Shown: positions 1 to 64,000 of the stretch, piece after piece
Position numbering within the stretch: the first letter of the stretch is position 1
Layout: every line of letters begins with the position of its first letter
Origin: Algiphilus sp.
GTDB lineage: Bacteria; Pseudomonadota; Gammaproteobacteria; Nevskiales; Nevskiaceae
NCBI RefSeq assembly: GCF_023145115.1
Contig: NZ_JAGLEJ010000002.1
Location: forward strand, 26,717-90,716
Reading direction: 5' to 3'
Length of the DNA: 64,000 nucleotides
The notes under the pieces: generated by a model
Told to the model about the DNA's origin: nothing
Databases searched by the model: none
What the model saw: only the letters and a program-made list of their open reading frames with translations
Program-made: the position numbers and the translations under genes

Positions 1-281
1 CCCGCCTCCAGTGCCTCGACCTTGGCCTGCCAGCCATCGCGCGCGGTAAGGATCAGTACCGGATAGCTCTTGTCCTCCGCGCGCAGCTTGCGGATGACAT
101 CGACACCGGAAATGTCCGGCAGTCCGAGGTCGACGATGGCGAGGTCGAGGGCGAACTCGCACGCCATCCAGCCGCCATCCTCGCCGTTGGCCGCCTTCTC
201 GACGGTATAGCCCTCGTTGCCGAGCAGCCCGGCGAGTTGGTCGAGCAGATCGCGCTCGTCCTCGATGATCAGCAGTCGCAT
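1..281 (-). CDS. Response regulator, receiver domain (N-terminal part only; gene runs off the left edge)
   Basis: The reverse complement of 1..281 reads MRLLIIEDERDLLDQLAGLLGNEGYTVEKAANGEDGGWMACEFALDLAIVDLGLPDISGVDVIRKLRAEDKSYPVLILTARDGWQAKVEALEA, a canonical CheY-like receiver (acidic DE pair, phospho-Asp in IVDLGLPD, LTAR). ATG at 279..281. It is absent from the ORF track because no stop lies in the window. Confidence 0.85.
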   Translation of the reverse strand, partial: MRLLIIEDERDLLDQLAGLLGNEGYTVEKAANGEDGGWMACEFALDLAIVDLGLPDISGVDVIRKLRAEDKSYPVLILTARDGWQAKVEALEA

Positions 282-310
282 TGTCGATGGCTCCCGGGTG
301 TTCTGGGGTC

Positions 311-679
311 TTATTGGGGCGATGCGGGGGCATCCGGTACCGACACGATGCGGACCTCCCCCTGCCGCAGCAGCTTGACGCGGTACTCCGACCCCGTCCA
401 CCCCACGGACAGCACCCGGCCGCCATGATCGCGCCGGGCACGCTCGGCCGCCTGCGCGCGATTCAGGAACCGCGGCTCGCGCGAACGGTGCATGGCGTCG
501 CCGATGCCGCCGCCCGCACGGCTTTCGCCGGCGTCCGGTATCAGCGTGCCCGGACGGGGCACGGTTTCCTTCAGGCGGTCGCCGAGCTGCGCGTGCGCCG
601 CGCCGGCCAGTCCGCAGCCGAGCAGTGCGGCCACAACCGCGGGCCAGGGCAGGCGGTGTTCGCGGACGGCACGCGTCAT
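311..679 (-). CDS. PepSY-domain-like secreted protein
   Basis: 122 aa with an N-terminal signal-like segment (LPWPAVVAALLGCGLAGAAHA). The C-terminal GGRVLSVGWTGSEYRVKLLRQGEVRIVSV resembles a PepSY fold. It overlaps the upstream gene by 4 nt and lies directly upstream of the response regulator, a common PepSY context. Confidence 0.55.
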   Translation of the reverse strand: MTRAVREHRLPWPAVVAALLGCGLAGAAHAQLGDRLKETVPRPGTLIPDAGESRAGGGIGDAMHRSREPRFLNRAQAAERARRDHGGRVLSVGWTGSEYRVKLLRQGEVRIVSVPDAPASPQ

Positions 680-1137
680 CGCGCCCCCGGCGAGCGATCC
701 GGCACGCTGATGGTCGCGCCCGGCTGCTCGGTCGTGCGTGTGCGCCAGAGCCGGCCGTCCTGCTCGTAGATGACGTCGTAACCGGCGACCTCGCGCGTGG
801 GCACGGCAACCTCGGCGACGCTGCAGCGCGTGCGCGGCCGGTCGAACTCGCGGCGCCCGATCTCGGAACCGATGACCGCTCCGGCCACCGTCGCGACCTT
901 GCGGCCCGTGCCGGATCCGATCGCGCTGCCGGCGAACCCGCCGGCCACGCCGCCCAGGATCTGTCCGCCGCGTCCGCCGAGGAAGTCGCTCCGACGGCGT
1001 TCGCAGACCTCGCGGAGCTCGGTCGTGCTGCCTTCCCGGTAGAACGGCCGCGTGTCCACCACCGGTGCGCGAACCTGGCCGAACGTCGCGGGAGCGATCG
1101 CGCCGAGGAGCAGCAGCAGTGTCAGGCGGTGGGGCAT
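676..1137 (-). CDS. Glycine-zipper (17 kDa-antigen-like) secreted/outer-membrane protein
   Basis: Signal peptide MPHRLTLLLLLGAIAPATFGQ. Glycine-zipper stretch GGRGGQILGGVAGGFAGSAIGSGTGRKVATVAGAVIGSEIG. GGAGA Shine-Dalgarno 7 nt upstream of the ATG at 1137. The track ORF (to 1179) probably over-extends the N-terminus. Confidence 0.65.
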   Translation of the reverse strand: MPHRLTLLLLLGAIAPATFGQVRAPVVDTRPFYREGSTTELREVCERRRSDFLGGRGGQILGGVAGGFAGSAIGSGTGRKVATVAGAVIGSEIGRREFDRPRTRCSVAEVAVPTREVAGYDVIYEQDGRLWRTRTTEQPGATISVPDRSPGAR

Positions 1138-1235
1138 GGCAGTTCTCCGTTGATAGCCCGATACCCTATCGCGAAGCAATGAATATGCCCTTAACTGTCT
1201 GACCGGCGGCCAAGGCGGCAGGCGAGGCGGGTGTG

Positions 1236-1871
1236 TCAGATCGCGCGGGCGCGCTCGACCAGGTCACTGCTCTTGGCATAGGCACGGAACAGCGTGCGGG
1301 CCAGCACGCTCAGCATGGTGTTGACCTCGCTGTGCTCCTGGTGACGGAGCGGCAGGATGATGGCTTCCACCAGCGCCATGATCGCGGACGCCATTTCCTC
1401 CAGGTCATCCTGGTAGTCGAAGTGGCCGCGCGCGACGCCCTCGCGCAGCGTCTCCACGATGACCTCCCGCGACGTGCACTCGAATGCGCGCTGGGCCTCG
1501 TCCACGCGCGGCGAGGTGGAGCGCATCGGCGTCAGCCAGTATCCCGCCACGCCGGTCTGCACGCGCGGGTCCGCGAGCATGTTGCCGAGGCCGTTGAACA
1601 GCATGAGGATGCGGGTCACCGGGTCACCGCATGCGCGCATGCGATCGAAGATGTGCTCGTTGAAGATCGCGTGCAGCCGCATCAGGCAGTCCAGGTACAG
1701 TGCCTCCTTGCCCGGGAAGTGCCAGTAGAGCGCGCCCTTCGACAGTTTGGCGTGTCCCGCGATCTCGCCGATGGACACGCCTTCGTAGCCGTGCCGCCCG
1801 AAGAGCGTGAACGCGTGATCACGGATCGCCTGCAGGGTCGCGGACGGTTGCTGGGAAGCTTTGCGCGGCAT
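1236..1871 (-). CDS. TetR/AcrR family transcriptional regulator
   Basis: 211 aa. The N-terminal HTH LQAIRDHAFTLFGRHGYEGVSIGEIAGHAKLSKGALYWHFPGKEALY is the TetR_N signature. Confidence 0.9.
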   Translation of the reverse strand: MPRKASQQPSATLQAIRDHAFTLFGRHGYEGVSIGEIAGHAKLSKGALYWHFPGKEALYLDCLMRLHAIFNEHIFDRMRACGDPVTRILMLFNGLGNMLADPRVQTGVAGYWLTPMRSTSPRVDEAQRAFECTSREVIVETLREGVARGHFDYQDDLEEMASAIMALVEAIILPLRHQEHSEVNTMLSVLARTLFRAYAKSSDLVERARAI

Positions 1872-1932
1872 GGTTTCGATGTCCCCCTACGGTGGATGGT
1901 AACGCGCCCGAGCAGGGCTTCGCCGCCGAATG

Positions 1933-1995
1933 TGGCCGTTTTGCACATCAACGGCCATCGGGCGGGTCGGGATGCGCGCATTGATGCGATCAATG
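1933..1995. promoter_or_regulatory. Two palindromes in the tetR / downstream-gene divergent intergenic region (candidate TetR operators)
   Basis: TGGCCGTT-N9-AACGGCCA at 1933..1957 and CATTGAT-GCG-ATCAATG at 1979..1995. Both share the half-site ATCAAYGGCCA. They lie between divergently oriented genes. Confidence 0.3.
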
Positions 1996-2096
1996 GCCAC
2001 CGTGGGTGCGCCGGGTCGCGGCGACCGTGCGCTCGCTCACGAAATCGGATCGCATTGTCACTGACTGCGTGCCCGTTCTGTCGATATGATGCAGGC

Positions 2097-2456
2097 ATGA
2101 GAGACCGTTCATCCTCGTGGCGCTCGATCCGGCTGTCCGCGCGCGCCCTGTGCGTTCCGGTCGTTGCCCTGGCGGCGGCGGGCGTGGTGCTGCCCGCGAA
2201 TGCCGAGGACCCGGAATGGGTGCCGCTGGACAGCAGCGGCACGATGGACCGCGCGCAACTGGTGGAGCGCTGGCAGCTCCTGGTGTGGTCCGACTCGCGA
2301 CGTCCCATCCCGGGGCAGGCGAGTGCGCTGGGGGCGGCGAGCGCGCGCGTGGTTTACGGGGCTCTGGCGGGCGGCTTCAATGCCGGCCAGGATATTGCCC
2401 GGCCGGTCCGAGACGACGATGCCACCGATCCGGCGAGCGGTTCCGGGGAACCATGA
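2097..2456 (+). CDS. Hypothetical small secreted protein
   Basis: In-frame ATG at 2097 within track ORF 1233..2456. MRDRSSSWRSIRLSARALCVPVVALAAAGVVLPANAEDPEW looks like a signal peptide. No recognisable family, and in GC-rich DNA it could be spurious. Confidence 0.35.
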   Translation: MRDRSSSWRSIRLSARALCVPVVALAAAGVVLPANAEDPEWVPLDSSGTMDRAQLVERWQLLVWSDSRRPIPGQASALGAASARVVYGALAGGFNAGQDIARPVRDDDATDPASGSGEP

Positions 2457-2678
2457 GCGTCCGCGTCGCCGGTGCACCGAAATGGGTCGGCGAGCGCGCC
2501 GCTCGTTCAGCGCGGCGCAAGCCACGATCGTGCGCCATGCCGTCCGGGCACGAATCGTGCTTGAACGTGCTTAAAAATTGTTACATTGCGGTTGTAATCA
2601 ATCCGTCATCAGCCGGTGCACTGCGTTGACAGTGCGTGCGCGGTGTTCGACAATCATCTGATCATAACGGGAGTTGTC

Positions 2679-3137
2679 ATGAAAAAAGTGATCACGGCCG
2701 CGTCTGTTGCGGTTCTGGCAGCCACGGTTCCGGCGTTGACCTATACCTCGACGGCTGTCGCCCAGGAACAGGCCGCCCCGGACGCCAAGCCGCTGACCAA
2801 TTCGCAGGCCGAGAGCGTGAGCAAGGAGCTCGGTTATGACAACGTCGACGAGGCCGTCGCTGCCGGCGATCTCGTGGCGGTCGATGGTGGCTATGCGCTG
2901 ACGTCCTCGGGCGTTGCCGCCGCCAAGAAGACCGGCCTCCTGGTGTCCCCCGTCGCGCTCCCGGCGACCATCGGGACCGCCGTGGCCATCGTCGGCATCG
3001 GCCTCGTGGCCATCATCGACGACGATGATGCCGACGCCGCCGCCGCGCCCGGCGACGACGACGACGATGACGACGATGACGACGACGATACGACGACCAC
3101 CACGACGTCGACTTCGACGTCCTCCAGCACGCAGTAG
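2679..3137 (+). CDS. Signal-peptide/TM protein with poly-Asp and Thr/Ser tail (in the GfcA/YjbE position of a gfc-like operon)
   Basis: ATG 2679 preceded by GGGAG. MKKVITAASVAVLAATVPALTYTSTAVAQE is a signal peptide. Hydrophobic segment LLVSPVALPATIGTAVAIVGIGLVAII, then DDDDADAAAAPGDDDDDDDDDDDDTTTTTTSTSTSSSTQ. Followed by a strong terminator. Confidence 0.7.
   Translation: MKKVITAASVAVLAATVPALTYTSTAVAQEQAAPDAKPLTNSQAESVSKELGYDNVDEAVAAGDLVAVDGGYALTSSGVAAAKKTGLLVSPVALPATIGTAVAIVGIGLVAIIDDDDADAAAAPGDDDDDDDDDDDDTTTTTTSTSTSSSTQ
3054..3131 (+). repeat. In-frame triplet tract: (GAY)12 followed by an (ACS/TCS)13 run
   Basis: gacgacgacgacgatgacgacgatgacgacgacgat at 3054..3089 encodes D12. It is followed by acgacgaccaccacgacgtcgacttcgacgtcctccagcacg, encoding T6STSTSSST. 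Confidence 0.9.
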
Positions 3138-3168
3138 CGCGTCGGTCTCGTTTCCGATGTTCGAAAAA

Positions 3169-3192
3169 GGGCGGCACTGCCGCCCTTTTTTT
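3169..3192 (+). terminator. Rho-independent terminator / attenuator after the acidic-tail gene
   Basis: GGGCGGC-ACT-GCCGCCC stem-loop followed by TTTTTTT. Confidence 0.75.
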
Positions 3193-3222
3193 GATTCCGG
3201 CGCCCGTTCCGTGAACCCGGCC

Positions 3223-4023
3223 ATGAAACCGGGGCGTACGTCCAGTCCGCGTCCCGTCGCGCGGCTCGCGCTGGGGCTGACGGTCATGCTGGCGTGCGGC
3301 AACGCGGTCGCTTCGGCATGCGACGGCGCGGTCCTGCAGTCACACTTCGCCTCCGGTGCCGTGCACCTCGTCGGTGCGGTTGCCGAGCCGGGTGCGGTAG
3401 TGCCCGACAATGGTGCGCGCGCCAGCGACGTGATCGCGCAGGCGGGCGGGCTGGTCGAAGGCGCATTTCCGCTCGGTGCGGTGCTGCTGCGACCGTCTGC
3501 CGGCATGGCCGCCGGTGCCGGGCGTGGCATGGCGCAGGCATCCACGGCCACCCAGATCGCGATGGGGGCGTCCGGGTCGGATGCGATCCTCGACGCAGCG
3601 CGCGACGCCCTGGCGGCGGATGGCTGCCTGATGCGGGTGCCGGTGGCTGTCGACGCCGTCACGCGCATGCGCGACCCCGACGCCGACGCCGTCCTGCAGG
3701 GCGGCGATATCGTGTTCGTGCCGTATCGCGCCGGCAGCGTGGCGGTTGTCGGTGCGGTCGCCGAGCCCGGGTTGGTCGATTTCGAGCCGGGTGCCACGGT
3801 GGCTGCCTATATCGAGCAGGCCGGTGGCTGGGCGAGCGGCGCGCATCGCGGCGAGGTGACGGTGTATCTGCCGCAGGGCAGCGCGCGCCCGCTGCACCCG
3901 AATCCGTGGCACTACCAGCCCGAGAATGTCCCGCCCGGATCGGTGATCCGCGTTCCCGGTGACGGAGCGCCGTCGCCCGGCGTGATCCCGGCGGGCGCGT
4001 CGGCGCACGGCGCAGAAGACTGA
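3223..4023 (+). CDS. GfcC/YjbG-like capsule biosynthesis periplasmic protein
   Basis: Signal/lipobox-like N-terminus (LALGLTVMLACGNAVASAC). Two repeats of a soluble-ligand-binding beta-grasp-like motif (VHLVGAVAEPGAVVPDNGARASDVIAQAGG and VAVVGAVAEPGLVDFEPGATVAAYIEQAGG). Lies immediately upstream of YjbH- and YjbF-like genes. Confidence 0.55.
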   Translation: MKPGRTSSPRPVARLALGLTVMLACGNAVASACDGAVLQSHFASGAVHLVGAVAEPGAVVPDNGARASDVIAQAGGLVEGAFPLGAVLLRPSAGMAAGAGRGMAQASTATQIAMGASGSDAILDAARDALAADGCLMRVPVAVDAVTRMRDPDADAVLQGGDIVFVPYRAGSVAVVGAVAEPGLVDFEPGATVAAYIEQAGGWASGAHRGEVTVYLPQGSARPLHPNPWHYQPENVPPGSVIRVPGDGAPSPGVIPAGASAHGAED

Positions 4024-4052
4024 TCGCGCTCGCATGCGCGTTCCCCCTCGCG

Positions 4053-6251
4053 ATGATGCTGCCGACGCGCGCTGACCGGTGCCGCGCGGTCTCTGCGCTC
4101 GCCGTGCTGGCGGGCTGTGCCGGCATGCTGGCGAGCGCGCTCGCAGCGGCCCAGCCCGCGCACTGGGTCAATCAGTACGGGCAGGTCGGGCTCATGCAGA
4201 CGCCGACCGCGCGCAGCCTGGGCAAGGGCGCGCTGGGGACCGGTATCGGGCTGTTCTCGCCCTACCGCACGGTCTTCATGCACGTGCAGCCGCTGGACTG
4301 GATCCAGGGCAACATCCGCTACTTCGACATCAGCAACCGCGACTACAGCTACGTCGCGGGACGGCCGCCGGACGAGAACCCGCAGTCGGTGTCCCGCCGC
4401 TTCACCGACAAGGGCGTGGACCTGCAGATCCGCCTGTGGAAGGAGTCGCGCTGGCTGCCCGCGGTCTCGCTCGGTCTCATGGACATCGCCGGCACCGGAT
4501 TGCTCGGCTCCGAGTACATCGTGGCCAGCCGTCGTTATCACGACTTCGATGTCCACTTCGGTGTCGGCTGGGGGCGCCTGGGCAGCGGCGATGACATCGA
4601 CAATCCCTTCGGGATGTTCGCCGACCGCTTCGACGAGCGGCCGGCCGCGGGTTCCGGCCTCGGCGGACAGCTGGAACCGCAGACCTACTTTCGCGGCGCC
4701 ACCGCCTTCTTCGGCGGCATCGTCTGGACGCCGGGCGGCGGGCCGCTGTCGCTGTTCGCCGAGGTAGAGGGCAACGACTACCAGTCGGAGCCGCTGGACA
4801 ACCCCCAGGATGTCGATTCGCGGGTCAACATCGGGGCCAGCTATCGCCTGTTCGATGCCATCGACATCGGCGTCGGCTGGCAGCGCGGGAACGAGTTCGC
4901 CGCGCAGGTCTCGATGGCCGGCAATCTCGAATACGACGCCGGGCCGGAGAACGTCCTGCAGTCCATGCCGGCACCGGTGCCGGCCTACCCCAGCATGATG
5001 CGCGCGCCCATCGACAATCCGCTGGACCACGCGGTGGTGGAGCGCATCCGGCGCGACATGCGGCGGCAGGGGCTGCGCCTGCACGCCCTCGATGCCGACG
5101 CCGATGACAGCGTGCTCACCGCCTGGTACAGCCAGACGCTGGGCCACAGCATTCCGCAGGCGGCCGGGCGTGCGGCACGCGCGGTCCTGCGCAACGCCGG
5201 GGTGACCTACGATCGCTTCGTGATGGTGGAGATGGTCGGCGGCACCGAGGCGGTGCGCGTCACGATGCCTAGCGAGGCCTTCCATCGCGCCGCCGGCGGT
5301 GACTGGACCGCCGCCGAGTTCGCCGAGTTCGTCCGCGTGCTGCCCACCAGCGCGCGCGGCTATCGCGGGGCGGCCTATCGTGACCTGCTGCGCTATCCGA
5401 GCCTCAGCACCGCGTTCAATCCGCAGTTCCGCTCCAACATCGGCGGGCCGGATGCCTTCGTGGTCGGCCAGATACTCGCCCGTCTCTCGGCGACCGTGCA
5501 GCTCACGCCGGGCTGGAGCGTGTCCGGCGCGCTGGGCGTGAACGTTGCCGACAACATCGGCAACCGCCTCCAGCAGCGCTTCCCCAGCGGCCTGCCGCCG
5601 GTGCGGAGCAACGTCGGCGACTACCTGCGCGAGGGCAAGGACTTCTACCTGGCGCAGCTGGAGACCAACTACCTGTTCCCGATCGTCAGCGATGTCTACG
5701 GCCGGGTGTCGGCCGGCATCTTCGAGGAGATGTTCGGCGGCGTCGCCGGCGAAGTCCTGTACCGGCCGTCCGGCGCACGATGGGCCCTGGGGGCCGATGT
5801 CGCACGCGTGCGACAGCGTGATTTCGAGCAGCGTTTCGGTTTCCAGGACTACGAGGTGACCACGGGGCATCTCACCTACTATCACGAGCTGCCCTGGCAG
5901 GATCTGCGCGTGGTGCTCAGTGCCGGCCGCTATCTCGCCGGGGATATCGGTGGCACGCTCGACATCTCCCGCGAGTTCGCCAGCGGCGTGCGCTTCGGGG
6001 TCTTCGCCACCCGTACCGACGCCTCCACGGAGGAGTTCGGCGAGGGATCCTTCGACAAGGGCTTTTATCTGTCCATTCCCATCGGCCTGTTCAGCCCCGC
6101 GGGCGGACGCGGCGAGGCCGAGTTCCTCTACCGGCCGCTGACGCGCGACGGCGGCCAGAAGGTGCGCGCCGGCCGTGCGCTCTACGACGCGCTGGATCTG
6201 AGCACGTCGCGCAGCGTCTATCAGGGCAGCGCCCGGGACTGGCTGCGATGA
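4053..6251 (+). CDS. YjbH/GfcD family exopolysaccharide outer-membrane protein
   Basis: 732 aa. After the signal peptide comes NQYGQVGLMQTPTARSLGKGALGTGIGLFSPYRTVFMHVQPLDWIQGNIRYFDISNRDYS, the characteristic YjbH N-terminal signature. Size is typical of the family. Confidence 0.85.
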   Translation: MMLPTRADRCRAVSALAVLAGCAGMLASALAAAQPAHWVNQYGQVGLMQTPTARSLGKGALGTGIGLFSPYRTVFMHVQPLDWIQGNIRYFDISNRDYSYVAGRPPDENPQSVSRRFTDKGVDLQIRLWKESRWLPAVSLGLMDIAGTGLLGSEYIVASRRYHDFDVHFGVGWGRLGSGDDIDNPFGMFADRFDERPAAGSGLGGQLEPQTYFRGATAFFGGIVWTPGGGPLSLFAEVEGNDYQSEPLDNPQDVDSRVNIGASYRLFDAIDIGVGWQRGNEFAAQVSMAGNLEYDAGPENVLQSMPAPVPAYPSMMRAPIDNPLDHAVVERIRRDMRRQGLRLHALDADADDSVLTAWYSQTLGHSIPQAAGRAARAVLRNAGVTYDRFVMVEMVGGTEAVRVTMPSEAFHRAAGGDWTAAEFAEFVRVLPTSARGYRGAAYRDLLRYPSLSTAFNPQFRSNIGGPDAFVVGQILARLSATVQLTPGWSVSGALGVNVADNIGNRLQQRFPSGLPPVRSNVGDYLREGKDFYLAQLETNYLFPIVSDVYGRVSAGIFEEMFGGVAGEVLYRPSGARWALGADVARVRQRDFEQRFGFQDYEVTTGHLTYYHELPWQDLRVVLSAGRYLAGDIGGTLDISREFASGVRFGVFATRTDASTEEFGEGSFDKGFYLSIPIGLFSPAGGRGEAEFLYRPLTRDGGQKVRAGRALYDALDLSTSRSVYQGSARDWLR

Positions 6252-7003
6252 CGGTACAGCGTCTTCTCGTCCTTGCCGCGGCCCTCGCGCTCGGCGCCTG
6301 CGGTGTCTCCACGCCGGTCAGGGATCTAGAGCGCGCGGTCGAGACCACGCCGCGCGAGCGCGATGCCGAAGCCGTCTCGACCACGCTCGAGGCCATACCC
6401 CTGCCGTACTCGCAGATGGCCGTGAGCATCGACGGCGGGCCGCCCGGCCGCATGGCCCTCGCCCGGATCGTGGACGGTGTTCAGGAATGGGTCGCCTTCG
6501 ACGGTCGGACCCTGTGGCTGAGGGGCGGACGCGTCGTCGGCACCGAGGGCTTCCGGACCGATCTGCTGCGCGCCGTCGATGTGCTGCCGCCGGTCGAGCC
6601 GGTGCCGGTTGCCCGCGGAACCACCTCGCAGCGCAGCGGCGCCATCTACGCGGAAGGTGCCGATCGCCGGCTCGGCGGCATCTACACGCTGACGCTGGCG
6701 CGCGAGGGGGGCACGCGGCCGGTCCTCATGGGCAAGGACATCGTGGACCTGGTGCAGGTGACCGAGCGCGTGTCGCGCGGGGACGAGGCCATCGCCGAGA
6801 ACCGGTACTGGGTCGATCCCGCCTCCGGCACGGTGGAGATATCGCGCCAGCGCATTGCGGGAACGCGGCACACCGTCATCATGCAGCGCCTCTATCCGGA
6901 CTACGAGAAGGCCCTGCGCGAGCGCCGCCGGCGCAGCCGGGAGGGCGCGGCGCCGGTCGCCGACGATGCCGCCGAGGCGCCGGTGGCCGCGGAGCAGGAC
7001 TGA
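6248..7003 (+). CDS. YjbF/GfcB family lipoprotein
   Basis: Lipobox LALGAC, about 250 aa. ATGA overlap with yjbH-like. Family assignment rests on size, lipoprotein signal and operon context. Confidence 0.65.
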   Translation: MTVQRLLVLAAALALGACGVSTPVRDLERAVETTPRERDAEAVSTTLEAIPLPYSQMAVSIDGGPPGRMALARIVDGVQEWVAFDGRTLWLRGGRVVGTEGFRTDLLRAVDVLPPVEPVPVARGTTSQRSGAIYAEGADRRLGGIYTLTLAREGGTRPVLMGKDIVDLVQVTERVSRGDEAIAENRYWVDPASGTVEISRQRIAGTRHTVIMQRLYPDYEKALRERRRRSREGAAPVADDAAEAPVAAEQD

Positions 7004-7013
7004 TCGCGTGCGG

Positions 7014-7904
7014 TCAGTCGCTGGCGGGCAGCCAGAAGCGCTCGTCGTCGCGCATCAGCGCGTGCTCCAGGCGCTCCCGCCAGCTCGGCGGGCAGCCCAG
7101 CAGATCGCGCGCGGCGCGGCAGTCGAGCACGCTGTAGGGCGGTCGGTGCGCCGGGGTCGGGAAGTCCTCGGTGAAGATGGGCACCACCTCGCCCGGATCG
7201 AGGTGCCGCCACCGCCGCTGCATGATCGCGCGCACGGCGTCGGCGAGATCGAACCACGACGCGGCGCCCGCGTCGCTCCAGTGCAGGATCCGGCCGCCGG
7301 TCTCGGGGTGTTCGCACAGGGCCAGCAGGGCGCCGGCCAGTCCGGCAGTGTGCGTGGGTGCGCCGATCTGGTCACTGACCACCGTGACTTCGTCGCGCTC
7401 GGCGATCAGGCGCAGCATCGTGCGCACGAAATTGTGGCCGCCGGGGCCGTAGACCCACGAGGTGCGCACGACGGTGGCGTGCTCGCCGGCCGCTTCCATC
7501 ACCGCCCGCTCGCCGTCGCGCTTGGTGCGGCCGTAGACGCCCAGCGGGTTCGTCCCGGCGTCGGGTGCGTAGGGCGTCCACGCGCGGCCATCGAAGACGA
7601 AGTCCGTGGACACGTGCAGCATTCGGGCCCCGACGGCGGCGGCGGCCTGCGCCAGATGGCGCGCACCATCGACGTTGATCGCATGCGCGGCCTCCGGCTC
7701 CGATTCGGCGCGGTCGACGGCGGTGTAGGCGGCGGCGTTGATGATGATGTCGGGCCGCAGGCCGGTGACGGCCTCGCGCACGGCACCGGCATCAGTGATG
7801 TCGAGGCGGGTCCGGTCGGCGGCGTGCAGATCGCATCCGTCGGCGCCGATCCGGGCGATCATGCCCCCGAGCTGACCGCCGGCGCCGACCAGCAGCACGC
7901 GCAT
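7014..7904 (-). CDS. rfbD: dTDP-4-dehydrorhamnose reductase
   Basis: [13 protein letters not shown] Rossmann motif, then ...AAYTAVDRAESEPEAAHAINVDGARHLA...STDFVFDG...PLGVYGRTKRDGE (YxxxK). The start overlaps the rfbC stop (TGATG). Confidence 0.9.
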   Translation of the reverse strand: MRVLLVGAGGQLGGMIARIGADGCDLHAADRTRLDITDAGAVREAVTGLRPDIIINAAAYTAVDRAESEPEAAHAINVDGARHLAQAAAAVGARMLHVSTDFVFDGRAWTPYAPDAGTNPLGVYGRTKRDGERAVMEAAGEHATVVRTSWVYGPGGHNFVRTMLRLIAERDEVTVVSDQIGAPTHTAGLAGALLALCEHPETGGRILHWSDAGAASWFDLADAVRAIMQRRWRHLDPGEVVPIFTEDFPTPAHRPPYSVLDCRAARDLLGCPPSWRERLEHALMRDDERFWLPASD

Positions 7905-8452
7905 CAGTCGAAGACCTCGGCGTCGCGCAGCATGGGCGCGGCTGCGTCCTTGGCCGACAGCGCGGGCGCCTCGTCCAGCGGCCAGTCGATGCCGATGTCG
8001 GGGTCGTCCCAGCGGATGCCGCGCTCGCCGTCGGGGTCGTAGCGGTCGGTCACCTTGTAGAGCACGTCCGCCGATGCGCTGAGCACCACGAAGGCATGCG
8101 CGAAGCCCGCGGGGACCCACAGCTGCAGGCGGTTGTCCGCGGACAGGTGCCGGCCGGTCCAGCGGCCGAAGTTGGGCGAGCCGCGACGGATATCCACGGC
8201 AACGTCGAAGATGGCGCCGCTCAGCACGCGCACCAGCTTGCCCTGCGGATGGGCGCCGATCTGGTAGTGCAGCCCGCGCAGCACGCCCTGCGACGAGCGC
8301 GACTGGTTGTCCTGGATGAAATCGTCGGTGACGCCGGTGAGCTCGCGGAAGGCGCTGCGCTTGAAGGCCTCCATGAAATGGCCGCGGGCGTCGCCGTGCA
8401 CGGTCGGCTCGATCAGGCAGACCTCGGGGAGTTCGGTATCGTGGCGCTTCAC
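7904..8452 (-). CDS. rfbC: dTDP-4-dehydrorhamnose 3,5-epimerase
   Basis: [31 protein letters not shown]...GVLRGLHYQ...[27 protein letters not shown]...[11 protein letters not shown] is the RmlC signature. GTG start overlaps the rfbA stop (GTGA). Confidence 0.9.
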
Positions 8453-9330
8453 GGGCCGTCGCGTCCTTCGTCGGCGATGCGCTCGAGGTAGGCGCCGTAG
8501 CCGCTCTTGCGCAGCGGTGCCGCCAGCGCGCGCAGGGCATCGACGTCGATGAAGCCGCAGCGGAAGGCGACCTCCTCGGGGCTCGCGATCTTGAGGCCCT
8601 GGCGCTTCTCGAGGGTGTGGATGAAGTTGCCCGCCTCCATCAGCGAGTCGTGGGTTCCGGTATCGAGCCAGGCGCTGCCGCGGCCCATGCGCTCGACATG
8701 CAGGGAGCCCATCTGCAGATAGAGGCGGTTGAGATCGGTGATCTCCAGCTCGCCGCGCTCCGACGGCTGCACCTTCCGGGCGAGTTCGGTGACCTGTCGG
8801 TCGTAGAAGTACAGGCCGGTGACCGCGTAGCGCGATTTCGGCTGCCGCGGCTTCTCTTCGATGCCCAGCGCGCGATGATCGGCGTCGAATTCCACCACGC
8901 CGTAACGGTGCGGATCCTTGACGGGGTAGGCGAATATGGTGGCGCCGTGCTCGCGCGCGGCGGCGTTGCGCAGCGACAGCACGAGGTCGTGGCCGAAGAA
9001 GATGTTGTCGCCAAGGACCAGGGCGCAGCGGTCGTCGCCGATGAAGTCGGCGCCCAGCACGAAGGCTTCGGCCAGTCCGTTGGGCGCGTCCTGCACGCAG
9101 TACTCGATGCGGATGCCCCACTGCCCGCCGTCGCCGAGCAGGTGCTCGAAGCGCGGCGTGTCCTGCGGCGTGGAGATGACCAGGAACTCCCGTATGCCCG
9201 CCAGCATGAGCGTGGTCAACGGGTAGTAGATCATCGGCTTGTCGTAGACCGGGATCAGCTGCTTGGACACCGCCAGCGTCGACGGGTACAGCCGCGTGCC
9301 GCTGCCGCCGGCCAGGATGATGCCCTTCAT
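8449..9330 (-). CDS. rfbA: Glucose-1-phosphate thymidylyltransferase
   Basis: [55 protein letters not shown] is near-canonical RmlA. Confidence 0.95.
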
Positions 9331-10385
9331 GCCGTCGCTCCGCGCAGTCCGGCGCGCCGGCGGGCGTCGCCGTGCGCCTGCAGCGCCTGGCACCAGTCGA
9401 GATGGTCGAGATACCAGGTCACCGTGCGTCGCAGACCCGACTCGAAGCTTTCGCGCGGGCGCCAGCCGAGCTCGTCACGGATGCGGGTGGCATCGATGGC
9501 GTAGCGCTGGTCGTGGCCAGGGCGGTCGGTCACGTGGGTGATCAGCGAGGCATACGGCCTCGTGCCCGGTGCCAGCTCGTCGAGCAGCTCGCAGAGCGTG
9601 TGCACCACCTCGATGTTGCGGCGCTCGCTGTTGCCGCCGATGTTGTAGTCGCGCCCCACGGCGCCGTCGCGCAGGACCGTGAGCAGCGCCGCGGCGTGAT
9701 CCTCGACGAAGAGCCAGTCGCGCACGTTGCTGCCGTTGCCGTAGACGGGCAGCGCCTTGCCCTCCAGCGCGTTGAGCAGCATCAGCGGGATCAGCTTCTC
9801 GGGGAACTGATAGGGCCCGTAGTTGTTCGAGCAATTGGTCAGCAGCACCGGCAGCCCGTAGGTGTGGTGCCAGGCACGGACCAGATGGTCGGACGACGCC
9901 TTGCTGGCCGAATACGGCGAGCGCGGCGAATAGGCGGTGGTTTCGGTGAACTGCCCCTCGGCGCCGAGGCTGCCGAAGACCTCGTCGGTGGAGACGTGGT
10001 GGAAGCGGAAGCGCGTCGCTCGCTCGGCGGGCAGCTGCTCGAAGTAGCGTAGCGCCGCCTGCAGCAGCTCGAAGGTGCCCACGATGTTGGTCTGCACGAA
10101 GGCGCCGGGCCCGTCGATGGACCGGTCGACGTGCGACTCGGCCGCCAGGTGCACGATGGCGTCCGGCTGGTGGCGCGCCAGCACGCCGGCGACCGCGGCA
10201 CCGTCGCAGATATCGACCCGCTCCAGCGTGTAGCGGCCGGTGCTGGCGGCATCCTCCAGCGCCTCCGGGCTCGCCGAGTAGGTGAGCTTGTCGACGTTCA
10301 CGACCACGCAGTCGGTCGTTCGCAGCACGTGACGGATGAATGCGGAGCCGATGAACCCGGCGCCCCCTGTGACCAGAAGTTTCAT
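9327..10385 (-). CDS. rfbB: dTDP-glucose 4,6-dehydratase
   Basis: [14 protein letters not shown]...[12 protein letters not shown]...[22 protein letters not shown] is the RmlB signature. Confidence 0.95.
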
Positions 10386-10602
10386 GCAGCAGCTTTGGAA
10401 GTGCGCCCGAGGATGGCCGCTCCCGGGCCGGCGCTGAGCGCGGCCGCGGATGCGTTCGACAGGCCGACATTATGCGATGAACGCGCCGATTCCGTGACGG
10501 GGCACGTTTTTGCCGCAGTGCAGTAACTGCTAGCATGCCGGCTCCGGCGCCGGCAGGGTCTGGCGTCAACACCCCGGATTCGATGCGCCTGGACCCCCTC
10601 GG

Positions 10603-11682
10603 ATGCTGACCGTTCTCCTACTGGTGCTGGCCACGAGCGTCATGCTCAACGCCGGCATCGTGCTCACCCGCAGGTGGCACATCGCGGTCACCGGCGATGC
10701 GGTCGTGGCCGGTTCCTACAAGAAGCACCGGGAACCGGTGCCCCGCATCGGCGGCCTCGCCATCTTCCTGGCGCTGACGCTCGGGGTGGTGCTGGCCGCA
10801 CCCTGGCTCTATCCCAGCATCAATTACGTGTTCTGGGCCATGACTGCCTGCGTGGCGCTGATGTTCGGCATCGGTTTCCTCGAGGACCTCACCGGCAAGG
10901 TCCGGCCCACCATCCGCTATCTGGTCTGCATCGCGGCGGCGCTCGTGTTCAGCCTGGCCAACGCCCGGTTGGGCATCAGCTCGGTCGCCATCCCGTGGGT
11001 CGATCAGGCGCTCGCCTACGCCCCGGTGAGCGTGCTGTTCTTCGCCTTCGCGGTGGCCGGCATGACCCACGCCAGCAACCTCATCGACGGCCAGAACGGG
11101 CTCTGCGCCGGATTCTCGCTGCTCGCCTTCCTGGCCCTCGGGCTCGCGGCCGGCGCCTCCGGGCAGGTCGCGCTCGCGGCGCTCTGCGAGATCGCCATCG
11201 CCGCCACTCTCGGCTTCCTGCTGTTCAACTTTCCGCACGGCCGCATCTTCCTGGGCGACGGCGGCGCCTATCTCAACGGCGCCGTGGTCGCGATCCTGGC
11301 CGTGCTGGTGGTCAACGGCGCTTCCGGCATCTCCCCGTGGCTCGCGGTGGCGGTGCTCATCTACCCGGTGACCGAGACCTTCTACAGCATGATCCGGCGC
11401 CGCCGCGAGGGCCGCCCGTTCTACGAGCCCGACGACGCCCATCTCCACCACCTGCTGCGCGACCTCGCCGTCGCCCGGGGCTGGCCGCTGGCGCGCGTGC
11501 CGGCCCTGATGCCGCTGGCGATGATGGCGCCGTTCATGCTGGCCGCTCCGTTCGGTGCGCACTCCACGCCCGTCATGCTGGCGTACTGTGCAGCCTTCGC
11601 AGTGCTTTACGTCGCGGTCTACCGCGCGGCGAGCGCGTCCCTGTCGAAGGCGCGGGAAGAAGCCGTGCAGATGGGCGAGTAG
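10603..11682 (+). CDS. Polyprenyl-phosphate HexNAc-1-phosphate transferase (WecA/WbpL/MraY superfamily) - initiating enzyme
   Basis: 359 aa polytopic membrane protein with HREPVPRIGGLAIF, NLIDGQNGLCAGF and FLGDGGAYLNG motifs typical of this family. Confidence 0.85.
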   Translation: MLTVLLLVLATSVMLNAGIVLTRRWHIAVTGDAVVAGSYKKHREPVPRIGGLAIFLALTLGVVLAAPWLYPSINYVFWAMTACVALMFGIGFLEDLTGKVRPTIRYLVCIAAALVFSLANARLGISSVAIPWVDQALAYAPVSVLFFAFAVAGMTHASNLIDGQNGLCAGFSLLAFLALGLAAGASGQVALAALCEIAIAATLGFLLFNFPHGRIFLGDGGAYLNGAVVAILAVLVVNGASGISPWLAVAVLIYPVTETFYSMIRRRREGRPFYEPDDAHLHHLLRDLAVARGWPLARVPALMPLAMMAPFMLAAPFGAHSTPVMLAYCAAFAVLYVAVYRAASASLSKAREEAVQMGE

Positions 11683-11724
11683 CGCAGCAATCAGTCCGGC
11701 GCACCGGCCCACCCACAGGTATGC

Positions 11725-12849
11725 GTGCATTCGATGTCGATCAATTACAGCTGGGCCCTGGAGCGGTTCAAGCGGAAGCAGTTTCCCGAGATCGTGTCCA
11801 CCGGGGGCGCATTCCTGGAAGATCACAGCGGGCGCATTGCCGCGTCGGACGAGCTCATCAAGCTGGGTGACATCACTCTGCGGGCTGCGCTCATGCTCGG
11901 TGATCGCGCCCGAACCGATCGCTTGCTCGATGTGTGCGGCAACCTGGGAGCGCTGTCGCACTTCCGGGCAGCGACCGACCTTCAGGACGGAGACATCGAG
12001 GCGGCATGGTTCAGCCTCGCCAACGCCACGCCCTACAACCCCGACCACCACGGATTCTGGTCCCTGGGCCTCAATAGCGTGGTGCGCAACCCCGACTGGC
12101 TGCGCTACGCAGAGCGCGGATGCACCTTCCGGTCGCCAGCAACGGAAGCCGTCGTTGGCGGTGCCCGGTCATCGCCACGATATGCCGTGGTGTTCTCGTC
12201 GGATTCGGGCTACTTCAAGCGATTCTTCGAGCAGGGCATCGCGAGCCTCCGGCGGAACTGCTCGCACTTCCGAGCCTACTACTACGTCATCGAGCCCGAC
12301 GAGGAGTGTGTGCGCCTGATGCACATGCATGCCGCGGAGGACGTCGAGTTCCTGATCGATGCAGAGCCCCAGAGGCGGGGCGACAAGTCCTACTTCGCGA
12401 CGACGCGATTCTTCGCCGCGGACAGGGTGGTCAGGGAAACGGGACTGCCGGCCTTCATCTTCGATATCGACTCGTGCGTTCTGGCGGATCTCGCGACCCT
12501 GCTCTCGTCCGTGGAATGGCCTCGGGGGAAGACGGTCTGTCGCTTCATGGGGGGATTGGCGTTGCCGTGGCACAAGATCGTCGCGAATGCCATGTACGTT
12601 CCGCCAACTCGCGAGGGGCGTCAGTATCTGGAGGCCGTCTGTGCATACCTCCGCCACGTCTACAGCCGCTCATCCCGCGAGCGCTTGTGGTGGCTCGACC
12701 AGAACGCACTCTACTTCGCCTTTCTTGCGCGACAGCAAGGCGATTTCGCGAACTTCCCGGGGTGGGCAATGAACCGATACGTGCACTATCCAAGGATGTT
12801 CGAGGACAAGGACAAGGTGATGGCCGGTCGAAAGGGGGGCGCGGGGTAG
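11725..12849 (+). CDS. Hypothetical protein, possible GT-A-fold glycosyltransferase
   Basis: 374 aa in visibly lower-GC DNA than its neighbours. C-terminal half has RYAVVFSSDSGYFKRF ... LPAFIFDIDSCVLADL (DxD-like). No family recognised with certainty. The start may be the ATG at 11734. Confidence 0.5.
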   Translation: MHSMSINYSWALERFKRKQFPEIVSTGGAFLEDHSGRIAASDELIKLGDITLRAALMLGDRARTDRLLDVCGNLGALSHFRAATDLQDGDIEAAWFSLANATPYNPDHHGFWSLGLNSVVRNPDWLRYAERGCTFRSPATEAVVGGARSSPRYAVVFSSDSGYFKRFFEQGIASLRRNCSHFRAYYYVIEPDEECVRLMHMHAAEDVEFLIDAEPQRRGDKSYFATTRFFAADRVVRETGLPAFIFDIDSCVLADLATLLSSVEWPRGKTVCRFMGGLALPWHKIVANAMYVPPTREGRQYLEAVCAYLRHVYSRSSRERLWWLDQNALYFAFLARQQGDFANFPGWAMNRYVHYPRMFEDKDKVMAGRKGGAG

Positions 12850-12857
12850 TCCGTGGC

Positions 12858-15800
12858 TCAGGTGGTCTCTCGCGCGACCGCACGCCAGTCATTGCGCACG
12901 AACATGGATCGAAAGGCATCCCTGTCGCTGCTCCGCAACGTGCTCGTCGCCTGCTGGAGGAAGTGATAGAGCTTGGCATGCGGGGTGTAGATGATGCGCT
13001 TGCCGGCAATGCGGCGGACCGCTTCGCAGTACAGGCGATCGGAGCGATAGTGCGGTGCGTTCTCGTGATCGAGCGGGCCGAGAGTGTCCAGGGTTGCCCT
13101 CGGGATGTAGACACAGAAGAAGGGAGCGAAGCTCAGCTCGATATAGCCCGCGGGTCCGGATAGCGGCCGGAGCACATTGTCGTGGTGGGCGGAGAGGTTG
13201 ACCTCGATTTCGCGTTCCGGGTCGCAGGCGGGGCTGTGCGTACGGGTGGTCTTGGTGCCGGCGAGCAGCGTCTGACGCGACACCACCAGGCCCGCATCCG
13301 GCACATCTTCCAGGACGCGCTGCATGGCGCCGTCCCAGCCCGGGCAGACAACCGCATCGTTGTTGAGCAGTACGATGTCACTGTCGGCTGCGGCCGATTC
13401 AATGCCCTGGTTGACGGCATAGGTGAAGCCGTAGTTGCGCTCGTTGAGGATGACGCGGATATCGGGGTCATCCGCAATGCGCGACAGGTAGCTGCGTACT
13501 GGCTGCGAGGAGGCGTTGTCGACCACGATCAGACGGTATGGCGCTTCGGTGAAGGCGCGGACCGATTCGATGCAGAGCTGCAGGTGCTCCGGGCACTCGA
13601 AACTGGGGATGACGATCCCGAGCGGACGCCGTATCCGCGGAACGGGCCGGTGCTCCGGCGCGAACATCGCTTCCAGCCCCGGCACGCGGTGTCCCGGCAG
13701 CGCGTGCGCCAGCGGCTCGCGCGCGAGCGTTGCGCTTAGCGCCGCATTCTCGTCGAGCGATGACGCCGCCTCGGCAGCCGGGTCCCTGCCCTGGCGCTCG
13801 CTCAGCAGGCACGGCACCGCGACGCCGGCACTGGATGCGGAAATCGCCAGCAGGAAGGCCTGCCCGGACAGGTGGTCGAGGTCGGTGTCGAATCCGCCCG
13901 AAGACTCGGCTGCCGCACGTCGGCAGAGAACGCTGCCCAGGTCGATGTAGTCGCGATTCTCAAGCATTGCGCGCGCGAACATCGCGAAGGTTATGGCGTC
14001 GGGCTCCGTGTCCCCGGACGCGATGTCGAATCGGGTGCTCTGCGCGCTGTAGGCGAAGGGCGCTTCGGGCGCCTCCTGCAGCGTATCGAGCAGAATGGTG
14101 ATCGCGTGCGGCATCGGCCGGTGGTGGGGCTCCAGCCACATCAGATGGTCTCCGCCGGCCTTCGCCATTCCGGCGTTGCGCGCCGCCGCGATCCCGGGTT
14201 CGGTGACGGGGACGGTGCGCACGCGCGCGTCCTGCAGGGCCTCGCGCAGGCCTTCGACCTCGGCTCCGCCGACGAGCAGGAGCTCGATATTGTCGTGGCT
14301 CTGGGCGAGCACGCTCCGCGCCGCTTCGCCCGCCGCCTGGATCTCTTCTGCGTCGCAGTGGAGGATCACCGACACGCGGTCGTCGAGATTCCGCGAGGCC
14401 GCGCGCGCGCGACGATGGCGTTCGACCGCGTGCATGTGCCCGATTACGCGCTTTGCTTCCTCGGAGAACGGTGCGCGCAATGGTGGCAGGAACAGTGAGC
14501 GGCGCTCGAAGCTCTCGTAGTCGGTGAAGCCCGGCCCCTCGGGATCGGTTGAAGCCGGTGGGGGCGTTGGCGGGGGCGCCGGAGCCGGGGTAGGAGCCGA
14601 CTCAGTCGAGGGGGTGGGGGGCGTGATGTCCGCGAACTTGCGGCGGATGGCCGCTTCGTTGTCGGCCAGCGATTGCGTCAGCGTTATGTTGGAAAGGCCC
14701 TCAGCGATGTAGTACGCACACATCGCGTACGGATTGAATACCGGCTCGTGCTGGTGGGTGTAGCGGAGGATGAGGTCCCAGTCGACCAGTCGCGTCAGCG
14801 ACTCGTCGAAGCCGCCCAGCGCCTCGTAGACTTCGCGGTGGTGGGAAAAGACGTTGAGATCGATGTAGTTGCGCGCCAGCAAGCGGGACCAGTCGAAGGG
14901 TAGATGGCGGATGAACTCGCGACCCCCCACCTCGTCATGGACATGCACGCACGCGTACGCGGTGCGCCTCTCCGGATGTCGCGCGTATCCGGCCGCGGTC
15001 ATTAGCAGATAGTCCGGGTGCCAGGTGTTGTCGGAATCCAGCCACGCAATCCATGGTCCCTCGGCCGCGCGCAATCCGGCATTGCGTGCAGCACAGACAC
15101 CGCCATGCGGCAGTGCGAGGTAACGCAGTCGCCCGCGCGCGAACTCGTCGGCATAGCGTTCCCTCACGTATTCGGCAGTGCCGTCGGTGCTGCCGTCGTC
15201 GCAGATGATCAACTCCCAGTCGGGGTAGGACTGCGCGATCACCGAATCGATGGCCTTGTCGATGACGTCACGCCGGTTCCACGTCGGCATGATGATGCTG
15301 AACCGGCCCACGGGCGCTTTCTCCAGCGCGGTGCGAGCCTCGGTCGCGCGCTCGGGAGTGACCATGAGCGCGCGCGCCTGTTCGGAACGGGGGTCGATCT
15401 TGTCCTGCACCGGCGCCGGCACGGGGCGCACGGACGCAGTCGTGCCGGTGGTCGGCCGCGTTCCGAGTCGTCCTTCATCGCGCCCGACGAGCAGATAGTG
15501 CCAGAGTGCCGGTACGCCGGCGCGCTCGATTTCCGGATAGCGCTTGCGGTACCAGGCCAGGTCGAAGCGAGCACTCGGTGAGCGGCTCTCGGCCTGACCA
15601 TGGTGCAGGTAGTGACGCAGCGGATCCACGCCGGCGCGAGCAACGTCGCGGTAGCGGGTGAGGTACCAGTGCGGATCGAAGTGCGGTCCGGGCGCGCGCA
15701 TCTCGTCCGGCCCGTGCTCCAGGTAGTGGAACAGCGGGTTGAGCCCGGCCTCCGCGACGTCGGGATACTGCTCCAGATACCAGCTCGGATCGAAGAGCGG

Positions 15801-17417
15801 ATTGGGCTCGCGCCCCTCGCGCCAGCCCACGGCCAGCCAGTGCCACAACGGGTGGGCGCCATCCAGCGCGATGTCCGGATAGCGCAGCAGATACCACTCG
15901 GCATCGAACAAGCCGGTCCCGCGCAGCATGCGGGCCTGGCGCATCAGGCGGGCGTGCTCGCGCGGGCCGGTGGCGGCGCCGAACAGACGCAGCGGTGGCA
16001 CGCTGCGCGGGATGTGGACGGGTGTCTCGTCGGGGCGCAGGGCCCGCCGCCACCGCGCTGCCTTCCAGGGGGGCGGCTGCCACTGCAGGCGATGGAGGCG
16101 GCGAAGGGTGGCGAGGCGCTGCGAGAGCGCCCCCAGATTGCGCCGTCGCTCGGCGGTGAGGGCGGCTTCGTGTGTCGCGATCCGGTCACGCTGCTGTCGA
16201 TGTTCCGCCTCGAGCCGGTCGATGCGCTGCTTCTGCCACGCAATGCCACGCTTGAGCTCGTTCGTCCGCTCCCGGTGCCAGCGCACACCCTGCTCGAATC
16301 GGTCGCGCTCGGTGACGGCTTCACGATGGGCATCCTGCAGCGCCTCGATGCGGGATGCCTGCTCACGGATGCGCTCGTCGCGTTCACGGAGCGCGCTGGC
16401 CTGTTCCTCGGTCGTGGCTCGCTGTTGCTGCAGGGCCTCGGCCGCTTCGCGATGCTTCTCCTCCTTGCTCGTGGCCTTGGCATGCGCGGACCGCCGCGCC
16501 GCGACCTCTTCGCCGAACAACGGCCCCAGCGCCTCGGAGGCGCGATCGAGCTCGGTCCGGAGGGTATCGAGCCGGTCGACCGATTCCGGATTCTCGGGTT
16601 GCCGGCAGAGAATGGTGAGCGCCTCGGTCGCTTCCCGCACCCAGCGGGAGACGGTGGGGTCGGTGAAGAAGGCGTCAGTATCCACTGCATGATGACGCAG
16701 CCGACTGACCAGGAAGTCGTCCAGTGCATCCGCGGCATCCGATTCCGCGCGCGGATAGCGGATCGCCAGGCGCTCACTGATGGCGCTGGTGACACTGCGC
16801 CAGTCGTCCAGCAGGTCGGTATAGGCCACGAACACGCGCGGCCGCCCCCGGGTCGCATGCTCGGCATCGAGCACATGCCGCAGCCACAGGATGTGTCCCT
16901 TGGGCAGAGCGAAACCGTTGCGCTGCTGCAGCGACGCTGCTACCTCGGCGGGGCTGCGCAGCGGGATGATGGCTCGCGCGTCGGCACCGAAGCGTTCGAT
17001 GACCTCTTGCCAGAACGGCACCATGCGACAGATGCGCGGGTCCTTGAGAACGAAGAGCGCGGTGTTCGTGAAGTCGCGCTGTAGCAGCGCCACGGCTTCA
17101 TTGAGCAGACTTTCGCGTATTTCCGGGTCCAGCCGAGTCGTATCCAGTGGTCGCCAATCGTCCCAGTGCGATCCGAATGCATCTAGGACGCGGTCGTTCA
17201 GACGCTGGATATCGACGGACTCCCAGAATCCTGCCTCGTTCGCCGGACGCGCAGCCATGAGGTTGTCCGGCAACGCCGCGCCGAGAAGGCTCATCGCGCG
17301 GGTCAGGGCGGAGGTTCCGCTCCGGTGCATCCCGAGCACGAGCAACGCGGTGCCGCGCTCGGCGCCGGATGCCGCCGTGGGGTGCCGCTGCATGGGGTCT
17401 GTGGTCTCGCTGTCCAT
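12858..17417 (-). CDS. 1519-aa multidomain enzyme: sulfotransferase, coiled coil, 4 WY/HYL repeats, GT2, Pro-rich linker, degenerate GT2-like, GT2
   Basis: Sulfotransferase motifs GMHRSGTSAL (5'-PSB-like) and LRSPAEVAASL (3'-PB-like) at aa 29-165. Heptad-rich Arg/Glu/Gln region at aa ~285-445. Four ~38-aa repeats at aa 500-650. FSIIMPTWNRRDVIDKAIDSVIAQSYPDWELIICDDGSTDGT...AWLDSDN (GT2). TPPTPSTESAPTPAPAPPPTPPPAS linker. VSVILHCD...WLEPHH (GT2-like with DxD lost). LGIVIPSFECPEHL...LIVVDNASS...LLNNDAVV (GT2). Start taken at ATG 17417 (alternative 17393); the first 160 aa of the track ORF look non-coding. Confidence 0.85.
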   Translation of the reverse strand: MDSETTDPMQRHPTAASGAERGTALLVLGMHRSGTSALTRAMSLLGAALPDNLMAARPANEAGFWESVDIQRLNDRVLDAFGSHWDDWRPLDTTRLDPEIRESLLNEAVALLQRDFTNTALFVLKDPRICRMVPFWQEVIERFGADARAIIPLRSPAEVAASLQQRNGFALPKGHILWLRHVLDAEHATRGRPRVFVAYTDLLDDWRSVTSAISERLAIRYPRAESDAADALDDFLVSRLRHHAVDTDAFFTDPTVSRWVREATEALTILCRQPENPESVDRLDTLRTELDRASEALGPLFGEEVAARRSAHAKATSKEEKHREAAEALQQQRATTEEQASALRERDERIREQASRIEALQDAHREAVTERDRFEQGVRWHRERTNELKRGIAWQKQRIDRLEAEHRQQRDRIATHEAALTAERRRNLGALSQRLATLRRLHRLQWQPPPWKAARWRRALRPDETPVHIPRSVPPLRLFGAATGPREHARLMRQARMLRGTGLFDAEWYLLRYPDIALDGAHPLWHWLAVGWREGREPNPLFDPSWYLEQYPDVAEAGLNPLFHYLEHGPDEMRAPGPHFDPHWYLTRYRDVARAGVDPLRHYLHHGQAESRSPSARFDLAWYRKRYPEIERAGVPALWHYLLVGRDEGRLGTRPTTGTTASVRPVPAPVQDKIDPRSEQARALMVTPERATEARTALEKAPVGRFSIIMPTWNRRDVIDKAIDSVIAQSYPDWELIICDDGSTDGTAEYVRERYADEFARGRLRYLALPHGGVCAARNAGLRAAEGPWIAWLDSDNTWHPDYLLMTAAGYARHPERRTAYACVHVHDEVGGREFIRHLPFDWSRLLARNYIDLNVFSHHREVYEALGGFDESLTRLVDWDLILRYTHQHEPVFNPYAMCAYYIAEGLSNITLTQSLADNEAAIRRKFADITPPTPSTESAPTPAPAPPPTPPPASTDPEGPGFTDYESFERRSLFLPPLRAPFSEEAKRVIGHMHAVERHRRARAASRNLDDRVSVILHCDAEEIQAAGEAARSVLAQSHDNIELLLVGGAEVEGLREALQDARVRTVPVTEPGIAAARNAGMAKAGGDHLMWLEPHHRPMPHAITILLDTLQEAPEAPFAYSAQSTRFDIASGDTEPDAITFAMFARAMLENRDYIDLGSVLCRRAAAESSGGFDTDLDHLSGQAFLLAISASSAGVAVPCLLSERQGRDPAAEAASSLDENAALSATLAREPLAHALPGHRVPGLEAMFAPEHRPVPRIRRPLGIVIPSFECPEHLQLCIESVRAFTEAPYRLIVVDNASSQPVRSYLSRIADDPDIRVILNERNYGFTYAVNQGIESAAADSDIVLLNNDAVVCPGWDGAMQRVLEDVPDAGLVVSRQTLLAGTKTTRTHSPACDPEREIEVNLSAHHDNVLRPLSGPAGYIELSFAPFFCVYIPRATLDTLGPLDHENAPHYRSDRLYCEAVRRIAGKRIIYTPHAKLYHFLQQATSTLRSSDRDAFRSMFVRNDWRAVARETT
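15468..15920 (-). repeat. Protein-level tandem repeats (4 x ~38 aa): LFDxxWYLxxYPDVxxAGxxPLxHYLxxGxxEGRxPxP
   Basis: GLFDAEWYLLRYPDIALDGAHPLWHWLAVGWREGREPNP / LFDPSWYLEQYPDVAEAGLNPLFHYLEHGPDEMRAPGP / HFDPHWYLTRYRDVARAGVDPLRHYLHHGQAESRSPSA / RFDLAWYRKRYPEIERAGVPALWHYLLVGRDEGR. Confidence 0.85.
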
Positions 17418-18276
17418 CAGTGGAATTATGGCTGGATCAGGCAACGCGGCATGACGCCCGATGCCATTGCGTCGCGTTTCGCCGTTGCGACAGCTCGCCC
17501 ACGGTGCGCAGCTATGCGGCACACGCTTAGCGAAAGCGGTTGCGTACGATAGCAATGCAGTGCCTGCAAGCGGATCTTGCCGCCGGTGTGCGCCACGGCT
17601 GGCATGCTCCGGTCCGCGCGGTCTGCGGGACTCTCCGCGGGCAAGGCGGCAGCCGGATGCTGCGCAGTTGCTCGCGCACGCATGCAGCACGGTACGGTGG
17701 GTGTCTGGCGGCACGGCGGTTCTCCCCGTGTCGCGGGGTCGGGCCGCGGCACAGACGCGATCGCCCGATTCACAACGGGCGGGCCCGCGTTCCGGTGCGA
17801 GTGCGACAGCGCGTAAGACCTTGTGATTGCGAGGAATCCTGTCAGGCCGGTCGGACGCGGCCGGGAGGGTGTTGTGGCGCGGGGAAGGAGCGCGCATGCG
17901 CGCGAGCCCGAGCGAGGGGGCGGTGGAGGGCGCTTCTGCCGAGGCACGCCGGTTGTCGGGTGGACGGCTCCGATGATCCGGCTGCGCTTCACCGTGTTAC
18001 GGTGACGGGGAGTGCGGTTGATTCCAAGTCACCGAGTTGCAAAGCAACTTCGGCCGCCGGTCGAAAACGTGAACTTGGTCGCATGTCCCCGATATTGGGG
18101 CTTGCTCAACCGCATCTACTTCGGCATGCTTCGCCGAACCTCAGCGCGGGGTTGCGCGTGCGCTGGAGGTTGATCACGAGTTCGGGGGAATCACCTGAGT
18201 GCAAGCAAACAGTCGTCAGCACGTTGGGACGAACCCGGCTTCAGAAAGTTGTTCTCTTGTACAAGGAGATTTTGGG

Positions 18277-19902
18277 ATGAAAACGCTTGCAAGCATGACC
18301 CGGGTACTCGGGCTGTCTGCAGCGGCTGCGGCGGCATTCGCCATCCAGCCGGTTGCGGCACAGACGGTATCCAACAACGGTCAGGGCAGTGCGGTCGTCG
18401 TGCCGTACTACACCATCAACAACGGTTGGGCCACGCTGGTCAACCTGACCAACACCACCGATAACTCGATCGTCGTCAAGTTCCGTCTGCACGAGGCTCG
18501 TAACTCGCGCGACGTGCTCGACTTCAACATCGCGCTCAGCCCGTACGACGTGTGGTCGGCCTTCGTGACCGAGGGTCCGGGCAACGCCCCGCGCCTGGTC
18601 ACCGAGGACCGTTCCTGCACGATCCCGGACATCCGTGCCACCGGTGCGTCGGCCAGCAACATCGCCTACTCGGGCGAGTTCGTCGACTTCAGCGGCAGCA
18701 ACGGCGACAACACCCGCATGCACGAGGGCTACATCGAAGTCCTCACGATGGGCGAGTCCGAGGACATCGTCGAGCCGGCCGGCAGCGCGCGCGGCAACAC
18801 CGCGTACTACGCCGAGCACGAGAACGGCGAGCCGCGCGACTGCGCCCGCGTCGTGGCCGACTTTGCCAACCGTGGCGCCGACTGGGGCACCGGTATTGGT
18901 GACACCATCCCGGGTCAGGACGCCGGTGCGGTGCAGACCGGCTCCGGCAGCCCGCTGGCCCGCCTGGGTTCGGTTGACGGTGCCGGCGCCAACGAGAGCA
19001 CCGTCGGCTATGGTGAGATCGTTTCCGAGACGCCCATCAAGGTGAACGTCAGCTACGTCAACTCCGGCAACGGCATTGCCGCTGCGGCCGACTCGCTGCA
19101 CATCGCTGGCTGGGGTCTGGGCCAGAACCTGGTCACCGCGCAGGAGTTCCCGTGGTTCCTCGAGCCGGCGCTGGCTTCGTCGGACGGTCTCTGGACCACC
19201 GACGCGCTTCCGGCCATCGGTCAGGGCATCGCATCGAGCCAGGTCAAGAACGAGTGGACCAGCAACCCGAGCACCGGTGCTTCTTCGGACTGGACCATCA
19301 CCTTCCCGACCAAGCGCTTCGACGCTGACGAGGACGCCGGCAACATCCAGGCTGCCTGCAACGTTTGGCGCAACGACGGCAGTGCTGCCGGCGTGCCGAA
19401 CGGCACTGCCGGTGCCGTCTGGAGCGGCTGGGGCGCTGGTGGCCCGACCTCGCTGGCCAGTGCTGACTGCCCGGACGAGGGCTTCCCGAACGTCTTCCAG
19501 GACGGCAACGAGGGCAATGCCCCGATCGTCGTCCGCTACGATATCTACGATCGTGAGGAAGGCGGTGTTCAGGTGACGGTCGACGGCCCGGTCATTTCGC
19601 CGGCCCCGCCGCCCGAGATCACCATCGAGAACATCCCGTTCGAGGTCAACGTTCTGAAGATCGCCGAGGACGCCGCCAACACCCCGTCCGCGCTCGACTC
19701 GCAGATCGCGCTGGCCATCGACACGGCGCAGCTCGCTTCGGGTGACCCGAACGGCTGGCTGCAGACGACCTTCCTTGACGGCGTCGGCGGTTCCGAGGTG
19801 TTCTACCCGGTCACCGGCTTCATCTTCAAGAAGCGCGACTTCGGCAACCCGGCCCTGAACTTCGGTCAGGCCACCGAGCACGCCTACACGCGTCAGCCGT
19901 AA
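18277..19902 (+). CDS. Secreted 541-aa protein of unknown family, apparently highly expressed (candidate major surface / S-layer-like protein)
   Basis: AAGGAG Shine-Dalgarno 8 nt before ATG 18277. Signal peptide MKTLASMTRVLGLSAAAAAAFAIQPVAAQ. Codon usage differs from neighbours (CGT, GGT, GCT, AAC, TTC enriched). No TM segment; 4 Cys; Gly/Asn/Thr/Ser-rich. A strong terminator follows. Confidence 0.8.
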   Translation: MKTLASMTRVLGLSAAAAAAFAIQPVAAQTVSNNGQGSAVVVPYYTINNGWATLVNLTNTTDNSIVVKFRLHEARNSRDVLDFNIALSPYDVWSAFVTEGPGNAPRLVTEDRSCTIPDIRATGASASNIAYSGEFVDFSGSNGDNTRMHEGYIEVLTMGESEDIVEPAGSARGNTAYYAEHENGEPRDCARVVADFANRGADWGTGIGDTIPGQDAGAVQTGSGSPLARLGSVDGAGANESTVGYGEIVSETPIKVNVSYVNSGNGIAAAADSLHIAGWGLGQNLVTAQEFPWFLEPALASSDGLWTTDALPAIGQGIASSQVKNEWTSNPSTGASSDWTITFPTKRFDADEDAGNIQAACNVWRNDGSAAGVPNGTAGAVWSGWGAGGPTSLASADCPDEGFPNVFQDGNEGNAPIVVRYDIYDREEGGVQVTVDGPVISPAPPPEITIENIPFEVNVLKIAEDAANTPSALDSQIALAIDTAQLASGDPNGWLQTTFLDGVGGSEVFYPVTGFIFKKRDFGNPALNFGQATEHAYTRQP

Positions 19903-19960
19903 TCGATGCTCTGACCGGGCGCGGCGGCTCGCCGCCGCTCCGCATCATCGAAGCTGTATC

Positions 19961-19992
19961 GGCCACCGCCCTTCGGGGCGGTGGCTTTTTTT
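19961..19992 (+). terminator. Rho-independent terminator
   Basis: GCCACCGCCC-TTCG-GGGCGGTGGC followed by TTTTTTT, 60 nt after the stop at 19902. Confidence 0.85.
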
Positions 19993-20053
19993 GTGCGCGC
20001 ATGGATGCCTTAGAATCCTGCGCGTCTGAATCCCCGAATGGAGTTGTGCCGCG

Positions 20054-21061
20054 ATGATCGATCGCCGCTTTTTCCCCGTGCTGCTTTCCGTGCTCCTCGC
20101 CGCCTGTTCGCCCGAAACCGAGGCACCTTCAGGCGGTGCCGATCCGCTGGCCAGTGGGTCGGGAGTGGCCGTGACCGCAGACGATCTCGAGACCGAGCTG
20201 GCGCTCATGAGCGATCAGGAGCGTGCCAAGGCACTGGGTTCGGCCAAGGCGCTGCAGAGCGCGATTACCAGCGTCTTCTATCGGCGCCGGATGGAGGACA
20301 TCGCATCCGAGCGCGGTTATCTCGACGATCCGACGTTGCAGCAGCGCATCGCCCGGAATCGGGAGATGATCATCGCCAACGCGGTGCCCGAGATGTATCT
20401 CGCCGAACTCGAGCAGCCGGACTTCGAGGCGCGAGCCCGGGAGTACTACGAAGCGAATTCGGAGGAGTTCCGTCCCCCCGAGCGCATCGCCGCCTCGCAC
20501 ATCTTCTGGCAGGCGCCCAGCGACGACGATAAGAAGCGGGTGCGCGAGGAGGCAGAGTCGGTGCTCGAGCAGCTCCGCAATGGCGCGGAGTTCGGCGCAC
20601 TAGCCACCGAGCATTCACAGGACGGCTCGCGTTACGCGCGCGGCGAGCTGGGTACCTTCAAGCGGGGTGACATGGCCCCCGGATTCGAGGAAGCCGCCTT
20701 CGCGTTGAAGGAGGCGGGCGACATCAGCGGGATCGTGGAAAGCCGTTTCGGTCTGCACATCATCAAGCTGGACAAGCGCTATCCGAATGCGGTGCCGCCT
20801 TTCGAGGAGGTCCGGGGGCGCATCGTCCAGCGACTGCGGAACGAGTTCCGACACGAGAAGGTATCCGCCTGGCTGAAGGACAAGGTACCGAGTTCGGAAA
20901 CCGCCGTGGCCGAGCCGGAGCTATCAGCCGCGCTGGAGCGCATGCGCGAGCGGTACGGCGCACCGGAGCGGGATGAGAGCGCTGGAGGGAAGGCCGCGTC
21001 GAGTTCGGTGGCTCCCGGCGAGCCGGTTTCGCCGGATGAGGGCGAAGACCTGGCCCGGTAG
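20054..21061 (+). CDS. Parvulin-type peptidyl-prolyl cis-trans isomerase lipoprotein (PpiC/EpsD-like)
   Basis: Lipobox LLAACS. Rotamase domain ASHIFWQAP...FGALATEHSQDGSRYARGELGTFKRGDMAPGFEEAAFALKEAGDISGIVESRFGLHIIKLDKR. Confidence 0.8.
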   Translation: MIDRRFFPVLLSVLLAACSPETEAPSGGADPLASGSGVAVTADDLETELALMSDQERAKALGSAKALQSAITSVFYRRRMEDIASERGYLDDPTLQQRIARNREMIIANAVPEMYLAELEQPDFEARAREYYEANSEEFRPPERIAASHIFWQAPSDDDKKRVREEAESVLEQLRNGAEFGALATEHSQDGSRYARGELGTFKRGDMAPGFEEAAFALKEAGDISGIVESRFGLHIIKLDKRYPNAVPPFEEVRGRIVQRLRNEFRHEKVSAWLKDKVPSSETAVAEPELSAALERMRERYGAPERDESAGGKAASSSVAPGEPVSPDEGEDLAR

Positions 21062-21069
21062 GAGCGGGC

Positions 21070-21795
21070 ATGCTGCGCTTCCTCGGCATCGGCGCCCAGA
21101 AGGCCGGGACCACCTGGCTGTACGAGCGCTTGCGCCGGCATCCGGAGGTGGGCTTCCCGATCGGCAAGGAAGGGCATTACTGGGATCGTGTCAATCCCGA
21201 GGGCAGCCATGACAGCTATATGGCGCGCTTTGCCGATCCGGAGCGGGCGGAAGGCGAGATCACGCCAGCGTACGGATTTCTACCACCGGCCTCTATAGCG
21301 CGTCTGCATTCGCTGGCTCCGGACGTGCGGTTGATCTTCCTCATGCGCAATCCGGTGGAGCGCGCCTGGTCGTCGGCCCTGATGGCGCTGGGGCGCGCGG
21401 AGATGCGCTACGAGGAAGCCAGCGCGGCATGGTTCCTGGACCACTTTCGTTCGAGTGGATCGCTGGCGCGCGGTGATTACGCGGCATGCATTGCCAACTG
21501 GCGTGCGGCGTTTCCGCCCGAACAGCTGCTTCTGTTGCGCCACGAGGAGGTCGCGCGTGATCCGCACGCCGTGCTGCGTCGCTGCTGCGCGCACATCGGT
21601 ATCGCGGCGCCGGATCCGGCGATGCTCGAAGGCAGCGACGATCGCGTTTTCTCCGGACCGCGCCACGCGCTTCCCGGGGACCTGCGCGCAGCCCTGGTGG
21701 CACTGTATCGTCCACGGATCGCGGCGCTGGAGGCCCTGCTGGGCGAATCCTTCGAGCACTGGCTGGAAATGGACGCTGCTGACCATCCCGAATAG
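21070..21795 (+). CDS. Sulfotransferase (carbohydrate-sulfotransferase-like PAPS motifs)
   Basis: FLGIGAQKAGTTWLYERL (5'-PSB, compare the K-x-G-T-T motif of heparan-sulfate sulfotransferases) and LIFLMRNPVERAWSS (3'-PB R-x-P-x-x-R-x-x-S). 241 aa. Confidence 0.8.
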   Translation: MLRFLGIGAQKAGTTWLYERLRRHPEVGFPIGKEGHYWDRVNPEGSHDSYMARFADPERAEGEITPAYGFLPPASIARLHSLAPDVRLIFLMRNPVERAWSSALMALGRAEMRYEEASAAWFLDHFRSSGSLARGDYAACIANWRAAFPPEQLLLLRHEEVARDPHAVLRRCCAHIGIAAPDPAMLEGSDDRVFSGPRHALPGDLRAALVALYRPRIAALEALLGESFEHWLEMDAADHPE

Positions 21796-21808
21796 TCGGG
21801 GATCGGCT

Positions 21809-22852
21809 TCAGGTGCTGCGCGTCAGGAGCGCGCGAAAGCGTCCCGCGGTCGACTCCCAGCCCAGTCCGCCCCGTACGAAGCGTCGGGCGAGCGCTCCCG
21901 CCTCCGCCAGCCGGGCGCGGTCGCGCTGCCAGATGCGCACCAGCCGCAGCATGTCCGCCGGCGAGGCGCACAGGTGGGCACAGGTCTCGGGATGCGCGCC
22001 TGTATCGAGTGCCAGCGCCGGAGTCCCCAGCGCCTGGGCTTCGAGCAGTGGCAGATTGCAGCCCTCCCAGAGTGACATCGAGACGAAGACATCGAGGCCG
22101 GCGAGGAAGCGGGCGCGCTCGGCGTCACTGGCGTTGCGGATGACGCGGATGCCCTCCGCCTCGAAGGGGCGGGCGTCGCGCGCCCGGCCGCGTCCGAGGA
22201 GGCCGAGCTCGGCATCGAGCCCACTCTCGCGCATGCGGCGCGCCAGTGCCACATAGGCCTCGGCGCCCTTGTACAGGCCTTCACCCGGCCCCAGCCGCAT
22301 GAGGCCGCCGAGCTTGAGCGTGCTGGTGCCGGTCCGGCTGACGGGCGCATCCGGTGCGGTCGCCTGGTCCGCGAGCACATGCTCCCAGCCGTTGGGGATG
22401 ACGTGGGCATCGGGCCTGCCGATCTCGGCGCGGATGAAGCGCGAGATGGCGATGATCCCGTCGACGGCGGGATAGACCGCGGATCGCTTGTGGGCCTTCT
22501 GCGCTTCGCGCGCGGCGCGGTCGGCGGGGGCGGGGAAGAACGCCGGGTCCGGGTCGCCGTGCTCCCACACCCATGTCTGCAGGCCCTGCAGTTCCGGCAG
22601 CAGCTCGAAGTAGGGCGAGGTGTGCGCGACCACGTGCGTGGCGCCGAAACGGCGGGCGATGCGCTGCACCGCTGCCGCGTCCGGCCTCACCCGTCGCACC
22701 GGTACATCCGCGAAGGTGCCCTCGGCGCGCACGCAGCCCACCATGGCGGGAATCCCGCGCGCGATCAGCCGTCGCGCCACTTCATGCACCACCACGCTGA
22801 CGCCGAATCCCGGCCCCATCCGCACCGCGAGGAAGAGAACGCGCGGGGTCAC
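21809..22852 (-). CDS. Glycosyltransferase, GT-B fold (GT1/GT4-like)
   Basis: C-terminal LAGLDVFVSMSLWEGCNLPLLEAQALGTPALALDTGAHPE (E-x7-E motif). GTG start at 22852 overlaps the upstream stop (GTGA). Confidence 0.75.
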   Translation of the reverse strand: MTPRVLFLAVRMGPGFGVSVVVHEVARRLIARGIPAMVGCVRAEGTFADVPVRRVRPDAAAVQRIARRFGATHVVAHTSPYFELLPELQGLQTWVWEHGDPDPAFFPAPADRAAREAQKAHKRSAVYPAVDGIIAISRFIRAEIGRPDAHVIPNGWEHVLADQATAPDAPVSRTGTSTLKLGGLMRLGPGEGLYKGAEAYVALARRMRESGLDAELGLLGRGRARDARPFEAEGIRVIRNASDAERARFLAGLDVFVSMSLWEGCNLPLLEAQALGTPALALDTGAHPETCAHLCASPADMLRLVRIWQRDRARLAEAGALARRFVRGGLGWESTAGRFRALLTRST

Positions 22853-24390
22853 AGCCACTGCGTCTCGATCCATCTCGACCACCGGCGCATGAGCTGGCGG
22901 CGGTCGCGCCAGTCCGCATCGCCGCGAGGCCGCGTGCCGTTCTCGTGGTGCACGACGTGCCCGGCGTTCAGGACCTCGGTGGCGAAGCCGGCGCGTGCGG
23001 CCCGCAGGCACAGGTCGACGTCCTGGCATTCGCTGCGGTAGCTCGCGTCGAAGCCGCCGGTGGCGTCGAGCGCGTCGCGTCGCATCATCAGGGCGGCGCC
23101 GGTGGCGGCGCAGAATGTGCGCGCCTGACCGCTGCGCAGACCGACGCGGCGCCCGGCACGCGCATGGCGCACGAAGCCGCGCAGGGGGCCGTCGGCGATC
23201 ACCTCGATGCCCTCGTGCTGCACCGAGCCGTCGGGAAAGCGCAGCACCGCGCCCAGGGCACCGGTGCCGGGGTGCGCGCGCAGATGCGCTCGCATCGCCG
23301 ACAGCGTCGCTGCCGGGTCGCGCAGGGCGATGTCGTTGTTGAGGAAGAGCACTTCGGCGGCCTCGGGGACGCGTTCGAGCAGCGCGTTGTTGCATCGCGA
23401 GAAGTGGTACTCGAGATCCCGCACCAGATCGATCGCGTCGCCCAGCCGGTCGTATGCGGCCAGCACCGCCGGATCGCTGGAGCCGGTATCGCCGACCACG
23501 ATGCGCAGATCGATGCCGCCTCCGGCCAGGGTGGAACGCGCCCGGATCAGGCTGTCGAGCAGCGGCTCGATGAACTCGGGGCGATCGCGCGTCACGATGA
23601 GCACGGCCAGCTGATCATCGCGCGGTTGGCGAGGTGGCGGCGTGGGTGTGCTGTCATCGAGCACGCTCCGCACGCGTTCCTGGTTGTCCTCGATATACCA
23701 GTCCAGGGCAGGATGCGGATCGATCCGCGGCGCATCATCCGCGTGCGGCGTATCCGGCATGCGGGCCTGCGCGAGCAGCGCGCCCCCGAAGGGCGGCGGA
23801 TCGGTCATTCCGGCGCGGCAGGCCACCGGGTCGAATGACGGGTTGGGACGGAATCCGCCCGCCTCACCCTCGCGCAGGTAGTGCCCGAGCGCGGATCCGC
23901 CGTCCGCGATGGCCGACGGGTACTGGCGCTGGTACCAGCGTGTATCGAAGAGGGGGTGGGGTTGCCGTCCCTCGGCTTCGCCGATGGTGAGGTAGTGCCA
24001 GAGCGGGTCCCGCCCGGTGACGGCTGCGTCGGGATGGCGTTCGACGTACCAGTCCGGGTCGAAAAGCGCGTTGGGCCGGTATCCGGCGCGCGCGCCTCGC
24101 CGCAGGTAGTGCAGCAGTGGATTGGTGCGACGGGCCTCGGGGTGGGCGTGCAGGTAGTAGGCGGTATCGAAGAGCGCGTTGGGCTGCAGCGCGCGTGCGG
24201 CCGCGTCGCGCAGGAACCAGTCCAGCGGGTCCCGACCGGCCAGTTCGTCGCGATACTGCCGGACAAACCATGCTTCGTCCCAGAGCCCGGACGCGATGAC
24301 CGCGGCCCTGGCGCTTCCCGCGCGTGTCAGGCCCCGGCGTCGCAGGCGCGCAAGCTGCTGGCGCAACGCGGAGGGCGGCATGAAGCGCAT
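22849..24390 (-). CDS. GT2 glycosyltransferase with N-terminal WY/HYL repeat domain
   Basis: Four to five repeats at aa ~35-190 (e.g. LFDPDWYVERHPDAAVTGRDPLWHYLTIGEAEGRQPHP). Then LAVLIVTRDRPEFIEPLLDSL...VVGDTGSSD...LFLNNDIAL (GT2 DxD region). Start at ATG 24390 (or 24381); the track N-terminus is probably non-coding. Confidence 0.8.
   Translation of the reverse strand: MRFMPPSALRQQLARLRRRGLTRAGSARAAVIASGLWDEAWFVRQYRDELAGRDPLDWFLRDAAARALQPNALFDTAYYLHAHPEARRTNPLLHYLRRGARAGYRPNALFDPDWYVERHPDAAVTGRDPLWHYLTIGEAEGRQPHPLFDTRWYQRQYPSAIADGGSALGHYLREGEAGGFRPNPSFDPVACRAGMTDPPPFGGALLAQARMPDTPHADDAPRIDPHPALDWYIEDNQERVRSVLDDSTPTPPPRQPRDDQLAVLIVTRDRPEFIEPLLDSLIRARSTLAGGGIDLRIVVGDTGSSDPAVLAAYDRLGDAIDLVRDLEYHFSRCNNALLERVPEAAEVLFLNNDIALRDPAATLSAMRAHLRAHPGTGALGAVLRFPDGSVQHEGIEVIADGPLRGFVRHARAGRRVGLRSGQARTFCAATGAALMMRRDALDATGGFDASYRSECQDVDLCLRAARAGFATEVLNAGHVVHHENGTRPRGDADWRDRRQLMRRWSRWIETQWL
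23821..24288 (-). repeat. Protein-level WY/HYL tandem repeats, same family as in the 1519-aa enzyme
   Basis: LWDEAWFVRQYRDELAGRDPLDWFL.. / LFDTAYYLHAHPEARRTNPLLHYLRRGARAGYRPNA / LFDPDWYVERHPDAAVTGRDPLWHYLTIGEAEGRQPHP / LFDTRWYQRQYPSAIADGGSALGHYLREGEAGGFRPNP. Confidence 0.8.
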
Positions 24391-24524
24391 GGGCGTGGGC
24401 GGGCTCGGCGGGTTCGGGAGCGGCGATTGTCGCACGCTGTCCGCGGTGCCTCCGGGACGGCCACGTACACTCTGCGCCAGGCGCGCGTCCGGCCGCCGAC
24501 ACGCGATGCCGTTGTGCGAAGTCC

Positions 24525-26258
24525 GTGAAGAGGAGCTCGATGCCAAGGCCACTGTCGGCCATTCTCCTGCAGCGCCTGCTTGCGCGCGCCCCGCGCGTGC
24601 ACGCGGGATTGCGCGCGCTGCGCTGGCGACTGCGCGGCGGCGCGGTGCCCACCACCGATGCCGAGGACCCCGCGGCGTTCGCGCGGTACCGCGACGCATT
24701 GGAGCGGGCACTTCCGGCCGCGCTGCCGGACGATGTGCCCGACGGCGCACCGTGGCTCAGCGTCCTGATGCCGGTCGATGCGGGCGATCCAGTCCTCATC
24801 GAGGCAACGCTTGCCGCGCTCGCCCGCCAGACCGCACTGCGGTGGGAGCTGTGCGTCGTGGCGCCGGCGGACGCGGCCGATGCATGGGCCGGGCGGCTGA
24901 CGCGCTTCAGCGCAGCACGCGTGGTTCCGATCGCGCCCGGTCTCGGCGCGCTCGACACCGGGCTTCGGGAGACACGCGCGCCCTTCGTCGCGCCGCTGCC
25001 GCCCGGCGCTCTGCCCGTCCCGGATGCCCTTGCGCGTCTCGGGGCCGTGGCGCGCGCGCAGCCGGACGCGGCGCTGATCCATGCCGACGACTACCAGCTG
25101 GACGCGTCGGGCGATCCGCATGCGCCGCGTTGCCGGACCGTCCTCGACCCGGTCCGCCTGTTGCGCGAGCCCGTCGTGGGGCGGTTCTATCTGGCGGCGA
25201 CCGAGACGGTGCGCGCGGCCGGCGGATTCGGGAGCGGGCATCATGACGGCCTCCGCCGTCTGGCAGCGACCGTACCCCCGTTCCGCGCGTGGCATCTGCC
25301 GGTCTTCGCCTGCGCGTGGCGCGGCAGCGCCCCGGAAGGCGAGGCGCGGTCGCGGGCCGGCCTGCCGGGCATGTCACCGCCGTCGGTCAGCGTGATCGTT
25401 CCGACCCGCGACGGCATGCCGCACCTTCGGGCCTGCATCGACGGCGTGCGCGCCGAGCTGGCGGCGCTGGCCGCCGGCGGCGAGATCATCGTGGTGGACA
25501 ACGGCAGTCGCGACCCGGCGACGCTGGCCTATCTGGAATCGCTGGAGGAAGGCGGCACGGCGCGGGTGATGCGGTATCCGGGCGCGTTCAATTTCGCCGC
25601 GATGAACAATCGCGCGGCCGAATGCGCGCGGGGCGAGGCGCTGCTCCTGCTCAACGACGATGTCGTGCCGATGGCCCCGGGATGGCTGGGTGCCATGGTG
25701 GCACGGCTCTCGGCCGACCATGCGGGCGCCGTCGGTGCCCTGCTGCTCCACGGGGACGGGCGCATCCAGCACGCCGGCGTTGCGCTCGGCATGGGGGGGC
25801 TGGCCGCCCATCCCGGTCAGGGGCTGGCGCCCGGCGATCCCCGGCTGAACCGCATCGGCATCGACCAACCGCGCACGGTGTCGGCTGTGACCGCCGCCTG
25901 TCTGCTGACGCCCAGGGACGTATACTCCGCGGTCGGCGGTCTCGACGAGACTGGCCTGCCGGTCGCGTACAACGATGTGGACTACTGCCTGAAGGTAGCC
26001 GATCGCGGCAGGCGCGTGGTCTGGACGCCGGATGCCGTGCTGACGCACCACGAGTCGGTATCGCGCGGCGCCGAGGATTCCATCGCCAAGCAGCGGAGGC
26101 TCCGAAAGGAAATGCAGTGCATGAGAGCGCGGTGGGGCGACCGTCTTGCCGCCGATCCCTGGATCAGCCCGCATCTCGATCCGCGGACCGCGAGCCTCGC
26201 CTTCCGCGTGCCGGTCGACGCGCGCGTCTGTGCGGCGCGTCCCGCGGAGCGGCGCTAG
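24525..26258 (+). CDS. Two-module GT2 glycosyltransferase (degenerate N-terminal module plus canonical C-terminal GT2)
   Basis: N-module LSVLMPVDAGDPVLIEATLAALARQT...FVAPLPPGALPVPDAL (DxD replaced). C-module VSVIVPTRDGMPHLRACIDGV...IIVVDNGSRD...LLLLNDDVVP...GRIQHAGV. Confidence 0.8.
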   Translation: MKRSSMPRPLSAILLQRLLARAPRVHAGLRALRWRLRGGAVPTTDAEDPAAFARYRDALERALPAALPDDVPDGAPWLSVLMPVDAGDPVLIEATLAALARQTALRWELCVVAPADAADAWAGRLTRFSAARVVPIAPGLGALDTGLRETRAPFVAPLPPGALPVPDALARLGAVARAQPDAALIHADDYQLDASGDPHAPRCRTVLDPVRLLREPVVGRFYLAATETVRAAGGFGSGHHDGLRRLAATVPPFRAWHLPVFACAWRGSAPEGEARSRAGLPGMSPPSVSVIVPTRDGMPHLRACIDGVRAELAALAAGGEIIVVDNGSRDPATLAYLESLEEGGTARVMRYPGAFNFAAMNNRAAECARGEALLLLNDDVVPMAPGWLGAMVARLSADHAGAVGALLLHGDGRIQHAGVALGMGGLAAHPGQGLAPGDPRLNRIGIDQPRTVSAVTAACLLTPRDVYSAVGGLDETGLPVAYNDVDYCLKVADRGRRVVWTPDAVLTHHESVSRGAEDSIAKQRRLRKEMQCMRARWGDRLAADPWISPHLDPRTASLAFRVPVDARVCAARPAERR

Positions 26259-26261
26259 CCC

Positions 26262-27089
26262 ATGAGCGACCACGATCAGTCCGATGCCGAATGGCGCCCC
26301 CCGTCCTCGGCCGGCGGTTCGCGCAACAGCCTGCAGGTCTTCGTCACCTCGCTCGGTGCCTTCGTGCTGCGCGAGCTCAAGAACCAGTTCGGGCGCTCGC
26401 GTCTCGGCTACTTCTGGGCGATCGCCGAGCCGGCGGCGGTGGTGGCCATCCTGACCACCCTGCACGCCTTCGTGCGCGGCGAACGTGCGCTGGTCTACGG
26501 AGAGAGTCCGGTGGTCTTCTTCGTGTTCGGCGCCGTGCCCTATTTCCTGTTCATGAACGTCGCGCAGAGCGCGCAGGGCGTCTGCACCGGGCACAAGGGG
26601 CTGTTCAATTACCGGCAGATCAAGCCCATCGACATCATCCTGGCACGCGGTCTCATCGAAGCGGTGATGATGGCGGCGGTGGGGGCGTTGTTCCTGTTCG
26701 GCTGGTGGTGGATGGGCTTCGAGTTGAAGATCGACGACCCGCTCGAGCTGGTCGTCTCGCTGTCCGCCCTGTTCCTGCTGGGCTTCGGCCTCGGCCTGTG
26801 CTTCGAGGTGTTCGGGACCATCTTCCAGGACATGAAGCGCATCTTCGGCATCGTCATGCGGCCGATGTTCTTCATCTCGGGGCTGTTCTTCACCATCGAC
26901 ATGATCCCGGTCGAGTACCGCGGGCTGTTGATCTGGAATCCGGTGCTGCATGCAGTGGACTTCACGCGCGATGCCGTCCTGGTCGGGTACAGCTCGCCGG
27001 GGAGCGTGGCCTACCTGGTGCTGTCCATCGGCATCCTGCTCTTCGTCGGGCTGGCGGCGTACCGTCGCTATCTCTTCCAGCTCATCTGA
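26262..27089 (+). CDS. kpsM: ABC-2 type polysaccharide export permease (KpsM/Wzm-like)
   Basis: 275 aa, 6 predicted TM segments. LRELKNQFGRSRLGYFWAIAEPAAVVAIL is the typical KpsM/CtrC N-terminal motif. Directly upstream of the ATPase. Confidence 0.85.
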   Translation: MSDHDQSDAEWRPPSSAGGSRNSLQVFVTSLGAFVLRELKNQFGRSRLGYFWAIAEPAAVVAILTTLHAFVRGERALVYGESPVVFFVFGAVPYFLFMNVAQSAQGVCTGHKGLFNYRQIKPIDIILARGLIEAVMMAAVGALFLFGWWWMGFELKIDDPLELVVSLSALFLLGFGLGLCFEVFGTIFQDMKRIFGIVMRPMFFISGLFFTIDMIPVEYRGLLIWNPVLHAVDFTRDAVLVGYSSPGSVAYLVLSIGILLFVGLAAYRRYLFQLI

Positions 27090-27096
27090 GACGATC

Positions 27097-27768
27097 GTGA
27101 TTCGCGTCTCCAATATCACCAAGTCCTATCCGATCCAGGGCTTCGCGCGCTACACCGTATTGCGCGATCTGAGCCTGGAGCTGCCGTCACGCACGCCGGT
27201 AGGCATCGTCGGCCGCAACGGGGCCGGCAAGAGCACGCTGCTGCGGCTGCTCGGCGGGATCGAGCTGCCCGACCGTGGCCGGGTCGAGGCGGACGGCCGC
27301 ATTTCGCCTCCGCTGGGTCTGACCAGCGGGTTCGCGCAGCGCATCTCGGGGCGCGACAATGCCCGCTTCGTGTCGCGGATCAATGGCGACGACCGCGCGA
27401 CCCAGCGCGAGCGCGTTGCCTACATCCACGCCTTCTCCGAACTAGGTGACTTCTTCGAGCGGCCGGTGGAGACCTATTCCTCCGGCATGCGGGCGCGGCT
27501 GGCGTTCTCGATCAGCATGTCCTTCGAGTTCGACTACTACCTGATCGACGAGCTCACCGCGGTGGGCGACCAGAAATTCCGCGCCAAGGCGCAGAAGACC
27601 TTCGAGGAGAAGAAGGGCCGGTCCAGCGTCATCATGGTCAGCCACAATCTGGGCCAGCTCAAGCGCGACTGCACCGTGGGCGTCTACCTGCGCGCCGGCG
27701 AGGCCGTCTACTACGACGATATCGAGGCGGCGATCGCCGCCTACAACGAGGATGTACAGCATTCATGA
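27097..27768 (+). CDS. kpsT: Polysaccharide export ABC ATPase (KpsT-like, no C-terminal carbohydrate-binding extension)
   Basis: GTG 27097. Walker A GRNGAGKST, signature YSSGMRARLAF, Walker B YYLIDE. Only ~223 aa. Confidence 0.9.
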   Translation: MIRVSNITKSYPIQGFARYTVLRDLSLELPSRTPVGIVGRNGAGKSTLLRLLGGIELPDRGRVEADGRISPPLGLTSGFAQRISGRDNARFVSRINGDDRATQRERVAYIHAFSELGDFFERPVETYSSGMRARLAFSISMSFEFDYYLIDELTAVGDQKFRAKAQKTFEEKKGRSSVIMVSHNLGQLKRDCTVGVYLRAGEAVYYDDIEAAIAAYNEDVQHS

Positions 27769-28868
27769 AGGTGGATCCGCCCTGGAAGGCGAACAAGCTG
27801 CTGCGATACGTGGGCGTTGTGCTCGCGCCGACCCTGCTGGTGCTGCTCTATCAGGCGCTGATCGCGTCGGACGGCTACATAAGTGATGCGCAGGTCATGG
27901 TCGAGCATGAAACACCGATGCCGGCCCCCGAACTGGCCATCGGCAACCTCCTGGGCAGTACGCCCACCAAGACCGATGCGCTGGTGGTGAAGACCTTCAT
28001 GGAGTCGCGCGCGATGCTGGAACACCTCGAGGAGACGCTCGATCTGCGCGCGCACTTCAGATCGAAGGACATCGACCCCTGGAACCGCCTGGCGCCGGAC
28101 GCGACACGCGAGGAAGTGCTGGCCTACTACCTCGATCATCTCGAGGTGACCGTCGATCAGGAGTCCTACATCCTCAACATCGCGTTCGTTGCCTACGATC
28201 CGGCCTTTGCGCAGCAGGTCACCCAGGAACTCGTGGCGCGCAGCGAGAGCTTCGTCAACAACATCAGCCAGCATCTGGCGCGCGAACAGATGCAGTTCGT
28301 GCAGGGCGAGGTGGAGCGCGCGCACGGCGAGCTCAAGAAGGCCTCGCGCGAGATGGTGGATCTGCAGCAGCAGTACGAAGTGCTCAGCCCCGAATCGGAA
28401 TCGGAAGCCGCCGGCACCATCCTGGCCGGTCTGCTGCAGGAGCTGGCGAAGCAGCGGACGCAGCTCAAGGCACTGACCAGCTATCTCAATTCCGGCGCTT
28501 CGGAGGTCGTGCAGACGCGCCAGAAGATCGCCGCGCTGGAGGAGCAGATCGCGCAGGAGCGCGCCAAGCTGGTCGGGGACGAGGGCTACGAAGGCCTCAA
28601 CGAGCTCATGCTCGCCTATCAGGACGCCGAGGTGAATCTCAAGGTGGCCACGGAGGTCTATCAGTCGGCGATCGGAACGCTCGAGACCACCCGCCTGGAG
28701 ACTGCGCGCAAGGCCAAGTATCTGGTATCGGTATCGGCGCCGGGGCTGCCCGACGAGGCCGAGCACCCGCGCATCCTCTACTGGACGGGCACCGTCTTCG
28801 TCTTCCTCAATCTCGCCTACTTCGTGCTCGGACTGATCATCGCCACGGTCCGCGATCACCGGGAGTGA
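27765..28868 (+). CDS. kpsE: Capsule export inner-membrane adaptor (KpsE/CtrB, PCP-3-like)
   Basis: N-terminal TM LRYVGVVLAPTLLVLLYQALIASDGYISDAQVMVE, a long coiled periplasmic region and a C-terminal TM WTGTVFVFLNLAYFVLGLIIATV. ATGA overlap with kpsT. Confidence 0.8.
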   Translation: MKVDPPWKANKLLRYVGVVLAPTLLVLLYQALIASDGYISDAQVMVEHETPMPAPELAIGNLLGSTPTKTDALVVKTFMESRAMLEHLEETLDLRAHFRSKDIDPWNRLAPDATREEVLAYYLDHLEVTVDQESYILNIAFVAYDPAFAQQVTQELVARSESFVNNISQHLAREQMQFVQGEVERAHGELKKASREMVDLQQQYEVLSPESESEAAGTILAGLLQELAKQRTQLKALTSYLNSGASEVVQTRQKIAALEEQIAQERAKLVGDEGYEGLNELMLAYQDAEVNLKVATEVYQSAIGTLETTRLETARKAKYLVSVSAPGLPDEAEHPRILYWTGTVFVFLNLAYFVLGLIIATVRDHRE

Positions 28869-30580
28869 CCATCATGCGACGCCGTTTCATCGCCACCCTG
28901 GCCGTGCTGCTGCTGCCCGCGGCGCTGCCCGCGCAGCAACTGCCCATGTTCGAGCCGGACGCCGAGTCGCTGATGCCGACCACGCCGCAGGTGTCGCAGT
29001 CCGGGGCGCGTCAGGTACAGCCCACCGACCCGCCGCCCAAGGAGCGGCCGAAGGACGACGATCTCCGCGAGGTGGAGACCGGTCCGGACGCCCCCTTCGG
29101 CGCCTACCTGTTCCGCGGTCGCTTCGCGCAGGAATCCTTCCGCGGCTTCAATCCGGATTACGTGATCGGCGTCGGCGATCGCATCAACATCAAGCTCTGG
29201 GGCGCCTTCGAGGCCACCCAGCAGCTCGAGGTCGATTCCCAGGGCAACATCTTCGTGCCGCGCGTCGGGCCCATCAGCGTGCAGAACGTGCGCAACGAGG
29301 ATCTCAACCGGGTCATCAACCAGCGCATCAAGAACGTCTACCGGGAGAACGTGGGGGTCTACGCTGCGCTGGCGGTGGCCGATCCGGTACGCGTCTTCGT
29401 CACCGGCAACGTCGAGGCCCCCGGCCTCTACGCGGCGCACGGCTCCGATTCGCTGCTGCACTTCCTCGACCGCGCCGGCGGCATTGCGCCCGACAGCGGC
29501 AGCTATCTGGACGTGCGCGTGCTGCGCAACGGCGAGGAGCGTGCGCAGGTCGATCTCTACGATTTCCTGCTGCGCGGCGAGCTGCCGCTCATCCAGTTCC
29601 GCGATGGCGACACCATTCTCGTCGAGCGTCGCCACTCCACCGCGACGGTCAGCGGCATGGTCGATCGCGAGGCACGCTTCGAGTTCAAGCAGTCGATTCC
29701 GCTGCCCGAGCTGCTGTCCTACGCGGGCGTGCAGGAGCGCGCCACCCACGTGCAGGTCATCCGCAACCAGACCCGGCAGCGCGAGGCCGAGGTGCTGGCG
29801 CTGGGCGGCGGGCTGGCGTCGGTCGACATCGTGTCCGGAGACGAAGTGCGCGTCTTCGAGGACCGGCGCATCGGCGCCATCACCGCGTCCGTCGAGGGCG
29901 AGTTCCAGGGCGTCAGCCAGTTCGTGCTGCCCTACGACAGCACCCTGCAGGATCTGCTCGACCGCATCGAGGTCACCGACCGCTCCAATCTCGCCGGTCT
30001 CCAGCTCTATCGCCAGAGCGTGGCCCAGCGCCAGAAGGAAGTGCTCGACCAGATGCTGCGCAAGCTCGAGGAGGCGGTGCTCAGCGCGCGCTCCGGCACA
30101 CGAGAGGAGGCCCAGCTCCGCGTGGCCGAGGCCGAGCTCATCAAGGAGTTCATCGAGCGCGCGTCCAAGGTCGAGCCCAAGGGACGCGTCGTGCTGCACA
30201 AGGGGTTCGATCCGGCCTCCATCGCCCTCGAAGACGGCGATGTCCTGCGTGTTCCGCGGCACAGCAACACCGTTGCGGTGCAGGGCGAGGTCTTCCTGCC
30301 GACCTCCTTCGTGCATCAGGAGGGCAAGCCCGTCGACTACTACCTCGAGCAGGCGGGCGGCCTGACCCAGGCCGGCGGCGGTGACAAGATCTTCGTGATG
30401 CGGGCCAACGGCGAGATCGCCGATGCCAAGAGCGGCCTCTTCACGCGGACCCGGGTGCGGCCCGGTGACGAGATCATGGTGCTGCCCACCGTGCAGCTGA
30501 AGACCTTCCAGTTCACCAAGGATCTCACCCAGGTGATGTCGCAGGTGGCGCTGACCGCGGGCGTGGTGCTAGGGATCTGA
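28865..30580 (+). CDS. kpsD: Polysaccharide export protein (KpsD/OPX family with SLBB domains)
   Basis: Signal peptide RRRFIATLAVLLLPAALPAQQ. YVIGVGDRINIKLWGAFEATQQLEVDSQGNIFVPRVGPISVQN (Poly_export motif) and several SLBB-like repeats (GDTILV, GDVLRVP, GDEIMVLP). The start could be ATG 28874. Confidence 0.8.
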   Translation: MTIMRRRFIATLAVLLLPAALPAQQLPMFEPDAESLMPTTPQVSQSGARQVQPTDPPPKERPKDDDLREVETGPDAPFGAYLFRGRFAQESFRGFNPDYVIGVGDRINIKLWGAFEATQQLEVDSQGNIFVPRVGPISVQNVRNEDLNRVINQRIKNVYRENVGVYAALAVADPVRVFVTGNVEAPGLYAAHGSDSLLHFLDRAGGIAPDSGSYLDVRVLRNGEERAQVDLYDFLLRGELPLIQFRDGDTILVERRHSTATVSGMVDREARFEFKQSIPLPELLSYAGVQERATHVQVIRNQTRQREAEVLALGGGLASVDIVSGDEVRVFEDRRIGAITASVEGEFQGVSQFVLPYDSTLQDLLDRIEVTDRSNLAGLQLYRQSVAQRQKEVLDQMLRKLEEAVLSARSGTREEAQLRVAEAELIKEFIERASKVEPKGRVVLHKGFDPASIALEDGDVLRVPRHSNTVAVQGEVFLPTSFVHQEGKPVDYYLEQAGGLTQAGGGDKIFVMRANGEIADAKSGLFTRTRVRPGDEIMVLPTVQLKTFQFTKDLTQVMSQVALTAGVVLGI

Positions 30581-31366
30581 TCCGGTCCGCCGCGCGCGCA
30601 GCGCGTGGCGGTACCCCGGCGAGCGCCAGAGACGGAGCAGGCTGCGCAGATGCCAGCGCAGATGCTGCGCGCGCCTGAGCGTGCGGCGCCCGGGGTCGTG
30701 CACGATGCGGAGCTCGGGCAGCAGCGCCACCGACAGTCCCAGCGCCCGCGCGCGCAGGCTGAGGTCGACATCCTCGCAGTAGAGGTAGTAGCCCTCGTCG
30801 AAACCGTTCAGTCGTCGGAAGGTGTCCGTGCGCATGGCCAGGAAGAGCCCGGCCAGCCAGTCGACATCGCGCTGACCGTGACCGGGCGCGCGAGCGGCAT
30901 CGCGCAGCTCGCCGGACAGATAGCGCCGCAGCAGCGCCGCCGGCGTGGGCAGCATGCGGCCGTTGTCCTGCGGCGCACCGCCGGAGGTGTGCGCCATGGG
31001 CGAGACGATCCCGGCGCCCGGGCGGCGCAGCTCCGCTTCGACGGGGTCGAAGACGGCCTCGTCCACGCGCAGCTCGGGGTCGGCCATCAGCACGAATTCC
31101 GAGTCACTGTCGCGCAGCGCGGCATTGTGATTGGCGCCGAACCCCTTCGGTCGCGCGTTGCGGATCACGGTGAGCCGGTCGCGCATGGGCTCCGGCAGGG
31201 TCGACAGGGCTGCCGGATCCTCGGGGATGTTGCACGTGAGGATCAGTCGATGCGGTCGATCCGCGAGGCGCGCGTGGATCGAGCGCAGGCTGTCGAGCGC
31301 ACGGATGCCGTGCCCGTGGCTGACCACGGATACCGTCCAGCGCGGTGGCGTCGCGCCCGCGCTCAT
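30569..31366 (-). CDS. GT2 family glycosyltransferase
   Basis: VSVVSHGHG...VIRNARPKGFGANHNAAL...FVLMADPEL...WLAGLFLAMRTDTFRRLNGFDEGYYLYCEDVDLSLRA. Convergent 12-nt overlap with kpsD. Confidence 0.75.
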   Translation of the reverse strand: MSAGATPPRWTVSVVSHGHGIRALDSLRSIHARLADRPHRLILTCNIPEDPAALSTLPEPMRDRLTVIRNARPKGFGANHNAALRDSDSEFVLMADPELRVDEAVFDPVEAELRRPGAGIVSPMAHTSGGAPQDNGRMLPTPAALLRRYLSGELRDAARAPGHGQRDVDWLAGLFLAMRTDTFRRLNGFDEGYYLYCEDVDLSLRARALGLSVALLPELRIVHDPGRRTLRRAQHLRWHLRSLLRLWRSPGYRHALRARRTGSDP

Positions 31367-32277
31367 CGGCCGCCGGTGCGCCCCCGGAGCCCGTCGCGCG
31401 TGCCGCGCAGCATGCTGCCGAGCTTGTCGAGCCGTTGCCGCTCGAAGGCCGCGACCTTGATCAGCAGCTTGAGCCCGCCGAGCGACTCGTATGCCATCCA
31501 GGCCGGGAAGCGGGCCGCGTGGCGGCGTGCCAGGATGATGCGGTTGCGGCTGATGAAGTAGTGCCGCAGCGCGCCGTGATGGGTCGGATAGGCGCGCACG
31601 CCGCCGGGCAGCCGTCGCTGCTCGACCTCGCCGAGGGCGTGTCCGAGGGTGGCGTCAGGCACCGCGACGATGGCGTAGCCGTCCGCCCGCGCCCGCAGGC
31701 AGAAGTCGGTGTCGACGAGGTCGATGAACAGGCGTTCGTCGAAGCCGCCCAGTGCGGACCAGGCCGCGACCGGTACCAGCATGCCGGAGCTGATCGCGAG
31801 ATCGACGCGGGTGGGCGTGTCGATGCGCTCGGCATAGACGAAGCGGAAGAACGGGCTGCGGCCACCGCGCGACGCCGGCCACCGGCAGGTGATGTCGGGA
31901 TGGCCGTAGACGATGCGCGGCACCGCGGCGGCCACCGGTGCATGGCGCGGATCCTCGGCGGCCGCCAGCAGGCGGTCGACCGCCCCCGGCTGCGGCACGC
32001 TGTCGTGATCCAGCAGGAAGGCGTGCGTCGCACCGAGTGCGCGCGCGTGGGCGATGCCGCGGTTGGTGGCGGCGGCGATGCCCTCGTTGCGCGCATTGTC
32101 CAGCGCGTGCAGCTGGCCGACACCGCGTGCGCGCAGCGCCTCCGGCGACCACCGCGTGTCGGACGCGTTGTCGACCACGACCGTGAGCGCGCTCTGCTCC
32201 GCGGCGCGTGCTACGCGGTCGTCGAAGCCCGGCGGCGGGTTGTAGCGGATGATGACGGACGCGACGCGGGCGGACAT
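31363..32277 (-). CDS. GT2 family glycosyltransferase (rhamnosyltransferase-like)
   Basis: ASVIIRYNPPPGFDDRV...VVVDNASD...NEGIAAATNRGI...FLLDHDSVP...FIDLVDTDFCLRA. ATG 32277. ATGA-type overlap with the downstream GT2. Confidence 0.8.
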   Translation of the reverse strand: MSARVASVIIRYNPPPGFDDRVARAAEQSALTVVVDNASDTRWSPEALRARGVGQLHALDNARNEGIAAATNRGIAHARALGATHAFLLDHDSVPQPGAVDRLLAAAEDPRHAPVAAAVPRIVYGHPDITCRWPASRGGRSPFFRFVYAERIDTPTRVDLAISSGMLVPVAAWSALGGFDERLFIDLVDTDFCLRARADGYAIVAVPDATLGHALGEVEQRRLPGGVRAYPTHHGALRHYFISRNRIILARRHAARFPAWMAYESLGGLKLLIKVAAFERQRLDKLGSMLRGTRDGLRGRTGGR

Positions 32278-32370
32278 GACGAGACGATACCCGTTCTCGG
32301 ACCCGGCGGCCGGACCGCGCCGCTGCACCGGTATGATGCGGGACCCGCGCCCGAGACCCGACACCGCTTC

Positions 32371-34134
32371 ATGTTCCAGCCCCGTGCCCGCCGTCCCGCG
32401 CCCGGCGCCCTGACCACGGTCAGCGGGCGCGAGGTCACCGGCTGGGTGATGGCCGGCGCTGCCGGCGAGCCGCTGACGGTCGTGCTGGAGATCGACGGCA
32501 TCGAGGTCGCGCGCACCGACGCCGACCTGCCGACCGAGGCGTACGATCGCGCCGCGACCGGCTTCCGCTTTGCGGCGGATACGCGCTTCACCGCGCTCGG
32601 TGGCAGTCGCTACGCCGCTGTTCGTGTGTTCGTCGAGCGTGACGGCGGCGGTCGCGACGAGCTCGCGCGCAGCCCGCAGGTTCTGGTGCTGCATCCCGAT
32701 GTCGAACGCGGCGGCGCAGCCTGCATCCTCACGGCGGGGCGGACGCGGGCAGTGTCGCTGGCGCACGACCTCCGCGCCGCTCACGGCGGTAGTGTCGCCG
32801 AGATGCATGGTGTGCGCGACGCCCTCGACCTTCCCGATGCCTTCCCGCGCGGATGCCGCTACGTGGTCGGCGATCTGCCGGCGATGACGGCCCGTCAGGC
32901 CGGGCTGGTCGACTACGCATGGGTGCTGCTGCTCGCGGATCCGGTCCGGCATCTGCGCGAGACGCTCGCCGAGCTGTGCGATGGCCGTGCGGCACCGCTG
33001 CGCGGCGGCGCCGAGGCGGATCGGGCCTGGCTCGACCGTCTGGCGGCGGTCGATACCGCCGACGCGCCGGCTTTGGCGGCCTGCCTCGCGGATGCGCCCG
33101 CGGCGATCCGCGCCCTGATCGACAACCCGCAGTGCCGCCTGTTGCTGCCGCCGCGGCAGGATCGCATCGGGCCGCGGCAGGGGGGCGCGGCGCAGCGTCA
33201 TCTGGGGTGGTTCGATGCGGTGGCGGTGGATGGCGATCCGGGGGCAGGGCGCAACCGGGTTGGGCGCCTGTACGGCATTCCGGAACCCGTCGGAGCGGGA
33301 ATGCCGGCGTCGGCGCCGACCGTTTTCGACAGCATTCCGGAATCGGTGCTCGCGCCCTTCGTCGAGCAGGACCGGGCCCTGATCGCGGCCGCCCGGTCGT
33401 GTCCGGAGCGCCCGCCGGGCGTGGCCTGGCGCGTGCGCAGCGGCCGCCGCGCGCTGGGCGCCGAACGCCTTGCCGCCGACCGCGGTGATGGCCGCGCGGC
33501 ACCCGATGCATCGCGCCGGCCCTTCGCCATCCTGCGCGCCCCCGAGCCGCGGGCGAAGCGCACGCTCGTGGTGCTGGGCGTTTCCCGCGGCGGCACCTCG
33601 ATGGTGGCAGGTACGCTCCGTCTGGCAGGGGTCTTCATGGGGCAGCGGCTGTCCAGCGACAGCCACGAGGACCGCGACTTCCACGTGCACGATCGTCGCA
33701 CCCTGCGCCGGCTGATCGCGGAGCGCAATGCGGCGCACGCCGTCTGGGGCTGGAAGTATCCGCACGCCTTCGACTACCTCGCGCGCATCCGCGGCAGCCT
33801 GCGCAATCCCCGCTTCATCGTCGTGTTCCGCGATGCGGTGGCGGTGGCCCAGGCCTTCAACCGCGCCGACGGCATGCCCTTCGACCGCGCGCTGCGCGAG
33901 GCCGAGGCGCGGTACCGGCGTCTGGCGCGCTTCGTCGCCCGCTGTCGCGATCCGGTGCTGGCGATCTCCTACGAGAAGGCACTCGCCGATCGCGAGGGTT
34001 ATCTGCTCGGGCTGGCCGACTTCTGCGGTCTGCATCCGAGCCCCGAGCAGTTCGATGCCTGCCGGGATTTCGTGTCTCCCGGCGATTATGTCCGCCTGCG
34101 CGGCGGCCCCGGCCGGGTGCGCCGCCAGCCCTGA
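32371..34134 (+). CDS. 587-aa bipartite protein: unknown N-terminal region plus C-terminal sulfotransferase domain
   Basis: In-frame ATG 32371 inside track ORF 31345..34134. C-terminal ~200 aa: RTLVVLGVSRGGTSMVAGTLRLAG (5'-PSB-like, closely resembling GMHRSGTS of the 1519-aa enzyme) ...RFIVVFRDAVAVAQAF. N-terminus contains VTGWVMAGAAGEPLTVVLEIDGIEVARTDADLP. Confidence 0.7.
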   Translation: MFQPRARRPAPGALTTVSGREVTGWVMAGAAGEPLTVVLEIDGIEVARTDADLPTEAYDRAATGFRFAADTRFTALGGSRYAAVRVFVERDGGGRDELARSPQVLVLHPDVERGGAACILTAGRTRAVSLAHDLRAAHGGSVAEMHGVRDALDLPDAFPRGCRYVVGDLPAMTARQAGLVDYAWVLLLADPVRHLRETLAELCDGRAAPLRGGAEADRAWLDRLAAVDTADAPALAACLADAPAAIRALIDNPQCRLLLPPRQDRIGPRQGGAAQRHLGWFDAVAVDGDPGAGRNRVGRLYGIPEPVGAGMPASAPTVFDSIPESVLAPFVEQDRALIAAARSCPERPPGVAWRVRSGRRALGAERLAADRGDGRAAPDASRRPFAILRAPEPRAKRTLVVLGVSRGGTSMVAGTLRLAGVFMGQRLSSDSHEDRDFHVHDRRTLRRLIAERNAAHAVWGWKYPHAFDYLARIRGSLRNPRFIVVFRDAVAVAQAFNRADGMPFDRALREAEARYRRLARFVARCRDPVLAISYEKALADREGYLLGLADFCGLHPSPEQFDACRDFVSPGDYVRLRGGPGRVRRQP

Positions 34135-34238
34135 GTTCCGGGCTGTTCGACCAAAGTCGGGGATGTTGGTGGCGCCGCGGGTTGCTAGATTGCGTCGGTC
34201 ATCGGTGCATTCATGACAACAAGCGAGGAGACACGCTC

Positions 34239-34505
34239 ATGTCGCAGGAAAGAAAAGATGCGGCCGTCGCCTACTGGCAGGCCAACCTCAGGTTGCTGAT
34301 ATCGCTGCTCGTCATCTGGTTCGTGGTGTCGTTCGGAGCCGGGATTCTGCTGGTCGAACCGCTCAACGCGATCCCGCTGGGTGGATACAAGCTCGGTTTC
34401 TGGTTCGCCCAGCAGGGCTCGATCTACACCTTCATCGTGCTGATCTTCGTGTATGCGTTCCGCATGAACCAGCTCGACCGCAAGTTCGACGTGCACGAGG
34501 AGTAG
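34239..34505 (+). CDS. DUF4212 small membrane protein (putative solute:sodium symporter small subunit)
   Basis: 88 aa; AGGAG 8 nt upstream. YWQANLRLLISLLVIWFVVSFGAGILLVEPLN...GFWFAQQGSIYTFIVLIFVYAFRMN is typical of the family that precedes VC_2705-type symporters. Confidence 0.85.
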   Translation: MSQERKDAAVAYWQANLRLLISLLVIWFVVSFGAGILLVEPLNAIPLGGYKLGFWFAQQGSIYTFIVLIFVYAFRMNQLDRKFDVHEE

Positions 34506-34511
34506 GCCGCC

Positions 34512-36290
34512 ATGGATACCCAGACCTGGATCTACCTGATGGTGGGCGGCACCTTCGCCCTCTACATCGGAATCGCGCTGTGGGCGCGCGCCGGCTCCAC
34601 CGGCGAGTACTACGTGGCGGGGCAGGGCATTCATCCCGTGCTCAACGGAATGGCGACCGCCGCCGACTGGATGAGCGCGGCCTCCTTCATCTCGATGGCC
34701 GGCCTCATCGCCTTCCTCGGCTACAGCGGCTCGGTCTATCTCATGGGGTGGACCGGCGGCTACGTGCTCATGGCCATGCTGCTGGCGCCGTACCTGCGCA
34801 AGTTCGGCAAGTTCACGGTGCCCGAGTTCATCGGGGACCGCTTCTACTCGCAGACCGCTCGCGTGGTCGCGGTGATCTGCCTCGTGGTCATGTCGCTGAC
34901 CTACGTGATCGGCCAGATGCGCGGTGCCGGCATCGCCTTCTCGCGCTTCCTCGAGGTCGACATCACCACCGGGCTGCTCATTGGCATGGGCGTGGTCTTC
35001 ACCTATGCGGTACTGGGCGGCATGAAGGGCATCACCTACACCCAGATCGCGCAGTACGTGGTGATGATCTTCGCGTACACGGTGCCGGCGGTGTTCATCT
35101 CCCTCCAGATCACCGGGGTCGCGCTGCCGCAGGTCGGTCTGGGCGGTACCGTGGCGGACGGAAGCTGGCTGCTGGAGAGGCTCGACGGACTGGTGACCGA
35201 TCTCGGTTTCGCGGCGTATACCGAGCCCGGAGGCATGAGCATGCTGAACATGTTCCTGCTGACCATGGCGCTGATGATCGGAACGGCGGGTCTGCCGCAC
35301 GTCATCATCCGCTTCTTCACCGTTCCCAGGGTGCGCGACGCCCGCAAGTCGGCGGGCTGGGCGCTGGTGTTCATCGCCATCCTCTACACCACGGCGCCGG
35401 CGGTGGGCGCCATGGCGATGTACAACCTGCTCAACACCGTGCAGCCCGGTGAGGTCGGTGCCGAGACCGGCAACCTGGTGGCCGAGGAGCGCCCGGAGTG
35501 GATGCGTACCTGGGAAGAGACCGGTCTGCTGGCCTTCGAGGACAAGAACGACGACGGTCGCATCCAGTACTACAACGCCAAGAACCCGGAGTTCGCCGAT
35601 GAAGCCGCTGCCTACGGCTGGGAGGGCAACGAGCTCGACGTGGATCGCGACATCATGGTGCTGGCCAATCCGGAGATCGCGAAGCTGCCGGGCTGGGTGA
35701 TCGCGCTGGTGGCGGCCGGCGGTCTGGCGGCGGCGCTGTCCACGGCGGCCGGCCTGTTGCTGGCCATATCGTCCGCGGTATCGCACGACCTGCTGAAGAG
35801 CATCATCGCCAAGGACATCACCGACAAGCAGGAGCTGCTGGCCGGGCGCATCAGCATGGGCGTGGCCATCCTGGTGGCCGGATACCTGGGATTGAATCCA
35901 CCGGGCTTCGCGGCCGAGGTGGTGGCGCTCGCCTTCGGCATCGCGGCGTCGTCGCTGTTCCCCGTGCTCATGCTCGGCATCTTCAGCCAGCGCATGAACA
36001 AGGAAGGCGCCATCGCCGGCATGCTCGCCGGTCTCGGCACGACGCTGGTCTACATCTTCCTCTACAAGGGCTGGTTCTTCTTCCCGGAGACCGCGATGCT
36101 GCCCGACACCGCGGAAGGGTGGATTCTCGGCATCCAGCCGCAGAGCTTCGGCGCCGTCGGCGCGGTGATCAACTTCATCGTCGCCATCGCCGTATCGCGC
36201 GTGACCGCACCGCCGCCGGTTCATATCCAGGAACTGGTCGAGCACGTGCGCATCCCGCGCGGGGCCGTGGGTGCGGCTGCCGCACACTGA
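34512..36290 (+). CDS. Sodium:solute symporter (SSS family, ActP/VC_2705-like)
   Basis: 592 aa polytopic protein. YYVAGQGIHPVLNGMATAADWMSAASFISMAGLIAF and GGMKGITYTQIAQY are SSS signatures. Paired with DUF4212. Confidence 0.9.
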   Translation: MDTQTWIYLMVGGTFALYIGIALWARAGSTGEYYVAGQGIHPVLNGMATAADWMSAASFISMAGLIAFLGYSGSVYLMGWTGGYVLMAMLLAPYLRKFGKFTVPEFIGDRFYSQTARVVAVICLVVMSLTYVIGQMRGAGIAFSRFLEVDITTGLLIGMGVVFTYAVLGGMKGITYTQIAQYVVMIFAYTVPAVFISLQITGVALPQVGLGGTVADGSWLLERLDGLVTDLGFAAYTEPGGMSMLNMFLLTMALMIGTAGLPHVIIRFFTVPRVRDARKSAGWALVFIAILYTTAPAVGAMAMYNLLNTVQPGEVGAETGNLVAEERPEWMRTWEETGLLAFEDKNDDGRIQYYNAKNPEFADEAAAYGWEGNELDVDRDIMVLANPEIAKLPGWVIALVAAGGLAAALSTAAGLLLAISSAVSHDLLKSIIAKDITDKQELLAGRISMGVAILVAGYLGLNPPGFAAEVVALAFGIAASSLFPVLMLGIFSQRMNKEGAIAGMLAGLGTTLVYIFLYKGWFFFPETAMLPDTAEGWILGIQPQSFGAVGAVINFIVAIAVSRVTAPPPVHIQELVEHVRIPRGAVGAAAAH

Positions 36291-36319
36291 CAAGACCTCT
36301 CCATCCCGGCCTGATCTTC

Positions 36320-36348
36320 GGCCCGCTCATCGAGCGGGCCTTTCTTTT
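36320..36348 (+). terminator. Probable rho-independent terminator after the symporter gene
   Basis: GGCCCGCTC-ATCGA-GCGGGCC followed by TTTCTTTT. Confidence 0.6.
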
Positions 36349-36463
36349 GGTTCAGCGTGCGGCGCAGTCGCCCGGGTACGCCTGCTTACATCGGCATCGT
36401 CTTCCCTGAGAGCGGGAGAGAGGCGGCCGGTTTCGCAATACCGCAAAGCCCGATCTTGTTTCT

Positions 36464-36487
36464 CCCTTCTCCCCGAGGGGAGAAGGG
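36464..36487. repeat. REP-like GC-rich palindrome in a convergent intergenic region
   Basis: cccttctcccc-ga-ggggagaaggg, followed by gcggggatgaggg. Resembles the palindromic intergenic repeat units common in proteobacterial genomes. Only one copy in this window. Confidence 0.3.
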
Positions 36488-36562
36488 GCGGGGATGAGGG
36501 GGCGCACCGGGCGGCCGTCGCGTGCCCTCCAGGGTTCCGTCTCCCGCGGGAAGAGCGGTGGT

Positions 36563-37663
36563 CTACCGCTGTATCTGGTAGGCGATCGCCAGGTGCCGCT
36601 GGGCCTCGCGCGCCTCGCGCAGCGCGGCGCGCACCACCGCCCGGTCGAAGTCGGGCAGGGCGCGGGGGTCGATATGGTTGTCCATCGGCTCACCGTCGCG
36701 GGCGCACGCCATCTGCCGGTGCAGGCGATAGGTCTGCAGGGCGGCGAGGGCGCGCGTCCAGGATTCGGCCTGGCGCTGCTCGTGGGGTCGTCGCGCCCAC
36801 CCCAGCAGACGCTCGCTGCTGTTGGTGGCGCTCAGCCCGCGCGACAGCGCCAGTACGCGCGCAACGTCGGAGAACGGCGATACGCCGTGCAGCTTGACGT
36901 CGAAGCGGCGCTGACGTCCGACCAGCCGGGCAAGGGGCGATAGCGCGCCGAACAGGCCCACGGGCGGCCGGTTGCGCAGGGCATTCTCGCTCATCTGGCG
37001 CAGGAACAGCGGCTTCTCCGCGACATGCTCGGACAGCCAGTCGCGCAGCGCATCGACCATCCGCGTTTCGCCGTGCAGCGCGCGGAAATCGAAGAATATC
37101 GCACCGTGCAGCAGCGCTTCCGGGTCGCCGGTATCGACCCACTGGCCGAAGCGCTCGCGCCACTCCGCGGCGGTCAGGCACCAGCGCGGGTTGCCCGCCA
37201 TGATGTCACCGGGGCACAGCCGGAAGCCGCAGCGCGCGAGTGCCTGGTTGGTCTCGCGCGCGAAGCGCAGCAGACGGGCGCGGGCTTCCTCGATGTCCTC
37301 GGCCTCGAAGATAAGCGCGTTGTCCTGATCGGTGTGCAGTGTCTGTTCGAGACGGCCCTCGCTGCCCAGCGCCATCCAGCACCAGCGAATGCCGTCCAGA
37401 TCATGGCGTTGCGCGATCAGGCGCAGCAGTCGCTGCGTCATGACATCGTTGAGCTCGGCGACGATGCGGGTGAGATGCACCGCCGCCATGCCCTCGGCGA
37501 GCAGCGTGAAGCCGAGCTCGCGCGCATCGGCCGCCCGCGCCGCCACCACGCTGACCGCGGGGGCTTCGATGAAGGCGTCGGCGATCGCCTGCACGCGGTC
37601 GCGCGTGCCGCGATAGATCCGTACCGACTCGCCGGCGGGTGCCTCAGTAGCGGAGCCGTGCAT
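36563..37663 (-). CDS. DUF294-type putative nucleotidyltransferase (NTase plus substrate-binding domains; no cNMP/CBS N-terminus)
   Basis: WMALGSEGRLEQTLHTDQDNALIF is the GS...D.D polymerase-beta-type NTase motif of DUF294. The C-terminal helical region is consistent with DUF294_C. AGGAGA SD. 20-nt overlap with the upstream exonuclease gene. Confidence 0.8.
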   Translation of the reverse strand: MHGSATEAPAGESVRIYRGTRDRVQAIADAFIEAPAVSVVAARAADARELGFTLLAEGMAAVHLTRIVAELNDVMTQRLLRLIAQRHDLDGIRWCWMALGSEGRLEQTLHTDQDNALIFEAEDIEEARARLLRFARETNQALARCGFRLCPGDIMAGNPRWCLTAAEWRERFGQWVDTGDPEALLHGAIFFDFRALHGETRMVDALRDWLSEHVAEKPLFLRQMSENALRNRPPVGLFGALSPLARLVGRQRRFDVKLHGVSPFSDVARVLALSRGLSATNSSERLLGWARRPHEQRQAESWTRALAALQTYRLHRQMACARDGEPMDNHIDPRALPDFDRAVVRAALREAREAQRHLAIAYQIQR

Positions 37664-39737
37664 ACCAGGTCTCCTGCGACGCCGACAGCGCGTCGCCCAG
37701 GGTCTCTATGCCGCGCGACTCGAGAAGCGGGATGAGCCGCACGAAGATCTCGGCGGTGACGATGGCATCGCCCAGCGCGGTGTGCCGGCCCACGACCGAA
37801 ACGCCGACGCGTTCGGCGATGGCCTCCAGGGCGTGGCCCTCGCGTTCGGGGTAGAGCACGGCCGACAGCAGCAGGGTGTCCAGGACCGGCTGCCGGAAGG
37901 CGAGTCCGAAAGGCGCTCCCTGCCGGCTCAGGAAGCTGAGGTCGAAGGCGCCGTTGTGGGCCAGCAGCACCGTGTCCTCGCAGAAGTCCGCGAACCGGGG
38001 CAGCACCGTGTCGGCGGCGGGTGCATCGCGCAGCATGCTCGGCGTGATGCCGTGAATCTGCTGTGCGTTGGGCGCGATCGGCCGTCGGCTTGCGACGAAG
38101 GACTCGAATACCTCCTGACTCAGGATGCGGCCATTGACCACCCGGATGGCGCCGAGCGCGATGATCTCGTCCCCTGCCGCCGGTTCCAGGCCGGTGGTCT
38201 CGGTGTCGAAGGCGGTGCAGATGAGTTCGCGCAGCGGCCGCTCGCTGAGGTCACCGGCGGCGCGCGCGGTATCGAACAGGTTGAAGTCGTAGAACTCCGG
38301 GCGCGTGTCGCGGGCGTCACCCTCGCCGGCAGGCTGATGCTCCGGCGGTGTCGCCAGGGGCAGCAGCCAGCGCACCGATGCGTCCGCTCCGGGCCAGCTC
38401 TCGCCATCGTGGCGTCTGGCGACCTCGGCGAGCGAGTAGGGCAGGGCGCCGTCTCCGGCCTGCACGGGTTGTGCGGCCCAGTGCCGCCAGTGTTCCGGTG
38501 GCACCGGAGATCCGTCCCAGGCGAGATCGAGCGCGGCATGGCCTTGCTCGCCGCGGTGCAGATGGAGCCGGAAGCCGGCGCCGCCGAGGTCCGCCCGCAC
38601 GCGCCCGGCGACGAAGCGCACCGCCGCCGCCAGCGCGTAGCTGTCGGCGCGGATCCAGTCGCTGCGCTCGGCGACCGTCACCGGTACGTCGGCCTCGACG
38701 CCGCGCATCACGCGCCGCTGCACGACGGCGCAGAGCGTCTCGGCGGGAATCTCCTCCAGGGGCAGGCGCGCGCGCAGCGCCTCGCGGCGGACCCGCTGGT
38801 CCTGCTGCAGTGCGGCCTCCAGCGCCCCGCTCTCGGCGTCGAGCAGGGCCACGAAGCGGTCGCGCTCGGCGGCGCTCATGTCCGGGTAGTCGCGCAGCAA
38901 CTCGACGGCGGCGCGCACGCCGGTCAACCGCACCAGCGCCTCGCGCGCGCGGTCGCCGGACGTGGGGGTCCCGTCGACCGGCGCGCCGGCCACGTTCTCG
39001 GCCTCCGCGAGACTGAGGAAGAAGCCGTTGAGGTGGCCCTGCTGAAGCGGGCTGAAACGTGCCCGCAGAAAGCGGCCATCGCGCGTGCTGATGATGGCGG
39101 CGACGCTCGCGCGCTCGCCGTCGCGCGCGCGCTGATCGGCGAGCCGGTCGAGACAGTGCAGGATGATGCTGCGCCGGAACAGCGTGAACACCGAGCGTCC
39201 CAGGCCCACGAAGGCCGCCTGTTCGCCGCTGAGCAGTTCGCGGGCCGGCGGGTTGTAGAGCAGGATGCGACCGTCGTCGGCACAGACCAGCACCGGGTCG
39301 CGCATCTGCGCCAGCAGCGCCGCGAGCAGGTCGCGCTCATCGGCGAGCTGGTCGGTCGCCTCGCGGATCTGGTTCTCCACGGTGCCCATCCGGTACTGAT
39401 GATGCTCGGCCAGCGCATTCACCGCGCGCACCAGCTCGCGCGGCGCCTCGCGCGTGAGCCGGAAGGACGGGTTGGTCTCGCGGATGACGTCCAGCGCGTA
39501 CGCCACCCGCGGCACGGTGCCGATGTGGGGGCGCAGGAGCGCGGCAATGCCTGCGCAGGATGCGCCCACCGCAGCGAGTGCCAGTAGTGCCAGAAGCCCG
39601 GCGCGCGCATCGCCGGCGACGACAGCGCGCGTGGCAGGCGCCAGGGCCAGCCACGCCAGGACCGCGGATCCGGCGAGCATCGCGGTGCACCAGGCGCAGG
39701 CGAGCAGGACGGTGCGCTGCAGCGCGGAGAGGGTCAT
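37644..39737 (-). CDS. Membrane-anchored sensor (2 TM, HAMP-like, PAS-like) fused to a DEDDh 3'-5' exonuclease (DnaQ/epsilon-like) domain
   Basis: N-terminus MTLSALQRTVLLACAWCTAMLAGSAVLAWL...LLALLALAAVGASCAGIAALL (2 TM). DPVLVCADDGRILLYNPPARELL is PAS-like. C-terminus AFDTETTGLEP...IIALGAIRV...IHGITPSML...LLAHNGAFDLSFL...HTALGDAIVTAEIF carries the ExoI/II/III motifs. ATGA overlap with the upstream receiver gene. Confidence 0.8.
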   Translation of the reverse strand: MTLSALQRTVLLACAWCTAMLAGSAVLAWLALAPATRAVVAGDARAGLLALLALAAVGASCAGIAALLRPHIGTVPRVAYALDVIRETNPSFRLTREAPRELVRAVNALAEHHQYRMGTVENQIREATDQLADERDLLAALLAQMRDPVLVCADDGRILLYNPPARELLSGEQAAFVGLGRSVFTLFRRSIILHCLDRLADQRARDGERASVAAIISTRDGRFLRARFSPLQQGHLNGFFLSLAEAENVAGAPVDGTPTSGDRAREALVRLTGVRAAVELLRDYPDMSAAERDRFVALLDAESGALEAALQQDQRVRREALRARLPLEEIPAETLCAVVQRRVMRGVEADVPVTVAERSDWIRADSYALAAAVRFVAGRVRADLGGAGFRLHLHRGEQGHAALDLAWDGSPVPPEHWRHWAAQPVQAGDGALPYSLAEVARRHDGESWPGADASVRWLLPLATPPEHQPAGEGDARDTRPEFYDFNLFDTARAAGDLSERPLRELICTAFDTETTGLEPAAGDEIIALGAIRVVNGRILSQEVFESFVASRRPIAPNAQQIHGITPSMLRDAPAADTVLPRFADFCEDTVLLAHNGAFDLSFLSRQGAPFGLAFRQPVLDTLLLSAVLYPEREGHALEAIAERVGVSVVGRHTALGDAIVTAEIFVRLIPLLESRGIETLGDALSASQETWYARLRY

Positions 39738-40273
39738 TCCGCGACCAGCCGCGCTTCGACGCGGCGCAGGAGATTGCCGGTGGAGAACGGCTTGGTGACG
39801 TAGTCGTCCGCTCCCATCGCCAGACCCTTGCGCCGCTCGGCCTCGCCGTCCCGCGCGCTCAGCATGATGACCGGCATGCGCGCGGTGGCGGGATCCGCGC
39901 GCACGGCACGGCAGACCTGATGGCCGTCGGTGCCCGGCATGACGACATCCAGGATGACGAGATCGGGTGGGCGGGCGCGTATCGCCGCCAGCGCCGCGTC
40001 GCCGTCCGCGGCACACGCCACGTCGATGCCGTGACGGCCCAGCAGGAAGGCGAGGCATTCGCGGATGGCGGGTTCGTCGTCGACGACCAGGACGCGCTTG
40101 CCGTGCAGGGCGCCTTCGTCGGGCCGTGCACCGGCCTCGGGCTGCGGCGGGTCGGTGGATGGTGCAGCACTCACGGACCGGCGATTCTCGCTGACACGGG
40201 AAGCATCCAGTGTGCGGGCTCCTCGCCGCGAAGAACAGTGCCCGGCGCCGGGCCGGGCACTGTTCGGCGGCAT
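39734..40273 (-). CDS. Single-domain response regulator (CheY-like receiver); start uncertain
   Basis: KRVLVVDDEPAIRECLAFLLGRHGIDVACAADGDAALAAIRARPPDLVILDVVMPGTDGHQVCRAVR...VIMLSARDG...GADDYVTKPF. No ATG lies close to the domain; candidates are ATG 40273 and GTG 40174. Confidence 0.65.
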   Translation of the reverse strand: MPPNSARPGAGHCSSRRGARTLDASRVSENRRSVSAAPSTDPPQPEAGARPDEGALHGKRVLVVDDEPAIRECLAFLLGRHGIDVACAADGDAALAAIRARPPDLVILDVVMPGTDGHQVCRAVRADPATARMPVIMLSARDGEAERRKGLAMGADDYVTKPFSTGNLLRRVEARLVAE

Positions 40274-40283
40274 GTCATGCGCG

Positions 40284-41495
40284 TCAGAAGTCGTACCGCA
40301 CCGAGAACTGCAGGCGAGCGAGGCTGCCGTCCGCACCGGACTCCAGCTCGCGGTCCGAGTAGATCAGCTCGCCACCCACGGTCAGCTTCTCGACCGGCGT
40401 GTGCAGCAGGTTGAGATTGACGCTCTGCGCCTCCTTGGTCACGCCGTTGCCGCTGAAGGCGACGTCGTGATCGGCGCTGAAGTAGCCGTAGCTGAGATTC
40501 GAGCGCCAGCGCGGCGTCCAGATGTGCCGATAGGCGATGTAGCCGCCGAAGGCCTGGATGGTGTCGAGCTCGCCGGTGTCGTCGATGACCGCGGCGCGGG
40601 CGGTATTGAGGCCGAGGTAGCGCCCGATGCCGTCACCGAAGTTGGCCTGGAAGCGGATGTCGTCCCGTCCCAGCATCTTCTTGCCGGAGACATTGATGCC
40701 GTAGCCGATCTCCTTGTCGCCGCCGGGCGTGATGCCGTCGCCGTCGAGCTGGCGGACCAGCGCGCTGAAGCTGACCAGACTGCCGTCGCTGCGCGTGAAG
40801 CGCAGCTTGCCGACGAGGTCGGGCAGGTTCTCGTTGTCGTTGAAGCCGCCGCCACCGGTGTTCGCGTTCGGCAGCACCGTGGTCTCCGGGTTCTCCAGCG
40901 CGATCTGCAGCGGGCCGCGCGTGTAGCGCACCTGGGTCTGCCGGATGAAGGTCATGCCTTCGGAGGGGCCGATGAAGTCGAGCAGGTCCGGATAGGCACC
41001 CAGATCCATGAAGGTCGACCAGGTCTGGCCGAACAGCCAGCTGTTGCCGTTGGGGTCGTCCCAGGCCACGAAGGCATGCCGCATGCGCGGATTCGAGCTG
41101 TTGACCAGGCGCTCCTCGTTCGCGAGCGCGCCGTCGAATGCGGGGTCGAGAAAATCGACCTCGATGAAGGTCTTGATGCGGTGGCCGTTCTTGCTGGTGG
41201 TGGTGCCGATGTTGAAGCGCGATTCGCGCGCCGTGAAGTCGGTGGCGCCGTCGCGGTCGCTTCCGGCCGACTCGACCGGGATCAGGGCCGGGATGGTGAA
41301 GGCACGCCCGCGGTCCGCCGGGGCATTGCCGCCGGGCGCGTCCGAGTAGCTGGAGTAGACCGCGTCGAGCTTGATGTAGCCACCGAGCGAGAACTCGGTG
41401 TCGCCGAAGGTGGTGGATACCGCCGCGGCCGGACCCGCCGCGAGCAGACAGGTGGTCGCGATGGCGGCCGGAATGCCGGTGAGCTTGCTGTGCAT
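40284..41495 (-). CDS. Outer-membrane porin (beta-barrel, C-terminal Phe)
   Basis: AGAGGAGA SD before ATG 41495. Signal peptide MHSKLTGIPAAIATTCLLAAGPAAA. Alternating amphipathic strands. Terminal ...LARLQFSVRYDF. Confidence 0.75.
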   Translation of the reverse strand: MHSKLTGIPAAIATTCLLAAGPAAAVSTTFGDTEFSLGGYIKLDAVYSSYSDAPGGNAPADRGRAFTIPALIPVESAGSDRDGATDFTARESRFNIGTTTSKNGHRIKTFIEVDFLDPAFDGALANEERLVNSSNPRMRHAFVAWDDPNGNSWLFGQTWSTFMDLGAYPDLLDFIGPSEGMTFIRQTQVRYTRGPLQIALENPETTVLPNANTGGGGFNDNENLPDLVGKLRFTRSDGSLVSFSALVRQLDGDGITPGGDKEIGYGINVSGKKMLGRDDIRFQANFGDGIGRYLGLNTARAAVIDDTGELDTIQAFGGYIAYRHIWTPRWRSNLSYGYFSADHDVAFSGNGVTKEAQSVNLNLLHTPVEKLTVGGELIYSDRELESGADGSLARLQFSVRYDF

Positions 41496-41709
41496 GGCGT
41501 GTCTCCTCTTGTAGGTTTGCATCCAGCGCCGGCAGCATCGAATGCACAAAGAGGGTGCGTCCATTAGCCAAAGGTCGAACGCGCGGCCACGGCCCGTCAC
41601 GGCGCGCCCGTGCTCCCGCCGGTCGACCATGGTCGGATGGCCTGTCCCTGCCACAGCTTGTATAAAGGGGGCGCTGATACATACCGAGAAAGCAGAGGAG
41701 CCTCAGCCG

Positions 41710-43653
<1,944 letters not shown>

Positions 43654-43655
43654 GC

Positions 43656-44333
43656 ATGAGCACGGCGGCCGCCACGGTCATCGTCGCCGACGACCATCCG
43701 CTGTTCCGCGCCGCCCTGCGCGAGACGGTGGGACGGCTGCTGCCCGAAGCAGCGGTGGTCGAGGCGCAGGACATGGCCGCGCTGGAGTCGGCGGTGGATG
43801 CATGCCCGGAGGCCGATCTCGTGCTGCTCGATCTGCACATGCCGGGTGCGCACGGCTTCTCGTCGCTGGTCTTCCTGCGCGGTCATCATCCGAGCGTGCC
43901 GGTGATCGTGGTCTCCGCCGCCGAGGGCGCCGATGTCGTCCGGCGTGCCGCCGACTTCGGAGCGTCGGGCTTCATTCCGAAGTCCGCCAATCTGGAGGTC
44001 ATCGCCGAGGCCGTGGCAGCGGTGCGTGACGGCAATCTCTGGTTTCCCGAAAGCGACGACGAGGACAGCGACGGCGGGGACATCGAGCTCGCCGAGCGTC
44101 TCGCCAGCTTGACGCCGCAGCAGTTCCGCGTGCTGATGATGATCGCCGGCGGTCTGCTCAACAAGCAGATCGCCTACGAACTCGATGTCTCGGAGGCCAC
44201 CGTCAAGGCGCACGTCACCGCCATCCTGCGCAAGCTCGGTCTGTACAGTCGTACCCAGGCCGCGGTCATTGCCGAGCGGCTGCAGATCCATCCGCCGCGG
44301 GTCGCGGCCGACGCGCCGGCAGCATCCGGCTGA
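43656..44333 (+). CDS. crbR: NarL/FixJ(LuxR)-type response regulator, CrbR-like
   Basis: Receiver VIVADDHPLFRAAL...DLVLLDLHMPG...VIVVSA. LuxR HTH LTPQQFRVLMMIAGGLLNKQIAYELDVSEATVKAHVTAILRKLG. Adjacent to acs and to an SSS-domain hybrid kinase, the CrbS/CrbR arrangement described for acetate-switch control. Confidence 0.75.
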   Translation: MSTAAATVIVADDHPLFRAALRETVGRLLPEAAVVEAQDMAALESAVDACPEADLVLLDLHMPGAHGFSSLVFLRGHHPSVPVIVVSAAEGADVVRRAADFGASGFIPKSANLEVIAEAVAAVRDGNLWFPESDDEDSDGGDIELAERLASLTPQQFRVLMMIAGGLLNKQIAYELDVSEATVKAHVTAILRKLGLYSRTQAAVIAERLQIHPPRVAADAPAASG

Positions 44334-47300
44334 GCAGCGCCCGCAGGGCCGCCGGCTTGACCGGTTTGGCGAGGAAGCGCATCTCGACCTGCGTGGCGGC
44401 TTCGCGCGCGGCGGCCGAGTGGTCGGCGGTGACCAGCGCGGCGGGTGGCGCGCACTGCCAGTAGCGGCGCAGGCGCTCCATCACCGCATCACCGGTGGTG
44501 TCGTCCAGGTGATAGTCGATCAGCACGGCGTCGGGCGCCGTCGGGCACGCCGCAAGAGCCTGATCGCCGTCCGCGGCGGTGTGCACGCTGCATCCCCAGC
44601 GCGCGAGCAGGGCCGCCGTCGCGGCGAGCGTGTCGGGGTCGTTGTCGACGCACAGCACGGTCGCGCCCTGGAAATCGTGCGCGACCGTGCGTGGCCGCGA
44701 TGGGACATCGGGGATTGCGGCGGTGGCCGCGCGGTCGACGTGCACCCGGAATACCGAGCCGCTGCCCATGCGCGAGTCCAGCGACAGCTCGTGACCGAGC
44801 AGCCGCGCGATGCGTTCGCTGATCGCCAGGCCGAGGCCGAGCCCGCGCTCGGCATGGGGTTCGTGCGGATGCAGGCGGCGGAATTCCTCGAATATCTCGC
44901 GTCGCTTGTCCGCCGGGATGCCGGGACCGGTATCCCATACTTCGATGATCAGGGCGCCGCCCCGTCGGCGACATCCCAGCAGCACGCGGCCGCGACCGGT
45001 ATAGCGCAGGGCGTTGGTCAGCAGGTTCTGGATGATGCGCCGGAGCAGCACTTCATCGCTGCGGATCCAGGCCGAGCACGGAACGGTGCGCAGCACCAGG
45101 CCGCGCTCCTCGGCGATGGCGCGGCATTCCGTGGCCAGGGTGTCGAGCAGGGTCTGCACCGGAAAGGCGCGGATATCGGTCTTCTGGGCGCCGGCATCCA
45201 GTCGCGATATGTCGGAGAGGCCCTCCAGCAGCTGTTCCATGGCCGCCAGCGAGCGGCCGATGTTGCGGGCGGCGCCGCGCGTCTCGCCGTCCTCGGCCTG
45301 CTCCAGGGCGTGATTGAACAGGCGTGCGGCGTTGAGCGGCTGCGCCAGATCGTGCGTGGTCGCGGCCAGGAAACGGGTCTTGGAGAGGTTGGCGGCCTCG
45401 GCCTCCTGGCGGGCGCGGTGGGCATCCGCTTCCGCGTCCGTCAGCTCGCGGGTGCGGTCCGCAACCCGCTGCTCGAGCTCCTCGTTGACGCGCTGCAAGA
45501 TCGATTCGGCGCGCTTGTAGGCGGTAATGTCCGAGAAGGTACTGACGAAGCCGCCGCCCGGCATCGGGTTGCCGGCGATCTCGATGACCCGGCCGTCCGG
45601 CATGCGGCGCTCGTGGCGGTACGGCGTGCCGTGCTGGAGATGCGCGAGCCGGCGCTTCACGGCGGCGTCCTCCGGCGTGTCGCCGAGCAGGCCGCGCTCG
45701 GCATTGTGGCGCACCAGCTTCTCCACCGGCGTACCTTCGCGCAGCAGGTCGTCGGGATAGTCGAAGAGCTTGGCGTAGGCGTCGTTCCACGCGGTCAGGC
45801 GCAGGTCGCGGTCGACCACGCTCACGCCCTGGTCCATGTGATCCAGGGTGGCGTGGAGCAGATCGCGGTTGAAGCGCACCGCGCGCGAGGTCTGCTCGAT
45901 GATGTCGATGACCTCGCCGGTGCCGGGGTGGCGCAGGCGCTCGATGAGCACGCGGGCCGACGAAGCGCCCAGCGCGCTCGCCAGACAGCTTTCGCAGAAG
46001 CGGATGAACTCGGCGTCGGCACTGCCGCGCATGCGCCACGGTGCTTCGCGGCGCTCACCGTACTCGGCGATGAAGGCGCGTGTGCGCTCGGTGCCGAAGA
46101 AGCGCTCCAGCAGCACCACCAGATCGCTGATGCTGATGCTGCCGCTGCGCGCGCCGCTCGATTCGGGCTCGCGCAGCCCCATCAGGCGCGCGGTATGGGC
46201 CTGCTCGGTCAGTGTCGGTGCACCGAACAGCGAGCCGATGACCAGCAGCGCCACGTGCACCGCCAGGCTCCACGCGCTGCCGCTGACGATGATGTCCTGG
46301 GCCACCACTTCGGTGGCCGTGGCAGGGATCGTGGACGGCAGCAGCGTGGTCACGATCCAGACGGACATGCCGCCCACCAGTCCCGCGACGGCGCCGTTGC
46401 GGTTGGCGCGCGGCCAGAGCACGCCCGCTACCACCGGAGGAGCGAGGTGGGCGATGGCGCTGAAGCTGAGCAGGCCGATGAGGGCCAGCGGCAGCTGGGT
46501 CAGCATCAGGCGGTCGATGAGCCATGCGGCGAGCAGCAGCGCCACGATGGTCAGGCGTCGCGTGCGCAGCAGCAGGGCACCCAGGTTCTGCTCGGCGCGC
46601 TGGTAGCCGCGGCCGCGCAGCATCGCGGGCAGGATCAGCTCGTTGCTGAGCATGGTCGCGAGTGCCACGCAGGACACGATCACCATGCCGGTGGCGGCCG
46701 AGAATCCCCCCAGGAAGGCCAGCAACGCAATCGCCGGCGCGTCGCCCGCCTGCGGCAGCGCGAGCACGAAGCGGTCCGCATCCACGTCGCCGAGCGCGAC
46801 GCCCGCCGCCGCCAGCGGCAGGACGAAGCCGGCGAACACCAGCAGGTAGAGCGGGAACAGCCAGCGTGCCCGGCGCACTTCGCGCTCGCCGGTGTTCTCC
46901 ACGACCATGAGGTGGAACTGCCGCGGCAGCACGATCACCGCCGCCCCGGCCAGCACCGTCTGTACCCAGAACGGCGGTGCCGTGAACTGGGCGATGTCGA
47001 CCGCGCTCAGCGCCGAGACCGCCTCCACGCTGCCGCCGATGCCGCCCAGGCGCCAGACGGCGAAGATGCCCACGGTGATGAAGGCGAGCAGCTTCAGCAG
47101 CGACTCGACCGCGACCGCCAGCACCATGCCGTGGTGGCTCTCGGTGCTGGCGATGTGGCGCGTGCCGAACAGCATCGCGAACACCGCCAGCAGGATGGTG
47201 ATCAGGGTGACGCCGTGCAGACCGTCGCCCATGGTGCCGCCGTCACTGGCCAGCACCTCGAAGCCCAGCGAGATCCCGCGCAGCTGCAGCGCGAGGTAGG

Positions 47301-47685
47301 GCAGTCCGGCGAGCAGCGCGATCAGGGTGGCACCGGCGGCCAGGCGCGCATCGTTGCCGAAGCGGGCGCCGATGAAGTCGGCCACCGAAGTCAGCTGTGC
47401 GGTCTTGCACATGCGGATGAGGCGGCGCAGCAGCGGCATGCCGAGCACGAAGACCAGTGCCGGCCCCAGGTAGATCGGGAGATAGCTCCAGCCGTCGTCG
47501 GCCGCTCGTCCGACGGCACCGTAGAAGGTCCACGCCGTGCAGTAGACCGCGAGTGCCAGCGCGTAGGCCCAGGGGCGCTGGCGGCGCGGGCGGGTGCGCG
47601 CCCGATGGTCCGCCACCCACGCGATGACGAACAGCGCGCCGACATAGATGCCGGCCAGAGTCAGCAGCTGCCAGGACGTGAACAC
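44266..47685 (-). CDS. crbS: Hybrid sensor histidine kinase with N-terminal SSS (sodium:solute symporter-like) domain, PAS, HisKA, HATPase and receiver; CrbS/CbrA-like
   Basis: 1139 aa. N-terminal ~500 aa polytopic (SVADFIGARFG...). PAS LDHMDQGVSVVDRDLRLTAWNDAY. H-box FLAATTHDLAQPLNA. N/G boxes IIQNLLTNALRYT, DTGPGIP, GLGLGLAISERI. Receiver VLCVDNDPD...VLIDYHLDD. Confidence 0.85.
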   Translation of the reverse strand: MFTSWQLLTLAGIYVGALFVIAWVADHRARTRPRRQRPWAYALALAVYCTAWTFYGAVGRAADDGWSYLPIYLGPALVFVLGMPLLRRLIRMCKTAQLTSVADFIGARFGNDARLAAGATLIALLAGLPYLALQLRGISLGFEVLASDGGTMGDGLHGVTLITILLAVFAMLFGTRHIASTESHHGMVLAVAVESLLKLLAFITVGIFAVWRLGGIGGSVEAVSALSAVDIAQFTAPPFWVQTVLAGAAVIVLPRQFHLMVVENTGEREVRRARWLFPLYLLVFAGFVLPLAAAGVALGDVDADRFVLALPQAGDAPAIALLAFLGGFSAATGMVIVSCVALATMLSNELILPAMLRGRGYQRAEQNLGALLLRTRRLTIVALLLAAWLIDRLMLTQLPLALIGLLSFSAIAHLAPPVVAGVLWPRANRNGAVAGLVGGMSVWIVTTLLPSTIPATATEVVAQDIIVSGSAWSLAVHVALLVIGSLFGAPTLTEQAHTARLMGLREPESSGARSGSISISDLVVLLERFFGTERTRAFIAEYGERREAPWRMRGSADAEFIRFCESCLASALGASSARVLIERLRHPGTGEVIDIIEQTSRAVRFNRDLLHATLDHMDQGVSVVDRDLRLTAWNDAYAKLFDYPDDLLREGTPVEKLVRHNAERGLLGDTPEDAAVKRRLAHLQHGTPYRHERRMPDGRVIEIAGNPMPGGGFVSTFSDITAYKRAESILQRVNEELEQRVADRTRELTDAEADAHRARQEAEAANLSKTRFLAATTHDLAQPLNAARLFNHALEQAEDGETRGAARNIGRSLAAMEQLLEGLSDISRLDAGAQKTDIRAFPVQTLLDTLATECRAIAEERGLVLRTVPCSAWIRSDEVLLRRIIQNLLTNALRYTGRGRVLLGCRRRGGALIIEVWDTGPGIPADKRREIFEEFRRLHPHEPHAERGLGLGLAISERIARLLGHELSLDSRMGSGSVFRVHVDRAATAAIPDVPSRPRTVAHDFQGATVLCVDNDPDTLAATAALLARWGCSVHTAADGDQALAACPTAPDAVLIDYHLDDTTGDAVMERLRRYWQCAPPAALVTADHSAAAREAATQVEMRFLAKPVKPAALRALLSRMLPARRPRPAADGSAAARQ

Positions 47686-47785
47686 GCGGCGCTCCCCGGT
47701 CCCCTCCGGATGGCGGCGTCAGCTCGTGGGCCGGCCGCCCGTTCGACCCAGTCTAGCGATCCCCCGGGGCGGGCGTGCAATGCGC

Positions 47786-47816
47786 AAAAAAATCCCCGCC
47801 CGGGGGGAGGGCGGGG
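47786..47816 (-). terminator. Rho-independent terminator downstream of sqr (minus strand)
   Basis: On the minus strand: CCCCGCCC-TCCCCCC-GGGCGGGG followed by ATTTTTTT. Confidence 0.6.
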
Positions 47817-47968
47817 GAACCGGACTGCTTCCAGCGGGGAGAACAGCTTCCGGAGTCTGGAGAGACACGTGATGGGCTATGCGCCTATCAACCCATCTGA
47901 CGCGTGGGACAGGAATGAGTTCCACGCGCAGGCGAATTTTTTCGCGTCGTCGCGGAATGGCCGCTGAA

Positions 47969-49219
47969 TCAGGGCCTCAGCGATCCGGGCAGGGCATCTC
48001 CGAAACTGCGCTCCCGGTGCCAGTCGGGACCCAGGTTGCCGCGCAGCATGGCCCAGTAGAGCCGCGGCAGGTAGCTGCGCTTGAGCCACCAGTAGGCCTT
48101 GCGTGGGCGCCGCGGGTCGAGCGGGAAGCTGGGCATCAGGCGCCCGTCGTAGCCGAATTCCGCGAGCAGCACACGCCCCTTCGACGTGGTGAGCGGACAG
48201 GAGGCATACCCGTCGTAGTGCTCGACCGCATCGCGGTCCTCCATGGCGGAAAGCAGGTTGGCCGCCAGTACCGGGGCCTGCGCACGCACCGCCGCCGCCG
48301 TCTTGCTGTTGGGCGTATTGCTGCAGTCCCCCAGCGCGAAGACCTGCGGGTAGCGCACGTGGCGCAGGGTTTGGCGGTCGACATCGACCCAGCCACCGGC
48401 GTCGGCCAGCGCGCTCTCGCGCAGGAAGGCCGGTGCCGACTGGGGCGGTACCACGTGGAGCATGTCGAACGCGAGATCGGTCTCGCGGGTGCTCTCGCCC
48501 TCGGTGACCCGGAAGCGAGCCCGTCGTGCGTCGCCGTCCACCGCGATCAGCTCGTGCCCGAACATCGGTGCGATGCCGTAGTGGGCCACCACTTCATCGA
48601 GCGCTCGGGCATAGAAGGGCACGCCGAACATCGCCTGACCGGGCAGTGCGAAGCGGATGTCGGCCGGAACCGCATTGCGACGGAGATGGTCGGCGGCAAG
48701 GTACATGGCCTTCTGGGGTGCGCCCGCGCACTTGATGGGCATCTGCGGCTGCGTGAACAGGGCGCGTCCGCCGCTGAAGCGCTGGATGCACGCCCAGGTG
48801 TACGGCGCCATATCCACGCGGTAGTTGCTGGTCACGCCGTTGCGGCCGAGGCTCTCCTGCAGCCCGGGGATGGCGTCCCAGTCGATCCGGATGCCGGCAG
48901 CGACCACCAGCCAGCCGTATCCGACGCGGGTGCCGTCGGCGAGCGCCACCGTCCGCGCCTCGGGGTCGACGGCGACCGCGCGCTGCTGCAGCCAGCGCAC
49001 GCCCTCGGGCACCAAGTCGGCCATCGGCCGCCCGGTTGCGGCGATGTCGTAGGCACCGCCGCCGACCAGCGTCCATGCCGGTTGATAGTAGTGCGTGTCA
49101 CTGGGCTCGACGAGCGCGATGTCGAGATCGGGGCGCGCCCGCTTCAGCAGCGCGGCCACGGTCATGCCGGCGGCGCCGCCGCCGATGATGACGACGACGT
49201 GGGAGGGAGGAGTATTCAT
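47969..49219 (-). CDS. sqr: Sulfide:quinone oxidoreductase, type II (SQRDL-like)
   Basis: GGAGG SD before ATG 49219. VVVIIGGGAAGMTVAA...HYYQPAWTLVGGG...PIKCAGAPQKAMYL...MLHVVPPQSAP...AGWVDVDRQTLRH..YPQVFALGDC...SKTAAAV..Q...YDGYASCPL is collinear with the mitochondrial-type SQR sequence as I recall it. Confidence 0.9.
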   Translation of the reverse strand: MNTPPSHVVVIIGGGAAGMTVAALLKRARPDLDIALVEPSDTHYYQPAWTLVGGGAYDIAATGRPMADLVPEGVRWLQQRAVAVDPEARTVALADGTRVGYGWLVVAAGIRIDWDAIPGLQESLGRNGVTSNYRVDMAPYTWACIQRFSGGRALFTQPQMPIKCAGAPQKAMYLAADHLRRNAVPADIRFALPGQAMFGVPFYARALDEVVAHYGIAPMFGHELIAVDGDARRARFRVTEGESTRETDLAFDMLHVVPPQSAPAFLRESALADAGGWVDVDRQTLRHVRYPQVFALGDCSNTPNSKTAAAVRAQAPVLAANLLSAMEDRDAVEHYDGYASCPLTTSKGRVLLAEFGYDGRLMPSFPLDPRRPRKAYWWLKRSYLPRLYWAMLRGNLGPDWHRERSFGDALPGSLRP

Positions 49220-49315
49220 GGCGACCTCGGGGCGATGGGGGCAGACTATCATTAGTGGAATAACAATATATCAATAATGGAATATAATGCACGCATGCCC
49301 CACGGAGTCCCCGAC
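49220..49315. promoter_or_regulatory. AT-rich divergent sqr / pdo control region with 22-bp-spaced direct repeats
   Basis: ATTAGTGGAATAA (core TGGAATA at 49256..49262) and AATAATGGAATAT (core at 49278..49284) sit in an otherwise ~70% GC genome. No regulator gene is visible in the cluster. Confidence 0.35.
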
Positions 49316-50011
49316 ATGCTCTTCCGCCAGTTCTTCGATCCCGCATCCAGTACCTATACCTACCTGCTCGCTTCCGGCGTCGGCCGCGAGGGTCTGATCA
49401 TCGATCCGGTCAAGGAGCAGGCGGCGCAGTACCTCACCGCCATCGAGCAGCTCGACCTCAAGCTCGTGCGCGCCATCGACACCCACACCCACGCCGATCA
49501 CGTCACGGCGCTGGGCGACCTGCGCGATGCGACCGGCTGCGTCACGCTCATGGGCGAGTTCACCCGGGCCGAGTGCGTTTCCGATCACGTGCGCGAGAAC
49601 GATCTCATCGATGTGGATGGCGTGCGCCTGCGCGCGCTCTATACCCCCGGCCACACCAACGAGTCGTTCAGCTTCGTGCTCGACCCGGACGATCCGCGCG
49701 GCGTCTTCACCGGCGATGTCCTGCTCATCCGCGGCACCGGTCGAACCGACTTCCAGGGCGGGGATCCGCATCGCAGCTGGGATTCCATCGTCAACAAGCT
49801 GTTCCGGCTGCCCGACGATGCCCTGGTCTGGCCGGCGCACGACTACAAGGGGTGGACCGCCTCGAGCATCGGCGAGGAGCGCCAGCACAACCCGCGACTT
49901 GCGGGCAAGACGGAAGCGGAGTACATCGCCATCATGAACGGACTCGACCTCCCCGACCCGAAGATGATGGATGTAGCGATCCCTGCCAACCTCGCCTGCG
50001 GACAGGCCTGA
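49316..50011 (+). CDS. Persulfide dioxygenase (ETHE1-like MBL-fold)
   Basis: MLFRQFFDPASSTYTYLL..., IDTHTHADHV, LYTPGHTNES, GDVLLIRGTGRTDFQGGD, DYKG. GGAG SD 8 nt upstream of ATG 49316. Confidence 0.85.
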   Translation: MLFRQFFDPASSTYTYLLASGVGREGLIIDPVKEQAAQYLTAIEQLDLKLVRAIDTHTHADHVTALGDLRDATGCVTLMGEFTRAECVSDHVRENDLIDVDGVRLRALYTPGHTNESFSFVLDPDDPRGVFTGDVLLIRGTGRTDFQGGDPHRSWDSIVNKLFRLPDDALVWPAHDYKGWTASSIGEERQHNPRLAGKTEAEYIAIMNGLDLPDPKMMDVAIPANLACGQA

Positions 50012-50018
50012 TCCGCCC

Positions 50019-51767
50019 GTGCGCCTGACGCTGCTCGACGACCTGCGCGCGCTCACCCCGGCGCGCGCGGGCGACGATCTGCTGGCGGGCAGCATCACTG
50101 CGGTGCTGCTCGTGCCACAGGCGCTGGCGTATGCGCTGCTGGCGGGGCTGCCGCCGGAAATGGGGCTGTACGCGAGCATCCTGCCGCCGGTGGTGTACGC
50201 GCTGCTCGGCAGCAGCCGGACCCTGGCGGTCGGTCCGGTGGCAGTGGCGGCGGCCATGGTTGCTGCGGCGCTGCATGGCTGGGCCGGTGACGATGCCGCG
50301 CGCTACGTGGCGGGTGCGGTCCTGCTCGCGGCGCTCAGCGGCGGGGTGTTGCTGGCGATGGCGGCACTGCGCCTGGGCTGGCTGACGCATTTCGTCAGTC
50401 ACCCGGTGCTTTCCGGCTTCGTCACCGGTGCGGCGATCTTCATCATCGGCACCCAGCTCGCCGGGCTTTCCGGAATCGACACACCCGACGGGCTGCACTT
50501 CGCCGCCGAACTCCGTCAACTCGCGGCCGGTATGGATCAGGGCCATGCTCCGACACTGCTCTACGGCGTCGGCAGCCTGGTACTGCTGATCCTGGCGCGC
50601 CGTCCACTCGTGGCCGCCCTGACCGGCATGGGCATGCCGGAGGCGCGCGCCGGCATGGTCGCCCGTCTGGCGCCCCTGGCGATCGTCATCGGCGCCACGG
50701 CGATCTCCGCATTCACCGGCGCGGACGAGGCCGGCGTCCGGACGGTCGGCCGGATAGCCGGCGATCTGCCGGGGTTCTCGATCACCGGCTGGTGGCTGCC
50801 CGGCTGGTGGCAACTGCTGCCGTCGGCCGTTCTGATCGCGCTGGTGGGCTATGTCGAGAGCGTATCGGTTGCGCGCACGCTGGCCCTGCGCCGGCGCGAG
50901 GCCGTGGACGCCGACCGCGAGCTGGTCGGTCTGGGCGGCGCCAACATCGCCGCGGCGTTCTCCGGCGCGATGCCGGCGGCGGGCGGCTTCTCGCGCTCGA
51001 TGGTGAACTTCGACGCCGGCGCGCGCAGCCAGCTTGCCGCCCTCGTGACCGCCGGCTGGGTACTGCTCATCACGCTGTTCTTCGGCGGCGCGCTGGCGCC
51101 GCTGCCCTACGCGGTGCTGTCGGCCATCATCGTGGTGGCGGTATGGCAGCTCATCGATCTCGGGTCCGTGGTGCGCACCTGGCGCTTCGACCGCGGCGAC
51201 GGCGCCGCCCAGGCGATCACCATCGCGGGTGTGCTGGCGCTGGGCATCGAGGCCGGGCTGGTGCTGGGCGTGGCCTGTGCGCTGGCGGTTTTCCTGTACC
51301 GCACCAGCCGGCCCCACATCGCGGTCATCGGCCGGGTTCCGGACACCGAGCACTTCCGCAACATCCATCGCCACGTGGTCGAGACCTGGCCGCATCTGCT
51401 GATCGTGCGCGTCGACGAGTCGCTCTACTTCGCCAGCAGCCCCCGCGTGCACGACACGCTGCAGGCGCTGGTGTCGCATCATGATCACGCGTTGCGCGAT
51501 GTCGTGCTGGTGCTCTCGGGTGTCAACGCGGTCGATGCCAGCGGCGTCGAGATGCTGGAGCATCTCAACGACGAGCTCGCGAGGCTGGGCATTCACCTGC
51601 ATCTCGCGGAAGTGAAGGGGCCGGTACAGGATCAGCTCAACCGCAGCGCGCTCCCCGCCATGCTCGGTTCCGGGCGCGTGCACCTTTCCGCGCAGGCTGC
51701 CGTGGAGGCGCTGGCGCCCGGAACGGGCCCGGGCGATCCGGGGGCGAATGCGGGGATGGACGGCTGA
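50019..51767 (+). CDS. SulP family anion transporter with C-terminal STAS domain
   Basis: DLLAGSITAVLLVPQALAYALLAGLPPEMGLYASILPPVVYALLGSSRTLAVGPVAV is the SulP signature. C-terminal LLIVRVDESLYFASS...VLVLSGVNAVDASGVEML is STAS. GTG start. Confidence 0.9.
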   Translation: MRLTLLDDLRALTPARAGDDLLAGSITAVLLVPQALAYALLAGLPPEMGLYASILPPVVYALLGSSRTLAVGPVAVAAAMVAAALHGWAGDDAARYVAGAVLLAALSGGVLLAMAALRLGWLTHFVSHPVLSGFVTGAAIFIIGTQLAGLSGIDTPDGLHFAAELRQLAAGMDQGHAPTLLYGVGSLVLLILARRPLVAALTGMGMPEARAGMVARLAPLAIVIGATAISAFTGADEAGVRTVGRIAGDLPGFSITGWWLPGWWQLLPSAVLIALVGYVESVSVARTLALRRREAVDADRELVGLGGANIAAAFSGAMPAAGGFSRSMVNFDAGARSQLAALVTAGWVLLITLFFGGALAPLPYAVLSAIIVVAVWQLIDLGSVVRTWRFDRGDGAAQAITIAGVLALGIEAGLVLGVACALAVFLYRTSRPHIAVIGRVPDTEHFRNIHRHVVETWPHLLIVRVDESLYFASSPRVHDTLQALVSHHDHALRDVVLVLSGVNAVDASGVEMLEHLNDELARLGIHLHLAEVKGPVQDQLNRSALPAMLGSGRVHLSAQAAVEALAPGTGPGDPGANAGMDG

Positions 51768-52039
51768 GGGAAACCCGGTCCGCAAGATCGGGAAGCGGTG
51801 ACACTGCGGGTGTCGGGCGGGGTCAGCGTATTCGTTTCAGCCGGATGGACCGGTCGCCCGTCCGTGTTCCGGCGTTGTCTCCGCGTGCTTGCATCGAGAC
51901 GCCGCCCCGATATTGATATACTGTCACCGCATTGTGCGGTTGTATTGTCAGGGCGCCCGCGTGGCGCGATGGGACCTACGGAAGTACGGCCCTCGGTCGA
52001 TCGCCCGTACCGCGGGCGTGCCGGTACACTGCGCGCGCC

Positions 52040-53887
<1,848 letters not shown>

Positions 53888-53919
53888 CGCGCCGAGAGCT
53901 GGCGTCAAAAGCGGGTTAG

Positions 53920-54021
53920 CCACAGATTACATAGATTTTCGGGATTTTTTTGCTGGTGGCGCTGGCTTCGCCAGCGCACACCAGAACCGAAAATAATCGG
54001 TGCAATCTGTGAAATCTGTGG
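53920..54021. repeat. 102-bp AT-rich palindromic element (18-bp imperfect terminal inverted repeats flanking a GC hairpin)
   Basis: Left arm ccacagattacatagatt (53920..53937). The right arm aatctgtgaaatctgtgg (54004..54021) is its reverse complement at 16/18 positions. Each arm is itself a tandem of CACAGATT-like 8-9-mers. The centre is CTGGTG-GCGCTGGC-TTC-GCCAGCGC-A-CACCAG (53953..53984). Confidence 0.55.
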
Positions 54022-54052
54022 TTCCAGTCTCTTTCCCACATCCAGACCTCCC

Positions 54053-55885
54053 ATGCTTCAGGCCCAGCAACTCGAGTTATTCTTCGGCACCACCGCGATC
54101 CTCGACGGCGTCGACCTCGCCATCGAGCGGGGCGAGCGCGTCTGCCTGGTCGGCCGCAACGGCACCGGCAAGTCGACCCTCCTGAAGGTGCTCGCCGGCG
54201 AAGTGGCGGTCGACAGCGGCGAGATCCGGCATCAGGGCAGCCTGCGCGTGGCCCGGCTGGAGCAGAGTCTGCCCGCTCGCGAGCCCAAGCCGGTCTACAC
54301 GGTGGTGGCCGAGGGGCTGGGCGAGGCCGGCCGCGCCGTGGCCGAGTATCACCGCCTGATCAGCGAGGAGCCGGACGATCTCGATGCCCTGGCCCGGGCC
54401 CAGGCCGCCGTGGAGGCGGCCGACGGCTGGACCCTCGACAACCGCGTGGCAACGGTGCTGTCGCGCATGGACCTCGACGGCGATGCGCGCTGCGACCGGC
54501 TCTCGGGCGGACAGCGCCGGCGGGTGGCGCTGGCGCGCGCGCTGGTCACCGAGCCGGACCTGCTGCTGCTCGACGAGCCCACCAATCATCTCGACATCGA
54601 CGCCATCCGCTGGATGGAGGACTTCCTCCTCGAATGGCCCGGGACGCTGATCTTCATCACCCACGACCGAGCCTTCCTGCGACGGCTGGCCACGCGCATC
54701 GTCGAGCTGGACCGTGGCCACCTGACCAGCTGGCCAGGAGACTACGACACCTATCTCGCCCGCAAGGCCGAGGCGCTGGCCGCCGAGGAAGCCGAGCGCG
54801 CGCGCTTCGACAAGAAGCTTGCCGAGGAGGAGGTCTGGATCCGCAAGGGCATCCAGGCGCGGCGCACCCGCAACGAGGGCCGGGTGCGCGCGCTGCAGGC
54901 GATGCGCGCAGAGGCGGCGCAGCGCCGCGAGCGTCAGGGTGGGGCGCGGATCAGCGTCTCGGAGGCCGAGCGTTCCGGCAAGCTGGTGGTGGAGGCCGAG
55001 AACGTCGCCTTCGCCTGGGAGAAGCAGTCGGTGGTGCGCGACTTCACCGCGACCATCCTGCGCGGCGAGAAGATCGGTCTCATCGGCCCCAACGGCGTCG
55101 GCAAGACCACGCTGCTCCGGTTGCTGCTGGGACAGATCGAGCCGCAGTCGGGCCGCATCCGTCTCGGCACGAAGCTGGAGACCGCCTATTTCGATCAGTT
55201 GCGCGCCGGTCTGGATCCGGAGCGCTCGGTCGCGGACAACATCGGCGAGGGGCGTGACTTCGTCGAGCTGGCCGGGGGGCGCAAGCACGTCATCGGCTAT
55301 CTGCAGGATTTCCTGTTCACTCCCGATCGCGCGCGCAGTCCCGTCAAGTCGCTCTCCGGCGGCGAGACCAGCCGCGTGCTGCTCGCTCAGCTCTTCGCCA
55401 GACCCTCCAACATGCTGGTGCTGGACGAGCCCACCAACGATCTCGATGTCGAGACGCTGGACCTGCTCGAGGAACGGCTCATCGAGTACCAGGGCACCGT
55501 GCTGGTGGTCAGCCACGATCGTGCCTTCATCGACAACGTTGCCACGCGCAGCTTCGTCTTCACGGGAGGTGGCCGCGTCGAGGACGTGGTCGGTGGTTAC
55601 AGCGACTGGCAGCGCCAGTGCGCGCGCACCGCGCCGGCATCGGCCCGGGCGTCGAAGAAGGCGGCATCGGCGCCGCGCAAGCCCGAACAGGATCGCGAAG
55701 TCCGCAGGCTGACGCGGCGGATCGAAGCACTCGAGGCCGAACAGGCCGAACTCGGACTGCTGCTGGCCGACGGCGCCCTCTACCGCGACGATCCCGAGCG
55801 CGCGGCGACCACGCAGCAGCGGCTCGGCGCCATCGCGGAGGAGCTGGAAGCGGCCTACGCGCGCTGGGAAGCGCTCGAAGGGTAG
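54053..55885 (+). CDS. uup: ABC-F family ATPase Uup-like
   Basis: GRNGTGKST / LSGGQRRRVALARAL / LLLLDEPTNHLD, then GPNGVGKTT / LSGGETSRVLLAQ / LVLDEPTNDLD. C-terminal coiled coil ...RRIEALEAEQAEL. Confidence 0.85.
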   Translation: MLQAQQLELFFGTTAILDGVDLAIERGERVCLVGRNGTGKSTLLKVLAGEVAVDSGEIRHQGSLRVARLEQSLPAREPKPVYTVVAEGLGEAGRAVAEYHRLISEEPDDLDALARAQAAVEAADGWTLDNRVATVLSRMDLDGDARCDRLSGGQRRRVALARALVTEPDLLLLDEPTNHLDIDAIRWMEDFLLEWPGTLIFITHDRAFLRRLATRIVELDRGHLTSWPGDYDTYLARKAEALAAEEAERARFDKKLAEEEVWIRKGIQARRTRNEGRVRALQAMRAEAAQRRERQGGARISVSEAERSGKLVVEAENVAFAWEKQSVVRDFTATILRGEKIGLIGPNGVGKTTLLRLLLGQIEPQSGRIRLGTKLETAYFDQLRAGLDPERSVADNIGEGRDFVELAGGRKHVIGYLQDFLFTPDRARSPVKSLSGGETSRVLLAQLFARPSNMLVLDEPTNDLDVETLDLLEERLIEYQGTVLVVSHDRAFIDNVATRSFVFTGGGRVEDVVGGYSDWQRQCARTAPASARASKKAASAPRKPEQDREVRRLTRRIEALEAEQAELGLLLADGALYRDDPERAATTQQRLGAIAEELEAAYARWEALEG

Positions 55886-55980
55886 CGGCGCGCCATCGCA
55901 ACGCCCCGATGAGCGCCCGCGACGGCGGGCAGGGGGCAGCGGTGTCGATGGCGGATGCGCGCCGGGACCGGGACCCCGGA

Positions 55981-56019
55981 GCCGACCCGCTTCCCCGAAG
56001 GACGGGGAAGCGGGTCGGC
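55981..56019. terminator. Perfect 17-bp GC-rich hairpin between convergent genes (probable bidirectional terminator)
   Basis: GCCGACCCGCTTCCCCG-AAGGA-CGGGGAAGCGGGTCGGC. No clear U-tract on either side. Confidence 0.55.
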
Positions 56020-56027
56020 CATCATCG

Positions 56028-57629
<1,602 letters not shown>

Positions 57630-57887
57630 CGTTCTCTCCTCGTTGTTCCGTCAGCCGGCCACCATCGGCGAATCGAGCCGGCTGGACTCAAGCTCCCATG
57701 GATCCCTCGCGGCCCCGTCTCCCCCGGGCCGCCGCGGCCACCATATCGCACCTGAACGGCCCGTTACCAAGTTGGTGGCTCTACACCGCTTCGGCGGCGG
57801 TCGTACCGCACGCTGGGCGTGGCGCGCGCGGGCGCGTATAGTGCGCGGCCCTCCATCCCGCTGGCGCGCCGCGCGCCGGGGCTCCGC

Positions 57888-59240
<1,353 letters not shown>

Positions 59241-59317
59241 CCCGCTGGGGCGGCGGGCGGGAGCCGTGTTGTAAAATCACGGAATTCCGTTTCCCGCTGC
59301 CGACCATCTCCGCCGCC

Positions 59318-59650
59318 ATGCCGCAGCAGCATCTCTACCGCGTCAGCTTCGTTCAGCAGGGCAAGCTCTACGAGATCTACGCGCGCGAGGTTTCGCACTC
59401 GGCGATGATGGGCTTCGTCGAGGTCGGCAAGCTGGTCTTCGGCGAGAAGACCCAGGTCGTGATCGATCCCAGCGAGGAGAAGCTCCAGGCCGAGTTCGAG
59501 GGCGTCGAGCGCTTCTTCGTCCCGGTTCACCAGGTGGTGCGCATCGATCAGGTGCAGCATCGCGGCAAGGCACGGATCTCGGACGCCCAGGGCGAGAGCG
59601 GCAAGGTCACGACCCTGCCCATGTTCGGCCCGCACGGCTCGGGCAACTGA
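59318..59650 (+). CDS. DUF1820-like small conserved protein
   Basis: 110 aa. MPQQHLYRVSFVQQGKLYEIYAREVSHSAMMGFVEVGKLVFGEKTQVVIDPSEEKL matches my memory of the DUF1820 family found near rhlE/purL in gammaproteobacteria. It is the in-frame tail of track ORF 58619..59650. Confidence 0.6.
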   Translation: MPQQHLYRVSFVQQGKLYEIYAREVSHSAMMGFVEVGKLVFGEKTQVVIDPSEEKLQAEFEGVERFFVPVHQVVRIDQVQHRGKARISDAQGESGKVTTLPMFGPHGSGN

Positions 59651-59657
59651 GCCACCG

Positions 59658-60434
59658 GTGGCCGGTCTGCGCTTCGCGATCCTGGGTAGCGGCAGCCGTG
59701 GCAATGCCACGCTCATCGACGACGGCCGCACCCGCATCCTCATCGACTGCGGCTTCAATCTCGGCGAGACCGAGAGACGTCTCGAGCGTCTCGGCGTGGC
59801 GCCCGGGAGCCTCTCCGCCATCGTCGTGACCCACGAGCACGGTGATCACGTCCGCGGCGCCGGCATGCTCGCGCGCCGCCACGGCATCCCGGTATGGATG
59901 ACGCCCGGCACGCGCGCTGCGCTTCCGGCGCGCATTGCCGCCACCATGCCCGAGCCGGAACGCTACGACCCGCACACTCCCTTCGCCATCGACGGGCTGT
60001 CGCTGCATCCGTTGCCGGTGCCGCACGACGCCCGCGAGCCCAGCCAGTTCGTGGTCACCGACGGCGCCCACCGGCTCGGCGTGCTGTCCGACGCCGGGCA
60101 CATCACGCAGCACATGGTCGCCTGTCTGAGCGGGCTGGACGCGCTCCTGCTGGAGGCCAACCACGATCCCGACATGCTCGCGGAAGGGCCCTATCCGGCG
60201 GCGCTGAAGCTGCGCGTCGGCGGCAGCCTGGGGCACCTGTCGAACCATCAGTCGGCACAGCTGCTCGGCGCCGTCGACACCAGCCGGCTGCGGCACGTCG
60301 TGCTCACGCATCTCTCCGAGCAGAACAACACGCCCGAGCGCGCCCGCGGCGTCGCTGCCGAGGCGCTCGGCTGCACGCCCGACTGGCTGGGCGTCGCGTA
60401 TCAGGACGACGGTCTCGCCTGGCGGGCCGTATAG
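59658..60434 (+). CDS. MBL-fold metallo-hydrolase
   Basis: RFAILGSGSRGNATLI...ILIDCG...IVVTHEHGDHVRGAG (HxHxDH)...GHLSN. Confidence 0.8.
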   Translation: MAGLRFAILGSGSRGNATLIDDGRTRILIDCGFNLGETERRLERLGVAPGSLSAIVVTHEHGDHVRGAGMLARRHGIPVWMTPGTRAALPARIAATMPEPERYDPHTPFAIDGLSLHPLPVPHDAREPSQFVVTDGAHRLGVLSDAGHITQHMVACLSGLDALLLEANHDPDMLAEGPYPAALKLRVGGSLGHLSNHQSAQLLGAVDTSRLRHVVLTHLSEQNNTPERARGVAAEALGCTPDWLGVAYQDDGLAWRAV

Positions 60435-60462
60435 AACCCCAGGGACCGCATCAGGACACCCC

Positions 60463-63400
60463 ATGCCCCGCATCTATCTCGGCCCACCGGCGCTCTCCGA
60501 CTTCCGGCGCGATGCGCTTGCGCGCACGCTCGCGGAGCACGGCGCCGCCTCCGAGGCGCTCGCCGTCCGCGAGCTCTTCCTGGTCGACGGTGCCGAGGGC
60601 GACGACGGCGCGCTGCGCGCGCTGCTCGGCGGACCGGAGCCGGTCGAGCCGTCGGCGCTGCCGCGTAGCGCCGGCACGCGCTACGCCACGCCGCGGGTCG
60701 GCACGCTGTCGCCGTGGAGCAGCAAGGCCACCGATATCGCCCGGGTATGCGGCGTCGCGGCCCGGCGCATCGAGCGCGGCCGCCTGATCACCGGACTGGG
60801 CGCGTCGCTGACCGACGCAGCGGCCGGCGCGCTCCATGATCCGATGACCGAGAGCCTGCTCGACGACCCCGCCGCGCTCGACGGCCTGTTCGTCGCACCG
60901 GCGGCGCGGCCGCTGGTGCGCGTGCCGCTGGCCGCCGAGGGGCGCGCGGCGCTGGCGCGCGCCAACGACGAGTGGGGTCTGGCGCTGTCCGACGAGGAGA
61001 TCGACTACCTCGCCGCGCACTACGCCGGCGCCGGTCGCGACCCCAGCGATGCCGAGCTGATGATGTTCGCGCAGATCAACTCCGAGCACTGCCGGCACAA
61101 GATCTTCAACGCCCGCTTCACCGTGGATGGCGCGGAGCAGCCGCACAGCCTGTTCGAGATGATCCGCATGACGCACGCCGCCACGCCCGGCGGCGTGCTG
61201 TCGGCGTACAAGGACAACGCCGCGGTGGTGGCCGGCGCGCACGCCATGCGCTACCTGCGCGATGCCGACGGGCGCTGGCAGGGCGTGGACGAGCCGGTGC
61301 ACCTGCTCATGAAGGTGGAGACGCACAACCACCCGACCGGCATCTCGCCCGACCCCGGCGCGGCCACCGGCGCCGGCGGCGAGATCCGCGACGAGGCCGC
61401 CACCGGGCGCGGCGCGCGGCCCAAGGCCGGCCTTTGCGGCTTCTCGGTCTCGAATCTCCGCATGCCCGATGCCGCCCGGCCGTGGGAACAGCCCGACAGC
61501 GCGCCGGCCAACATGGCGAGCCCGCTCCGGATCATGCTGGAAGCGCCCATCGGCGCTGCCCGCTACAACAACGAATTCGGCCGGCCGAATCTCGCGGGCT
61601 ACTTCCGCAGCTTCGAGCAGGTCACCGCCGACGGGCGCCGGCGCGGCTATCACAAGCCGATCATGATCGCGGGGGGCTACGGCAACATCCGCGAGGCGCA
61701 CGTGCAGAAGGACGCCGTGCCGGTGGACGCGGCGCTGGTCGTGCTGGGCGGCCCGGCCATGCTCATCGGCCTGGGCGGCGGTGCGGCGTCGAGCCGCGCC
61801 ACCGGCGCCGGCGACATCGCGCTGGACTTCGCCTCGGTGCAGCGCGCCAACCCCGAGCTGCAGCGTCGCTGCCAGGAAGTCGTCGACGCCTGCTGGGCGG
61901 CCGGCGACGACAACCCCATCGTCTCCATCCACGATGTCGGCGCAGGCGGCCTGTCCAATGCGCTGCCCGAGCTCATCGACGCCGACGGGCGCGGCGGTGA
62001 TTTCCGGCTGGCCGATGTCGACTGCGCCGATCCGTCGCTGTCGCCGATGGAGATCTGGTGCAACGAGTCGCAGGAGCGCTACGTGCTGGCCGTGGCGCAG
62101 GCCGATGTCGCGCGGCTTCGCGCCTTCTGCGAGCGCGAGCGCTGCCCGATGGCGGTGGTCGGCACGGCGACGGCCGAGCCGCAGCTGCGCGTGGTCGACG
62201 CCGGTGGCGAGGCCGCCATCGACATGCCCATGCCGGTGCTGCTGGGCAGGACGCCGCGCATGCACCGCGAGACGCGTCGGGCCGCACCGCCGGCGGACGG
62301 CTTCTCCACGGAAGCCATCGATTTCGCCGAGGCTGCCGCGCGCGTCCTGCGCCATCCCACGGTCGCGGCCAAGGATTTCCTCATCACCATCGGCGATCGC
62401 ACGGTCGGCGGCCTGACCGTGCGCGACCAGATGGTGGGCCCCTGGCAGGTGCCGGTGGCGGACAACGCCATCACCGCCACCGGCTTCACCGCCGCCACCG
62501 GCGAGGCCATGGCGATGGGCGAGCGCGCGCCGCTGGCCATCCTCGATGCGGCGGCCTCCGCGCGCATGGCGGTGGGCGAGGCACTCACCAATCTGGTGTC
62601 GGCGGCGCCCGCGCGCATCACCGACGTGCGCCTGTCCGCCAACTGGATGGCGGCCTGCGGCAACGATGACGAGGATGCGCGCCTGTTCGATGCCGTGCGC
62701 GCCGTGGGCGCCGAGCTGTGCCCGCAGCTCGGCCTCGCCATCCCGGTGGGCAAGGATTCGCTTTCCATGAAGAGCCAGTGGCGCGACGGCGACGGCGACT
62801 ACCGCCAGACCGCGCCGATGTCGCTCATCGTCAGCGCCTTCGCGCCGGTTCCGGATGTGCGCGTCCACGTCACGCCGCAGATGCAGCGGGTGGCCGATAC
62901 CCGGCTGGTGCTGATCGAGCCCGGTGCGGCCGGCCCGCGGCTGGGGGGCTCCATCCTCGCGCAGGTCCACGGCGCCATCGGCGGGGCGGTGCCGGATGTC
63001 GATGCGCCGGACGCGCTGCGCGCCGCCTTCGAGGGCCTCTCGGCGCTGATCCGCGAAGGACGCGTGCTGGCCTGTCACGACCGTTCGGATGGCGGTCTCT
63101 TCGCCACCCTGGCCGAGATGGCCTTCGCGAGCCGCCTCGGCATCGATGTGACGCTCGACGGCCTGGGGCGCGACCCGATCGCCGCGGCCTTCCACGAAGG
63201 GCTCGGATGGGTGGTCCAGGTCGCCGCCGGCGATGTCGCGATGCTGCGCGAGCGGCTGGCCGGTTGCCGCGTTACCGAGCTGGGCGCGCCCGATGCCGGC
63301 GAGCGTCTGACGCTCCGGCACGACGGCGCTGCGGTCTTCGACGACAGCATCGCCGCGCTCGAAGCGCTGTGGGCCGAGACCAGCCATCACATGACGCGGC

Positions 63401-64000
63401 TGCGCGACAACCCGGCATGCGTCGACGAGGCCGACGCCGACCGGTCGACGCGCGAGTCGCTGCGCGTCATCGTCGACGAGCACGATGCACCGCCGGCGGT
63501 GACCGGCATCGCCCGGCCGCGCGTCGCGATCCTGCGCGAGCAGGGCGTCAACGGTCACGTCGAGATGGCGTGGGCCTTCGATGCGGCCGGCTTCGAGGCC
63601 GTCGACGTGCACATGAGCGACATCCTCGACGGCGGCCGCACGCTGGATGACGTCCGCGGCATCGTGGCCTGCGGCGGCTTCTCCTATGGCGACGTGCTCG
63701 GTGCCGGGCTGGGCTGGGCGCGCTCGATCCTGTTCCACGCCGAGGCGCGCGAGCGCTTCGCGGCCTTCTTCGCGGACGAGACGCGCTTCGCGCTCGGGGT
63801 TTGCAACGGCTGCCAGATGCTGGCCGCGCTGGCCGGGATCATCCCCGGCGCCGAAGACTGGCCGCCGCTGCTGCGCAATCGCTCGGAGCAGTTCGAGGCG
63901 CGCTGGAGCCAGGTGGTCATTCCCGAGTCGCGCTCGCTGTTCTTCCGCGACATGGGGGGCGCCATGCTGCCGGTGGCGGTGGCGCACGGCGAGGGGCGCA
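60463..64000 (+). CDS. purL: Phosphoribosylformylglycinamidine synthase (large single-chain PurL), 5' portion; runs off the right edge
   Basis: The + frame from ATG 60463 reads [19 protein letters not shown]...[11 protein letters not shown]...[22 protein letters not shown]...[13 protein letters not shown]. Near the end come the GATase residues [12 protein letters not shown]...GVCNGCQM. It is absent from the ORF track because no stop lies in the window. Confidence 0.95.
   Translation, partial: [1179 protein letters not shown]

Follow-up and report, generated by a model that had tools for sequence, protein, structure and literature searches.

The 7.0–34.1 kb region of the window from a marine Algiphilus sp. 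(the whole 64-kb stretch of DNA analysed; G+C content of 69%) probably constitutes a single biosynthesis and export locus, whose predicted product, a capsule or a released exopolysaccharide, is a surface polysaccharide containing rhamnose and sulfate esters. The core of this reading is supported: an earlier note on this DNA had proposed a surface-glycan locus with ABC export, three sulfotransferase domains of the PAPS type, and a predicted sulfated product. Directly established are the genes present, the identities of their domains, the fold of the sulfotransferases, a coiled coil, and the absence of Wzx, Wzy, and WaaL. Clusters of this kind have been described before in marine Vibrio and Cobetia, and the less ordinary part of the locus is the 1519-aa protein, in which a sulfotransferase is joined to three GT2 modules via a coiled coil. 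Eight glycosyltransferase (GT) modules, a WecA-like enzyme, and KpsM, KpsT, KpsE, and OPX genes form one block with operon-like spacing, which the rml genes adjoin:

7014–10385 (−): rmlB (9327–10385), rmlA (8449–9330), rmlC (7904–8452), and rmlD (7014–7904), dTDP-L-rhamnose synthesis
10603–11682 (+): WecA/MraY-family polyprenyl-phosphate HexNAc-1-P transferase, 359 aa (Glycos_transf_4, 7e-28)
11734–12849 (+): 371-aa protein, family unassigned by profile searches
12858–17417 (−): 1519-aa multidomain synthase with, in order, a sulfotransferase domain, a coiled coil, 38-aa repeats, and three GT2 modules
16602–17351 (−): ST1, its N-terminal sulfotransferase domain, residues ~23–272 (5'-PSB GMHRSGTS, 3'-PB R154...S162)
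16077–16589 (−): its coiled-coil spacer, residues ~277–447 (proline-free over 300–447)
15453–15908 (−): its four tandem 38-residue repeats, residues 504–655 (FDxxWYLxxYPDV..G..P..HYL..G..EGR.P)
12909–15299 (−): its three GT2 modules, residues ~707–837, ~1027–1119, and ~1266–1503 (Glycos_transf_2)
17418–18276 (no strand): divergent intergenic region, 859 bp
18277–19902 (+): 541-aa secreted protein, function unassigned (signal peptide, good RBS)
20054–21061 (+): parvulin-type PPIase lipoprotein, 335 aa (Rotamase, 1.2e-23; lipobox LLAAC), ending 9 bp upstream of ST2
21070–21795 (+): ST2, 241-aa sulfotransferase resembling heparan-sulfate 3-O-sulfotransferases
21809–22819 (−): GT-B glycosyltransferase, 336 aa (Glyco_trans_1_4, Glyco_transf_4)
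22849–24390 (−): 513-aa protein with four 38-aa repeats (residues 37–185) and a C-terminal GT2/GT21-like domain
24540–26258 (+): 572-aa GT2 protein (Glycos_transf_2, 1.1e-15)
26262–27089 (+): KpsM-type ABC-2 permease, 275 aa (ABC2_membrane, 2.9e-14)
27097–27768 (+): KpsT/Wzt-type ABC ATPase, 223 aa (ABC_tran)
27765–28868 (+): KpsE (PCP-3) family inner-membrane export protein, 367 aa (TIGR01010 BexC_CtrB_KpsE)
28874–30580 (+): KpsD/Wza-like outer-membrane export (OPX) protein, 568 aa (Poly_export, 1.9e-16; SLBB_2; SLBB)
30569–32277 (−): two GT2 proteins, 304 aa (31363–32277) and 265 aa (30569–31366), strand from codon-position G+C and public gene calls
32371–34134 (+): 587-aa protein with a ~100-aa N-terminal domain, a ~290-aa unique middle, and a C-terminal sulfotransferase domain, ST3 (~33520–34134)

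Sugar supply, assembly, and export genes

The rmlBACD genes, which lie upstream as the earlier note described, match GDP_Man_Dehyd/Epimerase, NTP_transferase, dTDP_sugar_isom, and RmlD_sub_bind in Pfam and are called as 352-, 293-, 182-, and 296-aa proteins, respectively, on an identical contig. The WecA-like enzyme, likely the initiator on undecaprenyl phosphate, matches TIGR02380 (ECA_wecA) at 4.5e-31 with 108 bits, below the equivalog cut-off of 326. At least eight GT modules had been claimed, and eight are found: three in the 1519-aa protein and one each in the 336-, 513-, 572-, 265-, and 304-aa proteins. The N-terminal half of the 572-aa protein looks like a second, degenerate GT2, and the 371-aa protein, with no matches in Pfam, NCBIfam, or the PDB, looks from its motifs (VVFSSDSGY...FIFDIDS) like a GT-A/GT8-like nucleotide-sugar transferase.

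The export genes, previously proposed to be kpsMTED, are recognized at the family level. The displayed NCBIfam scores of KpsM (NF050053; 2.6e-38, 132 bits, cut-off 300) and KpsE (TIGR01010; 9.8e-83, 278 bits, cut-off 437) are below the equivalog cut-offs, while the best NCBIfam matches of the ATPase are TagH and Wzt, and this protein carries no C-terminal carbohydrate-binding (cap-reading) module. The kpsE and OPX genes directly follow kpsMT, with ends that overlap or nearly abut. WecA (10 hydrophobic segments) and KpsM (6) are the only polytopic membrane proteins in 10.6–34.1 kb, and Wzx, Wzy, and WaaL are therefore absent; there is likewise no Pfam match to Wzz, in agreement with the claim that wzx, wzy, and wzz are missing. 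KpsS and KpsC, conserved components of canonical ABC capsule systems, are also absent from the window, and PAPS-synthesis genes (cysD/N/C) and cysQ are missing both from these 64 kb and from the adjoining 10 kb on the left. Within the locus, the 541-aa secreted protein has no matches in Pfam, NCBIfam, or the PDB. The divergent intergenic region has no Rfam matches, and a 241-aa "gene" called there on public contigs was rejected as Arg/Cys-rich and not coding-like.

The novelty of the locus had been overstated. The view that such loci are genetically poorly described is out of date: Vibrio sp. KMM 8419 and Cobetia marina KMM 1449, whose sulfated, rhamnose-containing capsules are chemically proven, have similar published clusters that combine kps, rml, and sulfotransferase genes, with WecA and yjbFGH as additional members in Vibrio. 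The earlier mention of "heavily" sulfated glycans goes further than the sequence allows.

Three sulfotransferase domains

The five motifs on which the sulfotransferase claim was built are all present in coding frames, as judged by codon-position G+C: GMHRSGTS (17333–17310, −) and LRSPAEVAAS (16961–16932, −) in ST1, GAQKAGTTW (21091, +) and RNPVERAWS (21346, +) in ST2, and GVSRGGTS (33577, +) in ST3. The corresponding 1519-, 241-, and 587-aa genes are also called on near-identical public contigs. A loose P-loop pattern occurs eight times in the six frames of the 64 kb, so the motif by itself counts for little, and the claim depends on the HMM and fold results. By Pfam HMMs or by AlphaFold models searched with Foldseek, family or fold is confirmed for each of the three domains. 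ST1 and ST3 score weakly by sequence, but nearly all PDB matches of their confident models are PAPS sulfotransferases.

ST1 scores 17.5 bits against Sulfotransfer_3, which is below the Pfam cut-off, with the alignment covering profile positions 3–214 of 216. Its AF2 model (pLDDT of 91.3) retrieves sulfotransferases as all of the top 11 PDB matches (including 4gox at 3e-5, TPST2, and the CurM sulfotransferase), with P-loop kinases appearing only lower down, and its motif residues are invariant across 40 homologues. ST2 is above the cut-offs of both Sulfotransfer_3 (3.3e-17) and Sulfotransfer_1 (1.4e-12), and it conserves K11, the catalytic-Glu position (E62 in GEITPAY, aligned with EKTPSY), and RNPVERAWS. 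The suggestion that this enzyme is nearest to animal heparan-sulfate enzymes stands with respect to characterized proteins, the closest being the heparan-sulfate 3-O-sulfotransferases (3-OST-3A, 4e-13), but the best PDB match is a bacterial sulfotransferase (3rnl, 1e-21).

ST3 exceeds the Sulfotransfer_3 cut-off (33 versus 27 bits) and has 98 homologues, the family profile of which matches TPST1 in the PDB (2e-5). Its AF2 model (pLDDT of 92.5) gives a top 50 in Foldseek consisting entirely of sulfotransferase-fold enzymes crystallized with PAP, retinol dehydratase among them. The family as a whole shares the 5'-PSB motif and the 3'-PB Arg, while the 3'-PB Ser is replaced by Ala in ST3 and by Gly in its nearest relative, and is retained in a more distant one (P0155). 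Outside of this domain, the N-terminus of the 587-aa protein aligns to a relative, P0154, at 5e-9, and no homologues were found for the ~290-residue middle.

Architecture and relatives of the 1519-aa synthase

The 1519-aa protein is named only "glycosyltransferase" by NCBI. Behind ST1 lies a heptad coiled coil of ~150 residues, modelled by AF2 as a single unbroken helix that starts at residue 277 and runs through to the model's last residue, 339. Its L/I/V/M/F residues recur with a periodicity of 3.5 residues (power of 1.73 versus 0.13 when shuffled, matched by 0 of 2000 shuffles) that is absent at 3.6, and the ST1-family profile gives weak matches to coiled-coil proteins. The 38-residue repeats that follow have no Pfam matches and recur in the 513-aa GT and in ~38 of the retrieved ST1-family proteins. 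As separate segments, the GT2 modules match Glycos_transf_2 at 1.7e-32, 1.4e-11, and 1.4e-18.

The sulfotransferase family of ST1 is large (>19,000 cluster representatives). Among the 150 closest representatives, 54 are at least 1000 aa long, nearly all with an N-terminal sulfotransferase domain, and C-terminal GT modules were found in all five of the large proteins examined by Pfam. M. loti KpsS is a characterized polysaccharide sulfotransferase. As the proposed comparison with related genomes bears out, relatives of ST1 and ST3 lie in loci with ABC-2 transporter, GT, and rml genes, sometimes beside cysD/cysNC. Two of three inspected ST1 homologue loci combine Wzm/Wzt, rml, and multiple GT2 genes, and one is next to cysD/cysNC. 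Of 57 loci from named genomes, each spanning 15 kb or more, 25 carry rml genes no more than 10 kb from the ST1 homologue, 22 carry an ABC ATPase at that range, and 7 carry cysNC. Long C-terminal extensions of the cap-reading kind are present in 3 of ~21 nearby transporter ATPases. Each of the three ST3 homologues inspected has a GT2 gene as its neighbor, which in two cases is a dual-GT2 gene, and two are in ABC-2 transporter cassettes, one of which also has KpsE-like and OPX genes.

Proposed pathway and alternative readings

In the pathway that we propose, RmlBACD would supply dTDP-L-rhamnose, and the WecA-like enzyme would prime undecaprenyl phosphate at the cytoplasmic face. The whole chain would be assembled in the cytoplasm, with the synthase providing three GT2 modules and five further GTs the rest; the 513-aa GT is probably docked to the synthase because both carry the same 38-residue repeats. 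All three sulfotransferases lack signal peptides and hydrophobic segments, and thus, sulfation would be cytoplasmic, the three PAPS-dependent domains acting before export. KpsM/KpsT would then export the completed chain through the inner membrane, after which KpsE and the OPX protein would bring it to the surface.

ST1 is at the far end of the coiled coil from the polymerizing modules, a layout of N-terminal enzyme, coiled coil, and C-terminal GT2s that corresponds to the terminator–ruler–polymerase proteins WbbB (O12) and ORF6 (O7) of K. pneumoniae; in the work on these proteins, an extended coiled coil is called "a characteristic marker" of terminator systems. We tentatively suggest that ST1 sulfates the non-reducing end at a set chain length, capping the chain and limiting its length, in which case ST2 and ST3 would sulfate internal residues. 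The WbbB/ORF6-like layout, the heptad periodicity, the N-terminal sulfotransferase in giant relatives, and the few extended ATPases make capping plausible. About as plausibly, ST1 is no terminator and modifies internal residues of the growing chain, with the coiled coil serving only to oligomerize the synthase or to place it at the membrane. Such a role is consistent with the 223-aa KpsT-type ATPase, which has no cap-reading module, and with the ~18 of 21 transporters near ST1 homologues that likewise have none. Moreover, termination is not established for Kps-type capsules, and we know of no such system that uses terminators; neither M. loti KpsS nor S. meliloti LpsS is known to have been described as one. 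Capping is favored instead by the match of domain order and long heptad coiled coil to experimentally defined proteins, and two further stand-alone sulfotransferases could already explain internal sulfation.

The product as a whole is unlikely to be an LPS O-antigen, namely an Und-PP-linked sulfated rhamnan that leaves through the ABC transporter and is joined to lipid A-core by a WaaL whose gene lies elsewhere. The WecA-type initiator, the adjoining rml genes, the absence of KpsS/KpsC, and the ATPase matching TagH and Wzt rather than KpsT would all suit this reading, as would the ST1 homologues of Chelativorans and Mesorhizobium, which are in Wzm/Wzt loci without OPX genes, in Mesorhizobium with a Wzy_C/WaaL-like gene near the homologue. 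KpsE-family and OPX proteins, however, serve capsule or EPS export rather than LPS, and their genes directly follow kpsMT here; the permease matches KpsM best, and the window holds no WaaL-like polytopic protein. A capsule or exopolysaccharide remains our preferred reading. Counterpoints to the reading as a whole are the sub-threshold Pfam score of ST1, the Ser-to-Ala change in ST3, WecA and Kps scores below equivalog cut-offs, and the absence of KpsS/KpsC and of nearby PAPS genes; we still regard a sulfated-polysaccharide locus as probable. It is improbable that any of the sulfotransferase domains is inactive or has a non-glycan substrate such as a peptide, protein, or lipid. The main candidate would be ST3, given its tyrosylprotein sulfotransferase-like profile matches, its altered 3'-PB Ser, and its position on a divergent transcript at the locus edge behind a middle region without homologues, and the 541-aa secreted protein also lies within the locus. 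Yet the three inspected relatives of ST3 are all beside GT2 genes and two of them in ABC-2 cassettes, the family keeps its 5'-PSB motif and 3'-PB Arg, and P0155 has the Ser.

Gene map and proposed assembly pathway

Mechanical ORF lists are full of false frames here, because the window has a G+C content of 69%. Genes were therefore called by codon-position G+C and cross-checked against gene calls on near-identical public contigs, which gives the map below.

Genes of the locus and its flanks (window coordinates, strand, product). OPX, KpsD/Wza-like outer-membrane export protein; ST2 and ST3, sulfotransferases discussed in the text.
2097–7003 (+), yjbEFGH-like operon (~2.1–7.0 kb)
7014–10385 (−), rmlD, rmlC, rmlA, rmlB
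10603–11682 (+), WecA-like initiator
11734–12849 (+), 371-aa protein of no assigned family
12858–17417 (−), 1519-aa synthase
17418–18276 (no strand), 859-bp gap
18277–19902 (+), 541-aa secreted protein of no assigned family
20054–21061 (+), parvulin PPIase lipoprotein
21070–21795 (+), ST2, 241-aa sulfotransferase
21809–22819 (−), GT-B glycosyltransferase, 336 aa
22849–24390 (−), 513-aa protein, repeats and GT2-like
24540–26258 (+), GT2 protein, 572 aa
26262–30580 (+), kpsM, kpsT, kpsE, OPX
30569–32277 (−), GT2 proteins, 265 aa and 304 aa
32371–34134 (+), 587-aa protein, ST3 at C-terminus
from 34512, unrelated acetate-type cluster

Two regions required particular care in gene calling. Between 31.3 and 34.1 kb, long ORFs occur on both strands, and codon-position G+C together with Pfam resolves them into the 304-aa GT2 protein (−) and the 587-aa protein (+). 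The N-terminus of the latter differs from a related contig by only 4 nucleotides, which is too few for the codon-position test, but its start is supported by the homology of residues 12–104 to P0154, a relative from the ST3 family. At 17555–18280, the public contigs carry a call for a 241-aa "gene", which we rejected as its product is Arg/Cys-rich and not coding-like. The NCBI product names are "sulfotransferase family protein" for the 241-aa protein, "sulfotransferase" for the 587-aa protein, and only "glycosyltransferase" for the 1519-aa protein. The 371-aa and 541-aa proteins have neither a family match nor a PDB match.

The gene content agrees with that proposed in the earlier note, which had listed rfbBACD, at least eight glycosyltransferase modules, a WecA-like initiator, and kpsMTED. 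The rfbBACD genes are found as rmlBACD at 7014–10385, the initiator belongs to the WecA/MraY family, and eight glycosyltransferase modules are confirmed in the locus. KpsM, KpsT, KpsE (PCP-3), and KpsD/OPX are recognized at the family level, all four in one co-directional block; the NCBIfam matches listed for KpsM and KpsE score below the equivalog cut-offs. The reported lack of wzx and wzy also stands: of the proteins encoded between 10.6 and 34.1 kb, only WecA and KpsM are polytopic in the membrane (at least three hydrophobic segments), and thus Wzx flippase, Wzy polymerase, and WaaL are absent from this interval, which likewise has no Polysacc_synt or Wzy_C matches.

From the gene content, folds, and domain architecture, we infer a pathway with its substrates, order of steps, lipid anchor, and sulfation, for which a cytoplasmic, ABC-transporter-dependent line of assembly is the best supported. 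RmlBACD would provide dTDP-rhamnose, and the WecA-like enzyme would prime undecaprenyl phosphate, on which the chain would be polymerized by the synthase and five further glycosyltransferases. Three cytoplasmic sulfotransferases would add sulfate to the chain, KpsMT would export it, and KpsE and OPX would take it to the surface. In canonical group 2/3 capsules, by contrast, the β-Kdo transferases KpsS and KpsC build a poly-Kdo-phosphatidylglycerol anchor and are described as conserved with the exception of the Vi antigen, whereas here no ORF has a Capsule_synth-type match, either within the 64-kb window or in the adjoining 10 kb on its left. No PAPS-synthesis genes were found in the same region.

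The 859-bp gap at 17418–18276 is G+C-rich and lies between the divergent synthase and 541-aa genes, with no Rfam match and no ops element. An Rfam search of the entire window found no family, and the ops/JUMPstart core is missing from all intergenic regions, its 2 matches in coding DNA being at chance level. In another Algiphilus assembly (GCA_049594715.1), one contig terminates in a Transposase_mut gene (L004, 1–354) just upstream of the 541-aa gene, and an IS element may be present in or near the long gap in that strain.

Three sulfotransferase domains

The five peptide motifs from which three sulfotransferase domains had been predicted lie in coding frames where the earlier note had placed them. 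Such motifs alone prove little, since a loose P-loop pattern has 8 matches in the six-frame translation of the window, and each domain was therefore tested. All three are real: the 241-aa protein (ST2) is identified by Pfam, the C-terminal ~200 residues of the 587-aa protein (ST3) by Pfam and fold, and residues ~23–272 of the 1519-aa synthase (ST1), which score below the Pfam cut-off, by fold and conserved motifs.

ST2 matches Sulfotransfer_3 with 63.9 bits (cut-off 27) and Sulfotransfer_1 with 48 bits (cut-off 22). Its best PDB match is 3rnl (1e-21), an uncharacterized bacterial sulfotransferase, followed by the heparan-sulfate (HS) 3-O-sulfotransferases 3A, 1, and 5 and NDST1, and the remark in the earlier note that the motifs of ST2 are closest to those of animal heparan-sulfate enzymes is true among characterized enzymes. 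The GAQKAGTT and RNPVERAWS motifs and E62 align with counterpart residues of HS 3-OST-3A, such that ST2 and the HS 3-OSTs share the Lys of the 5′-phosphosulfate-binding motif, the catalytic-Glu position (E-x-T-P-x-Y), and the RxPxxRxxS 3′-phosphate-binding motif. ST2 differs from these enzymes in being ~30 residues shorter, and the locus has no other feature reminiscent of heparosan synthesis. ST2 is apparently co-transcribed with the 541-aa signal-peptide protein and the periplasmic parvulin PPIase lipoprotein (18277–21795, +), the latter separated from it by a gap of 9 bp; these are odd neighbors for a cytoplasmic sulfotransferase.

ST1 and ST3 are more divergent. PDB searches with either as a single sequence returned nothing meaningful, and a search with the ST1 family profile matched only coiled-coil and low-complexity chains, because the homologues carry a coiled coil; a fold search was therefore needed. 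For ST3, which scores 33 bits against Sulfotransfer_3 (cut-off 27), the AF2 model (pLDDT 92.5) has sulfotransferase-fold enzymes crystallized with PAP as all of its best 50 Foldseek matches in the PDB, and the family profile finds tyrosylprotein sulfotransferase 1 at 2e-5. The Arg of the 3′-phosphate-binding motif (R104 of the domain) is invariant in the family, while, as a caveat for ST3, the Ser position is Ala in Algiphilus, Gly in P0154, and Ser in a second relative, P0155. Homologues number 98 for this domain alone and 3 for the whole 587-aa protein. An Ala/Arg/Asp-rich insertion of ~290 residues (32686–33540, +) separates the ~100-residue domain at the N-terminus from the sulfotransferase domain. 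The two domains directly adjoin in P0154, and a search of 5.8 billion proteins found no homologues of the insertion.

ST1 scores 17.5 bits against Sulfotransfer_3 (cut-off 27), with the match covering profile positions 3–214 of 216, and some of its homologues have a precomputed PF13469 match. With the AF2 model (pLDDT 91.3), the best 11 Foldseek matches in the PDB are all sulfotransferases at a probability of 1.00, among them the olefin-synthase and CurM sulfotransferase domains and TPST2; Stf9, Stf0, and SULTs are lower in the list, and P-loop kinases appear only below these 11. In an alignment of 40 homologues at 37–50% identity, M30-H31-R32-S33-G34-T35-S36, R154, and S162 are invariant.

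The ST1 family and a possible role in chain termination

In the synthase, an extended coiled coil (residues ~277–447) separates ST1 from the glycosyltransferases. The AF2 model contains one long helix from residue 277, and residues 300–447 are proline-free and rich in Arg, Glu, Gln, and Ala. Large hydrophobic residues in this spacer recur with a period of 3.5 rather than 3.6 residues (power of 1.73 versus 0.13 in shuffles, with 0 of 2000 shuffles reaching 1.73), and the spacer is therefore a heptad coiled coil. It is followed at residues 504–655 (15453–15908, −) by four 38-residue repeats (FDxxWYLxxYPDV..G..P..HYL..G..EGR.P) that no Pfam model covers, and three GT2 modules starting at residue ~707 finish the protein. 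Four copies of this repeat also form the N-terminal part of the 513-aa glycosyltransferase, a separate protein (23836–24282, −), and the repeat is possibly a docking module.

The ST1 family is very large. An exhaustive HMMER search with ST1 returns 19,060 cluster representatives at E ≤ 1e-3 and 5,778 at E ≤ 1e-30, and among the matches listed in named genomes are Alpha- and Gammaproteobacteria, Bacteroidia, Planctomycetota, cyanobacteria, and Acidobacteria. In the synthase and in about one-quarter to one-third of its close relatives, the module is fused to the polymerase. Of the 150 best representatives, 54 are at least 1000 aa in length, nearly all of these with the sulfotransferase at the N-terminus. 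When ORF length is counted from the start of the sulfotransferase to the stop codon, 18 of 65 ORFs from named genomes reach at least 1000 aa, 19 fall within 600–999 aa, and the remaining 28 are shorter, consisting of the sulfotransferase and a coiled coil. Five of the giants examined with Pfam carry modules of the GT2, GT1, RgpF, WbsX, GT8, or TOD1 types, with a methyltransferase in one. The 38-residue repeats lie behind the spacer in ~38 of the fetched proteins, and many of the giants have 2–9 copies.

For 57 loci, each 15 kb or longer, neighbors within 10 kb of the ST1 homologue were surveyed by tblastn, and the resulting counts are lower bounds: rml genes are found in at least 25 loci, a polysaccharide-type ABC ATPase in at least 22, an ABC-2 permease in at least 15, a KpsE-like gene in at least 9, and cysNC in at least 7. 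Of three stand-alone homologues inspected, two are in loci with Wzm/Wzt, rml, and multiple GT2 genes, the third, from Tautonia, being outside such a locus. One of the first two, from Mesorhizobium, adjoins cysD/cysNC and a WaaL-like gene. All three ST3 homologues inspected adjoin a GT2 gene, which encodes a dual-GT2 protein in two cases, and two of the three are in ABC-2 transporter cassettes. These neighborhoods tie the weakly scoring ST1 and ST3 to glycan assembly, and some of them to PAPS supply, which supports the proposal in the earlier note that this is a predicted sulfated-glycan locus. One of these cassettes is compact (metagenomic, L091, 8001–16029) and is made up of genes for sulfotransferase (ST3-like, 322 aa), dual-GT2 (744 aa), ABC-2 permease, ABC ATPase, KpsE-like (374 aa), and OPX proteins. 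It amounts to a pathway of this kind in minimal form and could be convenient as an experimental model.

The architecture of the synthase resembles that of enzymes that terminate O-antigen chains. In Klebsiella pneumoniae WbbB (O12) and ORF6 (O7), the terminator forms the N-terminal end and is mounted on a coiled-coil "molecular ruler", with the C-terminal end given over to glycosyltransferase modules, which in O7 ORF6 are two GT2 modules adding rhamnose, and the coiled coil has been called "a characteristic marker" of the terminator strategy (PMC11231755). With these two proteins and Escherichia coli O9a WbdD, the synthase shares a modifying enzyme at the N-terminus, an extended coiled coil, and glycosyltransferase modules at the C-terminus (PMC11231755), and the ST1 family is also similar to WbdD in that stand-alone members with a coiled coil exist. 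The differences are that the distal enzyme has a sulfotransferase fold rather than being a β-Kdo transferase or methyltransferase-kinase, that the coiled coil leads into a block of 38-residue repeats, and that the locus has KpsE and OPX genes and an ATPase without a carbohydrate-binding module.

Because this domain order matches WbbB and ORF6 and the coiled coil marks the terminator strategy, the most likely role for ST1 by analogy would be to cap chains with sulfate upon reaching ruler length, a proposal that we hold tentatively and rate at somewhat below an even chance. Against capping, KpsT has just 223 aa and is without the C-terminal carbohydrate-binding module that reads a cap, approximately 18 of 21 transporters beside ST1 homologues are likewise without one, and no terminator is known for Kps-type export. 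Long ATPase extensions (422–483 aa, measured from the start of the nucleotide-binding domain) are found in only 3 of these ~21 transporters: Wzt ATPases from Phyllobacterium (L023, from 12803), a deltaproteobacterial MAG (L057, from 7773), and Leptolyngbya (L065, from 7591). These C-terminal extensions have the size expected of cap-reading modules, making these three loci the best places for testing a sulfate cap.

A broader form of the capping proposal, in which ST1 would be the founder of a large unrecognized class of chain-terminating sulfotransferases, with sulfate at the non-reducing end halting polymerization and the coiled coil acting as the ruler, seems to us about as likely or slightly less so. 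In such a scheme, separate glycosyltransferases, the 513-aa protein among them, would be recruited by docking to the conserved 38-residue repeat block. Known glycan caps are methyl, methyl-phosphate, β-Kdo, and pyruvate. Were the proposal true, sulfate would join this short list, the terminator-ruler mechanism would extend to Kps-type export, and a mechanism of Klebsiella and E. coli O-antigens would hold with new chemistry across many phyla. The ruler idea is directly testable via coiled-coil length. Our literature search found no paper joining a sulfotransferase to a coiled-coil terminator, and the sulfotransferase-on-coiled-coil polymerase appears to be a variant not described in the literature searched, with an earlier mention being possible.

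Known sulfated polysaccharides and flanking genes

Algiphilus belongs to the order Nevskiales. When compared to reported systems, the locus is most readily placed beside those of two marine gammaproteobacteria, Vibrio sp. KMM 8419 and Cobetia marina KMM 1449, for which both the structures of sulfated rhamnose-containing capsules and the gene clusters are published (PMC11641403, PMC11766843). The view in the earlier note that such glycans are uncommon and genetically poorly described is therefore overstated, and as a sulfated ABC-exported glycan locus, the present one is another example of something already published. The Vibrio cluster is similar in gene content, with an rml operon, WecA, several GT2-type enzymes, kpsD/M/T/E, three sulfotransferase genes, and adjoining yjbFGH, and its authors propose Und-P-primed, ABC-exported assembly and report one of its sulfotransferases as closest to Nevskiales (PMC11641403). 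It differs in having its own cysNDC and kpsS and a G+C content of 43%, and no sulfotransferase-polymerase fusion like that of Algiphilus is described (PMC11641403). The cluster of C. marina, whose sulfated capsule is chemically proven, shares kpsETMD, rhamnose (rml) genes, glycosyltransferases, and a sulfotransferase with the Algiphilus locus (PMC11766843). It also contains kpsSC, a wcb lipid-carrier operon, PAPS genes, cysQ, and a sulfate permease (PMC11766843). The Algiphilus locus has none of these and carries a WecA-like initiator instead.

Older examples of polysaccharide sulfotransferases are the rhizobial KpsS (Mesorhizobium loti) and LpsS (Sinorhizobium meliloti), which the locus resembles in the PAPS-dependent sulfation of capsule or LPS that it would perform in a proteobacterium. 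Many ST1-family members are "sulfotransferase family proteins" of Mesorhizobium and Phyllobacterium. There is demand for sulfated polysaccharides from bacteria as heparin-like and antiviral biomaterials, and to our knowledge, the acceptor has been established for few of the bacterial enzymes that sulfate polysaccharides. The Algiphilus locus provides three different predicted sulfotransferases in one defined pathway of a cultivable marine genus, but its main interest is the testable idea of a very large sulfotransferase family as ruler-mounted chain terminators.

On one side, the locus is directly adjoined at the rml genes by the yjbEFGH/gfc-like operon (2097–7003, +), whose members include small proteins of 119 and 152 aa, a 288-aa SLBB protein, YjbH (732 aa), and YjbF (251 aa). 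On the other side, 34512–47718 looks like an acetate-utilization cluster, with a sodium:solute symporter, a DUF294 nucleotidyltransferase, a PAS and exonuclease protein, a DcaP-like porin, an acetyl-CoA synthetase, and a hybrid sensor kinase (~13 hydrophobic segments); on related contigs, the symporter gene is preceded by one for a DUF4212 protein. Further downstream, 16 kb from the locus, is a sulfate permease of the SulP family that contains a STAS domain (49977–51767, +), preceded within 47969–51767 by a metallo-β-lactamase-fold protein and a divergent FAD/NAD disulfide oxidoreductase. This permease may be linked to sulfate supply.

Follow-up and report, generated by a model that had tools for sequence, protein, structure and literature searches.

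The 64,000-nucleotide stretch of Algiphilus sp. DNA analyzed here (the window) encodes a protein of 1519 amino acids, a multi-domain assembly enzyme that acts in the cytoplasm and belongs to an ABC-transporter-dependent locus for a surface polysaccharide. From the N to the C terminus, it comprises a predicted sulfotransferase fold, a heptad-periodic helix of ~168 residues, four repeats, and three GT2 modules. A well-studied way to control the chain length of O-antigens and related glycans is to place a terminating enzyme on a coiled-coil ruler, and to our knowledge all characterized caps are methyl, methyl-phosphate, or Kdo. By analogy with such systems, the protein may be best explained as polymerase, terminator, and ruler in one, with sulfate as the cap, a proposal to which we give an even chance. 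This polymerase-terminator-ruler reading is plausible but unproven. The gene and the surrounding features of the locus are as follows.

7014..10385, minus strand: rml cluster for dTDP-L-rhamnose synthesis, by Pfam (rmlB 9327-10385, rmlA 8449-9393, rmlC 7904-8452, rmlD 7014-~7904)
10603..11682, plus strand: WecA-like polyprenyl-phosphate GlcNAc-1-P transferase, for initiation (PF00953; TIGR02380, E 4.5e-31)
12858..17417, minus strand: the whole gene, with predicted sulfotransferase, coiled coil, repeats, GT2, probable pseudo-GT2, and GT2 (ORF and translation, P0001, GC3)
12948..13628, minus strand: GT2 module c, aa ~1264-1490 (PF00535, 68 bits; VVDNASS and NNDA motifs)
13803..14381, minus strand: GT2 module b, aa ~1013-1205, degenerate (PF00535, only 45 bits)
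14643..15311, minus strand: GT2 module a, aa ~703-925 (PF00535, 114 bits; DDGSTDGT, DSDN, and DWD intact)
15453..15965, minus strand: helix and four ~38-aa repeats, aa 485-655 (repeat consensus, AlphaFold)
16086..16589, minus strand: predicted coiled-coil spacer, aa 277-444 (AlphaFold secondary structure, periodicity, weak SMC/SlyX/DUF16-type matches)
16602..17354, minus strand: predicted sulfotransferase-fold domain, aa ~22-272 (PF13469, motifs, AlphaFold, Foldseek, PDB profile alignments)
21070..21795, plus strand: stand-alone sulfotransferase, 241 aa (PF13469, 63.9 bits; PF00685, 48 bits)
26262..27089, plus strand: ABC-2 permease, KpsM-like (PF01061; NF050053 KpsM, 132 bits, below its cut-off)
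26950..27768, plus strand: ABC ATPase, nucleotide-binding domain only (PF00005)
27765..28868, plus strand: KpsE/BexC/CtrB-family inner-membrane export protein (TIGR01010, 278 bits against a cut-off of 437)
28865..30580, plus strand: outer-membrane polysaccharide export (OPX) protein (PF02563, PF22461, PF10531)
33301..34134, plus strand: second stand-alone sulfotransferase-like gene, 277 aa (PF13469, 29.9 bits; start codon; PSB-like LGVSRGGTS)

The reading frame at 12858-17417 on the minus strand, which starts with the ATG at 17417, is a real gene: an independent public gene call (P0001) is 100% identical to the 1519-aa protein, and the third-position GC content (GC3) of 0.80 fits a real gene. 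The first ATG of the minus-strand ORF lies at 17897 (ORF 12858..17897), and the 1679-aa version starting there was taken to be high-GC read-through with no real N terminus. An earlier note on this DNA had placed a sulfotransferase at one end and GT2 modules at the other end of a single 1519-aa polypeptide, and this arrangement is borne out by the ORF, the motifs, AlphaFold, and Pfam. We found no convincing transmembrane segment in the protein, nor a convincing C-terminal amphipathic membrane anchor of the WbdD type. The 780-bp intergenic region upstream has no ops/JUMPStart element, the window's two matches to it lying elsewhere and at chance level, and no Rfam family matches the first 36 kb (1-36 kb) of the window.

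The N-terminal domain was confirmed, on motif and modeling grounds, as a predicted sulfotransferase fold with intact PAPS-binding motifs. Pfam reports no sulfotransferase when the whole 1519-aa protein is searched, and with the isolated N terminus PF13469 covers profile positions 3-214 of 216 at 19.1 bits, below its gathering threshold of 27; because this match is sub-threshold, structure and motifs were used for the assignment. Homologues do pass the threshold, with 31.2 bits in locus L037, 31.4 in L019, and 28.3 and 30.9 in R. sphaeroides. Across 22 aligned homologues that are 27-49% identical to the window's domain, the 5'-PSB loop GMHRSGTS (aa 29-36, G29 to S36) and the 3'-PB motif R154...S162 are invariant, as are the polar positions E66, K125, and R128 (KDPR, 125-128); from sequence only, we infer E66 to be a candidate catalytic base. 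A sequence-profile search of the PDB aligned the 5'-PSB loop with the Stf1 loop GLVRTGTT, and R154 and S162 with the CurM-type VRHPYAVIES and the SULT VRNPKDTAVS. All of the weak matches to this domain profile were sulfotransferases (E~0.4-0.7), which is consistent with the assignment and not significant alone. AlphaFold models the domain with a pLDDT mostly of 80-97, and the 17 best Foldseek matches in the PDB are, without exception, sulfotransferases or proteins of that fold (TPST, CurM/OLS ST, Stf1, and retinol dehydratase, itself a sulfotransferase-fold enzyme), with probabilities of 0.99-1.0 and target-normalized TM values of 0.31-0.51. The LPS sulfotransferase LpsS of S. meliloti was considered as a family member and set aside, being annotated in the Stf0 family, a different group (PMC12445080).

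Between this domain and the glycosyltransferases, a heptad-rich region and a repeat domain had been described from the sequence, and both hold up. AlphaFold predicts two spacer helices, aa 277-371 and aa 384-444, separated by a break of low confidence (372-383); the hydrophobic periodicity is 3.5 residues, exceeded by 0.2% of shuffles (p~0.002), and aa 303-376 form a run free of P and G. Four units of ~38 aa, spanning aa 503-655, make up the repeat domain; their consensus is FDxxWYLxxYPDVAxAGxNPLxHYLxxGxxEGRxP. The AlphaFold model of the domain has a pLDDT of 91.6 and a pTM of 0.85. The only Pfam match at E<=10 was a chance one, and comparison of the model with PDB folds gave no relative (best E, 4.8). 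According to the model, the ~38-aa repeat appears to be an undescribed repeat fold, confidently predicted, with neither a Pfam family nor a solved relative.

The three GT2 modules of the earlier note correspond to three PF00535 stretches in Pfam (aa ~705-920, ~1013-1200, and ~1265-1490), but the middle one is degenerate and two look catalytic. In module b, DDxSTDGT has become VGGAEVEG, the DxD motif (DSDN) has become LEPHH, and DWD/E has become SGQAF, while distant homologues P0032, P0052, and P0061 keep the catalytic motifs of this module. Given this loss, module b is probably a non-catalytic pseudo-GT2, and two modules, a and c, are probably active. The best PDB sequence match of module a is the chondroitin polymerase K4CP (2z86). 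Module c is weakly rhamnosyltransferase-like (TIGR01556, E 1.4e-4) and is 81, 63, and 56% identical to the corresponding module of P0002, P0003, and P0032, respectively.

The ABC permease and ATPase, together with an initiator, glycosyltransferases, and rml genes nearby, mark an ABC-transporter-dependent glycan locus; the WecA-like gene also adjoins the giant gene in three homologous loci (L001, L084, and L086). Judged by sequence matches, the window exporter is KpsM/KpsT/KpsE/OPX-like, its components being relatives of KpsM and KpsE and not equivalogs. The ATPase, whose true start is probably near 27085 and whose orthologue in L001 (the syntenic locus in GCA_000733765.1) has 224 aa, carries no carbohydrate-binding module: the match to the nucleotide-binding domain reaches the stop codon, leaving a C-terminal extension of 0 aa. 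No KpsC/KpsS-type gene (PF05159) was found among the window ORFs scanned (those above the size and GC3 filters), the locus having the WecA-like initiator instead, and the window holds no PAPS-synthesis genes. The fused sulfotransferase is also present in the orthologous locus L084, which has a methyltransferase in place of the stand-alone sulfotransferase at 21070..21795; this swap suggests that the fused enzyme provides a core function and the stand-alone enzyme a variable decoration. Near the second stand-alone sulfotransferase-like gene, ORFs of 957 and 929 aa at 31.3-34.2 kb were taken to be high-GC read-through with no real N termini.

A family of 12,791 clusters at E<=1e-30 has the sulfotransferase–coiled-coil–repeat module as its constant N terminus; these clusters (50% identity, >12,000) span Proteobacteria, Cyanobacteria, Bacteroidota, Planctomycetota, and Acidobacteriota. 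The sulfotransferase domain is at or near the N terminus in all of the 120 best homologues, and in nearly all of them a P/G-poor spacer comes next, heptad-enriched in 75% of cases, with 2 to ~24 repeats after it. Homologues keep the module, with a glycosyltransferase part that differs or is missing; members without glycosyltransferases include P0029, P0044, and R. sphaeroides proteins of 452 and 471 aa. The varying or absent C-terminal catalytic modules parallel the WbbB-like, O7-like, and WbdD-like formats. The module recurs in glycan-assembly loci, fused to polymerase-type glycosyltransferases. Spacer length ranges from 119 to 664 aa in the family, but it is 298, 297, and 292 aa within the window's orthologue group, though coiled-coil identity there falls to 25-32%, and ~215-223 aa in most members of a second orthologue group. 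An ABC ATPase lies nearby in 24 homologous loci, and in 20 of these it has no carbohydrate-binding module; the other four (L019, L037, L058, and L070) have Wzt_C (PF14524), and there wzm and the Wzt_C-bearing wzt directly adjoin the sulfotransferase–coiled-coil gene. In the Wzt_C-bearing Leptolyngbya locus (L037), we saw no methyltransferase, kinase, or Kdo-transferase candidate.

In all characterized cases, the coiled coil bears the terminating enzyme at its distal end and has been called a characteristic marker of the polymerase-terminator strategy; all experimentally terminated O-antigen systems have a Wzt-type exporter with a carbohydrate-binding module, and among capsule ABC pathways at least one lacks a terminating residue (PMC11231755). 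By domain layout, the closest match in format would be Klebsiella pneumoniae O7 ORF6, ahead of WbbB or WbdD. ORF6 consists of a methyltransferase-kinase, a carbohydrate-binding module, a coiled coil, and two GT2 rhamnosyltransferase modules (PMC11231755). Like the window protein with its predicted coiled coil, it joins an N-terminal chain modifier, an extended coiled coil, and C-terminal GT2 polymerase modules in one polypeptide, and like the window locus, its system is an ABC-transporter-dependent one for a rhamnose-containing glycan on a WecA-type primer. It differs in that its terminator is methyl-phosphate, whereas the window protein has a sulfotransferase; O7 Wzt has the carbohydrate-binding module that the window ATPase lacks, and the 38-aa repeat domain and the pseudo-GT2 are absent from ORF6.

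The WbbB protein of Klebsiella O12 and Raoultella combines polymerization, termination, and ruler in one protein, as proposed here, and its terminator lies at the N terminus on the distal side of the coiled coil, an order that the window sulfotransferase and its predicted coiled coil share. The WbbB terminator, however, is a GT99 glycosyltransferase that adds beta-Kdo, its glycosyltransferases belong to families GT99, GT102, and GT103 rather than GT2, and its system uses export dependent on a carbohydrate-binding module, unlike the window. In E. coli O9a WbdD/WbdA, the coiled coil lies between the terminating enzyme and the polymerase recruitment site, as predicted for the window layout, but WbdD is a kinase-methyltransferase whose C terminus forms an amphipathic membrane helix, undetected in the window protein, and it recruits the polymerase that the window protein has fused. 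The stand-alone WbdD format is mirrored by family members that consist of the sulfotransferase–coiled-coil–repeat module only (Phyllobacterium L019, R. sphaeroides pA WP_011836244 and pB WP_017140449). When the whole window protein was searched against PDB chains with phmmer, every match was a GT2-type enzyme and none bore the name WbdD or WbbB, which leaves no sequence evidence of kinship with WbbB; the window protein resembles WbdD and WbbB in architecture rather than by protein family. The likeness to these two systems drawn in the earlier note stands for domain polarity and the ABC locus and falls for sequence homology and Wzt_C, with O7 ORF6 the closer match in format.

Group 2/3 capsule (KpsMTED) systems have KpsM/KpsT/KpsE/OPX-like export genes in common with the window. 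One of them, in Cobetia marina, exports an internally sulfated rhamnose capsule (Rha2S; PMC11766843), and the window polymer, too, is probably rhamnose-containing and sulfated. These capsule systems differ from the window in having KpsC/KpsS in the place of its WecA-like initiator, and Cobetia differs further in that its sulfation is internal, with no fused sulfotransferase–coiled-coil protein described (PMC11766843). A literature search, which did not extend to the WbbB paper of 2017 or the O-antigen review of 2020, found neither a bacterial sulfate cap nor a sulfotransferase with a coiled-coil ruler. The statement that no sulfate cap had been described therefore holds for bacteria in the literature searched and not for eukaryotes, where sulfation by the HNK-1 sulfotransferase of LARGE1-made matriglycan is cited as capping for length control (Sheikh et al. 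2020, cited in PMC12514197). As presented there, PAPS-dependent glycan sulfation acts as a cap and would be a eukaryotic precedent for sulfate capping. HNK-1 sulfotransferase is a Golgi enzyme from unrelated organisms, a separate polypeptide with no coiled-coil ruler, whereas the window protein is fused.

The mechanism that we propose is modeled on K. pneumoniae O7 ORF6, O12 WbbB, and E. coli O9a WbdD. On a primer linked to polyprenol, the two probably active GT2 modules would polymerize a repeat that contains rhamnose, while the coiled coil, probably oligomeric, and the rigid repeat domain would keep the sulfotransferase and the polymerase at least ~25 nm apart. A growing non-reducing end that reached the sulfotransferase would be sulfated from PAPS on a hydroxyl needed for the next transfer, and this terminal sulfation would stop elongation and set the modal chain length. 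The stand-alone sulfotransferases of the locus may add internal sulfates. Export in the window locus would be independent of cap reading, given an ATPase without Wzt_C; in homologous loci with Wzt_C, the sulfate might also serve as an export tag.

The polymerase-terminator reading, first put forward in the earlier note, gains from the domain order, the ABC locus, the spacer length kept within orthologue groups, and the four Wzt_C loci, to which we add the motifs, the heptad periodicity and long helices, the locus content, the conservation of the module in the family, and the fused enzyme kept in L084. Counting against capping are the lack of a carbohydrate-binding module on the window ATPase and in 20 of the 24 homologous loci, the capsule-type exporter together with the capsule ABC pathway that has no terminating residue (PMC11231755), and the lack of a transmembrane segment or convincing C-terminal membrane anchor, of a Pfam score above threshold for the sulfotransferase, and of PAPS-synthesis genes in the window.

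The main competitor to capping is that the fused sulfotransferase sulfates internal residues during synthesis, the coiled coil and repeats serving to scaffold or oligomerize, with length set by coupling of polymerization to export and with no cap. We rate this as possible but rather unlikely. It fits the absence of the cap-reading Wzt_C from the window and most homologous loci, the example of the Cobetia capsule, and the presence of three sulfotransferase genes in the locus, as one would expect if the polymer were heavily sulfated. It offers no obvious rationale, however, for ~168 helical residues and repeats between modifier and polymerase; known internal modifiers are usually stand-alone, and the locus already has two such sulfotransferases. 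Moreover, the format of modifier, coiled coil, and glycosyltransferase denotes a terminator in every characterized case (PMC11231755), and Wzt_C does occur in some homologous loci.

Sulfation off the chain end, on the primer/adaptor region, the lipid anchor, or another molecule, with the coiled coil recruiting partner enzymes, appears improbable to us: the module is consistently in glycan-assembly loci and fused to polymerase-type glycosyltransferases, although the sequence does not reveal the acceptor. The members without glycosyltransferases show that the module is workable as a separate protein, but a separate terminator is the WbdD format too. Least probable would be a catalytically dead, sulfotransferase-like domain with a binding or regulatory role. 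The sub-threshold Pfam score and the weak PDB profile matches would suit such a domain, but its 5'-PSB, 3'-PB, E66, K125, and R128 positions are invariant across the 22 homologues, no other part of the family is as well conserved, and homologues exceed the Pfam threshold.

If sulfate is the cap, both the chemistry and the donor (PAPS) would be new to the terminator-on-ruler mechanism, a new class of ligand would be predicted for Wzt_C modules, and tens of thousands of proteins annotated merely as "sulfotransferase" or "glycosyltransferase" would be given a function. Such proteins occur in the tractable Cereibacter sphaeroides 2.4.1 and Methylosinus trichosporium OB3b, and they would be of use as components in the engineering of sulfated polysaccharides whose length is defined. 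More tentatively, and with somewhat less than even confidence, we suggest by extension that the sulfotransferase–coiled-coil–repeat module may represent a very large class of bacterial glycan terminators acting by non-reducing-end sulfation, with sulfate as an export tag where Wzt_C is present and with the solenoid of ~38-aa repeats (2 to ~24 copies) as a second modular ruler. Irrespective of the cap, the repeat domain is noteworthy as a confidently predicted fold outside Pfam and solved structures, and the probable pseudo-GT2 as an example of an inactive module kept within a polymerase.

The window has a GC content of about 69%, and because of this it contains numerous spurious long open reading frames (ORFs). 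The minus-strand ORF at 12858..17897 shows the GC distribution over codon positions expected of a real gene, and when translated from the ATG at 17417 it gives a 1519-aa giant protein that equals an independent public gene call (P0001).

The earlier note had placed a sulfotransferase at one end of this protein, and by motifs and modeled fold the N-terminal domain is indeed a sulfotransferase. With the whole protein as query, Pfam reports no such domain; with aa 1-300 isolated, PF13469 scores 19.1 bits, under the cut-off of 27, covering profile positions 3-214 of 216, and homologous domains from other loci score above the threshold. When 22 homologous domains are aligned, these residues do not vary: G29-M-H-R-S-G-T-S36, E66, K125/P127/R128, and R154...S162. 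A sequence profile search of the PDB gave six weak matches (E of 0.36 to 0.73), every one a sulfotransferase; the alignments fall on the 5'-phosphosulfate loop (Stf1) and on the 3'-phosphate motif (CurM-type, SULT). The AlphaFold model of aa 1-700 has a pLDDT of mostly 80 to 97 across the domain, and all of the top 17 PDB structures matched by Foldseek are sulfotransferases or enzymes of that fold (probabilities of 0.99 to 1.0), comprising tyrosylprotein sulfotransferases, the sulfotransferase domains of CurM and olefin synthase, Stf1, and retinol dehydratase, with Stf9 and Stf0 further down the list.

The heptad-rich region proposed to follow this domain (aa 285-445) likewise held up. It is abundant in R, A, E, L, and Q, with no P or G across 303-376, and only 0.2% of shuffles surpass its hydrophobic periodicity at 3.5 residues, whereas 3.6 gives no signal. 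AlphaFold predicts long helices at aa 277-371 and 384-444, separated by a low-confidence break; if colinear, the roughly 168 helical residues would be about 25 nm long. A helix and repeat domain follows (15453-15965, minus strand, aa 485-655), also present in the homologs P0012-P0014 and at many loci, in which aa 503-655 form four units of ~38 aa, FDxxWYLxxYPDVAxAGxNPLxHYLxxGxxEGRxP. No Pfam family matches the repeat. Modeled alone, the domain reaches a pLDDT of 91.6 and a pTM of 0.85, and a PDB search with the model gave no relative by fold (best E-value, 4.8).

Pfam finds three PF00535 GT2 stretches in the whole protein, scoring 114 (a), 45 (b), and 68 (c) bits as isolated segments. Module a has intact DDGSTDGT, DSDN, and DWD motifs, and its top PDB sequence match is the chondroitin polymerase K4CP; module c has intact VVDNASS and NNDA and a weak rhamnosyltransferase likeness. 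In module b (13803-14381, minus strand, aa ~1013-1205) DDxSTDGT, DxD, and DWD/E are all gone, as they are in the orthologs P0002 and P0003, and are still present in more distant homologs. Judged by its motifs, module b is a retained pseudo-glycosyltransferase. The claim of three GT2 modules at the opposite end from a sulfotransferase therefore stands for the stretches themselves and not for three working enzymes: two (a and c) are probably active and the middle one is a pseudo-GT2.

All of the 120 best homologs have the sulfotransferase domain, at 40 to 58% identity in nearly all, and at or near the N terminus in all but one. Nearly all share the order sulfotransferase, spacer (119-664 aa), and repeats (71-899 aa; 2 to about 24 copies). 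The C-terminal modules after these vary (GT2, GT1/GT4, RgpF, WbsX-like, and methyltransferases), and about ten homologs have none. The spacers are low in P and G, and 75% show heptad-periodicity enrichment. In the window's ortholog group, 298, 297, and 292 aa separate a sulfotransferase landmark from the first repeat, with coiled-coil identity down to 25 to 32%; for a second group this interval is mostly 215-223 aa. Of 1.84 billion representatives, a profile of the sulfotransferase domain matches 27,078 (E≤1e-3) or 12,791 (E≤1e-30), almost every one with the domain N-terminal, and the domain occurs in at least 585 species genomes of several phyla.

The following features lie in and around the locus of the giant gene.

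2914-7003 (+), yjbG-like (SLBB), yjbH, and yjbF
7014-10385, rmlD, rmlC, rmlA, and rmlB
10603-11682, WecA-like initiator
11725-12849 (+), 374-aa ORF, its stop codon 9 bp away from that of the giant gene
12858-17417 (-), giant gene
18199-19902 (+), 567-aa secreted protein with a clear signal peptide, divergent from the giant gene
20054-21061, PPIase
21070-21795 (+), first stand-alone sulfotransferase
about 21.8-26.3 kb, several glycosyltransferases
26262-27089, KpsM-like permease
ending at 27768, short ABC ATPase
27765-28868, KpsE-family protein
28865-30580, OPX protein
about 30.6-32.3 kb, further glycosyltransferases
33301-34134 (+), second stand-alone sulfotransferase
49977-51767 (+), SulP-family sulfate permease, about 16 kb past the locus

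This organization is common to the loci of P0003 (L001; 46% identity, GCA_000733765.1) and P0002 (L084; 77%). In all three, the locus is flanked by the yjbG-like, yjbH, and yjbF genes, which are related to the Gfc proteins of group 4 capsules and hint at additional outer-membrane machinery beside the KpsE/OPX exporter. In L084 a methyltransferase (6717-7451) replaces the first stand-alone sulfotransferase, which suggests a conserved core whose decoration enzymes are interchangeable. The 374-aa ORF has no family match; it carries a GT-A-like FIFDIDS motif and so may be an unclassified glycosyltransferase. The secreted protein, without a Pfam or NCBIfam match, has a counterpart adjoining the L001 giant gene (62% identity); those in L084 and a further locus, L086, are recognized by position and size only. 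The 780-bp divergent intergenic region (17418-18198) has no ops/JUMPStart element, Rfam match, or obvious Shine-Dalgarno sequence ahead of the ATG at 17417. The ORFs scanned across the window included no recognizable cysN, cysC, or cysQ (PAPS synthesis and recycling). Two overlapping ORFs of >900 aa on opposite strands at 31345-34236 reflect high-GC ORF inflation; the only parts that look real are a rhamnosyltransferase in the last ~300 aa of the minus ORF and a sulfotransferase in the last 277 aa of the plus ORF.

According to the Whitfield laboratory, a coiled-coil protein that bears a terminator marks an assembly strategy in which the polymerase modules are fused (O12 WbbB, O7 ORF6) or separate (O9a WbdD/WbdA, O4) and the transporter of every terminated system has a carbohydrate-binding module (PMC11231755). 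Caps known so far are methyl, methyl-phosphate, and Kdo. The proposed likeness to WbbB and WbdD/WbdA is one of architecture; by sequence the giant protein falls outside the WbbB and WbdD families. An ABC ATPase lies within 10 kb at 24 homologous loci; 20 of the ATPases are short and four have a C-terminal extension of ~200-250 aa, which is PF14524 (Wzt_C); in these four, wzm-wzt directly adjoins the sulfotransferase-coiled-coil gene.

L037 (Leptolyngbya): wzm, wzt with Wzt_C, sulfotransferase, sulfotransferase-coiled coil-GT2-GT2, sulfotransferase, GT2-GT2; no methyltransferase or kinase seen
L070: wzm, wzt with Wzt_C, sulfotransferase-coiled coil-GT2-GT2
L019 (Phyllobacterium): stand-alone sulfotransferase-coiled coil beside wzm and wzt with Wzt_C
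L058: wzm and wzt with Wzt_C beside the sulfotransferase-coiled-coil gene; also methyltransferase domains

On architecture and context, the best available explanation of the giant protein, to which we give about an even chance, is that its two probably active GT2 modules polymerize a chain, the predicted coiled coil sets its length, and the sulfotransferase caps its end with sulfate. Domain polarity, the modular family, a spacer of conserved length, and the relatives linked to Wzt_C favor this model. It is weakened at the window's own locus by the two other sulfotransferases and by a capsule-type exporter whose ATPase match reaches the stop codon and which therefore has no carbohydrate-binding module, in contrast to the transporters of terminated systems. 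Those two enzymes also make sulfation at internal residues a live alternative, which we judge distinctly less probable; internally sulfated rhamnose-containing capsules are exported by KpsMTED in Cobetia (PMC11766843). If the polymerase-terminator model is true, the giant protein would bring sulfate chemistry and a further repeat domain to the known ruler-terminator design. The earlier note knew of no sulfate cap, and for bacteria we found neither one nor a sulfotransferase-coiled-coil protein in the literature searched; among animals, the HNK-1 sulfotransferase on matriglycan is cited as a capping example (PMC12514197).

Plasmids of Methylosinus trichosporium OB3b and Cereibacter sphaeroides 2.4.1 carry family members, the latter as two stand-alone sulfotransferase-coiled-coil proteins.

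L083, 14971-16329, plasmid pA, 452 aa
L087, 12019-13434, plasmid pB, 471 aa

One of the pair adjoins a GH99-like protein, ABC transporter genes, and rfb genes, the other an RgpF rhamnan synthase, and as a model organism C. sphaeroides 2.4.1 is tractable for probing the function of the family.

Follow-up and report, generated by a model that had tools for sequence, protein, structure and literature searches.

We propose that the gene at nucleotides 18277–19902 (plus strand; ATG, 541 codons, TAA) of the 64-kb stretch of Algiphilus DNA that was analysed, here called the window, specifies an NpdA-family S-layer protein of an Algiphilus species, a reading to which we assign a probability of about 75%. 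The gene product matches, at 100%, RefSeq entry WP_290573912.1, which is described as "hypothetical protein [Algiphilus sp.]". The initial annotation of this DNA had suggested an S-layer-like major surface protein of no recognisable family. The first suggestion is supported, since the protein proved to be homologous to verified NpdA S-layer proteins (hhalign E 2.7e-41; BLASTP E 4e-21). The second holds for Pfam, NCBIfam and PDB sequences, but not for the literature, where the family already bears the name NpdA.

Homology to NpdA S-layer proteins

In Delftia sp. Cs1-4, knock-out, immunogold and proteomics established that NpdA forms the S-layer; the knock-out lost this layer, and NpdA is among the dominant proteins of the cell envelope (PMC3110197). 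The same role was found in Paracidovorax citrulli by deletion, proteomics and cryo-EM, with concordant results, and an S-layer was seen in 15 of 16 additional npdA-carrying cultures (PMC10765051). NpdA coats form a crystalline surface layer in several Beta- and Gammaproteobacteria (PMC3110197, PMC10765051).

Comparison by hhalign of an alignment of the Algiphilus protein and its clade (A1) with one of Comamonadaceae NpdA proteins (A2) gave a probability of 100% over 432 aligned columns, which is nearly the entire length. With BLASTP the protein matched NpdA of P. citrulli AAC00-1 (WP_011797163; Aave_4148) at 34% identity over 196 aa, and aligned along its full length with a Nitrosococcus halophilus orthologue from the published set, at 29% identity (E 8e-38). 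A tblastn search of plasmids revealed a "cell surface protein" of Comamonas odontotermitis (WP_224153019; 90% coverage, E 1e-19). Since WP_224153019 clusters at 90% identity with WP_184705622.1, an NpdA orthologue in Supplementary File S1 of PMC10765051, this match also ties the Algiphilus protein to the published set. Motifs common to the protein and NpdA include VPYYT, VKVRF...N(S/T)R(D/E)VLDFN..LSP.DVW and DW(V/T)ITFPTKRF, together with (Y/W)(D/N)REE, ..SP.PP, E.NV and GLPV.GF. As with the NpdA proteins of Delftia sp. Cs1-4 and P. citrulli, to which it is homologous over essentially its entire length, the protein has a size in the class of about 470–600 aa, a Sec signal, an all-beta architecture and the conserved motifs. 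Its identity to verified NpdA proteins is about 27–34%. Judged by its sequence, it is a divergent member of the family, and by extension the Algiphilus strain would form an S-layer. Algiphilus, Competibacteraceae and Thioalkalivibrio are absent from the species tables of the NpdA study, and a search of its supplement for Algiphilus and Thioalkalivibrio found neither (PMC10765051).

Properties of the predicted protein

The protein begins with a 28-aa Sec signal peptide (nucleotides 18277–18360, plus strand) with predicted cleavage at VAA|QT. Read by eye, the N-terminus, MKTLASMTRVLGLSAAAAAAFAIQPVAA|QTV, has a basic n-region, an Ala-rich h-region and the cleavage motif V-A-A; residues 1–24 have an AlphaFold pLDDT below 50. 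This agrees with the signal peptide proposed earlier, and comparable N-terminal signals occur on NpdA orthologues (supplement of PMC10765051). Neither a lipobox nor a transmembrane segment was seen on reading the sequence. The mature protein is acidic (pI ~4.2) and has a mass of ~54 kDa. The protein contains 11.7% Ala, 11.5% Gly, 7.8% Val, 7.6% Ser, 7.2% Thr, 7.0% Asn and 6.8% Asp, and has cysteines at positions 114, 189, 361 and 398, which fits the earlier description of a Gly/Asn/Thr/Ser/Asp-rich protein with four Cys. Cys114 and Cys189 are conserved across the NpdA family. There are five N-x-S/T sequons and many Ser and Thr residues.

No match was found at E≤1 in Pfam and NCBIfam scans of the protein, and a PDB sequence search gave nothing below E 0.1. 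The AlphaFold2 model has a pLDDT of 89.9. Structure and profile searches differed in outcome: Foldseek comparison of the model with PDB and BFVD returned no match at E≤0.001, and none of the PDB chains matched its fold, whereas the profile-profile comparison described above led to NpdA. The best PDB matches in Foldseek were galectin-like beta-sandwiches (E about 0.07, probability 0.57, TM 0.4 on the Algiphilus protein) and the best BFVD match had E 0.012 and probability 0.06; we take these model-based matches for noise, or for a weak lead at best. A relationship to viral jelly-roll or capsid proteins was weighed as well, and dropped. A PEP-CTERM/exosortase substrate, suggested by the adjoining peptidyl-prolyl isomerase (PPIase) gene, was also rejected, since the C-terminus (...ATEHAYTRQP) shows neither a PEP motif nor the transmembrane segment and basic tail of such a tag.

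Expression signals and codon usage

A Shine-Dalgarno sequence, AAGGAG, lies at 18263–18268 (plus strand), with the ATG 8 nt downstream, and its predicted duplex with the 3' end of 16S rRNA has an energy of -8.5 kcal/mol. This places it near the top of the 31 gene starts compared, but not, as had been claimed, as the strongest of the window, since four other starts pair at -8.4 to -9.8 kcal/mol. The codon usage is set apart from that of the 31 other window genes. CGT makes up 0.37 of the Arg codons (mostly 0.00–0.14 in the other genes, with two small genes at 0.28–0.31), GGT 0.35 of the Gly codons (mostly 0.06–0.20, maximum 0.29) and GCT 0.17 of the Ala codons (mostly 0.00–0.09, maximum 0.14), while GGG and CGG are depleted (0.02 and 0.05 of their codon families) and CCG reaches 0.94. 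Downstream, at 19961–19996 (plus strand), stands an intrinsic terminator with an 11-bp stem containing 9 GC pairs and a 4-nt loop (hairpin at 19961–19986), followed by a run of seven T residues. The distinct codon usage and the textbook terminator had both been noted before, and both are upheld. From codon bias, Shine-Dalgarno sequence and terminator, the gene would be highly expressed. These three features, together with the pI of ~4.2, the size of ~54 kDa and the richness in Ala, Gly, Thr, Ser, Asn and Asp, are typical of S-layer proteins.

A consensus scan found no sigma-70-like promoter, and alignment of the upstream regions of four Algiphilus loci for a promoter or 5'UTR revealed no meaningful conservation. 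No Rfam families were detected in the 64-kb window.

Gene neighbourhood

The gene had been placed within a glycan locus, and the domain searches bear this out. Upstream, on the minus strand at 12858–17897, is a gene for a giant multidomain glycan synthase, with three stretches matching Pfam GT2 (E 5e-64). It is laid out as an N-terminal sulfotransferase-like domain, which is only weakly recognised (Sulfotransfer_3, E 0.005, below the cut-off), a charged E/R/Q-rich stretch which may be a coiled coil, four repeats of ~35 aa, and the three GT2 domains; its real start is probably near 17420. Homologues of this synthase adjoin npdA homologues at loci L001, L004 and L089.

Downstream on the plus strand are a PpiC/PrsA-like PPIase with the lipobox LLAAC (20054–21061; Pfam Rotamase, E 1e-23), a sulfotransferase (21070–21795; Pfam Sulfotransfer_3, E 3e-17, and Sulfotransfer_1, E 1e-12), glycosyltransferases, and an ABC-transporter-dependent polysaccharide exporter resembling KpsM/KpsT/KpsE/KpsD (26262–30580; Pfam ABC2_membrane, ABC_tran and Poly_export+SLBB). 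In NCBIfam the PPIase matched only generic PrsA/PpiD/SurA-like models, below their cut-offs; assignment to the EpsD family (TIGR02925) was discarded as the EpsD-type model was not matched. The 241-aa sulfotransferase, in which the N-terminal GAQKAGTTW is read as a putative PAPS-binding site, lacks a signal peptide and presumably resides in the cytoplasm. The exporter is of the capsule type, KpsMTED-like, with an outer-membrane OPX protein. No homologues of type II secretion (T2SS) components were found anywhere in the 64-kb window. Of the window ORFs scanned, none was recognised as encoding an oligosaccharyltransferase or a protein like the O-antigen ligases (Wzy_C/PglL). The ORF at 11725–12849, which has no Pfam match, was considered as an oligosaccharyltransferase but is not an obvious one, since its sequence does not resemble that of a polytopic membrane protein.

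Loci and distribution of relatives

The NpdA family comprises 3,675 clusters (50% identity, E≤1e-3), with at least 519 loci in species-representative genomes. We surveyed 80 genome loci, 65 of them informative for the GspD secretin and 56 for the PPIase and Wzt. The usual order was T2SS, npdA, PPIase, wzm/wzt and GT2. In 40 of the 65, a GspD secretin gene lay on the same strand no more than 5 kb upstream. Of the 56, 40 had a PPIase homologue at most 4 kb downstream of the npdA homologue, and in 33 a Wzt-like ATPase followed. Co-localisation with polysaccharide genes therefore recurs among homologues; its consistent absence would have spoken against a surface role in the initial annotation. The exporter beside most relatives is of the Wzm/Wzt (+Wzt_C) O-polysaccharide type.

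The closest T2SS-linked relative is a 52%-identical homologue in Thioalkalivibrio, with a complete gsp operon directly upstream and, downstream, a PPIase, a sulfotransferase and a giant sulfotransferase-GT2 protein. In loci of Algiphilus, Competibacteraceae, Chromatiaceae and Thioalkalivibrio, the gene after npdA includes a homologue of the sulfotransferase among its neighbours downstream, and linkage to sulfotransferase, GT2 and exporter genes is typical of this closest clade. The orthologue in Algiphilus aromaticivorans adjoins the same KpsM/KpsT/KpsE/KpsD-like set. No T2SS homologue was found beside the Algiphilus or Competibacter orthologues.

Comparison with known S-layer systems

The typical npdA gene lies downstream of a dedicated gsp cluster of roughly 12 genes, unlike the Algiphilus gene, which has no adjoining gsp operon. 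Some npdA lineages carry partial gsp sets (PMC10765051), so that an adjoining gsp cluster is typical, but not strictly defining, of NpdA. A further difference from published NpdA loci is that genes of the Algiphilus clade are flanked by sulfotransferase genes and, in Algiphilus, also by a Kps-type exporter.

The layout of NpdA loci recalls that of the A-layer of Aeromonas salmonicida. According to PMC4483657, VapA is a Sec-dependent A-layer protein of roughly 50 kDa whose gene follows a dedicated Sps/Aps T2SS operon and lies between wzm and wzt, inside an ABC-transporter-dependent O-antigen cluster; just downstream are a sulfotransferase-domain gene and that of the giant multidomain glycosyltransferase WbbB. 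The system logic is alike (T2SS, S-layer gene, wzm/wzt, glycosyltransferase), the comparison being one of gene layout. No PPIase appears among the table rows examined for the Aeromonas cluster (PMC4483657), whereas NpdA loci usually have one. The window contains a polysaccharide cluster with an ABC exporter; a dedicated T2SS is absent from the 64 kb but present in relatives. Slr4 of Pseudoalteromonas tunicata represents another recently discovered and widely distributed proteobacterial S-layer family, encoded beside a T2SS cluster (PMC7821379), and is treated as a separate family by the authors of the NpdA study (PMC10765051).

A metagenome scan with a published vapA PCR primer gave 120 chance matches, none with the second primer. 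RsaA of Caulobacter crescentus is exported by type I secretion and has no Sec signal, carrying instead a C-terminal T1SS signal and RTX repeats. The Algiphilus protein differs from it in having a Sec signal and no RTX repeats. The RsaA S-layer is held non-covalently on O-antigen, and its secretion genes are linked to the gene of the S-layer protein (as cited in PMC10765051).

Proposed export and anchoring

Under the S-layer reading, the pre-protein would be made abundantly and cross the inner membrane by the Sec system, after which the 28-aa signal peptide would be removed. In the periplasm it would adopt a compact, all-beta fold that probably contains disulfides, two of its cysteines being conserved across the family, and folding would probably be aided by the lipoprotein PPIase encoded directly downstream, whose role as a periplasmic foldase is suggested by its sequence and position. 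It would then cross the outer membrane through a T2SS encoded elsewhere in the genome; since no T2SS is encoded in the window, we infer this route, and the T2SS dependence with it. Outside, the protein would assemble into a paracrystalline coat that a surface polysaccharide tethers to the cell. As this anchor we favour a probably sulfated glycan, for whose synthesis and export the GT2, sulfotransferase and KpsMTED-like genes around npdA would provide; glycan anchoring and glycan sulfation both appear plausible from the gene content, and the choice of the glycan of this particular locus is a guess. Since the adjoining sulfotransferase has no signal peptide, its substrate would be a glycan rather than a protein, and direct sulfation of the Algiphilus protein, which had been raised initially, is unlikely.

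Three other readings deserve attention. The protein might be an NpdA homologue without being the S-layer of the cell, serving as a matrix or biofilm protein, as part of a vesicle or "nanopod" sheath, or as a conditional spare or variant paralogue. Several paralogues can share a genome: A. aromaticivorans has two, P0002 in the glycan locus and the orphan P0047, and one metagenome-assembled genome has four npdA-family loci, and some NpdA paralogues need not be the lattice protein. Fusions to DUF285/BspA-like repeats and tandem duplications also occur within the family, so that the fold serves other surface contexts as well; in Pfam scans of ten long or divergent members only DUF285 repeats were found, in two fusion proteins. 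In addition, cryo-EM revealed no S-layer in one of the 16 further cultures that carry npdA (PMC10765051). We nevertheless consider this unlikely, because it is the glycan-locus copy, not the orphan, that keeps the conserved PPIase, sulfotransferase and glycosyltransferase surroundings, because the gene bears strong expression signals, and because the nanopods of NpdA are themselves S-layer extensions (PMC3110197).

Two further possibilities concern the glycan genes. Their products might glycosylate the protein itself, giving an S-layer glycoprotein with a sulfated glycan and no separate anchoring polysaccharide; the tight and recurrent linkage of GT2, sulfotransferase and ABC-transporter genes to npdA homologues would fit, as would the five sequons and many Ser and Thr residues. 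Assembly that depends on ABC transporters is likewise a feature of S-layer glycan clusters in Gram-positive bacteria, and haloarchaea have sulfated S-layer glycans. We give this only a small chance, given that the window ORFs scanned include no oligosaccharyltransferase, Wzy_C or PglL gene and that the OPX protein of the exporter suggests a free surface polysaccharide. LPS is, moreover, required for reassembly of the Delftia S-layer protein (Engelhardt, as cited in PMC3110197), a requirement that is compatible with a glycan partner and favours non-covalent anchoring. Lastly, position within a polysaccharide locus, and a single beta-sandwich faintly like those of galectin-type lectins, could point to a secreted enzyme (a lyase, hydrolase or sulfatase-like protein) that processes the polysaccharide of the locus, as had also been entertained at the outset. 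That alternative found no support and is most improbable: no catalytic family or fold was matched in Pfam, NCBIfam, PDB or Foldseek, the protein has homologues that have been shown to be structural lattice proteins, and its codon bias suggests a structural product made in bulk.

Taking the S-layer reading further, we tentatively suggest a broader scheme for the clade of Algiphilus, Competibacteraceae, Thioalkalivibrio and Chromatiaceae, though we think it rather less likely than an even bet. Here a sulfated polysaccharide would anchor or decorate the NpdA lattice. This glycan would be built by the enzyme combining sulfotransferase, charged linker and triple GT2 as "terminator plus ruler plus polymerase", together with small signal-less sulfotransferases, and a dedicated PrsA-like foldase would be a conserved component of the NpdA system. 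If so, Proteobacteria would possess a sulfated-glycan-dependent S-layer system, with a PrsA-like foldase so far unnoticed in NpdA systems. By analogy, sulfate modification may recur on glycans paired with T2SS-exported S-layers, since a sulfotransferase-domain gene also lies beside vapA-wzt in A. salmonicida.

Significance

With this assignment a RefSeq "hypothetical" protein receives a well-founded name and function. It belongs to a family that is very large and already named in the literature, yet neither Pfam nor NCBIfam has a model of it, and no structure has been solved. NpdA S-layers would be extended to Algiphilus, Competibacteraceae, Thioalkalivibrio and the purple sulfur bacteria. Algiphilus is a member of the Nevskiales; Competibacteraceae are abundant in wastewater granules. 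The confident AlphaFold model without structural relatives makes the NpdA family a worthwhile subject for structure determination. Beyond the T2SS operon, npdA is usually accompanied by a prolyl isomerase gene and by a glycan pathway that depends on an ABC transporter, and in the Algiphilus clade by sulfotransferases as well; these genes provide testable leads to the folding, export and tethering of S-layers in Gram-negative bacteria.

Features of the gene and its product

The open reading frame at 18277-19902 (+) is real and carries the features described for it in the initial annotation. A Shine-Dalgarno sequence (AAGGAG) lies 8 nt 5' of the ATG and pairs with the anti-SD at a computed -8.5 kcal/mol, which places it among the best of the 31 gene starts checked; it is not uniquely the strongest in the window, although this had been claimed. 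The codon usage does differ sharply from that of other window genes, with CGT making up 0.37 of Arg codons (~0.0-0.14 in most other genes), GGT 0.35 of Gly codons (~0.06-0.20) and GCT 0.17 of Ala codons (~0.0-0.09), while GGG and CGG are almost missing. We infer that strong translation would give a gene this pattern in a proteobacterium of high GC content. The reported terminator was located at 19961-19996, 3' of the gene, as an 11-bp hairpin with 9 GC pairs and a T-run.

The N-terminus of the 541 amino acid product (MKTLASMTRVLGLSAAAAAAFAIQPVAA followed by Q) reads as a typical, clean Sec signal, as had been noted; AlphaFold is unconfident for residues 1-24. The mature protein has a computed mass of ~54 kDa and pI of ~4.2, is abundant in Ala, Gly, Ser, Thr, Asn and Asp, and contains four Cys. 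Since it lacks a recognizable sorting tag, again as noted earlier, a PEP-CTERM protein was ruled out. The AlphaFold2 model (pLDDT 89.9, pTM 0.89) is nearly all beta, and matched nothing in PDB or BFVD at E≤0.001.

Identification as an NpdA homolog

The family had been called unrecognized, which holds for Pfam, NCBIfam and PDB sequences, none of which gave a match, but not for homology searches using hhalign and BLASTP. A search of 5.8 billion proteins returned 257 relatives; those from named sources (Algiphilus, Competibacteraceae, Thioalkalivibrio and Sinimarinibacterium) are all "hypothetical", and WP_290573912.1 (Algiphilus sp.) is identical to our protein. A named family was reached through a tblastn search of plasmids, in which a 510 amino acid "cell surface protein" from a Comamonas odontotermitis megaplasmid matched 90% of the query (E 1e-19). 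Searching with this protein added "cell surface proteins" of Comamonas, Acidovorax and Paracidovorax, which the literature identifies as NpdA. The C. odontotermitis protein also falls into one 90%-identity cluster with WP_184705622.1, which is listed in the published NpdA orthologue file (PMC10765051).

In Delftia sp. Cs1-4 the S-layer protein is NpdA, one of the dominant proteins of the envelope, and its disruption abolishes the S-layer and nanopods (PMC3110197). Deletion, proteomics and cryo-EM identified it as the S-layer protein of Paracidovorax citrulli; orthologues were reported from 62 species of Betaproteobacteria and 49 of Gammaproteobacteria, and 15 of 16 additional cultures showed an S-layer (PMC10765051).

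A profile built from 48 relatives matched an alignment of Comamonadaceae NpdA proteins over 432 columns, nearly full length (hhalign, 100% probability, E 2.7e-41). BLASTP gave 34% identity to P. citrulli NpdA over the N-terminal 196 amino acids (E 4e-21), and 29% end to end to the Nitrosococcus halophilus orthologue (E 8e-38). Conservation within the family is highest at the N-terminal beta-rich motif quoted in the initial annotation; Cys114 and Cys189, invariant among the relatives, correspond in the alignment to Cys128 and Cys198, which are likewise invariant in NpdA. By homology the protein is thus a divergent member of the NpdA family (probability approximately 0.97), and homology together with gene context makes it probable that it functions as an S-layer protein in Algiphilus sp. 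This favors the S-layer-like surface protein originally proposed.

The same profile matched 3,675 clusters (50% identity) at E≤1e-3 and 1,415 at E≤1e-30. Matches occur at no fewer than 519 loci in species-representative genomes, mostly of Gammaproteobacteria (Competibacteraceae, Chromatiaceae, Lysobacterales, Halieaceae and Wenzhouxiangella), with some Betaproteobacteria. Paralogs exist inside single genomes (loci L212, L016, L017, L019 and L033) and may serve S-layer variation or be spare copies: there are four loci in MAG MFD03804.bin.2.81, and in A. aromaticivorans an additional, orphan paralog (44% identical; 456635-478230 of JPOG01000001.1) adjoins DNA methylase, Mrr and integrase genes. 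Among proteins P0182, P0240 and P0151-P0156 are members of 1,156 and 1,647 amino acids fused to DUF285 (BspA-like) repeats, and others of ~950 amino acids in which several stretches match the profile, suggesting that the NpdA fold has been duplicated in tandem.

Gene neighborhood in the window

Upstream lie rml genes, a WecA-like GT4 gene and yjbH/yjbF. The latter pair (4053-7003, +), homologs of Gfc/group-4-capsule-like outer-membrane and lipoprotein components, borders the glycan region and also flanks the npdA homolog of another Algiphilus genome (L213). A divergent giant gene (12858-17897, -; probable true start near 17420) adjoins on the upstream side. Its product has a weak N-terminal sulfotransferase-like domain with an HRSGTS motif, a ~100 amino acid charged, E/R/Q-rich stretch (possibly a coiled coil), four tandem ~35 amino acid repeats (WYL..YPD...AG..PL.HYL..G..EGR) and three GT2 domains, a layout which we take to resemble the WbdD/WbbB-type terminator/molecular-ruler/polymerase enzymes of ABC-transporter-dependent O-antigen pathways. 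Homologs adjoin npdA in Thioalkalivibrio (L004) and on a JGI metagenome contig (L089).

Downstream, in this order, are a PpiC/PrsA-like prolyl isomerase (20054-21061, +), a lipoprotein with lipobox LLAAC; a 241 amino acid sulfotransferase without signal peptide (21070-21795); further glycosyltransferases; and a KpsM/T/E/D-like exporter (26262-30580). The A. aromaticivorans orthologue has the same layout.

Elsewhere in the window, a SulP sulfate permease gene (50019-51767) lies between two AT-rich near-palindromes, conspicuous against 69% GC, which may be operator sites: TAGTGGAATAACAATATATCAA (49253-49276), between divergent genes 47969-49252 and 49277-50011, and ATATTGATATACTGTCACC (~51910-51931), before 51932. 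The long ORFs 60451-63987 (-), 57651-58976 (-), 1233-2456 (+) and 2598-3797 (-) had no Pfam match, the longest product having 1,178 amino acids; some may not be real genes, given the GC-rich sequence.

Conserved context of npdA loci

Eighty genome loci were compared by tblastn, 65 with enough upstream sequence and 56 informative downstream. A same-strand gene for a GspD secretin lies no more than 5 kb upstream in 40 of the 65, and one for a PPIase homolog within 4 kb downstream in 40 of the 56 (L007-L086). The co-occurrence with polysaccharide genes for which a check had been proposed was found: a Wzt-like ATPase lies within 9 kb downstream at 33/56 loci, and a GT2 gene with similarity to the giant gene is present at 29/56; wzm/wzt and GT2 genes often come after the PpiC/PrsA-like isomerase. 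The order in C. odontotermitis is rfb, gspE...gspD, hypothetical, npdA homolog, peptidylprolyl isomerase, ABC permease, ABC ATPase, methyltransferases and GT2; in Chiayiivirga flava it is gsp, npdA, a 426 amino acid unknown, PPIase, Wzm, Wzt (with Wzt_C glycan-binding domain), GT2, a 930 amino acid unknown and GT2. Since the published description gives an upstream gsp cluster as the sole neighborhood feature (PMC10765051), the PPIase/Wzm/Wzt/GT module appears to be a conserved, unreported component of npdA loci. The clade to which our protein belongs (Algiphilus, Competibacteraceae, Chromatiaceae and Thioalkalivibrio) is marked by a sulfotransferase gene immediately following npdA.

A ~610 amino acid protein without Pfam match or homolog in the window is encoded beside npdA in Thioalkalivibrio (L004, 13132-14964), another Algiphilus sp. 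(L213, 8007-9839) and many Lysobacterales; in Chiayiivirga it is part of the 930 amino acid ORF (L082, 16979-19771).

The family's typical adjacent gsp operon is missing here, with no T2SS genes within the 64-kb window, yet in Thioalkalivibrio a complete gsp operon immediately precedes the gene of a homolog 52% identical to our protein. Hence export by a T2SS was probably the ancestral state, and in Algiphilus sp. it is likely supplied from elsewhere in the genome. Partial gsp sets are reported for some lineages (PMC10765051).

Proposed export and anchoring

We propose that Sec would carry the pre-protein across, the signal peptide then being cleaved, and that the protein would fold in the periplasm, with the PrsA-like lipoprotein isomerase as the natural foldase candidate. 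Given their invariance, the Cys114/Cys189 pair would fit a disulfide made before T2SS export. The folded protein would leave through the T2SS and self-assemble on the outer membrane, where a surface glycan would tether it. Tethering is suggested by the LPS needed for reassembly of the Delftia protein (PMC3110197), the family-wide linkage to glycan export and the Aeromonas A-layer precedent. A less likely alternative is that the glycan machinery glycosylates the protein covalently; the window ORFs scanned included no candidate oligosaccharyltransferase. The sulfotransferase, lacking a signal peptide, is presumably cytoplasmic and PAPS-dependent, so its likely substrate is a lipid-linked glycan rather than a Sec-exported protein.

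The proposed system differs from RsaA-type T1SS S-layers, as indicated by the Sec signal, and may work like the VapA system of Aeromonas, which it resembles in layout. In Aeromonas salmonicida, vapA and its T2SS genes are inserted between O-antigen wzm and wzt, followed by a sulfotransferase-domain gene and a giant WbbB (PMC4483657).

These results extend the NpdA family to previously unlisted lineages and reveal its size. Also new are the conserved PPIase and glycan module at npdA loci, the sulfotransferase linkage specific to the clade of the Algiphilus protein, and a confidently predicted fold without a solved relative.

Follow-up and report, generated by a model that had tools for sequence, protein, structure and literature searches.

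A membrane-anchored exonuclease, a nucleotidyltransferase (NTase), a receiver protein and a porin are encoded side by side in Algiphilus sp., divergently from an acetyl-CoA synthetase gene. What such a set of proteins does together is the question raised by this locus. The genes lie on the minus strand of the window, by which we mean the whole 64,000-nucleotide stretch analysed here. All four ORFs were confirmed: a DcaP-type porin, a single-domain receiver (REC), a sensor-exonuclease and a DUF294 NTase.

Gene cluster and genomic neighbourhood

The first gene of the cluster (40284-41495, minus strand) encodes a 403-aa outer-membrane porin of the DcaP family (Pfam PF19577, E = 2.8e-15); AGAGGAGA is found 5' of its ATG start codon. 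Its DNA is 78% identical to that of the porin of A. aromaticivorans (L081). A porin heads the cluster only in the Algiphilus clade (L081, L082, L084 and L085) and in none of 50 more distant loci. REC (Pfam Response_reg, E = 5e-30) occupies 39734-40174 (GTG start) or 39734-40273 (ATG start) on the minus strand. It is followed by a sensor pseudokinase-DEDDh exonuclease of 697 aa (37644-39737, minus strand; Pfam, family profile, AF2 and Foldseek) and a short-form DUF294 NTase of 366 aa (36563-37663, minus strand; PF03445, 1e-46; PF10335, DUF294_C, 5e-30). The REC stop and exonuclease start share an ATGA, and the exonuclease and NTase reading frames overlap by 20 nt; overlaps of 20-23 nt are found again in relatives L081, L082, L084 and L087. 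The four packed genes and their overlaps, described in an earlier sequence-only reading, were confirmed, and the translational coupling is real.

The acetyl-CoA synthetase gene acs (41710-43653, plus strand; ORF and start codon) is divergent from the porin gene; its orthologues in L081 and L088 have ACAS_N, AMP-binding and AMP-binding_C domains. Next to it is a crbR/erdR-type gene for a LuxR-family response regulator (43656-44333, plus strand; Response_reg and GerE by Pfam), which matches NCBIfam NF041830 RR_TF_ErdR at E = 1e-77, under the curated cut-off. A CrbS/MxtR-type hybrid kinase gene (44266-47685, minus strand; NF041832 above its cut-off) encodes a multi-TM SLC5-like N-terminus, PAS_7, HisKA, HATPase_c and REC domains; CrbS is the sole SLC5-type kinase remaining near the module in the window. 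On the other side, a DUF4212 small subunit (34239-34505, plus strand; PF13937, TIGR03647) and a VC_2705-family Na+/solute symporter (SSS; 34512-36290, plus strand; TIGR03648, E = 1.6e-254) form a pair (34239-36290, plus strand) convergent with the NTase gene. Algiphilus relatives have porin, 65-aa ORF, histidine kinase, REC, exonuclease and short NTase, adjoining acs-crbR-crbS. The cluster is part of a CrbS/CrbR acetate-utilisation island.

Promoter region and regulon

The acs/porin divergent region contains an ACTU-like palindrome, TCGACCATGGTCGG (Box A, 41623-41636), at a distance of 74 nt from the ATG of acs and 128 nt from that of the porin gene. Published CrbR ACTU sites, such as TACGACTAAAGTCTAAA, resemble Box A (PMC5715377). 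Its GAC-N4-GTCG core is kept in L082 and L085; L081 has CAC instead of GAC. Box B, TTCGACCTTTGGCTAATGGACGC (41557-41579, minus strand), lies 62 nt upstream of the porin ATG and is the best-conserved intergenic island, being nearly invariant in the window, L081, L082 and L085 in an alignment (A4) where mean column identity of the intergenic region is 61%. Another ACTU-like palindrome, TCGACCAAAGTCGG (34147-34160), is located upstream of the DUF4212-SSS pair. It should be noted that the ACTU-like matches are short: two exact matches and one with a single mismatch were found against 0.64 expected, and 4 of 100 shuffles reach three.

The targets of CrbS/R (MxtR/ErdR) include PP_0354/PP_0353, Pflu5625 and PA3232-35. 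Since the cluster adjoins acs, crbR and crbS and has ACTU-like boxes, it can be considered a sensor-fused variant of the PP_0354/PP_0353 pair. Both that Pseudomonas pair (also Pflu5625 and PA3233/PA3232) and the window cluster combine a DUF294 and DUF294_C NTase with a DEDDh-type exonuclease, have acs, actP/SSS-type symporters and crbS/crbR as neighbours, and have ACTU-type boxes nearby. Differences arise in the proteins themselves. PP_0354/PP_0353 comprises a cNMP-CBS-DUF294 NTase and a small RNase_T-type exonuclease, whereas the window NTase lacks cNMP and CBS domains and the 697-aa exonuclease has a 2TM-HAMP-PAS-pseudokinase N-terminus and a dedicated REC ahead of it. Relatives of the window cluster also have an SLC5 kinase, and in the window the exonuclease gene precedes the NTase gene, the two reading frames overlapping. 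Linkage of DUF294/exonuclease pairs to acs and DUF4212/SSS genes, which the earlier reading had pointed to, is borne out by the locus survey and by published work (PMC9927547, PMC5715377, PMC9765439). In P. putida, loss of the classical pair by deletion has only mild effects, seen on propionate and pyruvate but not on acetate. The role of PP_0353/PP_0354 is still described as unclear in a September 2026 preprint on bioRxiv (10.64898/2026.09.07.749794), in agreement with the earlier statement that no biochemical function is established.

Loss of the sensor kinase

Between porin and REC, 187 nt (40097-40283, minus strand) stand where relatives have about 3.0 kb with a 65-aa membrane ORF and a gene for a histidine kinase that is fused to SLC5 and about 895 aa long. 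In blastn, window 41579-40283 corresponds to L081 5341-6645 and window 40096-39601 to L081 9645-10143. On this alignment the porin-REC junction is a deletion scar and not the ancestral junction; the tight packing claimed for the whole cluster holds for the downstream overlaps but not here. The genome has lost the family's dedicated SLC5-type sensor kinase, and the L081 SLC5-kinase matches only CrbS in the window (41%, residues 14-636). The kinase-less junction is also present in five further assembled contigs (L088-L092) from several samples.

Translation of REC from GTG 40174 gives 146 aa, and from ATG 40273 it gives 179 aa; gene callers chose the 146-aa form in L088-L092. Its native N-terminus and start were lost through the deletion, and neither candidate start has an obvious ribosome-binding site. 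REC is 55% identical to its L081 counterpart, and its phosphorylation residues are all present: the acidic pair, the phospho-acceptor D (LDVVMPG), S (MLSA) and K (TKPF).

Because the kinase is gone and the native REC start is lost, the module may be silent or decaying in the window genome. REC, exonuclease and NTase would then be a non-functional remnant, which we regard as possible but rather unlikely. The replacement of about 3 kb by 187 nt, the state of the REC start and a weak hairpin (40240-40253) within the scar, after the porin stop, all fit a remnant. However, the three ORFs are intact, their catalytic, phospho-acceptor and family-invariant residues are all kept, and the gene overlaps are preserved; the same arrangement recurs in the five further contigs, and the paralogous SLC5 kinase CrbS is 4.5 kb away. 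A remnant in this genome is compatible with any function of the intact family.

Family distribution and the full module

The sensor-fused exonuclease had been thought unusual; instead, at 50% identity the family (E <= 1e-10) falls into 541 clusters, and nearly all of its 150 best matches are about 700-730 aa long. REC is encoded directly upstream in 67 of 75 loci, with an SLC5-fused CrbS-like kinase upstream of REC in 56 of 69; in its transporter-like domain, this partner kinase shares 37-41% identity with CrbS. The NTase is present in 39 of 50 loci, and about 20% of loci have none within +/-10 kb. The full module consists of a small membrane ORF, an SLC5-fused histidine kinase, REC, a pseudokinase-exonuclease and a GlnE-like DUF294 NTase.

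Sensor half of the exonuclease protein

Two hydrophobic stretches, roughly residues 9-33 and 44-68, are joined by a minimal outer loop some 10 residues long and make up a two-TM hairpin at residues 5-72 (39522-39725, minus strand; Kyte-Doolittle peaks; AF2 helices 5-30 and 46-72). A HAMP-like region and signalling helix follow at residues 74-144 (39306-39518, minus strand), assigned by the family profile through its matches to the HAMP region of NpHtrII (E = 1e-4) and the N-terminal region of VicK. The PAS domain (residues 145-245; 39003-39305, minus strand) is a profile match with an AF2 beta-sheet at 149-245; the family profile matches the WalK PAS (4mn5) at E = 4.8e-8, and the motifs G156-x-ILLYN162 and G178-L-G-R-S182 are family-invariant. 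Pfam finds HAMP in 4 and PAS in 36 of 55 family members. The HAMP and PAS domains suggested earlier are thus supported at family-profile level, but in the window protein searched alone Pfam gives no HAMP match and PAS_4 (E = 2.8e-4) falls below the cut-off.

Beyond the PAS domain is a DHp-like helical hairpin (residues 258-324; 38766-38966, minus strand), with R265 where the phospho-acceptor His is expected. The His of VicK SHELRTPL aligns with the family's E in the profile alignment; in 55 family members this H-box column holds E 37, D 6, T 4, R 2, N 2 and others 3 times, and His in none. The CA-like (HATPase_c fold) domain (residues 328-462; 38352-38756, minus strand) is matched through the family profile to VicK 4i5s, ThkA 3a0r, DivL 4q20 and HK853. 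Its G1 Asp is replaced by W407 (49 of 55 family members), the N-box Asn has no counterpart, and the GxGLGL motif (G2) is missing as well. Over its length the family profile matches VicK 4i5s at 1e-22 (positions 53-486), ThkA at 3e-15 and DivL 4q20 at 1e-8, and the top Foldseek matches are WalK, VicK and YF1 for the sensor region and PolC and epsilon for the exonuclease domain. A single-sequence search against PDB kinases gave no match. The sensor region of about 480 aa is a complete WalK/VicK-type histidine-kinase core, with TM, HAMP, PAS, DHp and CA in the same order. It differs from WalK/VicK in its C-terminal exonuclease fusion and in lacking the phospho-acceptor His and the N, G1 and G2 boxes, and is therefore a pseudokinase. 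The phosphorelay control proposed earlier must be recast: with a His-less, ATP-box-less kinase core, it is probably REC docking onto the pseudokinase.

The pseudo-DHp is about 30% identical to the partner SLC5-kinase DHp (pairwise BLASTP, E = 1e-7 to 2e-5) and 15% to that of CrbS; one of four exonuclease N-terminal queries gave any match to CrbS (E = 0.46). No lineage-specific co-variation was detected between pseudo-DHp and partner-kinase DHp (same-genome 0.301, cross-genome 0.307, permutation p = 0.97), so the similarity may reflect common ancestry alone. A linker motif, R479-P-E-F-Y-D-F-x-L487 (38277-38303, minus strand), stands just before the exonuclease domain; its columns are invariant in family alignments A1 and A2.

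Exonuclease domain

Residues 506-697 (37647-38222, minus strand) form an epsilon/PolC-type DEDDh 3'-5' exonuclease domain (Pfam RNase_T, residues 509-665, E = 2e-35), and the protein scores above the cut-off of TIGR00573 dnaq. The DEDDh catalytic set is intact: D511, E513, D599 and H594 are invariant in the family, while conservation of H652 and D657 is 90% or higher. The public annotation of the protein is 'DNA polymerase III subunit epsilon'.

In sequence the domain most resembles exonucleases of the DNA proofreading type (PolC, epsilon and DinG), with PDB matches to PolC exonuclease 2p1j (2.6e-48) and epsilon 1j53 (3.6e-26) and structural matches at rmsd 1.7-2.3 A. Such best matches, in sequence and in structure, and the annotation could point to a role on DNA (repair, proofreading modulation or extracellular-DNA scavenging) with functionally unrelated neighbours. 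This is very unlikely: synteny with REC, SLC5-kinase, NTase, acs and SSS genes is conserved, the protein is membrane-anchored, and no pol III alpha-binding C-terminal extension follows the exonuclease domain.

DUF294 nucleotidyltransferase

The NTase has DUF294 and DUF294_C domains; no cNMP or CBS domain was found by Pfam. The earlier DEDDh exonuclease, two-TM and short DUF294 NTase assignments were all right (Pfam, AF2, Kyte-Doolittle). So was the suggestion that sensing had moved to the exonuclease partner: the NTase adjoining a sensor-exonuclease is short or CBS-only, and where the cNMP+CBS form is found it is encoded by a second gene, as in Azonexus L041. There, a 220-aa ORF after the long NTase has no Pfam match and a BLAST match at just E = 0.015.

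G100, S101, D112, D114 and D192 are invariant, and the catalytic carboxylates are intact. No sequence-level PDB match was obtained. In the AF2 model (pLDDT 91), the only PDB fold matches at E <= 1e-3 are the protein AMPylators GlnE (1v4a and 3k7d) and DrrA (6yx5). The model superposes on both GlnE domains and DrrA (TM 0.56-0.64) at a sequence identity of 11-14%, and shares the G-S-x-G-R-x-E...D-x-D catalytic motif with GlnE, GlnD and DrrA. It also has a helical C-terminal substrate-binding domain of the GlnE/GlnD clan, DUF294_C being placed with the GlnD/GlnE C-terminal domains (PMC3710099). No CD-NTase, cGAS or GGDEF-type fold is among the model's matches. A fold match restricted to GlnE and DrrA speaks for nucleotidylylation of a target rather than for production of a nucleotide signal; of the two functions offered in the sequence-only reading, the former gains and the latter loses ground.

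A second-messenger module, in which the NTase makes a linear or cyclic (oligo)nucleotide that the membrane sensor-exonuclease degrades, is accordingly considered unlikely. It would explain a pair of enzymes with opposing chemistry under sensor control, and the cNMP-binding domains carried by long-form NTases. TM, PAS, degenerate signalling domain and phosphodiesterase-type output also parallel GdpP, which has TM, PAS, degenerate GGDEF and DHH phosphodiesterase; Orn, a DEDDh enzyme, degrades dinucleotides (pGpG). Against it are the AMPylator-only fold, the absence of any PADLOC or CD-NTase match for the NTase, and an exonuclease domain nearest PolC/epsilon (E = 1e-48 to 1e-26), RNase T matching at just 8e-6.

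Nucleic-acid 3'-end editing is similarly improbable. Here the NTase would extend the 3' end of an RNA or DNA without a template and the exonuclease would trim the added nucleotides, as in a CCA-adding enzyme/RNase T cycle, so as to tune a tRNA, sRNA or mRNA while cells grow on short-chain acids. Pol-beta NTases do include RNA-tailing enzymes, and the catalytic residues of the exonuclease domain are complete, making it a genuine DEDDh nuclease; RNase-T-like roles for PP_0353 have also been raised (10.64898/2026.09.07.749794). However, poly(A), CCA and TENT enzymes are all absent from the significant matches of the NTase model, a two-TM anchor would be out of the ordinary in RNA maturation, no conserved RNA gene was noticed in the vicinity, and no tRNA lies within the window.

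Proposed mechanism and comparison with known systems

The best model as a whole, to which we give a probability of about 50%, is that a pseudokinase-exonuclease gated by phosphorylated REC (REC~P) reverses protein nucleotidylylation by the NTase. The SLC5 kinase would sense carboxylate availability or transport and phosphorylate REC. REC~P would dock on the His-less DHp in DivL/DivK-style 'reverse' signalling and turn the exonuclease domain on or off, while PAS and HAMP may integrate a further cue. The NTase would nucleotidylylate a protein in short-chain-acid metabolism, with Acs or a transporter as candidates. The exonuclease would remove the NMP by hydrolysing the Tyr/Ser-O-P-5'-nucleoside phosphodiester, the same chemistry as release of a 3'-terminal 5'-NMP. 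In the window genome, REC would be fed by cross-talk alone, most plausibly from CrbS, and transcription is probably from the porin promoter with its CrbR-type boxes.

NMP removal is carried out by a second NTase domain in GlnE, by an HD domain in GlnD and by the PP2C-like SidD in the case of Legionella DrrA/SidM. To our knowledge, none of these systems uses a DEDDh exonuclease for removal, and we know of no DEDDh exonuclease with protein de-nucleotidylylase activity.

For a pseudokinase that reads a phosphorylated response regulator, the precedent is DivL of Caulobacter crescentus (PMC4211667). DivL likewise has a DHp-CA core without phospho-acceptor His and a single-domain REC partner (DivK), and its kinase core is reused as a receptor; for the window cluster such reuse is proposed. 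DivL has Tyr at the His position, whereas the sensor-exonuclease family has Glu/Asp, and Arg in the window protein. DivL controls the kinase CckA; the output of the window pseudokinase is a covalently fused exonuclease, and its ATP-binding boxes are also gone.

The family's partner kinase is SLC5-fused, as in CrbS/CrbR and the SLC5/STAC 'transceptor' systems (CbrA/B, RpuS/R), and shares with CrbS/CrbR the context of acetate and monocarboxylate utilisation. Unlike CrbS, it is non-hybrid, about 895-920 aa long and without REC; it is preceded by the 65-aa two-TM ORF (absent from the window together with the kinase) and, in place of a DNA-binding regulator, a stand-alone REC and a pseudokinase fused to an enzyme come after it. 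The window cluster is the kinase-less local version of a signalling module that is both conserved and widespread, and its sensor-fused exonuclease architecture is not rare.

Gene content and surroundings of the module

The window has a G+C content of about 69%. An ORF scan finds four genes on the minus strand at 36563-41495. The first encodes a DcaP-family porin (40284-41495, 403 aa, with AGAGGAGA before the ATG), and the second a receiver (REC) made up of a Response_reg domain alone (39734-40174 from a GTG start or 39734-40273 from an ATG), both assigned with Pfam and NCBIfam. The third encodes a 697-aa sensor-exonuclease (37644-39737) with an RNase_T domain of the DEDDh class at residues 509-665 and weak PAS matches at 137-242. 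The fourth encodes a 366-aa nucleotidyltransferase (NTase; 36563-37663), in which Pfam finds DUF294 and DUF294_C only; as had been proposed, it does not have the cNMP or CBS N-terminus. The stop of the receiver gene and the start of the 697-aa gene share an ATGA, and the sensor-exonuclease and NTase genes overlap by 20 nt.

The acs gene starts at 41710 on the plus strand, divergent from the module. Immediately beyond are the genes for an ErdR/CrbR-like LuxR regulator (crbR; 43656-44333, plus strand, 3' of acs) and a CrbS/MxtR-type hybrid kinase (crbS; 44266-47685, minus strand). On the other side, a DUF4212 gene and a VC_2705-family symporter (SSS) gene (34239-36290) are convergent with the NTase gene. 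The ORF, overlap, domain and neighbour results thus agree with the sequence-only reading of the locus as a four-gene set with ATGA and 20-nt overlaps, these domains and a divergent acs.

Several smaller features surround the module. The convergent crbR (plus) and crbS (minus) genes overlap at their 3' ends by 68 nt (44266-44333), and an identical 68-nt convergent overlap is found in A. aromaticivorans (locus L081, 2587-2654). The 272-nt spacer of the convergent SSS and NTase genes contains a perfect GC-rich hairpin, CCCTTCTCCCC-GA-GGGGAGAAGGG (36464-36487), downstream of a canonical terminator-like hairpin (36320-36340). It occurs once in the window and may terminate transcription in both directions or be REP-like. 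Beyond the module, A. aromaticivorans has glycosyltransferase, polysaccharide-export, ABC transporter and sulfotransferase genes (L081 13179-21170). In the window, the DUF4212-SSS pair separates the module from an 890-aa ORF (31363-34035, minus strand); a link to polysaccharides seems likely on this side of the module too, as a putative assignment for the window.

A dead histidine-kinase core fused to an exonuclease

A homologue search with the sensor-exonuclease returns 73 or more full-length relatives, each about 700 aa long and 31-69% identical; the closest named ones are from Algiphilus (57-65%). Conservation runs along the whole length of a 55-sequence alignment. When each of these 55 members is scanned with Pfam, RNase_T is found in all of them, PAS_4 in 36, HisKA and HAMP in four each, and HATPase_c in one. 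The kinase core is visible only with family profiles; when the N-terminal 490 aa are searched against PDB as a single sequence, nothing matches, kinases included. The family profile matches VicK (4i5s, E = 1e-22, profile positions 53-486), ThkA (3a0r, E = 3e-15), DivL (4q20, E = 1e-8), and HK853 over the DHp and CA domains.

The individual domains differ in how readily they are detected. In the window protein PAS_4 scores 21.5 bits (E = 2.8e-4) against a cut-off of 23.1, and the best values among relatives are E = 4.6e-8 for PAS_4 and 4.1e-9 for the PAS model. The PAS assignment is based on the 36 of 55 relatives with a match, on a family-profile match to the WalK PAS domain (4mn5, E = 4.8e-8) and on a five-strand sheet in the AlphaFold model. 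The window protein by itself has no Pfam HAMP match. Its HAMP assignment draws on the family profile, which matches the HAMP region of the sensory-rhodopsin transducer NpHtrII (E = 1e-4) and the N-terminal region of VicK, on the four relatives with a Pfam match, and on modelled helices at residues 74-87 and from 100 onward. A DHp hairpin followed by a CA alpha/beta domain is found with the family profile, in the secondary structure of the model and with Foldseek.

The AlphaFold model (pLDDT 85.5) begins with two hydrophobic helices joined by a loop of about 10 residues, and a long helix then leads to the PAS sheet. A helical hairpin and an alpha/beta domain come next, with a disordered linker between them and the C-terminal exonuclease. 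The best Foldseek matches of the N-terminal part are WalK, VicK and the YF1 kinase. Profile matches, model and Foldseek together indicate a full kinase core in the N-terminal 480 residues, with two TM helices, a HAMP-like region, PAS, DHp and CA in that order. The earlier proposal of a sensor region of about 480 aa therefore holds for the two TM helices and for PAS by profile, and HAMP is putative (family-profile match, and a Pfam match in 4/55 relatives), but the region is not HAMP and PAS alone, as DHp and CA are also present.

The residues needed for kinase activity are missing. The column aligned with the phospho-acceptor histidine of VicK (SHELRTPL) contains E in 37 sequences, D in six, T in four, R in two, N in two, and A, Q and L in one each; histidine is found in 0/55, and the window protein has R265. 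The ATP-binding boxes are likewise absent: at the N-box Asn position the 55 sequences have G, A, T, R or S, the Asp position of G1 (DxGxG) is a tryptophan (W407) in 49/55, and the G2 region (GxGLGL) reads a-l-P-L-T, with no glycines. Judged on these columns, the kinase core is catalytically dead. An invariant motif, RPEFYDFxL, lies directly before the exonuclease domain. We hold this anatomy and the family assignment with high confidence.

The exonuclease domain has the residues of the DEDDh (DnaQ/epsilon-like) class and an RNase-H-like fold. RNase_T matches with E = 2e-35, and TIGR00573 scores above its cut-off. The catalytic set, D511/E513 (FDTETTG), D599 (AFD) and H652...D657 (HTALGD), is invariant or at least 90% conserved in the 55 sequences, which indicates a live site. 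Foldseek matches the C-terminal part to PolC, epsilon and DinG, and superposition of the model on PolC and epsilon gives an rmsd of 1.7-2.3 A. Members of the family are annotated merely as 'exonuclease' or 'DNA polymerase III epsilon', and one rival explanation, an unlikely one, is that they are DNA-repair exonucleases.

A GlnE/DrrA-like nucleotidyltransferase

The NTase has both DUF294 domains above their cut-offs (PF03445, 158.7 bits; PF10335, 104.7 bits) and a Pol-beta NTase motif, G100-S101...D112-x-D114, with D192 as the third carboxylate. All five residues are invariant in 41 NTase sequences. There is no sequence-level match in PDB. The AlphaFold model (pLDDT 91) has only four Foldseek matches in PDB at E <= 1e-3: the two domains of GlnE (three chains; 1v4a, 3k7d) and the Legionella Rab AMPylase DrrA (6yx5), with E = 1e-6 to 2e-5 and TM 0.56-0.64. 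Aminoglycoside NTases come next, at E > 0.05. The fold is that of the GlnE/GlnD/DrrA type, an NTase with a helical substrate-binding domain; DUF294_C has been grouped with the C-terminal domains of GlnD and GlnE by Anantharaman et al. (PMC3710099). Model and conserved residues point clearly to a GlnE/DrrA-like fold with a live catalytic site.

The GlnE and DrrA matches suit protein nucleotidylylation; two rival explanations assign the pair other substrates. In one, NTase and exonuclease deal with a nucleotide second messenger, following GdpP-like logic; in the other, they tail and trim 3' ends. No CD-NTase, poly(A), CCA or GGDEF enzymes are among the Foldseek PDB matches of the NTase model. 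A role in anti-phage defence (CBASS-like) was considered and rejected: PADLOC gives no match to the NTase and no defence-system signature, its matches at the locus are limited to the generic DEDDh domain, and the neighbouring genes are metabolic. A full-text literature search for DUF294 found no biochemical study.

Among the matches listed for homologues of either protein there are no NTase-exonuclease fusions. In a low-quality metagenomic protein of 915 aa (P0073), a sensor-exonuclease homologue has an in-frame receiver at its N-terminus, and the C-terminus appears frameshifted. This could be a genuine Rosetta-stone fusion, or else an artefact of assembly or of a frameshift.

A conserved family with a receiver and an SLC5-fused kinase

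The sequence-only reading regarded the fusion of a sensor to an exonuclease of this type as unusual. This is not so: the N-terminal 490 residues alone match 541 clusters at E <= 1e-10 among 1.84 billion representative proteins, and nearly all of the best 150 clusters are 700-730 aa long. The number of clusters and their uniform length describe a large, conserved family.

Gene neighbourhoods were counted by tblastn with the proteins of the window at the best 80 loci of a species-level genome collection; this set left out the Algiphilus relatives, which were recovered separately by exact-protein look-ups. A single-domain receiver lies directly upstream of the exonuclease at 67 of the 75 loci with enough flank, and a kinase of about 900 aa lies upstream of the receiver at 56 of 69. 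Over its N-terminal 600 residues this kinase shares 37-40% identity with the SLC5-like domain of CrbS. The DUF294 NTase is present at 39/50 loci, either directly downstream of the exonuclease or directly upstream of the kinase. The previously suggested linkage of DUF294/exonuclease pairs to acs and SSS-type genes is also seen here, with acs at 18/50 loci and VC_2705-type symporter genes at 17/50. SLC5 transceptor kinases are already known; they include CrbS, CbrA and RpuS.

The NTase that adjoins the sensor-exonuclease is short (355-366 aa) or CBS-only (about 480 aa); the cNMP+CBS form is a second gene, further downstream, in Rhodocyclaceae. In Azonexus hydrophilus (L041), acs comes first, before an SLC5-kinase of 904 aa that has no REC domain and a REC of 122 aa; after these are the sensor-exonuclease, the long cNMP-CBS-DUF294 NTase, an ORF of 220 aa and finally SSS. 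The 220-aa ORF (14010-14672) is where a PP_0353-type exonuclease, the small enzyme of the Pseudomonas pair, would be expected. It has no Pfam match, a marginal BLAST match to the exonuclease domain (E = 0.015), and VLDIVTDG at the FDTETTG position of DEDDh enzymes. The genome also has the sensor-fused exonuclease, and the ORF may encode a degenerate one; at this E value and with no Pfam match, the comparison does not show orthology of the small and fused exonucleases. In some genomes a second SLC5-type kinase adjoins the module, for example in L084 (1-2517, divergent from the porin) and L038 (1214-3532, CrbS-like, besides the module kinase); several paralogous transceptor kinases thus cluster around the module genes.

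The dead core resembles the kinase it is encoded with. In pairwise BLASTP, exonuclease N-termini match the DHp/CA region of partner SLC5-kinases with E = 1e-7 to 2e-5, whereas only one of four queries gives any match to CrbS, with E = 0.46. In an alignment of 51 DHp columns the dead core is about 30% identical to partner kinases, against 15% for CrbS. A test for co-variation of pseudo-DHp and partner-kinase DHp in 66 genomes shows no same-genome excess (identity 0.301 vs 0.307 across genomes, permutation p = 0.97), so that the similarity is family-wide, with no sign of recent co-evolution or co-evolving specificity. The likeness could come from common origin, from a shared conserved REC partner, or from both. 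A His-less core encoded with a single-domain receiver (67/75 loci; by an ATGA overlap in the window) recalls DivL, a pseudokinase which binds DivK~P (PMC4211667). DivL reads the phosphorylation state of its regulator, and the same is proposed for the pseudokinase of the sensor-exonuclease. The co-variation test, a proxy for docking of REC on the pseudokinase, was negative; we rate such docking as about an even bet.

Loss of the partner kinase in the window

In the closest relatives (L081, L082, L084, L085, L086) the porin is followed by a small two-TM ORF (65 aa), an SLC5-kinase (about 895 aa), a REC of 122-129 aa, the exonuclease and the short NTase; acs, crbR and crbS are divergent on the other side in L081 and L082, as in the window. 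By blastn, window 41579-40283 is 78% identical to L081 5341-6645, and 40096-39601 is 67% identical to 9645-10143. Between these segments, 187 unrelated nt in the window take the place of about 3.0 kb of L081 that hold the small ORF, the kinase and the first REC codons. CrbS is the sole match of the L081 kinase in the window (41%). The kinase-less junction recurs in five further contigs (one NCBI assembly and four Logan run assemblies) and is therefore not an assembly artefact. The absence of the kinase is a loss, because it is present in most distant loci; the window locus is a derived, kinase-less form of the module.

Another rival explanation is that a module without its kinase is a decaying remnant. 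REC, exonuclease and NTase are intact in the window and keep all key residues. The further assemblies differ by only 5-6 SNPs in 5 kb and were all chosen for an identical exonuclease protein, and are therefore uninformative on selection after the deletion.

The small two-TM ORF of 65-67 aa (L081 6743-6940, L082 6738-6935, L084 6751-6948, L085 2003-2206) has no Pfam match. It always precedes the SLC5-fused kinase and ends at or within a few nt of the kinase start codon. This mirrors the small DUF4212 and large SSS subunits of VC_2705-type symporters, and suggests that the sensor domain of the kinase derives from a two-subunit transporter. In the Algiphilus-like genome of L082, IS/transposase genes (rve) lie between porin and small ORF (5473-6630) and directly after the NTase (13577-14664); such mobile elements may be relevant to the kinase loss in the lineage of the window.

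Link to the acetate switch

The CrbS/R regulon of Pseudomonas fluorescens includes the DUF294 protein Pflu5625, whose gene is preceded by an ACTU inverted repeat (PMC5715377). In P. putida, pp_0354-pp_0353 is an operon and ErdR binds the pp_0354 promoter; deletion leaves growth on acetate and succinate unaffected and affects growth on propionate and pyruvate moderately, and the function was called unclear as of September 2026 (PMC9927547; bioRxiv 10.64898/2026.09.07.749794). In P. aeruginosa, propionate induces PA3232-PA3235 by a factor of about 16 (PMC9765439).

The acs/porin spacer contains two candidate sites. The palindrome TCGACCATGGTCGG (box A, 41623-41636) precedes acs by 74 nt and is separated from the porin ATG by 128 nt. 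It resembles published ACTU sites, with which it has a GAC-N4-GTC core in common; the motif is short and the sites were defined in Pseudomonas. The core is kept in the same spacer of L082 and L085, and L081 has CAC for GAC. Box B, TTCGACCTTTGGCTAATGGACGC (41557-41579), is imperfect, lies 62 nt upstream of the porin ATG, and is the best-conserved part of the spacer. The sequence TCGACCAnnGTCGG has two exact copies in the window, one in this spacer and one upstream of DUF4212-SSS. Three ACTU-like matches, including one with a mismatch, are a modest excess over an expectation of 0.64; as many are found in 4 of 100 shuffles. A sigma-70 promoter scan gave no sites. The ACTU-like box A, together with box B, makes CrbR control of the porin-led transcript plausible.

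Proposed mechanism and significance

Neither the enzyme pair nor its link to the acetate switch is new, and pseudokinases that read phosphorylation are also known (DivL). Literature searches found no description of a dead kinase core fused to a DEDDh exonuclease, no account of the receiver and SLC5-kinase partners of the fusion, and no GlnE-like fold assignment of the NTase partner.

In the mechanism proposed here, the SLC5 kinase would sense carboxylate availability and phosphorylate REC; REC~P would bind the His-less DHp, as DivK~P does with DivL, and switch the exonuclease. The NTase would nucleotidylylate a protein and the exonuclease would take the NMP off. Hydrolysis of protein-O-P-5'-nucleoside to 5'-NMP would be chemically the same as exonuclease action, except that the leaving group is a protein hydroxyl. 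In the genome of the window, input would come via cross-talk alone, with CrbS as the obvious candidate. That the NTase writes and the exonuclease erases is a tentative proposal, with the odds clearly against it. In the full reading, a DEDDh 'proofreading-type' exonuclease would be the first of its kind known to erase protein nucleotidylylation, opposing a GlnE-like DUF294 writer and gated by a fused pseudokinase which reads a REC charged by the SLC5 kinase, in a post-translational acetate/short-chain-acid branch parallel to CrbR transcription. We give it a probability of roughly 0.22.

Few genes depend as strongly on the CrbS/R (MxtR/ErdR) acetate switch as those of the PP_0353/PP_0354 type, which have been the subject of several targeted studies; the switch acts on carbon metabolism and host interaction in Vibrio and Pseudomonas. 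The sensor-fused family offers testable handles: its input is defined (the SLC5 kinase via REC), the His-less DHp is predicted as the docking surface, the fold predicts GlnE/DrrA-like protein NMPylation, and nature provides a kinase-less variant to compare. If the writer/eraser model is true, the family would represent a new class of de-nucleotidylylase and a new type of enzymatic output for two-component signalling.
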